Shown one piece after another: positions 1-36,968 of a stretch of DNA of 36,968 nucleotides; positions within the stretch are counted from its first letter, which is position 1; every line of letters starts with the position of its first letter. The notes under the pieces were generated by a model. The model had not been told where the DNA came from and made no database searches. It saw only the letters and a program-made list of their open reading frames with translations. The stretch spans positions 1 through 36,968 of the forward strand of contig JAUZOX010000001.1 in NCBI GenBank assembly GCA_030706265.1, read 5' to 3'. A program made the translations under genes and the position numbers. The DNA is from Bacteroidota bacterium. Its GTDB lineage: Bacteria > Bacteroidota > Bacteroidia > Bacteroidales > Cfx3-03.

Positions 1-298
1 AAGTTCTTCTTAAAATGTATTATCTATTTACATTCATTAATTATGGTAGGAATTATCCTATTTTGTACAACGAGAGAGAGGGAAGTATTAAACGGAATAA
101 AAAGTTGTTTGAAATTCACGTTTATTTTTGGTAGAAAATATAACGCATATATGTTAAAGTAAAATAGAACATAAATGCGTTATAATATCTATGAATTATT
201 CAATTATTATGTAGACCAAAGAAATTGAATGATTCTTTTTGAATCCTATATCTGTGAAGGATAATCGTATTTAATATTAAAGAGCGGTATCAGTTTTA

Positions 299-937
299 TC
301 ATGGATAAACTTGTTTCGTTTCTATTTCCTTTAATATTCCATCAGTCATTGAATGAAAGCTTAAATAACGGGAGTTTGATTTTAAGTATTTCAATACTTC
401 TCTGTTAGGATAAGATAATCTATCAAGAATGTTGTTGAATCTTTTGCCTTTTCTAATAGCTTCTTGAATAATTATCTCATGTTTTACATTGAAAATATCA
501 TCATTTTCATCCTTTCTTATCATCTCTATGGCAATATCAATATCGTTAACTGTAGGAGAATCTTTAATATAACTCCCGAACAGGATAACTTTTGATACCT
601 TAAAAATATATTTTGAGTTTTGGTTTACTTCTTGCACCCTTTCCATAAATTCAAAAAATATTTTTTTAGCTCTTTCCTTTGGAATCGCTATGAAAGCTTT
701 AGCATTTGCTAATGAATTTCCTTTTAACGTTTTGACATAAAGTATTGAAATTTGGGCTGGGTCCCTCTCTATAAATCCGAGATCAATGAGCTCCGTTAAT
801 ACAATTTTTGCTTGATTTTGATCTGTCTTTAAAAAAATTGCCACAATCTCATAATACAGGAAATCTTTTGATTTAAGTAAATCACGGATTTTTAAAAGTG
901 GAAATCCGGCAATTTCTTCTTTTAAATTTATTTTCAT
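299..937 (-). CDS. Winged-helix + minimal nucleotidyltransferase (Pol-beta superfamily) fusion protein
   Basis: 212-aa ORF. The C-terminal half has the NTase signature G[GS]-x(9-13)-DxD (ILFGSYIKDSPTVNDIDIAIE). The N-terminal ~70 aa resemble a wHTH (IVLTELIDLGFIERD). No narrower family recognised. Confidence 0.6.
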   Translation of the reverse strand: MKINLKEEIAGFPLLKIRDLLKSKDFLYYEIVAIFLKTDQNQAKIVLTELIDLGFIERDPAQISILYVKTLKGNSLANAKAFIAIPKERAKKIFFEFMERVQEVNQNSKYIFKVSKVILFGSYIKDSPTVNDIDIAIEMIRKDENDDIFNVKHEIIIQEAIRKGKRFNNILDRLSYPNREVLKYLKSNSRYLSFHSMTDGILKEIETKQVYP

Positions 938-1006
938 TTGTATAAGTTTTAAGGGATTAAGTATAGTTCAATTTTCAAATGTTGCATTGCATGTCAACTC
1001 AAAAAC

Positions 1007-1336
1007 TTAATACGTTATCTGTTCTTGTTGATAATGCTGTATGAATTCACATGCTCCAGATCCTGTAGCAATGGAGATGCTTGCTTGGTCACTTCGGTAT
1101 ATAATGACTTCATCAGTATTCGAGTAAAAACAGAAGTTGTGACCGTTCACAATACTGGCTACCCATTTCAGTTCTTCTTCAAATCGTTTAGCCCGATCTA
1201 ACCCATCATTGAATAAGTACGTGCTGAATTTATATGAGGTTATTCGATTACATGTATATTCAACTGCAACTACATTACTAACCCGGTTAACGTTTAATGA
1301 AGGTTGATGGGATATTTTCTTTTCACACATAGTCAA
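1007..1336 (-). CDS. Hypothetical protein (109 aa), immediately upstream of the NTase gene on the same strand
   Basis: Clean ORF lying 69 bp upstream of the NTase gene. No recognisable motif and no HEPN Rx4-6H motif seen. Confidence 0.4.
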   Translation of the reverse strand: MTMCEKKISHQPSLNVNRVSNVVAVEYTCNRITSYKFSTYLFNDGLDRAKRFEEELKWVASIVNGHNFCFYSNTDEVIIYRSDQASISIATGSGACEFIQHYQQEQITY

Positions 1337-1397
1337 AGGTTTAAAGGTTTATTTGTTCATATTCTTTTTCAGCGGTTGCCCAAGTAAGATAATTTTC

Positions 1398-1431
1398 AAA
1401 AAAACAGCAACCTAACGTGAATCAGGTTGCT
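1398..1431 (-). terminator. Rho-independent-type terminator downstream of the 148-aa gene
   Basis: On the minus strand, stem AGCAACCT/AGGTTGCT with a 10-nt loop, followed by T7 (A-run 1398-1404 on +). Confidence 0.5.
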
Positions 1432-1631
1432 ATTATAATACCACTCTTGTCTATGGATTTTTGGGGAAGACCATTGTACAATATAGCACACTAAGTTGAT
1501 ATGCCGACTAAATTGACCACTTCCCACCGTTTTAAAATGATCATCTTAATTTATTTGTTAATCATCAGCAAGGGAGAGTGATCAGGATTCTACGACAGTT
1601 TATGGTCAAATTAAAATTGAGGAATAATACC

Positions 1632-2078
1632 CTAGAACTTATCTGATCCACATGGGAATATAGGTGGTACAGGCGGCATACCTGGAGGTGTACTACCGGG
1701 CATTTCATTTGCACTATATGATGCAGGCGGCATACCTGGAGGTGTACTACCGGGCATTCCATTTGCACTATATGATGCAGGCGGCATTCCCAGAGGAGTG
1801 CAATCGGACATTTCAGGAGCACTATAAACAACTGGATAAAATGAAATAACATCTGGCCTATCTGTTAAGTTATCCATTATAAATGCAATTGGACTAACAA
1901 TAATTTTAATACCATCTCTAGGCTCAGGTAAAACAGGTAAGATGAAATCATCAAAGAGAAGAGGTTCATCATCTTCACCGTCAATAGTAGGTAAGAAATG
2001 AATAGTAGCAGAACCTAAACTTGGATATAATACCCCATTAAGTTCAATTGTGTTTCCACTGTAATTTTCGTAAATCAT
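1632..2078 (-). CDS. Hypothetical protein with C-terminal Pro-rich 18-aa tandem repeats
   Basis: 148-aa ORF. The N-terminal ~95 aa are non-repetitive. The C-terminus is GMPPASYSAN(G/E)MPGSTPP x2 plus a partial copy, encoded by the 54-bp repeat. Confidence 0.5.
   Translation of the reverse strand: MIYENYSGNTIELNGVLYPSLGSATIHFLPTIDGEDDEPLLFDDFILPVLPEPRDGIKIIVSPIAFIMDNLTDRPDVISFYPVVYSAPEMSDCTPLGMPPASYSANGMPGSTPPGMPPASYSANEMPGSTPPGMPPVPPIFPCGSDKF
1671..1800. repeat. 54-bp tandem repeat, 2 full copies + 1 diverged partial copy
   Basis: Units 1671-1724 and 1725-1778 differ at one position (catttcattt vs cattccattt). A third, diverged unit starts at 1779. Confidence 0.9.
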
Positions 2079-2781
2079 AGATTTTGTAGTTTAATTTATA
2101 AAATTGAAAAATCAATCATGTTAATGATTGTAGATGATTATGTTAGGATTAAATAAGACTTAATCAGAAATACTACTCCGAAATATATCTGGGTTTGAAG
2201 ATTCAATGAAGTTGATAATTCTGTTTTCATCAGAGTTAACTAAAGGATTTTATTAAAGATAAAGTTTAGGGAATTTTAGCTGCACCAAGGAGGAGTCATA
2301 ACTTCCTCCTGGTACAACTCTTTCCACACACACGGAAAGTAGGCGGCCAAACCTAATAGTAAATATCATCAAAGCCCCCTGTCGTATTGTTAATGGGTTT
2401 TATTTGCCCATTTAAAGAAGTAGGGAAAGGAACTCCAATGGAGCCCCTTCCATAACCAGGAAAGATTATTCAATCGGTTATTTTTTACTTCTTCCTTTTA
2501 AAAGCAACTATGGACAAGCATGTATAGAGAGAGGTTACACATGTTTATTTTGATTATCTGAGAAGCGGATTCATCAGCTTTTATAATACCTATCGGTGTG
2601 TCTAAAAGCATGAAAATAAGGGTTATATCATAATTATGAATTCTCGAACAAGGAATTATTTAGTGTGGTTCAATAAGAATTTACTGGTGATCAGTTGAAA
2701 AGTCTTACGCCAATATTTATTTTCACTGTCATTATTTATTTGATTGAACTTAAAAAGTTACTAGGCCCTCTTCTGTTGTTG

Positions 2782-2908
2782 ACTTTTGGCTAAACAAAAG
2801 TTTAATTACAATTCGGCCCTTCGGGCCGATTGTTTACCGTAGGTAACGTTTAGATGCGCAAGCAGCTCACACCGGAACGTGACGTTTAGATTGCCAATTG
2901 GCAGCTCA
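2782..2908. other. Cluster of short stable hairpins (candidate structured RNA or protein-binding array) in an ORF-free kilobase
   Basis: Hairpins: ACTTTTG/CAAAAGT (2782-2801), TCGGCCC-ttc-GGGCCGA (cUUCGg type, 2811-2830) and TTACC-gta-GGTAA (2835-2847). Two modules ACGTTTAGA..hairpin..GCTCA follow at 2846-2869 and 2882-2908. Strand and function unknown. Confidence 0.25.
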
Positions 2909-3183
2909 TTGTACTACTCCAGTATCCGGTATTTTTTATTCGAATCATTTATTTTCAACAGCAATAAGGCACTGGGTACCTTTCCCAACAGAAATCGACG
3001 GGGGGGGTTATTAATAGTGAGGCCTCGCTCAAAATATATAACCAATTTTTTTTTACAATATTTCAAAGATAGAGATCGAAATTATTTTGAATCTCTCTAC
3101 AATATAAATTATTGGAATACAGGCATGTTATTATTTATCAGTTAACAACTACTCTTATATTCTTACATGGGATGATCATAATG

Positions 3184-3429
3184 TTATCGATAATATGATT
3201 CATCTTTTTCATCCATCATAATATTTCTGTAGGAGTAAGTTGGAGTCAGTGCAGGGAATGTGTAAATTGTTTCGAAGGACATATCAATGAGCATCTCCTG
3301 CACTTTTGGGTCATTAGAGAATATACCCAGACCGTGTTGATTGTACCACTCGATTTCCTTATTAATGTTGTTTCTGTTATTTGCTTGCATATAGTTAAAT
3401 TTTTCAATGCAAAAATAACACAACATCAT
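3184..3429 (-). CDS. Hypothetical small protein (start more likely the internal Met at 3390, giving 68 aa)
   Basis: ORF only, no motif recognised. It lies at the edge of the integrase-element cargo DNA. Confidence 0.3.
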   Translation of the reverse strand: MMLCYFCIEKFNYMQANNRNNINKEIEWYNQHGLGIFSNDPKVQEMLIDMSFETIYTFPALTPTYSYRNIMMDEKDESYYR

Positions 3430-3505
3430 AATTAATACAAATAAATATAATAATATAATTATAAATCAATATTGAATATACACGTAATAATATATTATCA
3501 ATAGA

Positions 3506-4539
3506 TGAAACGCTATCATATTCGTCTCTATAAGTGCCGTTTAAGATAGGGTGCTTGTTGCAATTAATAAGATAGCGATAGAGGAAGGCTTGGAAGATTT
3601 AAAAAGCATTACACAGGATAGCACTGTTGTCAAAACCAATATTCATTACCCCACCAATAATTCTTTGGTTTGGGACTGTATCAAAAAAGCACCCATTTAT
3701 TATCTCAGTTAAAGGAAGAAATGGATACCTTGAATTTTATTGATTACATGAAATCGGCCAAGAAAACCTATTATACAATCAATATGACCAAGAAGGAAGA
3801 GAAACGATACGACCTGTTAAGTAAACAACTGATTCTATTTACCAAGATGATTAATCAAACCTCTAATGCGATAAAAAAAAAGTCCACGAGCCTTATCGCT
3901 TATTTCATTCAGTTAGAGTTGACAGAGTTGCTCCCCAAGATGCAACAGATATATGACATTACGTATCGGAAACAGATTCAAGGGAAAGAGGTTCCAAATG
4001 AAGACAAAATATTTTCGATCTATGAAGATCATACAGATATTATTGTCAAAGGACAGCGGGAGGTACTCTTCGGACATAAAGTAAATCTGGCAGCCGGAAA
4101 AAGTAATCTTATACTTGACTGTCAGATATTAAAAGGAAATCCTTCTGACAAATCATTGTTTCAGACCACGATAGATACAGTTATCAGCAACTATAGTATC
4201 GTGCCTCGCGACAGCACCACTGATGGAGGGTATGCCAGTTTAGAGAATTAGAATTATGCCAGGAAAGCAGGTGTTAAAAATATTGGTTTTAACAAGGTTG
4301 TGGGTAGTATGCAGAATATTGTCAGCAGTTTGAACATGGAAACCAGGTTGAAAAAGTGGCGCAGTTCAATGGAGGCAATTATCTCGAATGTTAAACGTGG
4401 TTTTAATGTATCTACCTGTAATTGGAAAGGATGGGTGCATTTCAAGGCCAAGGTTCTTTGGAGTGTTTTGGCTTACAATTTCAGAGTGATGACAGCGCTT
4501 ATTATAGTTCAAATGAAGAGTTCACTAAAAACAGGGTAG
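3506..4539 (+). pseudogene. IS5/ISNCY-like DDE transposase, C-terminal two-thirds, decayed
   Basis: Catalytic landmarks: QDSTVVKTNIHYPTNNSLVWD (first D region, ~3620-3680), STTDGGY (second D, ~4220) and RSSMEAIISNVKRGF (E region, 4360-4400). Lesions: stop and frameshift between 3513 and 3547, a frameshift in the A6 run near 3680, and a frame break between 4251 and 4300. Confidence 0.75.
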
Positions 4540-4693
4540 AAAGTCTTAATATTCTTCATTTCAATCGTTTAAATATTATTTACTACAAAGTGATATAAAA
4601 CAATATTGCATATGAAATTAAAAATCTCACAGTTATTAACAGCTTTTGGCCGATCAAAACTGAATAACTCTGATTGAATATTAGGTTTAAACA
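3506..4693 (+). mobile_element. Right-hand portion of a ~1.6-kb IS (the partner half is at 35111-35549)
   Basis: The terminal sequence attgaatattaggtttaaac (4673-4692) is an imperfect inverted match to ctttaaactagatttctcaat (35111-35131). Subterminal tgatcg motifs also match. Confidence 0.55.
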
Positions 4694-5084
4694 TGTCCCC
4701 TGGTGTTTATTTTGATATACAAATATCAAACATTATTACGTTGATATACAAATATATATGTTTCACGTGGAACAAAATACACCATGATAATCAGCTAATT
4801 AAAGATATGTTGATAAATAATTTACTACATTGTTAATCAGAACATTATGAGCATTAGTTGTGAACATTGAAATTCAAGAAATATTCCAGTATTTTTGGAC
4901 TTTACCTTTTTATACTGGACTCATTATTGCAATTCATTTTCTGAAACGGGTCTCTGAATTAATCGATTGAATGTGACCAAAATTTATTAAGGTTCAAAAA
5001 CACATCATCGATAATTGTTCGCGTCTTGAATCTTTTTTAATCCACGATTTAATGTAAATTTGACCCTGTAATAATTTGATTAGT

Positions 5085-5669
5085 ATGGATAAATTCTACC
5101 TTGAAAAAATTCTGATTGAAAAATTGAAAGAAGGCGATAAAAGCGCCTTTTCTTTTCTTTTCAATGCATATTATACAGATCTGGTATTGTTTGCTAACAC
5201 GTTTCTTAAAGATCAGGATAATTCTGAAGAAATAGTTCAGGATGTATTCTTGAAGTTATGGGAAGAACGTGAAGTTATTATTTTTACATCAACCCTAAAG
5301 TCGTATCTTTTAAAGTTAATTCAGAATAGATGTCTGGATTGGTTACGACATATAAAAGTCAAGAATTCTTATTACGAACTGGCAATAAATAGTTTACCTT
5401 TACTCGAATGTGATACTGAACATTATATTCTAAGATCTGAAATAGAGAATATTATTGAAAAAACAATGACGAAAATACCTTTTGAGCTATCAGATACATT
5501 TAAATTGAACCGTTATGAATGTTTGAAATACAGAGAGATAGCGGAAAAATTGCATATTTCTAATCGAACGGTTGAAGATCGTATCAGCAAGGTTTTAAAG
5601 ATTCTAAAGGAAGAACTCAGAGATTATTTCATTACAATTTTTATAATTCTGTCAACATTATTTTGGTAA
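5085..5669 (+). CDS. ECF-type RNA polymerase sigma-70 family factor
   Basis: About 195 aa. Region 2-like segment (AFSFLFNAYYTDLVLFANTFL..EEIVQDVFLKLWE) and region 4 HTH (LKYREIAEKLHISNRTVEDRISKVLKIL). The first ATG is 5085; the ORF track begins at TTG 5076. Confidence 0.9.
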   Translation: MDKFYLEKILIEKLKEGDKSAFSFLFNAYYTDLVLFANTFLKDQDNSEEIVQDVFLKLWEEREVIIFTSTLKSYLLKLIQNRCLDWLRHIKVKNSYYELAINSLPLLECDTEHYILRSEIENIIEKTMTKIPFELSDTFKLNRYECLKYREIAEKLHISNRTVEDRISKVLKILKEELRDYFITIFIILSTLFW

Positions 5670-5842
5670 ACAATTTCTTTTTCGAAGAATAAAATCAACT
5701 TACAACTCACACATATTTATCTACATTAGCTTTCCTACTGATCCACTTGATAGCTATAGGTATTTGTGAACTGTCTCGGATCATTTTTTTGACGTTATCA
5801 TTTTTTTTGAATGTGGTTTTCAATTTCTAAAACGTTGTTACA

Positions 5843-6901
5843 ATGAAAATGGATCATATGAATAATTTAGAACAAGAAGAGGCTCTTCGATTAATTACAA
5901 AGTATCTGACAGATAGTGCAACAGATGAAGAGATAGCCGAACTTGAATCTTTGATAAAAGCATCGCCTGCCAACTGGAATTATTTTATGGGAATGAAAAA
6001 CATATGGCATTCCCTGGACAAAAGTATCAATCCGGCTACGATATCACCCAAAAATGCATTAGACAATGTAATGAAGCAGATTTCAAATGAATACACTATT
6101 ATACGCCTTTGGAGATTTTTCAAGACGGCTGCAGCTATTTTGCTCATTCCATTAGTGTTAGGTGGTTTATTCTGGATGAAATTCACACTTGATAAAACCT
6201 CGACTGCTTATAAAGAGGTTTTTACAGCAAACGCTACCCGCTTAGCGTTCAATCTGGATGATGGAACGAAAGTATGGCTTAACGCTGGAAGTAGTTTAAA
6301 ATATCCTGAGAAGTTTACCAGTCAACAACGTTCGGTATATCTTAAAGGTGAAGCCTATTTTGAAGTTAAATCTGATAAGTCAAAGCCGTTTATTGTTAAT
6401 ACGCAATCAATTTCAGTTAAAGCCACTGGAACAAAATTTAATGTACGTGCGTTTCTAGACCAACAATTATCAGAGGTGTCATTATTATCGGGGCAAGTTT
6501 CTGTCTTTAAATCCGGATCAAAAGAAAATACAATTATTTCACTTTTAAAACCTAACCAGCATTTAGATTATAATACCAATTCTCATCAAGGAGTACTTGA
6601 AGAAGGTGATCTATACAAGTATATATCTTGGCGTGATGGGAAGATTATCTTTCGCAATGATCCTTTAAGTGCAGTTTTAGAACGTATAGGTGAATTTCAT
6701 AATGTTCATTTCCAGTGCACAGATAAAAAAATATTGGAATACCGCTATCATATTACTTTTCAAAATGAATCACTTGATGAGATTTTGGACATCTTAAAGG
6801 CATCATCTCCTATAGACTTTAAGATAATGAAACGAAGTATTGATTTATCTGATAGTTCAATGCCTAAACAAGAAATCATCATTTTTCCAAAACGGAAATA
6901 A
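5843..6901 (+). CDS. FecR-family anti-sigma factor / transmembrane sensor
   Basis: 352 aa. One central TM segment (AAAILLIPLVLGGLFW), then a FecR-like periplasmic domain (LDDGTKVWLNAGSSLKYP..YLKGEAYFEV) and a C-terminal DUF4974-like tail. Sits next to the ECF sigma gene. Confidence 0.9.
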   Translation: MKMDHMNNLEQEEALRLITKYLTDSATDEEIAELESLIKASPANWNYFMGMKNIWHSLDKSINPATISPKNALDNVMKQISNEYTIIRLWRFFKTAAAILLIPLVLGGLFWMKFTLDKTSTAYKEVFTANATRLAFNLDDGTKVWLNAGSSLKYPEKFTSQQRSVYLKGEAYFEVKSDKSKPFIVNTQSISVKATGTKFNVRAFLDQQLSEVSLLSGQVSVFKSGSKENTIISLLKPNQHLDYNTNSHQGVLEEGDLYKYISWRDGKIIFRNDPLSAVLERIGEFHNVHFQCTDKKILEYRYHITFQNESLDEILDILKASSPIDFKIMKRSIDLSDSSMPKQEIIIFPKRK

Positions 6902-6973
6902 AAATCATAATTAATCTTAAAACATAAATGCCTATGTAAAAGAAAATAAAACTCATTGTCAGAAAATAAAAAA

Positions 6974-7003
6974 AGAGGAAATGTGCGCTAACACATTTTC
7001 CTC
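6974..7003. promoter_or_regulatory. Hairpin in the anti-sigma/susC intergenic region
   Basis: GAGGAAATGTG-cgctaa-CACATTTTCCTC, about 11 bp with one bulge. No T-run follows on +, and an A-rich run precedes it. The role (terminator or attenuator ahead of the ECF-dependent susC promoter) is not established. Confidence 0.3.
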
Positions 7004-7082
7004 CAAGATTACTAGTCAATAAAGCTGGTAATAAATTTTTCGGAAATTCAATTATTTATTCATCGACTAATGTTACAAAGTT

Positions 7083-10000
7083 ATGAAAATAAAAATCATC
7101 AATGCATGGTTAGATAAACATTATATTTACAAAATCCTGTTCATTATGAAATTTACCTTGTTCTTTATGATACTCGGAATAATGAATATATTCGCCCTTA
7201 ATACATATTCTCAATCAGGTAAAGTTTCTCTCAATTTCAAAAACACCACAGTTGAAGAGGTACTAAATTCAATTGAAAAGGGAAGTGAGTATTATTTCGC
7301 TTATAATCAGAAATTAATTAATGTAAACCGAAAGGTTGATATTGTAGCAAAAAACAAGGATATCAAGGATGTGCTACGTGAACTTTTTAAGAATACTAAT
7401 ACCGATTATGTTGTAATCGATCATCAGATTGTTCTTTCACATAAACAAATTACAGAGAATGAATTGTCTGATATCCAGCAACAAGTTAAAGGTGTTGCGA
7501 TAACAGGAACCGTTGTCGATTCCAAAACAGGAGAAACTATTCCTGGGGTTAGTGTTTTTATTAAAGGAACTACTAAAGGTACACTTACAGATAAACAAGG
7601 AAAGTTTAACATTACTACAACTGACCCTAAAGCAACACTGAGTTTCTCATTTATGGGCTATGAAAGACAGGATATAAGTGTATCTGGGAAGACAAATTTA
7701 AACGTATCGTTAGTATCAACTGTGACAAATCTTGAAGAGGTTGTTGTTATAGGTTATGGTACTGTTAAAAGATCTAATTTGACAGGTGCAGTTGCATCAG
7801 TGAAAATGGATGACATACCAATTGTGGCAACTAATTCGGTATCAAACTTGTTAACAGGACGGGTGCCGGGACTTGTTATTACACAAAACTCCGCAGATCC
7901 GACAAGTGATTATTCTATCTTGGTGCGTGGTGCGACATCTACCGGAGCAGGGAATAGTCCGCTTTATGTTATCGATGGCTTTACCGGAGGAGATATCAAT
8001 GCCGTAAGTCCGAACGATATAGCGTCGGTGGAGGTATTAAAAGATGCGAGCGCAACAGCCATTTACGGGGCTCGTGCAGCCAATGGGGTTATTCTGGTGA
8101 GTACAAAGAAAGGAAAAAAGGGAAAACTGGAGGTGGGTGTGCAGCTTAATACGTCTGTTCAAACTATTTCTAACCCCTATAATATCGTTTCTGCAAAGGA
8201 ATATATGAGTCTCACAAATAAGTTTTATGTGGAAGAATGGATGTTTCAAAAGAAAATTGCGCCTTATGGCAACGTAGATCCCTCTACTGTAACAACTTCT
8301 CCCAAAGTTGCCTTTACAGATCAGGAAATCTCCTCTGCCAGTAATGTAACCAATTGGTTTGATGAAATATCCCGTACAGGTACTATTGACAATCAGAATA
8401 TCTCGATTAATGGGGGAAGCGATCAGGCCACATACTCATTATCTTTGGGACATTTCAAACAAAAAGGGGTTATATTCAATAGCGGATATGAAAAGTTTAT
8501 GGGGCGGTTGGCAGCTGACTTCAATTTGTCTAAATGGCTTACCACTGGTGTTTCGATTACTGGTAACCAGCAAAATTCTAATATGGCAGAAGGGAATTCT
8601 GGTACTGAGGATCCTACCGGTGTTATAAAAATGGCGTTGGCGTATCCCGGATATTTGCCTATCAGAGATGCTAATGGAAATTATCTTATAAATCCGGATC
8701 ACCCAACCTACCCCAATCCGGTTTCCTATAAAGAAGTGACTAATACTGAAATAAGCAATCGTTTTCTTATTACCAATTATTGGAGTGCCAAAATTAGGAA
8801 AGATTTGACATTTAGGGCCAGTATGGGCCTCAATCAGTCTTTTATCAGAAGTAATCAATATTACCCCAAAACAACCTTGCGTGGAATCTCTGTGAATTCA
8901 TACGCATCTATCGTGGAAAGACGTAATAATAATTATTTGTTGGATGCGACTTTAACCTACAAAAAATCGCTTTTCCAAAATCATAGCTTGACAGCGATGC
9001 TCGGCTATGCCTACCAAAAAATTATAAACGAAAATGTTTCGGCCTCGAATTCTGATTTTTTGACTGATGTGTACAATGTTTATAATTTAAGCGGAGGAGG
9101 AAACCTGACAAAAGGTGTTGGAAGTGGAAAGTCCATTAGCAAATACCTTTCCTATTTTGGACGTGTGAACTATGATATCAAAGATAAATATTTGTTTACA
9201 TTCACCCTGCGTGCAGATGGTAGCGATCGCTTCGGTGTGAATAATCGGTATGGATACTTTTCGTCGGGGGCAGTTGCATGGCGTATCTCGCAAGAAGATT
9301 TTATGAAATCACTGGAATCGATCTCAAACCTGAAGCTTCGCTTCAGCCTCGGCCAAACGGGTAATTCAGAGATTGGTGGGAATGCTTATGGTTATTACTC
9401 CTCAGGGAGTAACTATGTTATTGGTGGCAATCTACAAACTGGTGTTTCCGAATCCCAGTTGCCAAGCCCTAATCTAAAATGGGAAACGACTACAGAATTT
9501 AACCTTGGAATCGACTATGGTTTTTTCAAGAACCGGCTGAGGGGATCTGTGGATGTTTTTCGTAAAACTGTTTCCGATTTATTGGACAGCCGTAATGTGG
9601 GTTCTTATTATCCGGTATCTTCAGTTGCGGATAATTTAGGATCAACGTTAGGTCAAGGATGGGAATTCCAGTTAACAAGCACTAATGTGCAGAAAACTAA
9701 TTTCAACTGGACGACAACTTTAAGCCTCTCTCATTTTTATGATCGTTGGAAAGATCGTAATCCATATACTATATTGTCAGTCTATCAAACATCAACAGAC
9801 CCGTTGCATGTTGGATGGGGATATGTCAGCGATGGATTGATTCAGCCAGGAGATGATGTTTCGTACATGCCAGGGGCTGTCGTTGGAACGATTAAGTTGA
9901 GAGATTTGAATGGATGGCTCAAAGACGAAACCGGGAAATATATTTTGGACAAGAACGGCCGGCAACAGCTTTCTGGCAAGCCGGATCACGCTATAGACGA

Positions 10001-10493
10001 TGCCGATAAAGTTATAATCAACCATAGCCAACCTAAATTAACCGTTAGCTTAAATAACACCTTTCAGTATAAGAACTTTGATCTCAGTTTCTACTTTTAC
10101 GGAGAGCTTGGCAGGGAAAAGTACAACAATACCCTCAAATGGTTTCTGATGGCAGACAGGTTTAGGATGAGGGACAATACTTTGACTGATGCTTCTAATT
10201 TGTGGAGACATGATAATCTGAATGGTAAATATCCTTCTGGATTGGATGTAAAGTATGATAGTAGTAGCGATTTTTGGGTTGAGAAAGCAGATTTTATCCG
10301 TCTTAAAAGTGTGACTCTGGGATACACTCTTCCAAAATCTACTGGTAAATTTTTCCAAAATGCCCGTGTTTATGTGGATGCACAGAATTTGTTTGTGATC
10401 ACTAATTATACTGGTTCGGACCCTGAAACCGACGGTTTTTCCGCATACCCCAACCAGCGTACTTATTCTATAGGTTTAAATTTAAACTTTTAA
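7083..10493 (+). CDS. susC: SusC/RagA-family TonB-dependent outer-membrane transporter with N-terminal STN signalling domain
   Basis: 1136 aa. STN-like segment (VSLNFKNTTVEEVLNSIEKGSEYYFAYN), carboxypeptidase-regulatory-like domain (ITGTVVDSKTGETIPGVSVFIKGT), plug (VVVIGYGT..), and C-terminal ..RTYSIGLNLNF. An alternative start at 7146 (MKFTLFF..) is plausible. Confidence 0.95.
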   Translation: MKIKIINAWLDKHYIYKILFIMKFTLFFMILGIMNIFALNTYSQSGKVSLNFKNTTVEEVLNSIEKGSEYYFAYNQKLINVNRKVDIVAKNKDIKDVLRELFKNTNTDYVVIDHQIVLSHKQITENELSDIQQQVKGVAITGTVVDSKTGETIPGVSVFIKGTTKGTLTDKQGKFNITTTDPKATLSFSFMGYERQDISVSGKTNLNVSLVSTVTNLEEVVVIGYGTVKRSNLTGAVASVKMDDIPIVATNSVSNLLTGRVPGLVITQNSADPTSDYSILVRGATSTGAGNSPLYVIDGFTGGDINAVSPNDIASVEVLKDASATAIYGARAANGVILVSTKKGKKGKLEVGVQLNTSVQTISNPYNIVSAKEYMSLTNKFYVEEWMFQKKIAPYGNVDPSTVTTSPKVAFTDQEISSASNVTNWFDEISRTGTIDNQNISINGGSDQATYSLSLGHFKQKGVIFNSGYEKFMGRLAADFNLSKWLTTGVSITGNQQNSNMAEGNSGTEDPTGVIKMALAYPGYLPIRDANGNYLINPDHPTYPNPVSYKEVTNTEISNRFLITNYWSAKIRKDLTFRASMGLNQSFIRSNQYYPKTTLRGISVNSYASIVERRNNNYLLDATLTYKKSLFQNHSLTAMLGYAYQKIINENVSASNSDFLTDVYNVYNLSGGGNLTKGVGSGKSISKYLSYFGRVNYDIKDKYLFTFTLRADGSDRFGVNNRYGYFSSGAVAWRISQEDFMKSLESISNLKLRFSLGQTGNSEIGGNAYGYYSSGSNYVIGGNLQTGVSESQLPSPNLKWETTTEFNLGIDYGFFKNRLRGSVDVFRKTVSDLLDSRNVGSYYPVSSVADNLGSTLGQGWEFQLTSTNVQKTNFNWTTTLSLSHFYDRWKDRNPYTILSVYQTSTDPLHVGWGYVSDGLIQPGDDVSYMPGAVVGTIKLRDLNGWLKDETGKYILDKNGRQQLSGKPDHAIDDADKVIINHSQPKLTVSLNNTFQYKNFDLSFYFYGELGREKYNNTLKWFLMADRFRMRDNTLTDASNLWRHDNLNGKYPSGLDVKYDSSSDFWVEKADFIRLKSVTLGYTLPKSTGKFFQNARVYVDAQNLFVITNYTGSDPETDGFSAYPNQRTYSIGLNLNF

Positions 10494-10502
10494 AAATATA
10501 AT

Positions 10503-11987
10503 ATGAAAAAGAATATTTCTATATATAGTTTTATAATGCTGATATGTATTGGTATTATGAGCTGCACTGATTTGATGCACGAAGAATTTGGGAAAATTCC
10601 TTCTGACACCTTCCCTTCCTCTAGTAAAGATTTGGATGCTGCTGCCATTGGCGTTTACAGTTCTCTTGGCAATTCATTCATTGCGCAAAGTCTTGATTAT
10701 TCCGGGCTAACAGCAAATGAGCTATGTACAGATGAAATGAATACTGCTTGGGGAGGCACCTGGCAAATATTTAACCGTTTTGCCTGGACAGCTAATAGTA
10801 GTCCCGCATCAAGTTTGTACTCTACATACATGAAGGCAATTACGAAAGCCACCCGCTTGATCGACGCTTTACAAAATTCAAGTGTGAGTGCAGAAAAGAA
10901 AATGGCATCTATTGCTGAAATGCGTGTTCTCAGAGCATTCTATGCCAATGCACTGTATTCTTTATATGGACCACTGCCTATTGTCACAGATCCGAAAGTG
11001 GCCAATGATGTTTATACAGCGTACAAGCCGGTACGTCCGACAAAAGAAGATTACGTGAACTTTATGATTAACGAATTAAAAGAATCCTATTCTTTGCTGC
11101 CAAACAAGTCTTCCAGTGAGAATTGGGGACGTGTAGATAAGGGTACCGCATTAACCTTGCTAATGAAAATCTACTTGGATTCAAAGATGTGGAATGAAGC
11201 AAATACAACAGCAGGAGATATCATAAATATGGGCATTTACGGTTTACTTCCTTCGTATGCAGATGTTTTTAATATTGCCAACGAAGGCCCGGGAAACAAA
11301 GAAGTTATTTTTGTGATCCCCAGGATTACTTCCAATGCGTCATCCTCCTGGTCATATTTTGCCTGTGTCTTGCCTTCCAAGCCTCAAATGAAAAGCAAAA
11401 CGGGTGTGATTATGACTGTTTGGGGCGGCTTGAAAATGCCTTGGGAATATTACGATAAATATGAAACACAAGACCAACGATTGAATACTATTATCCGTTA
11501 TTACGTTGATGTAAATGGCAATCAGGTGGATTTTCGTACTGTGACAGATTCGAAGGCTGTCGGGGCTATTCCTATGAAATATTCGGAAGACCCTCAGCAT
11601 CTGGCGGCAGCCCAAGGTAATGATTTTGTCGTTTTCCGCTATGCCGATGTATTGTTGTCAAAAGCAGAAGCGTTAAATCAGCTAAATGGCCCCACGGCCG
11701 AGAGTATTGAATTAATCAACCAAATACGCAGAAGAGCAAAAGCAACGGAAATTAAATTGGCTGATTTTACAAAGCAAAGCTTAGATGATTTTATTCTGGA
11801 TGAACGTGGCCGCGAATTATACAACGAAGCTCATCGCCGGAACGATTTGATTCGTCATGGAAAATTTATCCAAAGCGCAGTTAATAGAGGTGTTAACGCG
11901 CAACCTTATCAGGTACTTTATCCTATTCCTCAATCAGCGATCAGTGAAAACCCGAACCTGAAACAGAACCCAGGCTACGAGAATTAA
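10503..11987 (+). CDS. susD: SusD/RagB-family nutrient-binding outer-membrane lipoprotein
   Basis: 494 aa with a lipoprotein signal (..GIMSC). SusD-like C-terminal motifs (FRYADVLLSKAEALN, ERGRELYNEAHRRNDLIRHG). Lies directly after susC. Confidence 0.9.
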   Translation: MKKNISIYSFIMLICIGIMSCTDLMHEEFGKIPSDTFPSSSKDLDAAAIGVYSSLGNSFIAQSLDYSGLTANELCTDEMNTAWGGTWQIFNRFAWTANSSPASSLYSTYMKAITKATRLIDALQNSSVSAEKKMASIAEMRVLRAFYANALYSLYGPLPIVTDPKVANDVYTAYKPVRPTKEDYVNFMINELKESYSLLPNKSSSENWGRVDKGTALTLLMKIYLDSKMWNEANTTAGDIINMGIYGLLPSYADVFNIANEGPGNKEVIFVIPRITSNASSSWSYFACVLPSKPQMKSKTGVIMTVWGGLKMPWEYYDKYETQDQRLNTIIRYYVDVNGNQVDFRTVTDSKAVGAIPMKYSEDPQHLAAAQGNDFVVFRYADVLLSKAEALNQLNGPTAESIELINQIRRRAKATEIKLADFTKQSLDDFILDERGRELYNEAHRRNDLIRHGKFIQSAVNRGVNAQPYQVLYPIPQSAISENPNLKQNPGYEN

Positions 11988-11990
11988 ATT

Positions 11991-12036
11991 TTTCAATACA
12001 GGGAAGACAAAGAGATTTGTCTTCCCTGTATTGAAA
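11991..12036 (+). terminator. Perfect 20-bp stem hairpin just after the susD stop
   Basis: tttcaatacagggaagacaa-agagat-ttgtcttccctgtattgaaa. The following T-run is weak (aaattg). Confidence 0.55.
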
Positions 12037-12324
12037 ATTGTCTAAAAATGAAAAATTAACTTTTGTATGTGAATAAGAGGAAGAAAAGTCACAACTTTAC
12101 TTTGCCAGGAAATAAATCCTGATCATTAAGGTTCACCTAAATCTTAGAAACCGTTTATATTTCATATCTCTAAGATTTTTTGTGTCGCCCCTCAAGCGGT
12201 TGCCGGAAGCACAAAAAATCAACAGACAGTTGTCTGATTTGGGTAAATTTTTGATTTTTGAACGTAGTTCTAATTTTTAAACAATCTGCTATAAACACGC
12301 AAAATAGTTGTAATTTAATTGAGT

Positions 12325-13779
12325 ATGGACATGGATCAATCTTCAGGAAAAAGGAAAAAGTATTGGAGTCGGGTTGTGTGGTTTTTATGCATCATATTGC
12401 TTTCCCAAAATTTGTACGCGAAAAAAAAGACGGTATTTACCATTGGTGACTCTACAATGGCCGAGAAATCGCCTAACACCACGGAGCGCGGATGGGGAAT
12501 GTTGTTCTCAAGTTTTGTAAATACTGACCAAGTACAAGTAAAGAATTACGGCAAGAATGGCCGAAGTACCAAAAGCTTTATCGACGAAGGCTGGTGGACG
12601 ACGGTGCTGGATTCGTTGCGTCCAGGTGATTTTGTGCTTATTCAGTTTGGCCATAACGATGAGAAAACTGATGTTTCCCTGCATACCGATCCTGCCACAA
12701 GTTTTCGTGAGAACCTGAAAAAGTTTGTGTACGAAACCCGGGAGAAAGGCGCGACGCCGATCCTGCTCACCTCTATCGTGCGCCGCAGCTTCGATGCCGA
12801 TGAAAATATGGTTGACTCGCATGGCGATTTTCCTCAGGCAACGCGCGAAACAGCGCGGCAATTAAAAGTTCAGTTGATTGATATAGAATTGAAAACCAGG
12901 CTGATGGAAAACATAGCTGGTTGGATTGGCACGCACAAAATTCACCAGTTTGAACCACCGAAGGAAATAGACAACACCCACTTATGCAATTTTGGTGCAT
13001 ACGTTGTTGCCCGGATGGTATCCGAAGACATCAGGAAGCAGAATATTTCAATACCGTTAAATGCAAATCCTGCTCTATTGACCAGTGCCAGTGACAATAC
13101 GCTCGATCTGGCGTACGATTATTTTGCTGATAACATCCAATCGGCCCAAAAGACGCTCTCTAGTTTGTCTTCCGCTTCGGGACATAGCGATTTTTCAACA
13201 GCAATTGGTAGCGCCCAAAGCGAATTCGATAAACATGCATTTGAGAGTTTGAAAGAAATTGGCGAAGCTACAAAGAAGCTCCGCTTTGCAGAGCGGACTT
13301 GCCGTTGGACACAATTCGCCCCGTTCGACGCTACTTTTGCCATAGGAAACGCAAGTTTTGAAGAAGGCGCGGGCTGGAATTCTAAAGTAGGTGCCAATAT
13401 ACCGCTGGCATGGCAGGCGGAGGCGAAGCTCATAAATGGCCGTATGATACAAAAAAACACAAACGCAAGTGACGGGTACTTCTGTTATTCAATTGCAGCA
13501 GATACAGGCAGTTCCACTAACTTTTATCAGGATATTACTTTGCCCGTAGGAGAATATACCTTAACAGTTGATTTGAAACCCAATACCGGAAGTAATACCA
13601 GGCTTTATTCAAAGATCGGTGATCAAACTGATAGTACTCTAGCCCCAGGCCCTTATAATTCATGGGAAACCATATCAGTTAACTTTGCAGTGCCAGTCGA
13701 TAATGCAACAGTCCAGCTTGGGGTTTCTGCCTCAGCGACTATTGAAATTGACAATTTTAAACTTATGAAGATAAAATGA
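12325..13779 (+). CDS. SGNH/GDSL hydrolase, rhamnogalacturonan acetylesterase-like (CE12-type), with C-terminal carbohydrate-binding-like beta-sandwich
   Basis: Block I FTIGDSTMA, block II GWG, block III GRSTKSF, and LIQFGHND. The C-terminal ~150 aa (..YTLTVDLKPN..IEIDNFKL) look like a CBM. The first ATG is 12325; the track starts at TTG 12319. Confidence 0.8.
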   Translation: MDMDQSSGKRKKYWSRVVWFLCIILLSQNLYAKKKTVFTIGDSTMAEKSPNTTERGWGMLFSSFVNTDQVQVKNYGKNGRSTKSFIDEGWWTTVLDSLRPGDFVLIQFGHNDEKTDVSLHTDPATSFRENLKKFVYETREKGATPILLTSIVRRSFDADENMVDSHGDFPQATRETARQLKVQLIDIELKTRLMENIAGWIGTHKIHQFEPPKEIDNTHLCNFGAYVVARMVSEDIRKQNISIPLNANPALLTSASDNTLDLAYDYFADNIQSAQKTLSSLSSASGHSDFSTAIGSAQSEFDKHAFESLKEIGEATKKLRFAERTCRWTQFAPFDATFAIGNASFEEGAGWNSKVGANIPLAWQAEAKLINGRMIQKNTNASDGYFCYSIAADTGSSTNFYQDITLPVGEYTLTVDLKPNTGSNTRLYSKIGDQTDSTLAPGPYNSWETISVNFAVPVDNATVQLGVSASATIEIDNFKLMKIK

Positions 13780-13812
13780 AAACTGGATTGCCAGTATTTT
13801 TTGATATATGTT

Positions 13813-15437
13813 ATCACTACTGTCCAGTTAAAATAATCTGAGTGACAGTTAAGTTCTTTGACATCTTTGTAATCTACATTTGCAATAAGCTCATTTACAG
13901 GAGTTTTATCAAGAAGTGATATCCCAATTACCTGTAATATTTCGTAGGTAGACCTTGATATTTTCAACTCATTCCCTACGATTGAAACCAGACAGTAGGT
14001 AATAAGAGCACAATAAATTTGGATTAGAACAGCATTTTGAGAAGTACCCCAAAAAGATTTTATTTTCAGATGTTGTTTAATCCATTTGAAGATGTTATGG
14101 AAAGCTTTACATAACTTCTTTTATGGAAAGTAAAAGATTATGTAAAGCAACATCGATAAATAGTGCTGTAACCATTATAAATAGGCAACTACTTTACAAT
14201 ATTACTTTACATAAATCTTAGAGCTAATTCTTAAAGTTTTCTTCAGATGAAGCAGATTGAGCCATAAACTGAACAAGGTTACTTTATCATAAAAATATAT
14301 TATGATCAAACATAGCAGATAATAAGCCTGATAATCAGTTTACTTAAACTACACCCAGCAGTTCTTCTCCTTTTTTGACATTATTTATTTTACTACTTTT
14401 AGCTCAAGCATAATGCTCATTATTAAATTAAACAATAATATTTATGGAAAGTGTTTATGGAAAGTAACAACGTGTTTAGGGCCTTTCAAGAAGGTAAATG
14501 CTAAATACTTTACATAATCTTTTACTTTCCATAAAAAAAGAGCTCTATCTGCCAACGATTTTTATATAGTAAGGCCACTTGAACGGACGTGATATCAAAA
14601 TTATTGGTTAGGTAAATGAATGTTCGATTGGTTTATTCATCGTGAAATTTAACTCTGCGAAGTTTGTCTGGATACCTTTTGGAAATATAAAATCCTTTGA
14701 GTTTGCCAATTTGGTTACATAATACACCAGAACTCTTGTCAATCTTTTGAGAATATATCCTGTTAAATTGAAGGTTTGATTTTGCACGGATAACAAAAAA
14801 GGCTGAATGTTGAGTTATCTTGAACAGTCTCGTGTAATCGACATAACCTCTGTCAAAGATGTAATACGCATTTTGCTCATAATTAAGATAATCCATTGCG
14901 TTTACATCATTCACCTTTGCAGGAGTAATATGCACGAAAGCAGGTATTTGAGTCGTTATATCAAAAAGAGTATGTAGTTTTATGCCTCTTTATGCCTCCT
15001 TTTGCTTTACGAAACTTTGCCCACCAGAAGACACTCAAACAGAGATCAATGGTTGATGAGTCAAAAGCATATACAGTTCCTTTGATCTCAAAATCATCAT
15101 TAGCTCTGTTCCTTCTGGCAATATCAATAAGGTGATAAGCAAACTCTTCAAATATTTTGCTATTTCTCGTTTCATTGGCTTTAGCCAGATTGCTCCTTGT
15201 AACGTTTTTTCCAAAACCCAGGTGGTAGGATTTGTTACTATGAGCATTCAAAGCAACCATTAAATCCCGAAGACTATCCCGATTAGTGAGTTGACCAAAG
15301 AGCATACAAAGCAATTGGTTCCAGCAAGTGAAATGCTTGACATACTTATTGCCTTCATACTTTTCAACTATACGATCGAAAATCCGTTGAGGGAGAAATT
15401 CAACTATCTGTGCGAACACATATATGCCTTGATTCAT
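13813..15437 (-). pseudogene. IS4-family transposase, inactivated
   Basis: N-terminus MNQGIYVFAQIVEFLP.. (DUF4372-like), then DSSTIDL, FDRGYVDY, and NRWQIELFF / FKWIKQHLKIKSFWGTSQNAV. Lesions: a 10-bp tandem duplication (14981-15000) causing a frameshift, an in-frame TAA at 14633-14635, and a ~446-bp insertion between the ELFF and FKWIKQ codons. Confidence 0.85.
14091..14539. mobile_element. ORF-less MITE-like element nested in the IS4 transposase gene
   Basis: Perfect 27-bp inverted repeats ttatggaaagtaaaagattatgtaaag (14121-14147) and its reverse complement (14508-14534). An extra 20-bp near-palindrome sits at 14095-14114. Boundaries are good to about +/-5 bp. Confidence 0.55.
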
Positions 15438-15586
15438 TGTTGGGTGTTAATTTTCCAACGAACATAATCAATTCAAATAATAGCTTGCAAAATGTAGATT
15501 TTCAATGATTTCAAAGAACAAATTTTATTTTTTAATGGACACTAATGATGAGAATTTAAAAATTAATCACTAATCTAATTTAACTG

Positions 15587-16771
15587 ATGAAACACAATAA
15601 AAATAGAATCCAGCAATCGCTTATTGGCTCCCTGGCTTTATCTGATCATCTCCCTGAAATTATCAGCCATCCAGGGAAATGGCACCGTTTATTATTGATA
15701 CTTGGCTGCCAGATTTGGTTTTTGCATTTAGATGCCCAAAATTTCGGAATCCGGAACAGAATCCCGACTCCTAATGATAGCCTGGTGTCATTTGTTGTTA
15801 ACAATGATGGCAGTGCAACATTCCGGCTTTATGCTCCTGATGCGAAGTCTGTTGAATTAGGAGGCGACCTCAAAGCTGAAAAAATTGAACGGGCCAACAA
15901 TGGCGTATGGACCATGAGTACAGGTCCAAATATCAATCCAAGTGCTTACCGGTACGTTTTCAAGGTGGACGGAATGAACGTCATTGATCCGAAAAACCCA
16001 ATGGCTGCAGATTTCCGCCCCATGGTAGAACTTGTGCCTAAAAGCGAATCCTTATTCTGGCAGAAAAAGGATGTCCCCCATGGCCTTATGTCGATCGTAT
16101 ATTATGAATCAAAAGCTACAAATTCAACAAGGCGGATGTTTGTATGGACACCTCCCCGGTATTTTTCAAACGATAAAAAAATTCCTGTCCTATACTTAAT
16201 GCATGGTGGCGGAGACAATGATACCAACTGGCCGGGGCAAGGAAAAGCAGGATGGATTCTTGACAATTTGTTTGCTGAAGGAAAAATTACGCAGATGATT
16301 GTTGTTATGCCTGATGGCAGTATTCCAGTTGAAATTTTTGCTCATGACTTGGGAAGTAACATCATTCCATTTATTGAAGCTAACTTCCGGGTATTGGCAG
16401 ATGCCCCACACCGGGCTATTGCGGGGCTTTCTATGGGAGGGATACAACTGCTGGAAACTCTGGTGGACTATCCCGATATGTTTGCGTATGTCAATGTCAT
16501 GAGTTCTGGATGGTTTACAAGAAATCCTGAATCACTTGAAAAGTATGACCAACGTGTGAAGGCTGTAGCTCCAATCTTAAAAAAGAATATTAAGTATTTT
16601 ATTTTTACAACAGGCGGAAAAGCTGACATGGCTTCAAATAATACTCCCCCGACACAGGCTATTTTCACGAAATACGGTATTAAATCAGAGTTTAGCGAGA
16701 TGGACGGGGGGCACACTATGTATGTATGGAGGCACGACCTATACAATTTTACCACGAAAATTTTCAAATAA
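15587..16771 (+). CDS. Esterase (esterase D / CE1-like 'putative esterase' fold) with N-terminal E-set/CBM48-like domain
   Basis: FRLYAPDAKSVELGGDL.. (Ig-like N-domain), LYLMHGGGDNDTNW, and nucleophile elbow GLSMGG. Confidence 0.8.
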   Translation: MKHNKNRIQQSLIGSLALSDHLPEIISHPGKWHRLLLILGCQIWFLHLDAQNFGIRNRIPTPNDSLVSFVVNNDGSATFRLYAPDAKSVELGGDLKAEKIERANNGVWTMSTGPNINPSAYRYVFKVDGMNVIDPKNPMAADFRPMVELVPKSESLFWQKKDVPHGLMSIVYYESKATNSTRRMFVWTPPRYFSNDKKIPVLYLMHGGGDNDTNWPGQGKAGWILDNLFAEGKITQMIVVMPDGSIPVEIFAHDLGSNIIPFIEANFRVLADAPHRAIAGLSMGGIQLLETLVDYPDMFAYVNVMSSGWFTRNPESLEKYDQRVKAVAPILKKNIKYFIFTTGGKADMASNNTPPTQAIFTKYGIKSEFSEMDGGHTMYVWRHDLYNFTTKIFK

Positions 16772-16818
16772 CCATCACAAAGTTATCAAACTTTCACAAA
16801 TCATAAAAAGAAACTAAA

Positions 16819-17805
16819 ATGGAAAATATTAAGAAGAATAAAATCGGATTAAGAATTAAGTTTTTATGGTTATTGACCTTTTTACCGGTTATCGCATTTG
16901 CCGCCGACCCACCTGGAATTCCTGATGGCTGGTCTGATGGTTTTGTTTACGACAATGGGGCTCGCATCCACTATTATCATGCTGTTCCTGCACCTGGGAA
17001 ACCGGTGATTGTAATGGTTCATGGGGTAACTGATAATGGCCTCTGCTGGACAACGCTAACATGGAAATTACAAGGCGCTTATGACATATACATGCTTGAT
17101 GCCCGCGGACACGGCTTGTCAGATCCTTTTACCTCTTCCGATGATGGTGAGACCTTGATTAAAGATGTAGTAGGTTTTGTGAAAACTATGAATTTTGAGA
17201 AGCCCATTCTTATAGGACATTCAATGGGTGCAGCTACCGTAATGCGTGTAGGTGCTGAATATCCGGATTTGGCAAAGGCAGTTATCATGCTTGATCCGGG
17301 GCTTCCCCGAAAAAATGCCGGAGATCGTCCTCCTGTTCCAAATACCCGTCCAAGTGCCCCACCACGAACTCAGCAAAATCAATCTTCAGTGCCTGACCGC
17401 CTCTCCTATAATATGTTTGGTGATCCAGAGACTTTGGTGAAACAGAATAACTATACCTTCAAAGATTTGGTAGAAAAAGGCACCAGGGACAATCCTAAAT
17501 GGGGCATCGTGGATGTTAAATATTGGGCGTTGTCAAAAAAACAGTACCACGGATCATACACGCAAGAGCAATCGCAAGCGATGAGGGGCACCATGAGCAC
17601 AGGAGAAGCATTGGCAAAGATCACCGTCCCCTCACTTGTCCTGAAAGCTGATGCATCGCCGGAAGTCCGCAAGGCCAACGAAGAGACTGTGAAAGACCTG
17701 CCAAGGGTTAAGTTGGTGCACATGGATGGAGCAGCACACAACTTGCATCACGATCAATTAGAAAACACAGTGAAAGAGATCAATGAATTTCTGTCAAAGC
17801 TGTAA
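16819..17805 (+). CDS. Alpha/beta-hydrolase (secreted esterase/lipase-type)
   Basis: Signal peptide, HGVTDNG oxyanion region, DARGHGLS, and nucleophile elbow GHSMGA. Confidence 0.75.
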   Translation: MENIKKNKIGLRIKFLWLLTFLPVIAFAADPPGIPDGWSDGFVYDNGARIHYYHAVPAPGKPVIVMVHGVTDNGLCWTTLTWKLQGAYDIYMLDARGHGLSDPFTSSDDGETLIKDVVGFVKTMNFEKPILIGHSMGAATVMRVGAEYPDLAKAVIMLDPGLPRKNAGDRPPVPNTRPSAPPRTQQNQSSVPDRLSYNMFGDPETLVKQNNYTFKDLVEKGTRDNPKWGIVDVKYWALSKKQYHGSYTQEQSQAMRGTMSTGEALAKITVPSLVLKADASPEVRKANEETVKDLPRVKLVHMDGAAHNLHHDQLENTVKEINEFLSKL

Positions 17806-17819
17806 AATAAATATGCACT

Positions 17820-18728
17820 ATGAACCTTGAAAAATTGTCGATCGCTCTTTTGGCAGTTGGTCTTTTGCTAACCGTGCAACTTACAGTTTATGCACAAGCA
17901 TCCGATGAAAAACTGTTGTGGCCATTGGGTATTAAAGATAACCCCGTACAACATACTACTGCCGAAGAGATGGAAAATTTCGATGTACATCCGTATTCTC
18001 TTTCAAAAAAGAACCGGGTATTTCGGAAAGTGTCCGTTCCTACTTATGTTTTGCATCTGCCATCGCCCGAAAAAGCAACCGGGGTAGCCGTAGTTATTTG
18101 TCCCGGAGGCGGTTTTGTGGATAATTGGTTCGATCGGGAAGGTACTGACCTGGCGCTTTGGCTAAAAGAACAGGGCGTGGCATCGTTGGTGTTGAAATAT
18201 CGCTTGAATGCCAAAAATAGCAGTGGAAATTCTGTAGTTCCTAATGATGTGTATTTCACAGCGATATTCGACGATGCAAAACAAGCGATCAGGACTTTAC
18301 GAAAGGATGCATCGAAACTAAATATCAATCCTAATAAAATTGGTATTTCAGGCTTTTCGGCTGGTGGGTTCATGGCGGTTGAACTTGCTGTAGCCGACGA
18401 AATAAAAGAAAGTCCCGACACGGTTAGCTGGAAACCCAATTTTGCAGGCCTTTTTTATGCAGCTTTTTTTAAGAATTATACTGTTCGAAAAGAAAGTTGT
18501 CCGCCGGTTTTTATCATCAATGCCGCCGATGATAAATTAACTACTGCCCCCAAATGTATTGATTTCTATACATCTTTGTTAAAAGCGGGGGTGCCAGCCG
18601 AAATGCACATATACAACAAAGGCTCCCATGGTTTTTCAATGGATTTTTCCAAAGGAGAATCGCTAAAGTATTGGTCCGAAAGCTTTTTAGCCTGGTTAAA
18701 GGATATTGGGATGATAAATAGCAGGTAA
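17820..18728 (+). CDS. Alpha/beta-hydrolase, acetyl-esterase/BD-FAE-like
   Basis: Signal peptide, ICPGGGF (HGGG-type oxyanion motif variant), GFSAGG nucleophile elbow, and C-terminal ..GSHGF. Confidence 0.75.
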   Translation: MNLEKLSIALLAVGLLLTVQLTVYAQASDEKLLWPLGIKDNPVQHTTAEEMENFDVHPYSLSKKNRVFRKVSVPTYVLHLPSPEKATGVAVVICPGGGFVDNWFDREGTDLALWLKEQGVASLVLKYRLNAKNSSGNSVVPNDVYFTAIFDDAKQAIRTLRKDASKLNINPNKIGISGFSAGGFMAVELAVADEIKESPDTVSWKPNFAGLFYAAFFKNYTVRKESCPPVFIINAADDKLTTAPKCIDFYTSLLKAGVPAEMHIYNKGSHGFSMDFSKGESLKYWSESFLAWLKDIGMINSR

Positions 18729-18761
18729 TAAGAATTATTAGTTACCAAAAGACATTCGCAA

Positions 18762-19856
18762 ATGAGAATACTGAAATTGATTTTTTTTCTCTTTGTCCCG
18801 TCTTTGTTGACGGCACAGGATCTTCCTTACAAAAACTCATACGCATTTGGCCTCGATGTTTCCTTCGTCAGGCAGCAGGAAGACAACGGCAATAAGTTCA
18901 TGGATACCGATAGCACGGTGAAACCTTGTTTGCAGATATTCAGAGAACATGGGTACAACTGGGGGAGGATCATGATCTGCAACGAACCGGTTTCAGGCCG
19001 CCTTACTCAGGATATTAAATATGTTGTCTCCGCAGCGCAGGATCTTAAGAAGTATGGATATAGTTTCCTGCTCGATTATATGATGTCGAACGGATGGGCC
19101 AATCCGATGGTTCAGCCTGTTCCTTCATTGTGGAAAAACCTGAAACATTCAGAAAGAGTAAAAGTTGTTTATCAATATGTTAAAGAGACGATGACTGCAC
19201 TGAAGGATGCGGGAGTGATGCCTGATATGGTACAGATAGGAAATGAGATAGGCAACGGTTTTCTCTGGCCCGATGGTCGTATCAGGTACGACAGTCTGGA
19301 GTTGAGCAAATGGAAGAATGTTGCGGATTATCTTTCTGCCGGTGCGAAAGCTGTAAGGGAAGTTGCAGGGAAGGAAAAGAATGTAAAAATCATGCTGCAT
19401 GTCGATCATGGAGGAGATATTCCAATGACAAAAACATTCTTTAATAAAATGCGTGAGTTTAAAGTAGATTACGATGTGATTGGCTTTTCATTCTATCCAT
19501 GGTCACATGGCACACTCCTCGATTTAAAGGATAACCTTAGGTTTGCTGCAAAGGAGTACGGTAAGGAAATTATTGTTGTGGAAACCGGTTATTATTGGAG
19601 GCATGGCAATAATTTCAGAAATATCAAACCTCCTTTTCCTGAAACACCTCAGGGACAAAGAGAATGGATGGAAGCTGTTAATGAAATAGTCATGAATACT
19701 CCAGATGGATTAGGAAGGGGCGTATTCTGGTGGGAACCGATGAGCCGTGGCAGGGGTTATTTTGATGAAGCCCGGAAAGTTCAGCCCATAATTAACGCAT
19801 TTGAAAAATATGCCTTGCCGGTAAACCGTGCCGACGGTCAGACGCGAATACAATAA
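18762..19856 (+). CDS. GH53 arabinogalactan endo-beta-1,4-galactanase
   Basis: GLDVSFVRQQEDNGNKF, MVQIGNEIGNGFLWP (acid/base Glu) and IIVVETGY (nucleophile Glu) match the GH53 pattern. Confidence 0.85.
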   Translation: MRILKLIFFLFVPSLLTAQDLPYKNSYAFGLDVSFVRQQEDNGNKFMDTDSTVKPCLQIFREHGYNWGRIMICNEPVSGRLTQDIKYVVSAAQDLKKYGYSFLLDYMMSNGWANPMVQPVPSLWKNLKHSERVKVVYQYVKETMTALKDAGVMPDMVQIGNEIGNGFLWPDGRIRYDSLELSKWKNVADYLSAGAKAVREVAGKEKNVKIMLHVDHGGDIPMTKTFFNKMREFKVDYDVIGFSFYPWSHGTLLDLKDNLRFAAKEYGKEIIVVETGYYWRHGNNFRNIKPPFPETPQGQREWMEAVNEIVMNTPDGLGRGVFWWEPMSRGRGYFDEARKVQPIINAFEKYALPVNRADGQTRIQ

Positions 19857-19874
19857 ATAAGACATTAAAAACTG

Positions 19875-20009
19875 ATGAATAAAAGAAACTACTTACAGGC
19901 TTTAGCATTATTTCTCTTGCTAATAAATATAGCATTCTTCGTAAATGCTACAAATCTGAACAATAGCACCTCTAAAAAAAAATTCCGCATCAAATGGAGG
20001 GAAAATTAA
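19875..20009 (+). pseudogene. Orphan 5' fragment (signal peptide only), paralogous to the start of the GH106-like gene
   Basis: 44-codon ORF MNKRNYLQALALFLLLINIAFFVNA... About 120 bp are highly similar to 22497-22615, and similarity is lost after ~19998. Confidence 0.55.
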
Positions 20010-20095
20010 ATTTGTTTTTTTAAAATACAAATAGTCATCATTCCTAAAAATTTTAAAATCACACATTCAATCGTTTATCTAAAATTATACTAACA

Positions 20096-22447
20096 ATGAT
20101 CAAATCAATACCGTTTTTTTTGTTTGCAATTTTTATTTGCTCTACCCTGCAAGCAAATTTTATTTTTCGGCAAAATACAAACATCTCGGTGGTGTTTAAC
20201 GAAAAAAAAGAGCCTGAAGTGGTACGTACCGCGTTCGACCTTTTTAAAACCGATTATTCCAAAGTGTTTAGCGGAAACCTTACTATTGGCAGTAAGGGAA
20301 TTCTTTATTTCGGAACCGTTGAACTAAACGACAAAGCCGAAAAATTCGTAGATAAAAATGATATTCTGGAGCTTAAAAAACACAAAGAAGGTTTTCTGAT
20401 AACCGTAAAAAAAGGCAATCTTATAGTTTTAGGAAGCGATAAGCGCGGAACAGCTTACGGAATACTCGAAATATCGAGAATGATTGGAGTATCGCCGTGG
20501 GTATGGTGGGCCGATTCGCGTATTGATAAAAAAGAATCGTTCACTTTAGAAGAAGGGTTCAGAATGTTAAAATATCCTTCCGTTGCCCATCGCGGAATAT
20601 TTCTCAATGATGAAGACTGGGGACTGATGCCTTGGAGCTCGCTAACTTATGAGCCATCGCAAAAAAAAGGACAAATAGGACCTAAAACACATGCCAGAAT
20701 TTTCGAATTGCTTTTACGTTTGCGTGCCAATTCGTTTTGGCCGGCCATGCACAGCTGTTCCGTTGCATTTTATTTGACCCCGGGCAACAAAGAAATGGCC
20801 GATAAATATGGCATAATCCTCGGCACATCGCACTGCGAACCCATGATGCGAAACACCAATGCCGAATGGAAATATGCCGGCACGGGCGAATACAACTATA
20901 TAAGTAACAAAGAAAATGTTCTTAAATTTTGGGAAGAACGGGTTAAGCTTCTTTCGGGAGCCGATAATATTTACACCCTCGGAATGCGCGGCATACACGA
21001 TGGACCTATGAATGGAGCCAAAACCCCGGAAGAACAAAAAAATGCACTTGCCAACATTCTCAAAGACCAAAAAGACATATTAATTAAAAATGTAAACCCC
21101 GACATTGAAAAAATACCTCAGGTATTTATTCCGTATAAAGAAGTACTTGATGCTTATAAAATGGGGCTTGAAGTTCCAGATTATGTTACTTTAATGTGGA
21201 CCGACGATAATTATGGTTACCTAAGACATTTTCCCGACGAAAAGGAACGCGCACGCAAAGGTGGAAACGGCGTATATTACCACGCTTCGTATTGGGGCCA
21301 ACCACACGATTACCTTTGGCTTGCAACAAACCACCCGGCACAGATATACACCCAAATGAAACTGGCTTACGACAAAGGAATCCGAAACTTATGGATACTA
21401 AATGTAGGAGATATTAAACCTGCCGAATATTTAATTGAACTTTTTCTGGATATGGCATGGGATATTAACGCCATCGAAAATAACATCAATGGTTTAGATA
21501 AGCATCTTTACACATGGTTACAACGAGAGTTCGGCGAATCAAACGCGAAAGAACTTCTCACGGTTATGAACGAGTACTACCGTTTGGCATACATACGCAA
21601 ACCCGAATTTATGGGCAATACCCGCGAGGAAGAAAAAGACCCGAAATACAGAATTGTATCCGACTTCCCTTGGAGCACAGAATATATTAAAAAACGCATA
21701 GCCCAGTATGCAGCTATATCCGACAAAGTAATTTCAATGTCGGGAACCATTGCTGCACACAAACGCGATGCATGGTTTCAACTTGTTGAATATCCGGTAC
21801 GATGTGCTGCCGAAATGAATAAAAAGCAACTTTATGGCCAGTTGGCTCGACATGGATTAAGCGATTGGGCTTTAAGCGATACGGCATTCTCTACAATTGT
21901 AACATTAACCGAAAAATACAATACGCAAAATAACGGAAAATGGAACCGGATGATGGATTACAAACCACGAAAACTGCCGGTATTTAACATTGCTGCGCGT
22001 ACAAGTGTCGAAAACCCGCTTATAGAAGAGCCAAAACCTTTGTGCGTATTTAATGGGGTCGAATACAAAGAATTCGCAGGCATTAAACCAATAGCTCACG
22101 GACTTGGGTACGAACGCGGCGCTATAAGTTTACCCAAAGGCACGTCTGTAATTTATAACTTCGAAACAACCGGGTTAGATTCCATTAAAATTGAAGTTGC
22201 ATTAGCTCCCAACCACCCGGTAGAAGGAACACAAATACGCTACGCTGTTTCAGTTAATAACGAACCTTCACAAGTAGTCGATTTTAGAACCGAAGGTCGC
22301 AGCGAAGAATGGAAACAAAACGTATTAACGAATAGGGCTATACGCGAAACAACACATGCCATTCCCCTGAATGGCATGAAAACCCTTAAAATTACAGCAA
22401 TAGATGAAGGCGTAATTTTAGATCAGGTTATACTGTTCACGCGCTAA
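20096..22447 (+). CDS. GH115-family glycoside hydrolase (alpha-glucuronidase-type)
   Basis: GTAYGILEISRMIGVSPWVWWAD and HRGIFLNDEDWGLMPW are the characteristic GH115 N-terminal and catalytic-domain motifs. 783 aa with a signal peptide. Confidence 0.8.
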   Translation: MIKSIPFFLFAIFICSTLQANFIFRQNTNISVVFNEKKEPEVVRTAFDLFKTDYSKVFSGNLTIGSKGILYFGTVELNDKAEKFVDKNDILELKKHKEGFLITVKKGNLIVLGSDKRGTAYGILEISRMIGVSPWVWWADSRIDKKESFTLEEGFRMLKYPSVAHRGIFLNDEDWGLMPWSSLTYEPSQKKGQIGPKTHARIFELLLRLRANSFWPAMHSCSVAFYLTPGNKEMADKYGIILGTSHCEPMMRNTNAEWKYAGTGEYNYISNKENVLKFWEERVKLLSGADNIYTLGMRGIHDGPMNGAKTPEEQKNALANILKDQKDILIKNVNPDIEKIPQVFIPYKEVLDAYKMGLEVPDYVTLMWTDDNYGYLRHFPDEKERARKGGNGVYYHASYWGQPHDYLWLATNHPAQIYTQMKLAYDKGIRNLWILNVGDIKPAEYLIELFLDMAWDINAIENNINGLDKHLYTWLQREFGESNAKELLTVMNEYYRLAYIRKPEFMGNTREEEKDPKYRIVSDFPWSTEYIKKRIAQYAAISDKVISMSGTIAAHKRDAWFQLVEYPVRCAAEMNKKQLYGQLARHGLSDWALSDTAFSTIVTLTEKYNTQNNGKWNRMMDYKPRKLPVFNIAARTSVENPLIEEPKPLCVFNGVEYKEFAGIKPIAHGLGYERGAISLPKGTSVIYNFETTGLDSIKIEVALAPNHPVEGTQIRYAVSVNNEPSQVVDFRTEGRSEEWKQNVLTNRAIRETTHAIPLNGMKTLKITAIDEGVILDQVILFTR

Positions 22448-22547
22448 TATGTTTTCGCCCAGCTTTTGCAGTTTGTTAACATATGTGAATATGAAAAATA
22501 AAAACTGATGAAAAAAAAACTACTTACAGGCTTTAGCATTATTTCTC

Positions 22548-25490
22548 TTGCTAATAAATACAGCAATCTTTGTTAACGCTTCAAATCCGAACGATAGCAT
22601 CGCAAAAAACTTTTCCGCAGCAAGGGGTTCAACTCCTTATGTTTTGTGGCAATGGATGAACGGTTGTGTAACCAAAGAGGGTATTTCGTACGATTTAGAA
22701 GCATTTAAACGTATTGGTATAAAGAATGTGCAACAATTTTTAGTAGGTGGCATAGAGGCCGACATTAACGACCCCGATATAACCATACTTGGCGATAAAT
22801 GGATGGAACTAATGCGCTTTTCGCTCGGTGAATGCCAACGTTTAGGTATGGATTTTGGAACGCATAATTGTCCGGGGTGGTCGGCAAGTGGAGCGCCGGG
22901 CTTAAAAGTTGAAGAATCAATGCAAAAACTGATATGGGAGAAAACCTCATTGTCTGGCAGTACTTCTACATCAACCCCTATTACCAGGGCAAAAATCGAT
23001 ACTCTATGGAATTATTACAAGGATATATGCCTGATTGCTATCCCCAAAAATGAAGCGGTTCTCACTAGGGATAAAATTATAGTTATTACAGATGGCCTTG
23101 ATAAATCTGGCCAGCTAAAGAATGCCCTTCCTCAGGGCGAATGGGATGTTTTACGATTTGGACATACCACAATCGGCAAAAAGAATTTAACTGCACCGGT
23201 ATCCGGGCAAGGGTTGGAAGTGGACAAGCTGAGCCGGAAAGCTCTAACTAGTTTCTGGAGTTTATACCCCGAAAAACTTTTGGCAATGGCTGGAGAACAT
23301 GCTGGAAAAACGTTTAAGCGATTTGAAATTGATAGTTACGAAGCCGGAAATCAGGACTGGACACCCGATATGGCCAACGAATTTATGAACCGTCGGGGAT
23401 ATGCAATTTATCCTTGGTTAGTTGTTATCGCCGGATATACCGTAGAATCGAAAGATGTTACCGCACGCTTTAAATACGACTGGCAACGTACGATAAACGA
23501 ACTGTTTGCCGACAACTATTATGGCTACCTCAATGAATTAATTCATAAAGTCCCGGGATTGGAATTTTTGGTAGAACCTTATGGCACAGGAAAGAAAAAC
23601 TTTGACGAACTGGCGATACGTGGCATTGGCGATAAGGTTATGTGCGAATTTTGGACAAAACCTTCCACCTGGGGCTGGGAATCCATATTGCCCGTTTCTT
23701 CCAATGCACATGTTAACGGAAAAAAAATTGTAGCTGCCGAAGCTTTTACCGGGCAACCACAGTATGCTTTTCAGACAGATTTAGCCGCATTGAAAGTTTC
23801 AGGCGACCAGGCGTTCAGCGAAGGGGTTAACCTCTTTGTACTTCATGCAAGCGCCCATCAGCCTTGGCCACAGGTAAAGCCGGGTATGACGATGGGTTGG
23901 TGGGGAACTCAATTCGGGCCATCGCAAACATGGTGGAACCATGGTGCAGCCCAGTGGGTACAATACGTTACACGATGCCAAAATATTCTTCAAAAAGGAT
24001 TATTTGTTGGCGATTTGTGCTACTTACAACTGTATAGCCAAAAGAAAACCAACATTCCGCAAGGGTATAAGGCTGATATTTGTAACGAAAAAGAATTTTT
24101 TACCCGATTTTCGGTTAAAGAAAAGAAGCTTGTACTACCCGATGGAATGTCGTACCGAATATTGGTACTTCCCGACAGTTGCAAAATAGAACCGGAGCTT
24201 GCCCGCAAAATCGAAAAATCAGTTAACGATGGTGCAATTGTTGTTGGAAGTGGATTTACAGGTAGTCCGGGGTTAAACGGTTTTGCAACTACCAATAGCG
24301 AAATTCGAGCTATTAGCGAACGTTTATTTGGTACGTTTGGCGCAAAAGATCAGATGGCAAAAAATGTTCGAAATATTGGTAAGGGAAAAGTTTATTGCTG
24401 CTATTCCGCTCAGGAAGCTTTGGAAAAAGAAAATATTTCAAAAGACATTGAGGTTTTGAACAACGAAAAAGACGTGGCATGGATTCATCGCAACGATGGT
24501 GACGAACATTACTATTTCATTTCCAATTCATCTGCAAAAAATAAATCAATTCAAATAAGCTTTCGGATAAGCGAGATGCAGCCCGAAATATGGAATCCGG
24601 TTACAGGACAAATAGCCAATGCGTTGGTTTGGAAAACCGATAATAAGCGAACAACAGTATCCCTCAATATGGATGCCAATGGCTCGTGCTTTGTTGTGTT
24701 CCGTAATAAAAGTAAAAGTGCTTCGGGGGTCATAAAAGCCCTAAAGCTAAATAACGATACTGTCAACGTTAACGATCACCTAACATTTAATAATCAATTA
24801 ATTTTATATTCTAAAGGCGTTTATAAACTAATCTTACAAAACGGTAAAACCATTACAAAAGAAAACAATAGCGAGCCGGAAAAGATTCTTTTAAACGACG
24901 ATTGGGATGTTCGTTTTCAAGAAAATCGGGGTGCTCCTTCATCGGCTCATTTCGCGAAACTTATTTCGTGGCCTTTACATGCTGATTCCGCTATTAAATT
25001 CTTTTCAGGAACCGCACATTATAAAAAAACATTTCGGCTCAATTCCGAACAATTTAAACCTACCAAACGCATACTTATAGATTTAGGCGAAGTAAAAAAC
25101 GTTGCCACTATTACAGTCAATCAAAAAGAAGTAGCGGTTATTTGGAACCCACCATTTTCGGTAGATATTACCGACTATTGCAACTCCGGCGAAAACTTGT
25201 TGGAAATTGCAGTTACCAATCTTTGGCCAAACCGAATTATTGGAGATAAAACTCAGCCCGATGATTGTGTATGGGGTGCAATTCGCAGCTTCCCACCTTT
25301 TTCAATTGGTCGCAATCTTCAGGTTGTACCCGATTGGGTTAAAAATAAAACCGAACGCCCAAGCAAAAATCGTATAACCTTTTGTACTGTGGATTTCTTT
25401 AAAAAAGATACACCTTTATTACCGTCAGGTTTAATCGGTCCGGTTCAAATAACGGTTGAAGATACTTGGGATATTTATGGTGTACAATAA
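22548..25490 (+). CDS. Large glycoside hydrolase, GH106-like (alpha-L-rhamnosidase-type); 5' end out of frame with its ATG
   Basis: PYVLWQWMNGCVTKEGISYDLEAFKRIGIKNVQQF at the N-terminus and VTNLWPNRIIGD near the C-terminus resemble GH106 / 'glycosyl hydrolase' proteins of Bacteroidota. The frame is open back to 22512, but the only ATG (22508) is +1 off because of an A9 run. The family call is tentative. Confidence 0.55.
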   Translation: MLINTAIFVNASNPNDSIAKNFSAARGSTPYVLWQWMNGCVTKEGISYDLEAFKRIGIKNVQQFLVGGIEADINDPDITILGDKWMELMRFSLGECQRLGMDFGTHNCPGWSASGAPGLKVEESMQKLIWEKTSLSGSTSTSTPITRAKIDTLWNYYKDICLIAIPKNEAVLTRDKIIVITDGLDKSGQLKNALPQGEWDVLRFGHTTIGKKNLTAPVSGQGLEVDKLSRKALTSFWSLYPEKLLAMAGEHAGKTFKRFEIDSYEAGNQDWTPDMANEFMNRRGYAIYPWLVVIAGYTVESKDVTARFKYDWQRTINELFADNYYGYLNELIHKVPGLEFLVEPYGTGKKNFDELAIRGIGDKVMCEFWTKPSTWGWESILPVSSNAHVNGKKIVAAEAFTGQPQYAFQTDLAALKVSGDQAFSEGVNLFVLHASAHQPWPQVKPGMTMGWWGTQFGPSQTWWNHGAAQWVQYVTRCQNILQKGLFVGDLCYLQLYSQKKTNIPQGYKADICNEKEFFTRFSVKEKKLVLPDGMSYRILVLPDSCKIEPELARKIEKSVNDGAIVVGSGFTGSPGLNGFATTNSEIRAISERLFGTFGAKDQMAKNVRNIGKGKVYCCYSAQEALEKENISKDIEVLNNEKDVAWIHRNDGDEHYYFISNSSAKNKSIQISFRISEMQPEIWNPVTGQIANALVWKTDNKRTTVSLNMDANGSCFVVFRNKSKSASGVIKALKLNNDTVNVNDHLTFNNQLILYSKGVYKLILQNGKTITKENNSEPEKILLNDDWDVRFQENRGAPSSAHFAKLISWPLHADSAIKFFSGTAHYKKTFRLNSEQFKPTKRILIDLGEVKNVATITVNQKEVAVIWNPPFSVDITDYCNSGENLLEIAVTNLWPNRIIGDKTQPDDCVWGAIRSFPPFSIGRNLQVVPDWVKNKTERPSKNRITFCTVDFFKKDTPLLPSGLIGPVQITVEDTWDIYGVQ

Positions 25491-25538
25491 AAATACCTTA
25501 TATATGATTATCAATTATTTACATACTTTTTTGCTTTC

Positions 25539-26504
25539 ATGATTTTCAACTTGGCTTTTTGTACCGGAGTATTTTGTCAGACAGCTGCCGACTCCATTTA
25601 CGTAGCCAAATACAAAGCCGACAAGCAATGCGCCATCAGCTACACTTTCGACGATGCGCATTTGGAGCATTACACGCTTGTTTTTCCAAAGTTCGAAAAA
25701 CTCGGATTTAAAGCTACATTCTGGGTTAACGGCAAAACTATTGAAGATTACGAGAAAGGGTTACCCAATCATACTCCGAGAGCATCTTGGAAAAACCTTA
25801 AAATCATGGCCGAACACGGGCACGAAATCTCGAACCACGGCTGGAGTCACAAAAATTTGGTTAACTTTCCGCTGGAAGAAGGACGTGTTGATATAGAGCG
25901 AAATGATAGCGCCATTTTGGCAAATATAGGAGAACGCCCCATAACCTACTGTTACCCCAACAACAGCAAATCTCCCGAAGCTATAAAAATGGCCTCTGCA
26001 AACCGCATAGGTACACGCACCAAACAATTCCAGGTAGGTAGCAACTCGACAACCGAAAACCTCAACTGCCTTATCGACACTTTTTTAACTAAGCGCGAGT
26101 GGGGAGTGCCCATGATTCACGGTATTACAATCGGTTACGATGCTTTTAAGTCGGATTCCATTTTTTGGAACCACCTCGACAAAGTAAAAACCTTAGAAAA
26201 TAAAATCTGGGTTGCCACCTTCCGCGATGTTGCCGCCTATACTGCCGAACAGCAAAATATTAAACTCGAAACCATTCAAAAAGGTAAAAATTGGATTATA
26301 AAACCAGTTCTTACCCTCGATAAAAAGCTTTTTAAATACCCTTTAACCATGGTTTTACAGAAAAATGGAATCCGGAAACTTTCGGTTAAGCAAGATTCTA
26401 AAAAACTGGCAGTGGAAATTCTTCCCGACAAGGCGATGTTCGATTTTGACCCAAATGGAGAGGAAATAATAATTACTACAACTGTGGGATCATTCGAACG
26501 CTGA
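25539..26504 (+). CDS. Polysaccharide deacetylase (NodB/CE4-like)
   Basis: ISYTFDDAHLEHY (TFDD motif) and HEISNHGWSH (His motif). The start is uncertain: the N-terminus MIFNLAFCTGVFCQ is a weak signal peptide and there is no upstream in-frame ATG. Confidence 0.7.
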   Translation: MIFNLAFCTGVFCQTAADSIYVAKYKADKQCAISYTFDDAHLEHYTLVFPKFEKLGFKATFWVNGKTIEDYEKGLPNHTPRASWKNLKIMAEHGHEISNHGWSHKNLVNFPLEEGRVDIERNDSAILANIGERPITYCYPNNSKSPEAIKMASANRIGTRTKQFQVGSNSTTENLNCLIDTFLTKREWGVPMIHGITIGYDAFKSDSIFWNHLDKVKTLENKIWVATFRDVAAYTAEQQNIKLETIQKGKNWIIKPVLTLDKKLFKYPLTMVLQKNGIRKLSVKQDSKKLAVEILPDKAMFDFDPNGEEIIITTTVGSFER

Positions 26505-26579
26505 TGTAAGAAGAAAAGTAAGGCGAAATTATATTCTGTTGCGCTCTTAAATAGTGTAAAACTTAAATTAGAAACAAAT

Positions 26580-29489
26580 ATGAGTGAAAGTACAAAAAAC
26601 CGAACTAGTTTTTGGATCTCCCTGGTGCAAAAAAACGGTATGATAAAACCCTTAATTGAAATAACAGGAATCTTTTCAATTATAGGGTTGATTGGGCGTT
26701 TTTTCAATAATGCTTATTTCGACTGGCTGCGCTGTTGCTGTATAACAATGCTTTGTTTTTATTGTGTAACAGCATTAGCTGGTTCACCACAGGCTCCGAG
26801 CGATACAAAAATCATAGACAACTTTTCCTCCTTAGGTATCGACCAGCCACAGCCCAGGTTTGCATGGATATTACATGATAAAGAACGCGGGCAAATTCAA
26901 ACAGCCTATCAGGTAATGGTGGTGACAAAGACAGACAATTTCGAAAATTCGAATAACGTGGTCTGGAATAGCGGTAAGCAGCTTTCAAATGAACAGTATG
27001 GCATTGTTTACAGCGGCAAACCCTTGCTTTCAACTACCCGATACTTGTGGAAAGTGAGAACATGGAATAAAGACAATGTGGCATCGCCCTGGAGCACTCC
27101 TGTTAGTTTTGTAACCGGCTTTTTACGTCCAGGTGATTGGGCAGCAAACACACAATGGATTCGTCTTCCGAAAGCGATAAGTAAAGAAGTTAATCCCTTG
27201 CCGATGTTCAGAAAGGAATTTACTGTAAGTAAAAAGGTGAGCAGTGCCTGGCTGTATATCAGCGGGCTGGGTCAGTTTAACAGTTTCCTCAATGGCGCGA
27301 AAATCGGTGACAACGTGATTGATCCAGCCTGGACAGAATATAGTAAAACGGTGAATTATGTGACTTTTGACCTGACCTCAAAACTCAGGACAGGAAAAAA
27401 CGCGATAGGTGTAATGTTAGGCAATGGTTTATTCGCGCGTAAAGCCATGCGTGATTTCGGCCCTTTGGTCATGATTGCTCAGCTCCATATTAACTTCGCC
27501 GACGGTACATCAACCGACATTGTTTCAGATAACACCTGGAAAGCAAGGGAGAGCCCTTTTACATTAACTACCTTCGACGCCACGGAGCACTATGATGCCC
27601 GATTGGCGGTAGAGGGCTGGGATTCACCGGGTCTTGACGATCGGGAATGGGAGAACGCCGTGGTCGCTAAAGCTCCTGAGGGGAAGCTTATCGCTCAAAG
27701 TTCACCTCCTGTTACCGCCCGCAAAACGTTTGAACCCGTTAAGATAAGTACGCCGGCTCCCGGGATTTTGGTTTACGACTTCGGCCAGAATATGAGCGGA
27801 ACATTCGATGTTGTTTTGCGCGGGCAGCGAGGAGCCGTGGTCACCATCTTTCCCGGTGAGGCGACCACCGCCGATGGACGCATTATTCAGGGCCGCACAT
27901 CCGGCTGTTTATATACATTGAACGGTAAGGGAGACGAGCATTGGCGACTAAGTTTTTCAAGCATCGGCTTTAGATACCTTGAATTCAGAGACGTGGCTAC
28001 CGAAACCTCAGCAAGCACCCTGCCAGTGGTGGGTAAGGTTAACGCACAATTTGTGTATACCGCCTCCCGTGAAACAGGCTCATTCCGTGCATCAGACCCG
28101 CGGTATAACCAGATTTTTGACATGGTGTTAAACGGTCTTCGGAGTAATATGATCAGCATTCATACCGACGGACCTAATTATGAAAGGCTTGGATGGCAGG
28201 AGGTAGTATATACGATTTTCCCCGGCTCATCCTATTATTTTGATCTTCATAACCTGTACTCTAAAATTGTAGAGGATGTGAAAAGCGCACAGCGTGTGTC
28301 AGGCATGAGTCCGAGTATTGCGCCCAATTACTGGTCAACAGAAAATACACCATCCCGCGGTGTTTTTGATGATTCACCCGCATGGGGCGCATCGATGATC
28401 GCATTGCCGTGGCAGCTATACCAGGTTTACGGAGACAGCAGCGTTTTAAGGAATGCTCTGCCTAATATGAAAAAATACCTGGCCTATCTGAAAACGAAAG
28501 AAACTCCGGCAGGTGTGGTCAGTTACGGACTGGGCGACTGGATGGCTCCTGGGGGTACTTCAGTACCCAATGTAGAAGGAGCTATATACGTGATGGATAC
28601 TAAAATTATGTATGAGGCAACGAAACTGTTTAAAACACAGGATGCTAGTTATTTTAAGGATGAATATGAGCGTGTCAGGGCGGCTTATAACCTTAAATAT
28701 TATGATAAGGATAAGAAAACGTATCTTCCTGCCTCTCAGGCTAATTTGTCTATGCCTTTAGCCTTCGGAATCGTGTCGGAGGCTGACCGCAAGGCCGTTA
28801 TGGAGCAGCTGGTGAAAGTTATAGGGAATCCTGTAGCAATTGTTGATTCATCGAGGGGTTCAAAGCCCGGACAATTCGGACCTGTTTTACCTGATCATAT
28901 TACCACAGGAGACATCGGGACAACTTACCTTTGGCGGACACTGGGTGATGCCGGACAAGCGGATCTGGTTCAGAAGATGATCATGCAGGAGGAGAGGCCA
29001 AGTTACTGGAGTATGGTTAAATATGGATTTACAACTCTTCCGGAGAATTGGAACTATCCCAAAACGCGCAGTAACAATCATGATATGTACGCAGGTATTT
29101 TTGAATGGTTTTTCAGGTCGCTGGGCGGTATCTCTGCGGTAAAGCCAGGATATGAAGAGTTTGCGTTAAAAGCTGTTTACCCGAAAGGGCTTGACAGTGT
29201 TAACATCACTTCAGGAACAATTAGGGGACTGATCCGCTCTTCCTGGACAAATAAAAACGGTCGCATGAGCTGGAAAGTCACTGTACCCGTAAATTCAAAA
29301 GCAATCCTTTACATCCCGTATGCTACTGACAGGACTATCACAGAAGGAGGAAAAAAAATCTGGGCAAAGGACAATGTTTCAGGAAATGTGAACGGCATTA
29401 AATGGAAAGGATCAGAGACCGATGTCGATTCGGGAAAACAGTATATCGTTTGGACGGTCGGCTCTGGCAACTATGAATTTATATGGTAG
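26580..29489 (+). CDS. GH78 alpha-L-rhamnosidase
   Basis: QPRFAWIL..IQTAYQVMV, YLWKVRTWNKDNVASPWSTPVSFVTG, and a six-hairpin-type C-terminal half. The true start is probably internal (26640 or 26748). Confidence 0.85.
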   Translation: MSESTKNRTSFWISLVQKNGMIKPLIEITGIFSIIGLIGRFFNNAYFDWLRCCCITMLCFYCVTALAGSPQAPSDTKIIDNFSSLGIDQPQPRFAWILHDKERGQIQTAYQVMVVTKTDNFENSNNVVWNSGKQLSNEQYGIVYSGKPLLSTTRYLWKVRTWNKDNVASPWSTPVSFVTGFLRPGDWAANTQWIRLPKAISKEVNPLPMFRKEFTVSKKVSSAWLYISGLGQFNSFLNGAKIGDNVIDPAWTEYSKTVNYVTFDLTSKLRTGKNAIGVMLGNGLFARKAMRDFGPLVMIAQLHINFADGTSTDIVSDNTWKARESPFTLTTFDATEHYDARLAVEGWDSPGLDDREWENAVVAKAPEGKLIAQSSPPVTARKTFEPVKISTPAPGILVYDFGQNMSGTFDVVLRGQRGAVVTIFPGEATTADGRIIQGRTSGCLYTLNGKGDEHWRLSFSSIGFRYLEFRDVATETSASTLPVVGKVNAQFVYTASRETGSFRASDPRYNQIFDMVLNGLRSNMISIHTDGPNYERLGWQEVVYTIFPGSSYYFDLHNLYSKIVEDVKSAQRVSGMSPSIAPNYWSTENTPSRGVFDDSPAWGASMIALPWQLYQVYGDSSVLRNALPNMKKYLAYLKTKETPAGVVSYGLGDWMAPGGTSVPNVEGAIYVMDTKIMYEATKLFKTQDASYFKDEYERVRAAYNLKYYDKDKKTYLPASQANLSMPLAFGIVSEADRKAVMEQLVKVIGNPVAIVDSSRGSKPGQFGPVLPDHITTGDIGTTYLWRTLGDAGQADLVQKMIMQEERPSYWSMVKYGFTTLPENWNYPKTRSNNHDMYAGIFEWFFRSLGGISAVKPGYEEFALKAVYPKGLDSVNITSGTIRGLIRSSWTNKNGRMSWKVTVPVNSKAILYIPYATDRTITEGGKKIWAKDNVSGNVNGIKWKGSETDVDSGKQYIVWTVGSGNYEFIW

Positions 29490-29619
29490 TCGGCAGGTAG
29501 GGACTCAGATTTTCGAAAGGTTAATAACAACACTCATTTTACCTTTCTTTGCCCTTGGTTCTTGCATGTTTGGTTTAAAAACAGAACTTCGATTAAGTTT
29601 AACTATTACAAGTACAATT

Positions 29620-30912
29620 ATGACTAGAATTTTATTCGTTAAAAACATGTGGAAGTGCATTATGTTTATGATGCTTGTCCCGGTATTTGCTAATGCATCT
29701 GTCTGTTATGAAGGGCCGTCAGGCAAACACGATTCAATTGAACAAAGTGGTACAGAAAATCAAAAAACCAGGAATGGTGTACCGGATAGCCTTGCGAAGT
29801 TTAGTCTGGTCAGCAGTTCTCATATGGGTGTTGCTGCTGACTATACAAAACCCTTACAACTTACATTTAATCAGGATGTTGATGAAAATAAGCTTAAAAA
29901 CATTATAATTACCAAGGGTGGAGCAGATCGCGAGCCAATAGGAGCCGATACCAAAATACTTTCTGGTAAGTGGGTACTGTCAAGCACTCCCAGAAAAATT
30001 GTTTTCAAACCAGCCCAAAAATTCAAGCCTGGAATGTTTGTCTCGATAACTATTCCTGAAACGTTTAAAAGTTTGTCAGGGGTGGGTTTTACGGGAGGGA
30101 AAGATCTGATCAGCTTCATCATGGATAATGGGGAGAAGAAGGGTCAACGTACAACCAAGATAGACACTTTAAAAGTAGTGGATAATAACCTCATTCCATT
30201 AATGATCAGTGTGCCTAATACTGCCGAGAAGCACCCGGTTATGATATTTATACACGGTGGTGGCTGGTCGGGAGGCAAACCAGCCTTGTCATCTGCTTCA
30301 TTGCCTTCTGGACATACTGCAAGTTATCTTTGCGATAAATTGGGTGTAGCGGTGGTAGGTGTTGGCTATAGATGCACTGGTTCCAATGGCAGCTTTGCCA
30401 AGGCCAAGGCCGATATAGAAGACGCGGTAAAATACGTTAAAAAACATGCGGCTGAGTATAATCTGGACCTTAGCAGACTAGGTATTTGCGGCGAATCTGC
30501 TGGTTCTCCGCTGTCCGCCATTATTGCCCAACAGGATAAGGACATCAAATATTACATTGGATGGAATGGTATTTACGATTTTGTAAATGATAATGATGGG
30601 GAGTTTGGTCAGGGGAATGGTTACGGACAGGAGGAGCCATCTGCCGAGGCAAATTCGGCGTTGTTTCACATCCGGCGACCGTCACCTCCAATCACCCTGT
30701 TGATACACGGAACAAATGACTTGACAATTAATTATCGTCAGAGTGTTGCGTTTGACAAGGCCATTAAAGACGCGGGTGGATATTCCAAACTTATCCTGTT
30801 CGAAGGCCAGCCACATTGGTCATATTATGCTCCACGCGGAAAATATGAACTGTCAACCCTTTATCAGATCAAAGACTTTTTAATAAAAAAGATGGATTTA
30901 AAGGTGAAATAG
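29620..30912 (+). CDS. Alpha/beta-hydrolase esterase (Abhydrolase_3/BD-FAE-like) with N-terminal Ig-like domain
   Basis: FIHGGGWSGG oxyanion motif and GESAGS nucleophile elbow. The N-terminal LQLTFNQDVDENKL.. segment is SbsA-Ig-like. Start placed at the signal-peptide Met MTRILFVKNMWKCIMFMMLVPVFANA; the ORF is open from 29422. Confidence 0.75.
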   Translation: MTRILFVKNMWKCIMFMMLVPVFANASVCYEGPSGKHDSIEQSGTENQKTRNGVPDSLAKFSLVSSSHMGVAADYTKPLQLTFNQDVDENKLKNIIITKGGADREPIGADTKILSGKWVLSSTPRKIVFKPAQKFKPGMFVSITIPETFKSLSGVGFTGGKDLISFIMDNGEKKGQRTTKIDTLKVVDNNLIPLMISVPNTAEKHPVMIFIHGGGWSGGKPALSSASLPSGHTASYLCDKLGVAVVGVGYRCTGSNGSFAKAKADIEDAVKYVKKHAAEYNLDLSRLGICGESAGSPLSAIIAQQDKDIKYYIGWNGIYDFVNDNDGEFGQGNGYGQEEPSAEANSALFHIRRPSPPITLLIHGTNDLTINYRQSVAFDKAIKDAGGYSKLILFEGQPHWSYYAPRGKYELSTLYQIKDFLIKKMDLKVK

Positions 30913-31038
30913 CTGTGGCTATGCTTCATTCAGTAGGTGAAAGTAAGTGATCCTCGTTGAAGCCACTGCTTAGTTAGCCAGTGAATTAAAAACTAAAAAG
31001 CAAAAGTTATAAAAACAAGCAACATAAAGAATAAAGAG

Positions 31039-33432
31039 ATGATGAAAAAACATTTATTGAAAAACGGGTTCTTAATAACCTTCTTTCTACTGTTATCACT
31101 ATTAGTATACTCACAGGATAACCCAAGAGTAAAGGAAAATTTTGACTTCGACTGGAAGTTTAAATTAGGCGATGTAAAAGAATCAATTTCTCAGGGCTAT
31201 AACGATGCTCTTTGGGAGGACGTACAACTTCCACATGATTGGAGCATTAAGCAAACGGCATCGAAGCCAAAGCCCGGCAGCAGCTGGATGGTCGCCAGTA
31301 TGGGTTACCTGCCGGGAGGCATTGGCTGGTATCGTAAAACCTTCACGGTTCCCCAATCGTATAAAGACAAAAAAGTCGTGATTCAGTTTGGCGGTGTTTA
31401 TCTTCAAAGCGATGTATATATCAATGGCAAACATTTAGGGTTTCACCCTTACGGTTATACCACATTCGAGTATGACCTGAGCCCCTACCTCAACTTAGGA
31501 GGGGAGAATACCATCGCCGTGCGGGTCGATCACAGTAACTGCCCTACTTCACGTTGGTATTCAGGTTCGGGGATTTACAGGCATGTATGGCTGGAGGTGA
31601 CCAATCCGGTGCATGTAGCTACCTGGGGAACATATATCACAACCCCCGAGATTTCAGAAAAGGAATCGAAAGTCAACATCGCCACCACCATTGAAAATGA
31701 TACTCAAAATCCGGTAGAAGTTTTGGTACAAAACCAGATCGTTGATAAACAGGGGATGAAAATTGCCATGGGAAAGTCAAAGTTTCAGCTTGATAAATCA
31801 GGAAAGAAAATCCTTCCGCAGTCCTTGGTTCTCCCGAAACCTCACCGGTGGTCAACCGATGATCCGTACCTTTACACTATGGAAACAACAGTGATCGTTA
31901 AGGGTAAAACTGTTGATCAATATAAAACGCCTTTTGGAGTTCGGGAAATACGGTTTGATGCGGATAAAGGCTTTTTTCTCAATGGAAAGAACATGAAAAT
32001 GCAGGGGATGTGCCTCCACCAGGATGCCGGTTCTTTGGGTACTGCAGTTCCCGACCGATCCTTCTTGCGCAGGCTTCAGATTCTCAAAGAATATGGCGTC
32101 AATGCTATCCGCTGCTCACACAATCCACCTGCATCGGAGTTTCTGGACATGTGCGACAGCTTGGGCTTTCTGGTCATCGACGAAGCATTTGATAAGTGGA
32201 AAGGCATGTATTACAGCCAATATTTTGATGACTGGTGGCAGCGTGATTTGGATGCGATGGTTCTCCGCGACCGGAATCACCCGTCTGTGGTTCTTTGGAG
32301 TATTGGAAATGAGACAGGTGAGCAACGTGATAAAACCGAAGTAGGGGGTAAACGCGCCCTTATGCTGAAGGATTATGTTCATAAACTTGACCCCACCCGT
32401 TTGGTGACCGCTGCACTTCAGCCCGATAAATCGAGAAGTTACAACTCAAACGGATTTGCGCAGGCGCTCGACGTTGTTGGGTACAACTATCAGGAACCCT
32501 GGCTGAAAGATGAACATAAAAAATATCCGGACCGCATCATTTACGTATCCGAGGCTTACCCGTATTACCGGGGGAAGGGCCCTGAATACAAAGCGTTTTA
32601 CCCGGTAAACCCTTGGTACGACGTAGCCGATAACGATTTTGTTTTCGGCCAGTTTATTTGGGCAGGTGTGGATTATTTGGGAGAAAGCAGCGGATGGCCC
32701 AGCACTGGTTGGGTGACTTCGCCATTCAATGTCTGTATGTTTGAAAAACCAGCTGCGGCATTCAACCGGGCGGTCTGGAATTCTGAGCCAATGGTACGGA
32801 TCGCGGTTGCCGATCAATCGTTGAATATCGATCCCGGCAAGCCGCACTGGGATTGGCCATTTCTGGCAGATCACTGGAATTTTCCCCAGTACGAAGGGCA
32901 CGTAATCCATGTGGTAACCACGACAAACTGTGACAGTGTCTCGCTGATTCTGAATAATAGATCCTTGGGCACCCAAAACACAGCGGAGTATGCAAACAAC
33001 ACAATCGATTGGTATGTCCCGTACACAGAAGGCACCATTGTCGCCAAAGGGTATCGGGGCGGTCAAGAGGCTTCAACCTATGAACTGAAGACAGCCGGTA
33101 TGCCAGCGCAAATTCAGCTGTCAGCAGATCGCCTGCAGATTGAGTCCGACGGACAGGACCTTTCGCATATTACCATTAAATTGATAGATGAGCATGGCAT
33201 GTTGGTTCAAAATGCGGACCAGAAAATTACCGTAGAGGTAACCGGCAACGGCAGGTTGCTGGGGCTGGACAATGGAGACCTGAGAAGGAGTTCCTTTACA
33301 GGCGACTCCATTGCAACCTATTTTGGTAAAGTACTTACAATTGTACAATCTATTCGTAAACAAGGAGCAATAAATGTAAAAGTTACTGCAGATGGTTTAC
33401 CTGAAGCAACTTTGACGATATTGGGAAAATAG
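31039..33432 (+). CDS. GH2 beta-galactosidase/beta-glucuronidase-family glycoside hydrolase
   Basis: FDFDWKFKLGD, RWYSGSGIYRHVWL, NAIRCSHNPPASEFLDMCDSLGFLVIDE and WSIGNE (acid/base). Confidence 0.9.
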   Translation: MMKKHLLKNGFLITFFLLLSLLVYSQDNPRVKENFDFDWKFKLGDVKESISQGYNDALWEDVQLPHDWSIKQTASKPKPGSSWMVASMGYLPGGIGWYRKTFTVPQSYKDKKVVIQFGGVYLQSDVYINGKHLGFHPYGYTTFEYDLSPYLNLGGENTIAVRVDHSNCPTSRWYSGSGIYRHVWLEVTNPVHVATWGTYITTPEISEKESKVNIATTIENDTQNPVEVLVQNQIVDKQGMKIAMGKSKFQLDKSGKKILPQSLVLPKPHRWSTDDPYLYTMETTVIVKGKTVDQYKTPFGVREIRFDADKGFFLNGKNMKMQGMCLHQDAGSLGTAVPDRSFLRRLQILKEYGVNAIRCSHNPPASEFLDMCDSLGFLVIDEAFDKWKGMYYSQYFDDWWQRDLDAMVLRDRNHPSVVLWSIGNETGEQRDKTEVGGKRALMLKDYVHKLDPTRLVTAALQPDKSRSYNSNGFAQALDVVGYNYQEPWLKDEHKKYPDRIIYVSEAYPYYRGKGPEYKAFYPVNPWYDVADNDFVFGQFIWAGVDYLGESSGWPSTGWVTSPFNVCMFEKPAAAFNRAVWNSEPMVRIAVADQSLNIDPGKPHWDWPFLADHWNFPQYEGHVIHVVTTTNCDSVSLILNNRSLGTQNTAEYANNTIDWYVPYTEGTIVAKGYRGGQEASTYELKTAGMPAQIQLSADRLQIESDGQDLSHITIKLIDEHGMLVQNADQKITVEVTGNGRLLGLDNGDLRRSSFTGDSIATYFGKVLTIVQSIRKQGAINVKVTADGLPEATLTILGK

Positions 33433-33536
33433 TACTATTTTTCAAGGCTTGAAACTAAATAAGTAATGAGAATGAAATAATGTCGCATAATTTGGTTTAA
33501 AATTCTGACTCACCCACTGCATGAAATGGGCAACAT

Positions 33537-34075
33537 TCAAGTCTCTAATGCAACTTTGGTTAATTGGTTAAAGATATATAAAGGGGATCGATATCCCAAT
33601 CGTTTTTTGGGTCTGTTATTGAGTTTGTCCTCCACCCACTGCACCTGCTGATCCGAGACTCTGTCAAAGTCTGTTTTCTTAGGGAAAATACTGCCTTATC
33701 AGCCTGTTTGTGTTCTCGTTAGCGCCTCTTTCCCAGCTGTGATAAGGGCGGGCGAAGAAGAAATCGATGTTCAGGCATTCTCTGATCATTTCGTGTTTGG
33801 CAAATTCTTTTCCATTGTCGGAAGTGATGGTATGCAGGAAGTTCCTGTAATCGTATAGCAAATTGATGGTTGCCATGGCCATCCCTTTTGCTTCTTTGGA
33901 GGCCACTTTCTTGATCTTCACCAACCCTGATCTGAGGTCATTGGTGGTTCCATGGCTCCTTTATGATCCTTGCCGATAATGGTGTCCAGCTCAAAGTCTC
34001 CCACCCGGTTTTCTCTTCCACGATCAGAGGTCTTTGGGATATGTCCACCCTATTCAGAATTGGGTGGTCTAAAAA
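33537..34075 (-). pseudogene. IS30-family transposase, 5'-truncated and frameshifted
   Basis: ITSDNGKEFAKHEMI..FFARPYHSWERGANENTNRLIRQYFP, then (after a frameshift) KKTDFDRVSDQQVQWVEDKLNNRPKKRLGYRSP. An upstream frame carries NRVDISQRPLIVEEKT. Confidence 0.75.
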
Positions 34076-34104
34076 ATCTCGACAGAAAAATTGCTTACAT
34101 TTAA

Positions 34105-34236
34105 ATTTTCTGTCGTAGGAAAAGATCAAGAAGAGTATTTAGTGGAGAGTTCAAGGCCAAAGTAGCCATTGAAGCGGTAAAAGAGGAAAAGACGATTTCC
34201 GAACTGGCTCAGATTTATCAGGTACATCCCATCTGA
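34105..34236 (+). pseudogene. IS3-family orfA (HTH) N-terminal fragment
   Basis: RRKRSRRVFSGEFKAKVAIEAVKEEKTISELAQIYQVHP resembles IS3/IS911 OrfA starts. It ends in a stop with no orfB. Confidence 0.55.
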
Positions 34237-34277
34237 TAACCTCCTGTTTTCGTCAATGGGACACCCAAAAGATATTT

Positions 34278-34562
34278 TTATTTCATAATTATATCAAAAA
34301 GCTCCTGTTGTTCTCTGTCCATCTTTAGTTTTTGATTTTTTGTTTCCTTGGTGTGTGGGAGCTGATATCTGATTTGATACATATTGTGTGTTATTTCCTG
34401 AGCCCTTTTCAGACTTAATCCGGATTTCCGGGATTTAAGCAAGCGTTCCAATTCGAGCATAATTGTATATGCAGTGAAGCAAATGCAAATATGTGCCTTG
34501 ATCCTATTGTATAAACGATGGTAAATTGGACGTACCCGAAGATCGGTTTTGTTCATACGGAA
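34278..34562 (-). pseudogene. IS4-superfamily (IS1634-like) transposase, 3' fragment only
   Basis: FRMNKTDLRVRPIYHRLYNRIKAHICICFTAYTIMLELE matches the C-terminal FRxxKxxLxxRPIxH..IxAH block. The fragment begins 4 nt from the palindrome at 34567. Confidence 0.6.
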
Positions 34563-34566
34563 TGCC

Positions 34567-34586
34567 TTATGTAAAGCTTTACATAA
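34567..34586. repeat. Perfect 20-bp palindrome TTATGTAAAGCTTTACATAA joining two transposase 3' fragments head to head
   Basis: Read directly. A near-identical copy (TTATGGAAAGCTTTACATAA) is at 14095-14114. Confidence 0.95.
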
Positions 34587-34590
34587 AACA

Positions 34591-34963
34591 TATAAACAGC
34601 TCAAGCAGAATTTTCCTCTCAAATACTTTCTGGGAGACAATGATAATGCAATAAAAATTCAAATCTATTGTGCTTTGATTGCCAATTTACTAATGACAGT
34701 CATTCAAAAAATGCTCAAAAGAAGTTGGGCCTTCTCAAATCTTGTAAGTTTTTGCAAAATACACCTGTTCAATTACATTCATTTGATCAACTTTCTTGAA
34801 AATCCAGATAAAGACTGGCTTAAAACAATACAAATAGAACAACAATTGCAACTGTTCTAAAGTGACTAACTATTTAAAAAATGAGAAATCATAAAAACAC
34901 ATATTCTAATTCAATTAGTTATGAGTTGAAAAATGAGTTTTGTATTTTTACCGGACAACAATG
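34591..34963 (+). pseudogene. IS4-family (DUF4372-type lineage) transposase 3' fragment plus IS end
   Basis: YKQLKQNFPLKYFLGDNDNAIKIQIYCALIANLL aligns with FKWIKQHLKIKSFWGTSQNAVLIQIYCALITY of the 13.8-kb copy. The terminal gtatttttaccggacaacaatg (34942-34963) resembles that element's IR. Confidence 0.65.
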
Positions 34964-35110
34964 TTTGGTTTTAATAGTTTCAATCCTAAATCGCAAAACA
35001 AATACCAAATATCCATTTTGCCTTGATAACATTCTAAATCTCTAAGTCCATTAAAAGCGTTACGGTTGTCATATTCTTTTATGTATGGCGGATTACTAAT
35101 TAGTGTCTGG

Positions 35111-35549
35111 CTTTAAACTAGATTTCTCAATAAATATGCGGGTTCTATGATCGATACAAAAAAAGTTCTTTGTATCTTTGATCAAAGATAATCTCTTGAA
35201 ATTTTTCAATGATTTGCTTTTAAAATTTGAGCAGCCCAATTGGTCAAGGCAGCCGATATTTTGTTTAATTGATTCTAATCTTGAAAATCACCCACAGATT
35301 ATTTTAATGATGAAAGGGGACATTATTGGCCGTGATCCTGTCTCTCAATTCGGTCGCAAGGACACACCAAGCGTTGAGCAAATAGTACGGGCAGCGATAT
35401 TCAAAGAGGTGAAGGGTTACGATTATCGGGAACTGGAGGAAGCACAGATAGACTCAAGAGCCTGTGAAACCTTCATTAAACCTGAAGGTCGCGATCCATT
35501 CAGTTTCCAATTTTTTCATAAATACATCTCCAGAATTAAGCCTGAAACG
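35111..35549 (+). mobile_element. Left-hand portion of the IS5/ISNCY-like IS (partner of 3506-4693)
   Basis: IR-like end at 35111-35131. The transposase N-terminus (35178-35549) has a DUF772-like segment GRKDTPSVEQIVRAAIFKEVKGYDYRELEEAQIDSRACETF..ISRIKPET. It breaks at TGAAACG (35543-35549). The rest of ORF 35178..35759 is antisense read-through of the integrase gene. Confidence 0.65.
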
Positions 35550-35557
35550 ACTGATAG

Positions 35558-36463
35558 TCATCTATTTGTGAAGAAAGGGTGGTCTTGTAATCCTTTTGCA
35601 GTTTCTTCATTGCCAATTTTTAGGTACTTCTCCAGTAGTGCTATTGAAGAATGTCCTGAGAAGTTCTTTATCTCTCTTAAAGGGATACCTGCTCTAGCCA
35701 TATTAGTAAAGCAGGTTCTCCTCCCTGTATGTGATGATATTACTTCCCATAGTTCATAGTTTGTCTTTGTGGTTTGACCCTTTCTTTTTGTTGAGATTGT
35801 AACTGGTCGTTTTAATTTTGCTAGGTGTGCAGCTTCCTTTAAATACTTATTTAGTTTTTGATTAGATATTTGAGGAGGGAAGCCATTATATTTTTCTAAA
35901 ATGTCTGAAACATAAGGGTTAATAGACATCATCATAGTTTTACCTGTCTTTAATGACCTTGTACTAAGAAAACCTTTATTGGTGTTTTCTGATTGTAAAA
36001 TTACTGCATCACTAAATCTTAGTCCTGTGAAACATTGTACAATAAATATATCCCTTACCCAATCCCAGTGCCCTGTAAGAGGAGCAGTAGCAAATTGACG
36101 TACCTCATCTTCCTCTAATGCAACAGTATCTACATCTTCTGACATCTTTTTAAATTGGTTGAAGTCAATATTTGTATGTAGTTTCTTTAAATAGGTTGCA
36201 TTCATAAAAGCCTTCAATTTAGAACCAACAGTACCAGCATAATTTATTGCAGATCCTTTTTCATATATCATGTAATCCATAAGATCCATGTAAAAATTGA
36301 TATCTACTGTTTCAAATGAAGGTTCTTTTTTGTCTTTACAGAATTCCTCTAGGATAGATTTCATGGCATAATAGTTATCTGCTGCCCTTCTTCCTTTTAA
36401 ACTTACTATATTTTCAATGTGTTCGGTAAGATGTTGATAAAAAGACTTACCTTTCTTAGACAC
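35558..36463 (-). CDS. Tyrosine site-specific recombinase (phage-integrase family), probably lacking its N-terminal arm-binding domain
   Basis: SAM-like core-binding region, then catalytic R (TGLRFSD), HxxR (SHTGRRT), H (GHSS) and Y (LEKYLK). The frame stays open upstream of the GTG start to ~36556 without any ATG. The stop codon is 8 bp from the IS junction. Confidence 0.85.
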   Translation of the reverse strand: MSKKGKSFYQHLTEHIENIVSLKGRRAADNYYAMKSILEEFCKDKKEPSFETVDINFYMDLMDYMIYEKGSAINYAGTVGSKLKAFMNATYLKKLHTNIDFNQFKKMSEDVDTVALEEDEVRQFATAPLTGHWDWVRDIFIVQCFTGLRFSDAVILQSENTNKGFLSTRSLKTGKTMMMSINPYVSDILEKYNGFPPQISNQKLNKYLKEAAHLAKLKRPVTISTKRKGQTTKTNYELWEVISSHTGRRTCFTNMARAGIPLREIKNFSGHSSIALLEKYLKIGNEETAKGLQDHPFFTNR

Positions 36464-36626
36464 CGGTACAACACCAAATGCTTCCTCATCGAACCTTTGT
36501 TTAAACTCTTCTTTTGTTAGTCGGGTACCGTCTTTTTTAAATTCTCTTGAAAGATTTTGTTACCAGAAATCAAATATGCATGTATTTCGGCAATTAAGGA
36601 TGTATGTTTCTGAAGTCAAAAATAGG

Positions 36627-36968
36627 TTAAATATTAGTGCTTAGTTTATTCTCAAAGATGTTTTTTCGGTACTGCATGCGGTAGCTGTTTCCGGTTAATT
36701 TTATAATTTCGCATCGGTACAAGATCCGGTCCAAAAGTGCTGTTGTCAAGACAGTGTCTTTAAGTACATCGGCCCACTCCTTGGGAGATTTATTGGTGGT
36801 GATGATCAGTGAAGTCCTCTCGTGAAGATCATTGATCAGGTTAAAGAAACTCACCGCATCTTGCTGTGTTACGGGGAACATCATGATATCATCAATCACG
36901 AGCAGGTGGGACTTCATAATACGTTTGTATTCCACTGCAGCCTTACGGGTAATGTCTTTCATCTTTAA
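36627..36968 (-). CDS. istB: IS21-family IstB helper ATPase, C-terminal part (runs off the window edge)
   Basis: LLVIDDIMM (Walker B), [13 protein letters not shown] and [20 protein letters not shown] are typical IstB C-terminal blocks. The ORF is still open at 36968. Confidence 0.8.

Follow-up and report, generated by a model that had tools for sequence, protein, structure and literature searches.

Gene content of the contig

The window, by which the whole stretch of DNA analysed here is meant, is one entire short-read contig (36,968 bp) of a metagenome-assembled genome (MAG). Most of it is taken up by a PUL, a set of genes for the degradation of sugars, on the forward strand (5076–33594; Pfam and NCBI names) with genes for an ECF sigma factor, FecR, SusC, SusD, a GDSL esterase, alpha/beta hydrolases and GH53, and further for GH115, GH106, a deacetylase, GH78, an esterase and GH2; it also contains the remnant of an IS4-family element on the reverse strand (14633–15437). 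Homology to L003 stops at about 33594, the right edge of the PUL, and beyond this is a zone of IS debris (33595–35099) in which NCBIfam models recognize fragments of IS30 (33679–33924, reverse strand), IS1634 (34278–34640, reverse strand) and IS4 (34549–34860, forward strand).

On each side of the PUL, a block of about 30 kb, lies one of two complementary pieces of an ISNCY-family insertion sequence, both on the forward strand and in the order C-part, PUL, N-part. Outside them is integrase-element DNA. The stretch on the left (1–3544), the right arm of an integrase island (E), shows homology to contigs L088–L091 over 1726–3544 and has all of its genes on the reverse strand: an NTase-like gene (299–937), which is a weak match under the Pfam and NCBIfam cut-offs, orf109 (1007–1336), orf148 (1632–2078), which contains 54-bp tandem repeats, and orf81 (3184–3429). 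The stretch on the right, likewise on the reverse strand, consists of a tyrosine integrase gene (35558–36557; PF00589, 46.8 bits; PF13102, 29.3 bits) and the end of an IS21-family element (36558–36968) with the 3' part of istB (36627–36962 and beyond; PF01695 IstB_IS21, E = 1.3e-25), inside which the contig stops. The boundary between the two was placed at 36558, the point where integrase homology ends.

The split insertion sequence and its junction

The C-part (3545 to about 4700) holds the transposase codons from DRVLV onward, and the N-part (35100–35557) those from a TTG at 35196 through to KPETTD. As reference for the alignments we used L001 (1684 bp), the closest copy that is intact; its protein, P0001, scores 349.5 bits against NF033593 (cut-off 325). 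Window positions 35093–35557 align with L001 78–542 at 94.6% identity, and 3545–4654 with L001 538–1648 at 96.0%, so that the two pieces overlap by exactly 5 bp on the intact element, defining GATAG as their common core. Across the break site L001 reads CCTGAAACGATTGATAGGGTGCTT; the right end of the N-part reads ACGACTGATAG, with 35557 as its last base, and the C-part begins with GATAGGGTG from 3545. The core copies therefore lie at 3545–3549 and 35553–35557 (forward strand). The break within the transposase gene is precise and reciprocal, with no base gained or lost at GATAG. In intact proteins a single residue separates PET from DRVLV.

The original prediction had described an IS gene split in two, with its halves flanking the PUL in reversed order, and this is real; the details, however, were wrong. 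The junction had been placed at a 7-bp TGAAACG, found at 3506–3512 and 35543–35549 (forward strand). The right copy is ordinary IS sequence, present at the same position in the intact element and 3 nt upstream of the GATAG core, whereas the left copy is island DNA and no recombination core: window positions 1726–3544 are 89–91% identical to four unrelated contigs (L088–L091), the homology stops exactly at 3544, and the motif lies within this conserved block, where L088 has TAAAACG. The window has five copies of TGAAACG on the forward strand, and the pairing of these two can be put down to chance, since 33% of random 80-nt stretches of the window also have a 7-mer in common. Bases 3506–3544 are integrase-element DNA, including 3513–3544, which had been read as part of the IS (as 3513–3545), a result that the original prediction itself had named as one that would count against it. 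Of the site-specific event proposed there, an exact reciprocal exchange inside the transposase gene stands, with a different core.

Nor is the IS complete, as had been thought. Its left terminal repeat, TTAGTGTCTGGC, is present in the N-part (35100–35111, forward strand; by comparison with L001), but the right tip, some 40 nt long and containing the terminal repeat that ends in CAGACACTAA in L001, was not found anywhere in the window. The C-part is frameshifted by the loss of one nucleotide near 3687 and has TAG as a stop codon at 4249–4251, and the N-part starts with TTG where the intact form has ATG. The ISNCY element in the window is a pseudogene. A search of the protein collection revealed no intact close copy from either of the two MAGs in which the locus is represented (see below), and this, together with the decayed look of both halves, fits a single old IS copy.

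The integrase and the flanking arms

The stop codon of the integrase gene (35558–35560) directly abuts GATAG. The tyrosine recombinase gene noted earlier at the right junction is thus adjacent to it, the gap being 0 bp rather than 8 bp. Alignment with P0122–P0133 indicates a full C-terminus with the R, K, H-x-x-R, H and Y residues conserved, and the absence of about 75 N-terminal residues, corresponding to the arm-binding domain. By this alignment and an analysis of the reading frames, the IS21 element has truncated the integrase at its N-terminus and inactivated the enzyme.

The two outer arms were once contiguous and belong to the same island, bearing out the view that integrase-element DNA lies outside both junctions. 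Apart from the position of the integrase stop codon against GATAG, this follows from gene order in L002, which carries the closest integrase (56% identity) and, 179 bp downstream, a homologue of orf81 (55% identity over 31 aa, E = 4e-6); the synteny is known from this one 1.9-kb contig. When the window arms are rejoined, the corresponding spacing is 120–159 bp. Rejoining also restores a hairpin. A 9-bp inverted repeat has one arm, AATAGATGA, at 3500–3508 (forward strand) and its partner, TCATCTATT, at 35558–35566, and CTATC (3513–3517) pairs with GATAG to extend it to an interrupted 14-bp stem (9+5). The rejoined arms fold at −9.8 kcal/mol (z = −3.89; none of 200 shuffles as stable), and no such hairpin is formed by the actual junctions or by the rejoined IS site (z from −0.8 to +1.0).

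Elements with related integrases are small islands that sit in the chromosome at tRNA genes. Among 80 loci with distantly related integrases (30–40% identity), 28 have their attachment site marked by a tRNA gene, in every case 5' of int, and in none of the 80 is there a tRNA within 3 kb past the int stop codon. In these distant relatives, the genes that follow the int stop codon belong to the interior of the element. GATAG is probably not the canonical att of the island: with the att of its relatives lying 5' of int and never just past the stop, the junction would be inside the island and not at its edge.

Discussion

How the split arose is more than one short-read metagenome contig can show. 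The reading favoured here, with a rough probability of 0.45, is that a circular molecule consisting of the PUL and the IS was taken into the integrase island through a single reciprocal exchange at GATAG. The partners would have been the GATAG in the IS transposase gene and that of the hairpin just past the int stop codon. As the outer IS ends are joined to each other in the contig through the 30-kb PUL, the PUL and IS together would have had to form a closed circle, some 33 kb in size, at the time of the crossover. Opened within the IS, the whole circle would now lie between int and the downstream orf81. Later, IS21 would have truncated int, and the IS halves would have gained the frameshift and stop codon and lost the start codon. 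The agent may have been the integrase next to the site, working on a non-canonical sequence within the hairpin, or the ends may have been joined at a microhomology of 5 bp without any recombinase; the transposase of the IS itself is excluded, because the crossover joins the middle of its gene to non-IS DNA. What we infer is that the intermediate was circular, that the context is chromosomal and single-copy, and which enzyme acted.

Circle capture is supported by the complementary IS halves with their 5-bp overlap, by island DNA reaching exactly 3544, by a complete integrase C-terminus whose stop codon abuts GATAG, by the hairpin of the rejoined arms (z = −3.9), by the int-orf81 order of L002, by the att position 5' of int (28 of 80 loci), by the signs of a single old IS copy, and by the adjacency of PUL and int, which was recovered in the assemblies of two MAGs, their GH2 proteins being identical but for a single residue. 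Against it, the right tip of the IS is gone, and recombination between two complete copies would have yielded this circle only with a further deletion; for a tyrosine recombinase a core of 5 bp is short, and relatives have their att in another place. The evidence comes from a whole short-read MAG contig, its left junction (island, IS C-part, PUL) from one MAG only and the synteny from a single 1.9-kb contig, and none of the collections searched contained an empty site, a circular junction or a further case; the empty sites had been named earlier as a check. Of the two models put forward in the original prediction, capture of a circular PUL and IS beside int is the better fit.

Another reading is canonical integration, with GATAG as the attP core of the island and the IS gene as attB, into which the enzyme inserted a circular island, the topology being left open. 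Lambda and Tn916 have their att site on the side of the int 3' end, and here the junction touches the integrase stop codon and the exchange is exact, with a common core; the adjacency of int and orf81 in L002 could also reflect a circular or attP-type arrangement. It is nevertheless unlikely, and the earlier idea of the IS gene as attB is disfavoured with it, as the tRNA-marked sites of relatives are 5' of int (28 of 80) and just past the stop in none, the orf81-orf148 module in L088 and L089 is deep within an int-HTH-...-cargo element, the partners are identical over only 5 bp, and no second IS copy with such an insertion was found.

A duplication seems similarly improbable. If the unit of island, IS C-part, PUL and IS N-part were present at least twice and collapsed by the assembler into a cyclic path, the observed order would result; the contig does begin and finish in island DNA, and path-extending assemblers may pass from unique DNA into a repeat. 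Such a tandem could come from unequal crossing-over between interrupted and intact IS copies flanking the PUL, or from the other model of the original prediction, in which the element hit two IS copies independently. This double insertion requires an active integrase, and the enzyme is inactivated by IS21. Both MAG contigs run unbranched through the int/IS21 joint and stop inside IS21, which would require the same IS21 insertion in both copies; the contig continues past the outer limits of the IS (35100 and about 4700), the points at which two copies would make the assembly branch, and the protein collection holds no other close IS copy from these MAGs.

The statement that simple insertion cannot give this order is valid only in a linear, single-copy context. 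On a circle it produces exactly C-part, PUL and N-part, the order depending on where the contig is cut, and the window could be the linearised part of a plasmid or of a cointegrate between the island and a PUL+IS circle; the contig has island DNA facing away from the PUL at either end, the right end stopping in an IS21 repeat. Less probable still is our estimate of this: replication, partition, mobilisation and conjugation genes are all absent from the 37 kb, plasmid and phage collections gave no match, the contig ends do not overlap, and no IS21 or integrase N-terminal sequence is present at the left end. Related integrase elements, moreover, are chromosomal, and a relative with a 74%-identical sigma/FecR pair has this pair in a 5.3-Mb chromosome.

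Least probable is an assembly chimera, in which an island-interrupted IS elsewhere and one or two intact copies beside the PUL were swapped within the common 0.46 or 1.15 kb of IS sequence: IS elements are classic sites of wrong joins, the contig is a short-read one and its left junction is from one MAG, but the path from PUL through N-part to int was assembled independently in the second MAG, the decay marks on both halves fit one dead copy and not active repeats, the protein collection lacks an intact close copy from either MAG, and the two halves differ from L001 to much the same extent (94.6% and 96.0% identity).

The proposed circle capture at GATAG resembles the lambda attP x attB reaction, integration of mobilisable elements of the Bacteroides NBU1/NBU2 type and integron attI x attC cassette capture in its exact conservative exchange, with a short core at both junctions and a tyrosine recombinase gene directly beside the site, and resembles integron attC in particular in having the site within hairpin-forming sequence. 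It differs from all of them in a core of only 5 bp, in a site 3' of int (5' in relatives), in an insert that is a 33-kb PUL+IS and not the integrase's own element or a cassette, and in an integrase that is now truncated and whose catalysis is putative. The inferred circle of one IS copy and neighbouring cargo, moved as a block, is reminiscent of IS26-type translocatable units and cointegrates; here, however, the crossover cuts the transposase gene internally and has non-IS DNA as its other partner, it is neither at the IS ends nor beside a second IS copy, and one terminal repeat is missing. That absence also separates the locus from a composite transposon, which it recalls in having IS-derived sequence in direct orientation on both sides of the cargo: the pieces sum to one IS, not two, and it is the ends of this IS that face the cargo, its internal sequence facing outward. 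Remnants of IS30, IS1634, IS4, IS21 and ISNCY elements are heaped at the right edge of the PUL and interrupt one another as in nested mobile elements, but nesting yields N-part, insert and C-part, the reverse of the order seen.

PULs of Bacteroidota can be carried on integrative and conjugative elements, an example being the porphyran PUL of Bacteroides plebeius. The window is similar in that its PUL is embedded in integrase-bearing mobile DNA. It differs in having no conjugation or mobilisation genes, and in that the PUL is not ordinary island cargo but a block of its own, with permuted IS halves at its borders, one that would have been taken up whole, as a circle, by the island.

Structure of the Split IS

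The IS is divided into two parts that flank the PUL in permuted order, and alignment to its closest intact copy (contig L001) confirms that this arrangement, the central observation of the original prediction, is real and far beyond chance. In local alignments, the N-part to the right of the PUL (35093–35557) corresponds to L001 78–542 with 94.6% identity, and the C-part to its left (3545–4654) to L001 538–1648 with 96.0% identity, the two overlapping on L001 by exactly 5 bp. The N-part matches L001 through ..CCTGAAACGACTGATAG, its last base being 35557, the C-part begins at 3545 with GATAGGGTGCTT, and the intact IS reads ..AAGCCTGAAACGATTGATAGGGTGCTTGTT.. across the split point, representing an empty attB-like site. 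The core shared by both junctions is GATAG (3545–3549 and 35553–35557), with no other part of the IS lacking across the joint. Since the two pieces, with their 5-bp overlap, make up just one IS, a composite transposon with two complete IS copies around its cargo, as had been suggested, does not describe the locus.

A different core, the 7-bp motif TGAAACG, had been proposed earlier and is replaced by GATAG. The left TGAAACG lies inside sequence homologous to four contigs from other samples (L088–L091), and reads TAAAACG in L088. Sharing of this motif is in any case unremarkable, as it is present at five + strand positions, and in 33% of cases random 80-nt stretches drawn from the window have an exact 7-mer in common. 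In seven intact IS proteins, ..KPET and (D/Q/H)RVLV are separated by one residue only (I or L), so the 32 nt at 3513–3544 cannot belong to the IS. Independent proof is provided by L088–L091, which are 89–91% identical to window 1726–3544, with homology ending exactly at base 3544.

The assignment to the ISNCY family comes from the intact homologue P0001 (450 aa), which scores 349.5 bits against NF033593 (transpos_ISNCY_1; cut-off 325) and is 95% identical to the rejoined window transposase. The IS in L001 is 1684 bp long, with perfect 12-bp terminal repeats, TTAGTGTCTGTC. The window has the left terminal repeat, TTAGTGTCTGGC, at 35100–35111, but the IS is not the complete element first described: about 40 nt of its right tip, including the terminal repeat, are missing, and no copy of that repeat was found anywhere in the window with up to two mismatches allowed. 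Besides the split at GATAG, the transposase frame is interrupted by the loss of 1 nt near 3687 and by a TAG stop codon at 4249–4251, and it starts with TTG in place of ATG. At the beginning of the C-part, 40 nt contain three copies of GATAG (3545–3585; GATAGGG.., AAGATAGCGATAGAGG), and CTATC and ATAG motifs are also clustered in the adjoining island arm (3500–3517).

The Integrase Island

The gene next to the right-hand junction encodes a tyrosine recombinase (int; 35558–36463, - strand, with the frame open to about 36557), with matches to PF00589 (46.8 bits; cut-off 27.1) and PF13102 (29.3 bits). Its catalytic columns (R169, K204, H277, R280, H303 and Y312) are invariant in the integrase alignment (A5), the R, K, H-x-x-R, H and Y all being kept, and its C-terminus is full length (..HPFFTNR, compared with ..HPFFQGK in P0122, a protein 56% identical to it). 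The stop codon (TCA on the + strand, 35558–35560) adjoins GATAG. The other end is truncated: about 75 N-terminal residues are lacking, equivalent to the arm-binding domain PF17293 present in most of the closest relatives (~400 aa). At 36560 the frame stops beside one end of an IS21-family element, having been cut at about 36558, and the 3' part of istB of that element fills the right end of the contig.

The left arm of the island carries orf81 (3184–3429), orf148, orf109 and a gene for a weakly NTase-like protein of 212 aa, all on the - strand, as is int. PHROGs and NCBIfam searches with the small ORFs of the island gave no informative matches. Three findings show that these arms formerly made up one piece. 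First, in L002, the contig of P0122 and the only close integrase relative in the databases (a scan of genome contigs with the integrase protein found none), a homologue of orf81 lies 179 bp downstream of int (55% identity over the 31 aa present, E = 4e-6), and removal of the insert from the window gives an int–orf81 spacing of 120–159 bp. Second, rejoining the arms creates a perfect 9-bp inverted repeat, AATAGATGA (3500–3508) and TCATCTATT (35558–35566), extended by CTATC and GATAG. Without the insert the island would read GTGCCGTTTAAGATAGTCATCTATTTGTG, and the re-formed IS, or a PUL+IS circle, CCTGAAACGACTGATAGGGTGCTTG. The rejoined island sequence folds with -9.8 kcal/mol (z = -3.9), and none of 200 shuffled sequences was equally stable; z values for the present junctions and for the re-formed IS site are between -0.8 and +1.0. 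Third, gene orientation is continuous across the rejoined joint.

Contigs L088 and L089 carry the orf81–orf148 module deep inside an element with the order int, HTH_17, 94 aa, 606 aa, orf80, orf130 and 259 aa. The upstream boundary of the module matches the crossover within about 5 nt (window 3544 and L088 6606; also L089 6989 and L090 88), and upstream of it lies the 606-aa gene in L088 and int in L002 and in the rejoined window. The crossover point looks like a recurrent mosaic boundary of this element family. Within orf148 (1632–2078, - strand), three tandem 54-bp repeats at 1665–1826, with 94% and 76% identity to the first, encode ..GMPGSTPPGMPPASYSAN.., and their number varies among elements, since the homologues in L088–L091 are shorter (130 vs 148 aa).

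Position of the Attachment Site

The position of att was compared across 80 GTDB loci found with the integrase alignment, the integrases of which are 30–40% identical to that of the window; these loci were useful for this purpose only. A tRNA gene lies on the same strand just upstream of the 5' end of int at 10 loci, and in the opposite orientation, 3–6 kb beyond the 3' end, at 18 others; at none of the 80 does a tRNA follow the int stop codon within 3 kb, and none has a homologue of orf81. Both tRNA arrangements imply that att lies 5' of int and that the genes after int are element interior. The idea that the IS gene served as attB is therefore unsupported, and GATAG is probably not the island's own att site, although relatives at this distance are only indicative. 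Since att is 5' of int in the relatives, the 32-kb block of IS C-part, PUL and IS N-part would lie within the island interior, directly after the int stop codon, and L088 and L089 agree with this indication. Its insertion point looks like the terminator hairpin of int.

A stretch resembling a tRNA 3' end upstream of int in L002 was considered as an att remnant and rejected, as ARAGORN found no tRNA and the stem positions are unpaired. Scans of the window for tRNAs and Rfam families found nothing. Exact scans with both island-end sequences gave no match in viral contigs, and the right-end sequence had four matches in metagenome contigs, all of them a chance 19-mer in unrelated marine contigs.

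The PUL and Its Surroundings

The PUL (5076 to ~33594) is of the pectin/arabinogalactan type. It has an adjacent SusC-like/SusD-like pair (NCBI names TonB-dependent receptor, 7083–10493, and RagB/SusD protein, 10503–11987), CAZymes and regulators; GH53, GH115, GH2 and a FecR-domain protein are also named by NCBI, and Pfam adds GH106, GH78, esterases and an ECF sigma factor. Directly after the SusD stop codon is a perfect inverted repeat of 22 nt whose loop is 4 nt long (11990–12037) and which probably acts within the PUL as a strong terminator or an attenuator. A direct repeat of 98 nt (copies 88% identical; 19881–19978 and 22512–22609), just upstream of or across the starts of GH115 and GH106, may be a leader or signal-peptide region shared by these two neighbouring CAZyme genes.

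The PUL is itself a mosaic. The 230-kb ENA contig_19160 (L003) shares with the window only the GH2 module (~30827–33594, ~97% identity), which it carries in a different PUL. The shared block includes about 210 bp upstream and 165 bp downstream, with unrelated DNA on either side in L003, where the upstream flank holds a 61-aa remnant of the window's esterase gene. It looks like a single-gene module exchanged between PULs. Two Logan contigs (L092 and L093) share SusD and neighbouring genes with the window and have a different sigma/FecR region, in which no IS was found. Although from different runs, both begin at one shared position, some 266 bp ahead of the sigma gene, which suggests repeated or hard-to-assemble sequence at the left edge of that PUL; this edge has no similarity to the IS of the window. 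A 5.3-Mb genome (L095) has a 74%-identical sigma/FecR pair in a PUL array on its chromosome, followed by different genes. As empty-site references these four relatives were rejected, none being syntenic enough to show the ancestral flanks.

The right edge of the PUL (33595–35099) is a pile of IS30, IS1634 and IS4 fragments. A 20-nt palindrome, TTATGTAAAGCTTTACATAA, lies at 34567–34586, where the IS1634 and IS4 fragments meet, and is related to a pair of 33-nt inverted repeats inside the PUL (14115–14147 and 14508–14540; 97% complementary, 360 nt apart). The pair is beside another IS4-family remnant (- strand), consisting of a 158-aa DUF4372 part (14961–15437) and a DDE fragment (14633–14935). 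A MITE-like derivative is one candidate explanation for these repeats, abutting IS ends another.

Origin of the Arrangement

Apart from one GATAG at each joint, neither the IS nor the island has lost or duplicated any base there. An exchange of this kind would be accounted for by one reciprocal crossover joining a GATAG of the IS to one of the island. In any single-copy scenario the partner would be a closed circle of about 33 kb, since the outer ends of the IS are linked through the PUL. Integration would have opened this circle within the IS, followed later by the insertion of IS21 into int and the decay of the IS. The neighbouring integrase could have catalysed the joining at a hairpin site other than its canonical one, an option that agrees with how exact the exchange is and with its location at the stop codon of that same integrase; or the joining could have been a recombinase-independent event at a 5-bp microhomology. 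Insertion of a DDE type with a 5-bp target duplication was rejected, as inspection revealed no inverted repeats at the ends of the island or of the 32-kb block, and the loss of a GATAG from the IS itself would also be required. As corrected, the locus is nested mobile DNA of an unusual kind, and may record the capture of a circular PUL+IS molecule by the integrase island, a reading to which we assign a probability of about 45%. A more specific version, argued by loose analogy with integron attI/attC, is a long shot: the hairpin 3' of int would be a capture site, and the integrase would have taken up a 33-kb circular translocatable unit (the whole PUL and one IS) via a GATAG pseudo-site in the transposase gene. 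A literature search gave general reviews only, and no direct precedent for the arrangement.

Other histories could lead to the same sequence. If the whole unit were duplicated in tandem, the copies would collapse to this same contig in assembly; we consider this improbable. On a circular replicon, the order of C-part, PUL and N-part would be trivial, but the 37 kb include no genes for replication or transfer, the island arm had no blastn match among plasmids and phages, and the ends of the window, which is the complete 36,968-bp contig of the NCBI metagenome-assembled genome (first gene Q8908_00005), do not overlap; such an origin is distinctly improbable.

An assembly switch inside the IS must also be weighed in a short-read MAG. 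A second MAG of the same population (protein accessions MDP4289445–MDP4289463 for one MAG and MDP4239639–MDP4239645 for the other) has an identical integrase on a 16,909-bp contig and a GH2 differing at 1 of 797 residues. Accession order places the integrase beside GH2, followed by a deacetylase and a partial GH115, and since the latter comprises 548 of 783 aa, the contig should cover window positions ~20,800 to ~37,700 and thus also end inside IS21. The left junction is observed only once, because the left part of the locus (FecR, the NTase-like gene and orf148) is absent from the second MAG. A chimera is nevertheless very doubtful, as the right-hand path was assembled twice, both IS halves bear marks of decay, and the protein collection contains no intact close IS copy from these MAGs. 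Finally, two independent insertions of the island into two IS copies, as the original prediction allowed, are unlikely given that the integrase is dead and that both MAG contigs cross the int/IS21 joint without branching.

Biological Implications

The corrected GATAG junction and the rejoined island sequence are exact targets for read mapping or PCR. If a duplication, a plasmid or a misjoin lies behind the arrangement, the locus is an ordinary case of mobile elements that are nested in one another and decaying within an IS-rich region. Which glycans Bacteroidota can eat is decided by their PULs, and the movement of whole PULs between genomes is only partly understood. If the single-copy reading of circle capture is right, a complete 30-kb PUL travelled as a circle with one IS and was fixed inside an integrase island by one exact crossover, and PUL transfer would then have a route that connects IS-generated circles with such islands. 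Should the hairpin also prove to be a capture site, this would be a previously undescribed route by which entire PULs are moved into mobile islands in Bacteroidota.

Follow-up and report, generated by a model that had tools for sequence, protein, structure and literature searches.

RIT (recombinase in trio) elements are present in many bacterial phyla. They were first described on plasmid pHG1 (PMC3414803), and published copies interrupt radC, IS66 tnpA and Tn6049 tnpA (PMC3414803, PMC2864759). Their Rit proteins have been grouped with the simple, Xer-related tyrosine recombinases (PMC8138268). No RIT has been shown experimentally to transpose, and the table of a 2023 review lists both target specificity and mode of movement as untested (PMC10214605). 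Here we compare with this family two palindromic sites in a 36,968-nucleotide stretch of DNA from a Bacteroidota bacterium (the window, by which we mean that whole stretch), each of which adjoins interrupted transposase genes.

The window contains two matches to the palindrome against 0.02 expected by chance. The first, at 34567-34586, is perfect and reads TTATGTAAAG|CTTTACATAA; it consists of two back-to-back 10-bp half-sites (T10, TTATGTAAAG, and T10', CTTTACATAA), has no assigned strand and carries arm repeats on neither side, so that it falls into the flank/flank class as a solo RIT terminal palindrome. The same module terminates complete RIT elements elsewhere. The second, at 14095-14114, reads TTATGGAAAG|CTTTACATAA. 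Outward from the first palindrome the minus strand continues with ggca and TTC CGT ATG AAC AAA, and the plus strand with aaca and TAT AAA CAG CTC AAG; outward from the second, the minus strand continues with catc and TTC AAA TGG ATT AAA. Re-read in the window sequence, both palindromes and their flanks are as the preliminary description gave them.

Three transposase 3' fragments begin at these sites. Two read outward from 34567-34586: that of an IS1634-family gene (FRMNKTDLRVRPIYH.., 34278-34562, minus strand; NCBIfam NF033559, profile positions 389-478 of 483) and that of an IS4-family, DUF4372-type gene (YKQLKQNFPLKYFLG.., 34591-34860, plus strand; NF033592, positions 294-330 of 332). The other is the 3' part of an IS4 transposase pseudogene (FKWIKQHLKIKSFWGTSQNAVLIQIY.., 13780-14090, minus strand; NF033592, positions 294-330). 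Both IS4-type fragments start at position 294 of the 332 in NF033592, and the IS1634 fragment at position 389 of the 483 in NF033559. In related loci that retain both halves of the gene (L038, L091, L103 and L271) the junction reads ..W-x-I-E-x-x | F-[KR]-x-x-K in IS4-like and IS1634-like genes alike. Profile positions and junctions agree in placing all three starts at a homologous F/Y codon, as had been claimed. The 4-nt spacer reported between palindrome and codon is real and invariant at the three fragments, but it is not a separate unit: together with the first two bases of the F codon it forms a putative 6-bp crossover or coupling region, GGCATT on the left of the solo palindrome (34561-34566, minus strand, read outward) and AACATA on its right (34587-34592, plus strand). 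These two 6-mers mismatch at three of six positions. In L233, GGCATT likewise borders a close IS1634-like counterpart of the window fragment, at either end of a complete RIT.

The nature of the palindrome emerged from scans of public genomes (palindrome-based) and metagenomes (arm-based). Palindrome-bearing loci encode three tandem overlapping Phage_integrase genes of approximately 410-440, 330-350 and 340-358 aa, with inverted T10 arms on either side at a distance of 3.37-3.51 kb from each other. One RitB of the set shares 41% identity with a gene of the overlapping recombinase trio on pHG1, and most arm-bearing RITs found with RitB as query possess a TTATGnnnAG|CTnnnCATAA palindrome at one end. 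On pHG1 itself, the ends of the RIT region inspected are laid out differently, so the palindrome could not be compared with it directly. The palindrome is thus an end module of the RIT family, an element class already known rather than a new one.

The ends of these elements follow a strict geometry. Each has an arm built of two copies of a 10-bp repeat (T10 = TTATGNAAAG) with 7 bp between them. At one of the two ends, precisely 6 bp separate this arm from the palindrome, in which T10 and its complement stand back to back. The scan yielded at least 130 palindrome sites, at least 65 with a one-sided arm at an invariant 6+10+7+10 spacing and at least 55 solo; among the matches listed, the T10'-6 nt-T10 spacing was constant in all 65 arm-bearing sites. 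Insertions read Y - O - arm ... arm' - O(inverted) - T10|T10' - O - X, with Y standing for the 5' portion of the target gene, X for its 3' portion and O for the 6-bp stretch. In complete insertions (Y-O-E-O'-palindrome-O-X, with E the element) the reading of the target is left intact, as in LAGVPGT|GK|THML of L041. The flanking copies of O form a 6-bp direct repeat to which the internal copy is closely similar, with a mean of 1.33 mismatches against 4.26 in shuffled pairs (n=63), and 1.48 against 4.21 (n=54) in a second set of comparisons.

The second palindrome of the window proved to be the outer end of a 440-bp element at 14095-14534 that had escaped the preliminary description, as had the enrichment of its repeat: the 10-mer TTATGKAAAG occurs 12 times in the window against 0.42 expected, and nine of the 12 copies lie inside this element. 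It has no assigned strand and is composed of the palindrome (14095-14114), an internal 6-mer CTTCTT (14115-14120), a left arm of T10-7-T10 (14121-14147), extra T10 sites at 14205, 14442 and 14455, and a right arm (14508-14534). Its 33-nt terminal inverted repeats are 97% complementary. Such repeats with an adjoining palindrome are an RIT feature that we also find in the RITs recovered through RitB. Both ends are 87-94% identical to the RIT ends of L091, L038 and L068, and the right ~283 nt share 68% identity with the end nearest ritA in the complete L091 RIT. No Rit gene was detected in the window by tblastn with 15 Rit proteins, and no Rfam family was matched there. The sole tyrosine recombinase gene of the window, at 35558-36463, is ~21% identical to RitB; we rejected it as a Rit protein and regard it as a generic integrase. 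Judged by its homologous ends and its deleted, non-coding interior, 14095-14534 is an RIT-derived, non-autonomous, MITE-like element. Autonomous RITs measure ~3.5 kb, compared with 440 bp for this element and 20 bp for the second site. Other small copies were found in L038 (463 bp), L043 (379 bp), L052 (375 bp) and L125 (814 bp).

The element splits an IS4 (DUF4372) transposase pseudogene immediately past ..RWQIEL. The 5' part (14541-15437, minus strand; Pfam DUF4372, E=2e-32; NF033592 positions 2-141) is frameshifted and ends ..KNRWQIEL. On this side the putative 6-bp crossover region is CTTTTT in gene orientation (14535-14540, minus strand), which completes ..IE-L-F-F, a native-looking target; the Y end of L245 reads ..RWQIELF with GTTCTT. 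On the 3' (X) side the putative region is CATCTT in gene orientation (14089-14094, minus strand). The three 6-mers at this insertion (CTTTTT, CTTCTT and CATCTT) are non-identical, the flanking pair CTTTTT/CATCTT agreeing at four of six positions; perfect 6-bp direct repeats flank the elements in L006, L041, L048, L138, L139 and L140.

A literature search with the half-site sequence matched no RIT paper and led instead to the dif sites. Published dif sites read ..CGCATAA-TGTATA-TTATGTAAAGT (PMC2731167), and several of them have an XerD arm identical to T10. The arrangement that defines a dif-type core, two inverted arms of ~10-11 bp (..CATAA / TTATG..) around 6 bp, is found in T10'-6 nt-T10. 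Because ..CATAA-N6-TTATG.. thus has both the layout and the sequence of dif, we infer that the 6-bp O stretches are the crossover regions. By this analogy the crossover regions are likely to be the 6-bp stretches flanking the palindrome, each forming a CATAA-N6-TTATG core with a 10-bp arm, and crossover at the central AAGCTT is less likely. The suggestion that the palindrome resembles a recombinase core was sound in pointing to a tyrosine-recombinase site, but the dif likeness favors the flanking 6-mers as the core over AAGCTT.

Taken together, these layouts make it probable that dif-like cores, targeted insertion and recombination through a spare core account for both sites. RITs are ~3.5-kb transposons with three overlapping Xer-like tyrosine recombinases (RitA, RitB and RitC), and in their free or tandem form two abutting dif-like cores would surround the palindrome. 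Integration would proceed through one of the two cores, leaving the other intact in the inserted element, where another occurrence of the target motif could serve as its partner in recombination. This second recombination would produce a palindrome-less element between two 5' parts and a solo palindrome between two 3' parts, arranged head-to-head. The arrangement at 34567-34586 would be the latter, the expected by-product of recombination between an inserted RIT and another target copy. The 6-mer carried by the element would serve as a memory of the previous target and help to choose the next one. Sequence layouts and the dif analogy are the grounds for the proposed crossover positions as well as for the two-core model. 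All the predicted configurations were found: Y-E-palindrome-X in L271, L289 and L319; Y-E-Y' lacking the palindrome in L236, L253, L272 and L277; and X'-palindrome-E-palindrome-X in L216, L233 and L307. Furthermore, unit-length contigs circularly permuted at the palindrome, with the junction arm'-O-palindrome-O-arm, were recovered in L261 (with a 28-nt terminal overlap), L264 and L218, for which tandem copies, or assembly artefacts caused by the palindrome, are possible.

These configurations support the earlier proposal that the head-to-head junction is a recombination product, but not its placement of the exchange at the dyad centre. Were the palindrome itself the core, with 7-bp arms around AAGCTT, the solo junction would stem from two separately inserted RITs, one in each transposase gene. 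We consider this unlikely, even though AGCT is invariant among the palindromes of diverged RITs and so symmetric a spacer permits antiparallel alignment. The reciprocal arm-palindrome-arm product that it predicts occurs once among the matches listed, in L060, yet that locus, only 40 nt away from the end of its contig, folds back on itself perfectly and could be an artefact. Under the dif analogy, cleavage would be expected on the CATAA/TTATG side of each arm, where the 6-bp spacers lie, rather than on the AAAG side. Moreover, exchange at the dyad centre requires two prior insertions rather than one, and it does not predict palindrome-less elements between two 5' parts, which were nevertheless found four times. 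Less probable still, in our estimation, is a mechanism akin to that of telomere resolvases, whereby Rit enzymes would cut symmetrically at the dyad and seal the halves as hairpins, and re-fusion or replication of the linear, hairpin-ended elements would generate inverted duplications of the flanks around a solo palindrome. The foldback of L060 would suit such a mechanism, as would the flanks of many solo sites, which are inverted repeats well past 6 bp (L019, L045, L076 and L121), and a mobilome study in which RIT DNA was protected from exonuclease and circle junctions went undetected, and whose authors suggested hairpin intermediates (PMC5737581). However, the flanks at the solo site of the window, as in L050, L067, L093 and L115, are diverged or belong to different genes and are not copies of one flank, and unit-length contigs permuted at the palindrome suit circles or tandems. 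The hairpin itself is weak: single-stranded folds of -4.8 and -6.7 kcal/mol, obtained in response to the suggestion that hairpin or cruciform formation be checked, are no more than expected of an AT-rich palindrome.

Such weak hairpins also bear on the subterminal hairpin of a single-stranded DNA transposon (IS200/IS605 or PATE), which the preliminary description had offered as an alternative, and which we weigh here together with an unrelated regulatory operator near decayed transposase genes. A perfect palindrome whose half-sites recur nearby might suggest either, but both are exceedingly unlikely given the 33-nt terminal inverted repeats, the multi-copy arm sites and a fixed position with respect to the targeted codon, shared by dozens of independent loci. 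IS200/IS605 and PATE elements are recognised by an HUH (Y1) transposase, subterminal hairpins, insertion on the 3' side of a short specific sequence and the lack of terminal inverted repeats; inverted repeats are present here, and the full-length relatives encode three tyrosine recombinases without an HUH transposase. Promoter, operator and iteron readings were likewise dropped, as the half-sites are the ends of recombinase-bearing elements.

In the arm-based metagenome scan, IS4-superfamily genes hold at least 40 of at least 108 unique ends of the RIT subfamily; among the matches listed, 15 of those 40 are X flanks at ends that bear the palindrome and 23 are Y flanks at ends that lack it, the other two being exceptions. 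The same codon is struck in many diverged IS4 and IS1634 transposase genes, with the palindrome on the 3' side save for the two exceptions among the matches listed. This recurrence bears out the view that the shared breakpoint reflects targeted insertion or recombination by a mobile element and not random decay. The further notion of an element specific to IS4-type transposase genes holds as a preference (40 of 108 ends among the matches listed) but not as an exclusive one. NCBIfam calls on the flanks from the palindrome-based genome scan gave at least 15 IstB, nine IS4, five IS66 and three IS1634 genes, each a lower bound, and recurrent targets include the IstB Walker A motif, IS66, DUF932, IS3, RadC and group II intron reverse transcriptases. 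No T10-like arm was found beside the 6-mer in any target class inspected. As 6 bp are too short for codon-level specificity and the targets lack arms, the target must be defined by more than the 6-mer.

It is tempting to speculate, though we do so tentatively, that RITs are hyperparasites of mobile elements, in which a heritable 6-bp address and a read-out of the surrounding DNA would home to catalytic-motif codons (the 'E..F[KR]' of IS4/IS1634, the Walker A motif of IstB, IS66, the 'DIT' of IS3, the 'HNHPSG' of RadC and group II intron reverse transcriptase). They would inactivate these genes and recombine IS copies, the spare internal core leaving solo palindromes and inversions, and their mimicry of dif might allow host XerC/D to move the miniatures. 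The layouts provide a testable model of dif-like cores, a 6-bp crossover region triplicated upon insertion and a spare core that drives rearrangements; they also show RITs striking catalytic-motif codons in the genes of other mobile elements with codon precision. If confirmed, this would make RITs a widespread kind of element that silences transposases and shuffles IS copies among themselves, and solo palindromes could then be read as footprints of RIT events. It would also offer, as a possible tool, a recombination site that is short and portable and whose 6-bp address can in part be programmed. For annotation, the model explains recurrent truncated IS4, IS1634 and IstB genes that share a start or end residue. 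Ricker 2013 excepted, codon-level targeting, miniature copies and solo ends appear to be undescribed in the RIT literature searched, from which the triplicated 6-mer, the dif-like cores and recurrent, codon-precise targeting of IS4/IS1634 'IE..|FK' and of the IstB Walker A motif are also absent.

Among known systems, the closest are the RIT elements themselves (Van Houdt 2009/2012, PMC3414803; Janssen 2010, PMC2864759). Like them, the relatives of the window sites are ~3.5 kb long, contain three adjacent tyrosine recombinase genes that overlap, and have an inverted repeat adjoined by a palindrome, and the published radC and IS66 targets were recovered in the present scans too; the window copy differs in being a 440-bp gene-less derivative, and the second site in being the 20-bp end module alone. 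XerCD/dif and IMEX elements have the same inverted ..CATAA / TTATG.. arms around a 6-bp centre, whereas RITs encode three recombinases of their own, add extra arm repeats, place two cores back to back and enter targets without recognisable arms rather than chromosomal dif.

Tn554, strand-biased circularizing integrative elements (SE) and GInt likewise use several tyrosine recombinases to drive transposition. Their movement carries 6 bp of donor flanking sequence along to one junction of the new site (PMC10214605), and this mobile donor sequence resembles the mismatched 6-mers seen here. Tn554 lacks inverted terminal repeats and has two recombinases (TnpA and TnpB) plus TnpC, SE and GInt require a fourth essential protein, and none of the three has a palindrome of back-to-back half-sites. 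With three recombinases and clear inverted repeats, RITs are not members of the Tn554 group, and the likeness is confined to the 6-bp coupling behavior. The window element is akin to MITEs in being small, non-coding, bounded by inverted repeats and an internal deletion of an autonomous element; classical MITEs, however, derive from DDE transposons, while the parent here is a tyrosine-recombinase element, and RitABC, or perhaps the Xer proteins of the host, would have to be supplied in trans. Finally, RITs recall the homing elements, namely group I and II introns and inteins, in that they insert repeatedly where diverged homologues are most conserved, in the codons of catalytic motifs. Unlike these, RIT insertion involves neither splicing nor a homing endonuclease, and the host gene is inactivated.

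The observation that transposase fragments abut two palindromes in the window is real, and a known family, the recombinase-in-trio (RIT) elements, explains those palindromes. A perfect palindrome, TTATGTAAAG/CTTTACATAA (a slash marks the dyad or, in genes and peptides, a breakpoint), lies at 34567-34586 and a related one, TTATGGAAAG/CTTTACATAA, at 14095-14114; 0.02 matches would be expected in the window. The flanking codons claimed in the preliminary description were borne out for all three transposase 3′ fragments, and so was the shared breakpoint it proposed: both IS4-type fragments start at position 294 of 332 in the NCBIfam profile NF033592, and the third at position 389 of 483 in the IS1634 model NF033559. 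The half-site of the palindrome, TTATGKAAAG (T10; T10′ denotes its complement), has 12 copies in the window, where 0.42 would be expected, and nine of them fall inside 14095-14534. Inverted repeats of 33 nt, 97% complementary to each other, delimit this segment. The DUF4372/IS4 gene whose 3′ fragment adjoins the palindrome at 14095-14114 continues to the right of the segment: its 5′ part is found there on the minus strand, frameshifted and ending ..KNRWQIEL. The palindrome at 14095-14114 is therefore the outermost 20 bp of a small element that interrupts a transposase gene.

A scan of viral contigs returned seven copies of the palindrome, none of them beside transposase fragments. At one of these loci (L006), it terminates a 3.5-kb unit flanked by the 6-bp direct repeat ACTGAT, in which three tandem, overlapping Phage_integrase genes (436, 349 and 358 aa) sit between complex inverted repeats made of T10 copies. 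Scanning one genome per species gave at least 120 loci, those listed coming from Alpha-, Beta-, Gamma- and Deltaproteobacteria, Bacteroidota, Firmicutes, Spirochaetes, Ignavibacteria and others. Of 130 palindrome sites among the matches listed, 65 have on one side an arm of two T10 copies 7 nt apart, set off from the palindrome by exactly 6 nt; 55 are solo, armless on both sides, and a single site is flanked by two arms. The matches listed also include fifteen complete units, 3.18-3.51 kb long, that all contain the recombinase genes; in 12 of them each of the three is present as an ORF of 250 aa or more. RitB of this set shares 41% identity with one gene of the overlapping recombinase trio on pHG1, the plasmid on which the family was originally recognised (PMC3414803). 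A RIT of this plasmid (L328; NC_005241.1, 49213-57196) has an end layout that differs from the palindrome type: a pair TTATGTAGAG..CTGCACATAA recurs on both sides without change of orientation, and GCGCAAATGTGCTGCAGCACATTTGCGC forms a separate palindrome. In a complementary search, with RitB as query in place of the palindrome, TTATGnnnAG/CTnnnCATAA was present at one end of most RITs with recognisable arms, at both ends in one RIT and at neither in a few. The palindrome is therefore a family-wide RIT end module.

No recombinase ORF was found in the element at 14095-14534, and tblastn with Rit proteins gave no match anywhere in the window. The right ~283 nt of the element match the ritA-proximal end of a full RIT (L091) at 68% identity, a similarity that takes in the start of ritA, and RIT ends of several loci share 87-94% identity with its two ends. 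The lack of a recombinase gene, together with ends like those of full RITs, marks it by sequence as an internally deleted, non-autonomous RIT, whose mobility would need RitABC from elsewhere or, conceivably, host Xer proteins. Small copies also occur at other loci: 463 bp (L038, at the same codon of an IS4 gene), 379 bp (L043), 375 bp (L052) and 814 bp in istB (L125).

Complete insertions, read in the orientation of the target gene, follow the order Y-O-[T10-7-T10 ... T10′-7-T10′]-O(inverted)-T10/T10′-O-X, where Y stands for the 5′ part of the gene, X for its 3′ part and O for a 6-bp region beside the half-sites. The outer O copies form a direct repeat, perfect in L006, L041, L048, L138, L139 and L140; in L041 the gene reads LAGVPGT/GK/THML and GGGCAA is present three times. 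The inverted, internal O is close to the outer O, with a mean difference of 1.33 positions against 4.26 when shuffled (n=63); an independent sample (n=54) gave 1.48 and 4.21, respectively. The palindrome may occupy either the ritA-proximal or the ritC-proximal end. The window insertion, in gene orientation, runs from Y (..RWQIEL) through an outer O of CTTTTT, which completes the usual ..IELFF, a body of 414 bp and an inverted O of CTTCTT (read outward from the palindrome), and beyond the palindrome to an O of CATCTT and X, C AAA TGG.. (FKWIK). The last two bases of O start the F codon; thus the four bases described as an invariant 4-nt spacer are indeed there, but are only the first four of the 6-bp O.

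Target genes are entered with codon precision. In the palindrome-based genome sample, 26 flanks among the matches listed read outward as G-K-[TS].., mostly in IstB of IS21, and many of these ORFs stay open for more than 100 codons, which suggests that the IstB insertions are recent. Seventeen flanks read x-[FY]-[KR]-x-x-[KR], with the F/Y codon 4 nt from the palindrome in every one of those listed and more IS4- or IS1634-type sequence downstream in about 13. Profile scans of 131 flank ORFs from the matches listed identified IstB (15), IS4 (9), IS66 (5), IS1634 (3), group II intron reverse transcriptase (2), IS481 (2) and, once each, RadC, an IS91-type protein, an integron integrase and others. 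To avoid dependence on the palindrome, metagenomes were scanned with the arm of the window's RIT subfamily, giving 108 evaluable ends among the matches listed after removal of duplicates. IS4-superfamily genes hold 40 of these 108; the earlier proposal of an element that specifically disrupts IS4-type transposase genes is thus right about the target but not about its exclusiveness, as IstB, DUF932, IS66 and IS3 are entered too. Among the 40 ends listed, X (xF[KR]xxK..) adjoins 15 palindrome-bearing ends and Y (..[WR]xIExx) 23 palindrome-less ends, the other two being exceptions to this polarity. Flanks of both kinds derive from many diverged lineages, of ..RPIYH (IS1634) and ..IQIW.ALI (IS4) types, and DNA conservation at the target is limited to TGG, AT.GA, the TT that closes the 6-mer and the YA after it. 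T10-like arms were looked for in the targets and none was present; six base pairs cannot explain one-codon targeting across very diverged genes.

The same subfamily enters DUF932 at ETAGALG/KGERIF (about 28 ends among the matches listed), always at ETAGALG[KN]/GERIFITAKLP (L222, L223, L232, L289, L319 and others), about as frequently as the IS4 target among the matches listed. Other recurrent targets are IS66 (/LGRKN), IS3 (DIT/Y) and a conserved sequence, GCAGTTTGTTTGGNGCTTACAATGC-CNGTNA-ACNGGNTATTTTCAAAATGT, at about 20 ends listed for L208-L327 (for example L217, L221, L237 and L274, with X sides in L242, L248 and L281); its differences recur mainly at every third base, a pattern suggestive of a coding region. 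Earlier papers placed single RITs in radC, an IS66 tnpA and the Tn6049 tnpA (PMC3414803, PMC2864759). Taken as a whole, RITs have a general, codon-precise preference for genes of other mobile elements.

The solo palindrome at 34567-34586 separates the 3′ parts of two different genes, IS1634-like and IS4-like, which read outward behind the 6-mers GGCATT and AACATA, respectively. The same head-to-head geometry joins IstB to IstB (L034, L050, L067, L093) and IS4 to IS4 (L032, L035, L115), and at L233 an IS1634-like fragment (AFRMSKTDLRIRPIYHRLKHRIEAHICISFTAY) stands beside a full RIT, behind GGCATT as in the window. In a free form of the element, the junction arm′-O-T10/T10′-O-arm would comprise two back-to-back dif-like cores, one used for integration and the other left intact inside the inserted element. 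Recombination of this spare core with a second, naive target copy (Y2-O-X2) would yield two products: Y1-O-E-O-Y2′, a palindrome-less element (E) between two 5′ parts, and X2′-O-T10/T10′-O-X1, a solo palindrome between two 3′ parts. Every predicted form is represented by full elements in the arm-based sample: Y-E-palindrome-X (L271, L289, L319), Y-E-Y′ without palindrome (L236, L253, L272, L277) and X′-palindrome-E-palindrome-X (L216, L233, L307). In three metagenomic contigs of exactly one RIT unit (L261, L264, L218), the unit is circularly permuted so that its ends meet inside the palindrome, overlapping by 28 nt in L261, and the junction is the predicted arm′-O-palindrome-O-arm; these contigs may be circles, tandems or assembly artefacts. 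A perfect long palindrome at 2000-2118 of L060, taking in arm-6 nt-palindrome-6 nt-arm and beyond and lying 40 nt from the contig end, may represent a head-to-head junction, a hairpin that was replicated or a foldback of the assembly. We found no description of a miniature RIT copy or a solo end in the accessible RIT literature, Ricker 2013 lying outside it; some of the RIT anatomy given here may already be described in that work.

The window itself is a Bacteroidota-type polysaccharide utilisation locus, with an ECF sigma and anti-sigma pair, SusC/SusD-like, GH115, GH106, GH78 and GH2 genes, an interrupted IS mid-locus and a cluster of IS fragments at its right end. This debris (33679-36968) lies beside the solo palindrome. 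On the minus strand it includes an IS30 fragment (33679-33924) and a gene for a 301-aa tyrosine recombinase that is not a Rit protein (35558-36463); this gene overlaps an N-terminal piece of ISNCY on the plus strand (35178-35759). An IstB C-terminal fragment is cut by the window end. Within the locus, a perfect inverted repeat of 22 nt around a 4-nt loop (11990-12037), directly after the SusD-like gene, is probably a terminator. A 98-nt direct repeat (19881-19978 and 22512-22609, 88% identical), at or just before the GH115 and GH106 gene starts, may be a common leader, signal-peptide or promoter segment. Three tandem 54-nt units (100, 94 and 76% identical to the reference copy) at 1665-1826 fall within ORFs that overlap one another on the two strands.

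XerC and XerD cut dif at either edge of its 6-bp central region, and by analogy we infer that RIT crossover would take place in the 6-mers flanking the palindrome, not in its central AAGCTT. A 2023 overview knows of no experimental transposition of a RIT and marks the target preference of RITs and their way of moving as untested (PMC10214605). Less probably, crossover would occur at the palindrome dyad, or RIT movement would proceed through a hairpin intermediate, as put forward from mobilome data (PMC5737581). Rit proteins have been grouped with simple, Xer-related tyrosine recombinases (PMC8138268). The RIT core T10′-6 bp-T10 reads CTTTNCATAA-N6-TTATGNAAAG, and the published dif sites of Bordetella pertussis and Geobacter read AATTCGCATAA-TGTATA-TTATGTAAAGT and ACGTCCCATAA-GATATA-TTATGTAAAGT, respectively (PMC2731167). 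Dif sites and RIT cores are thus alike in placing two arms around a 6-bp central region.
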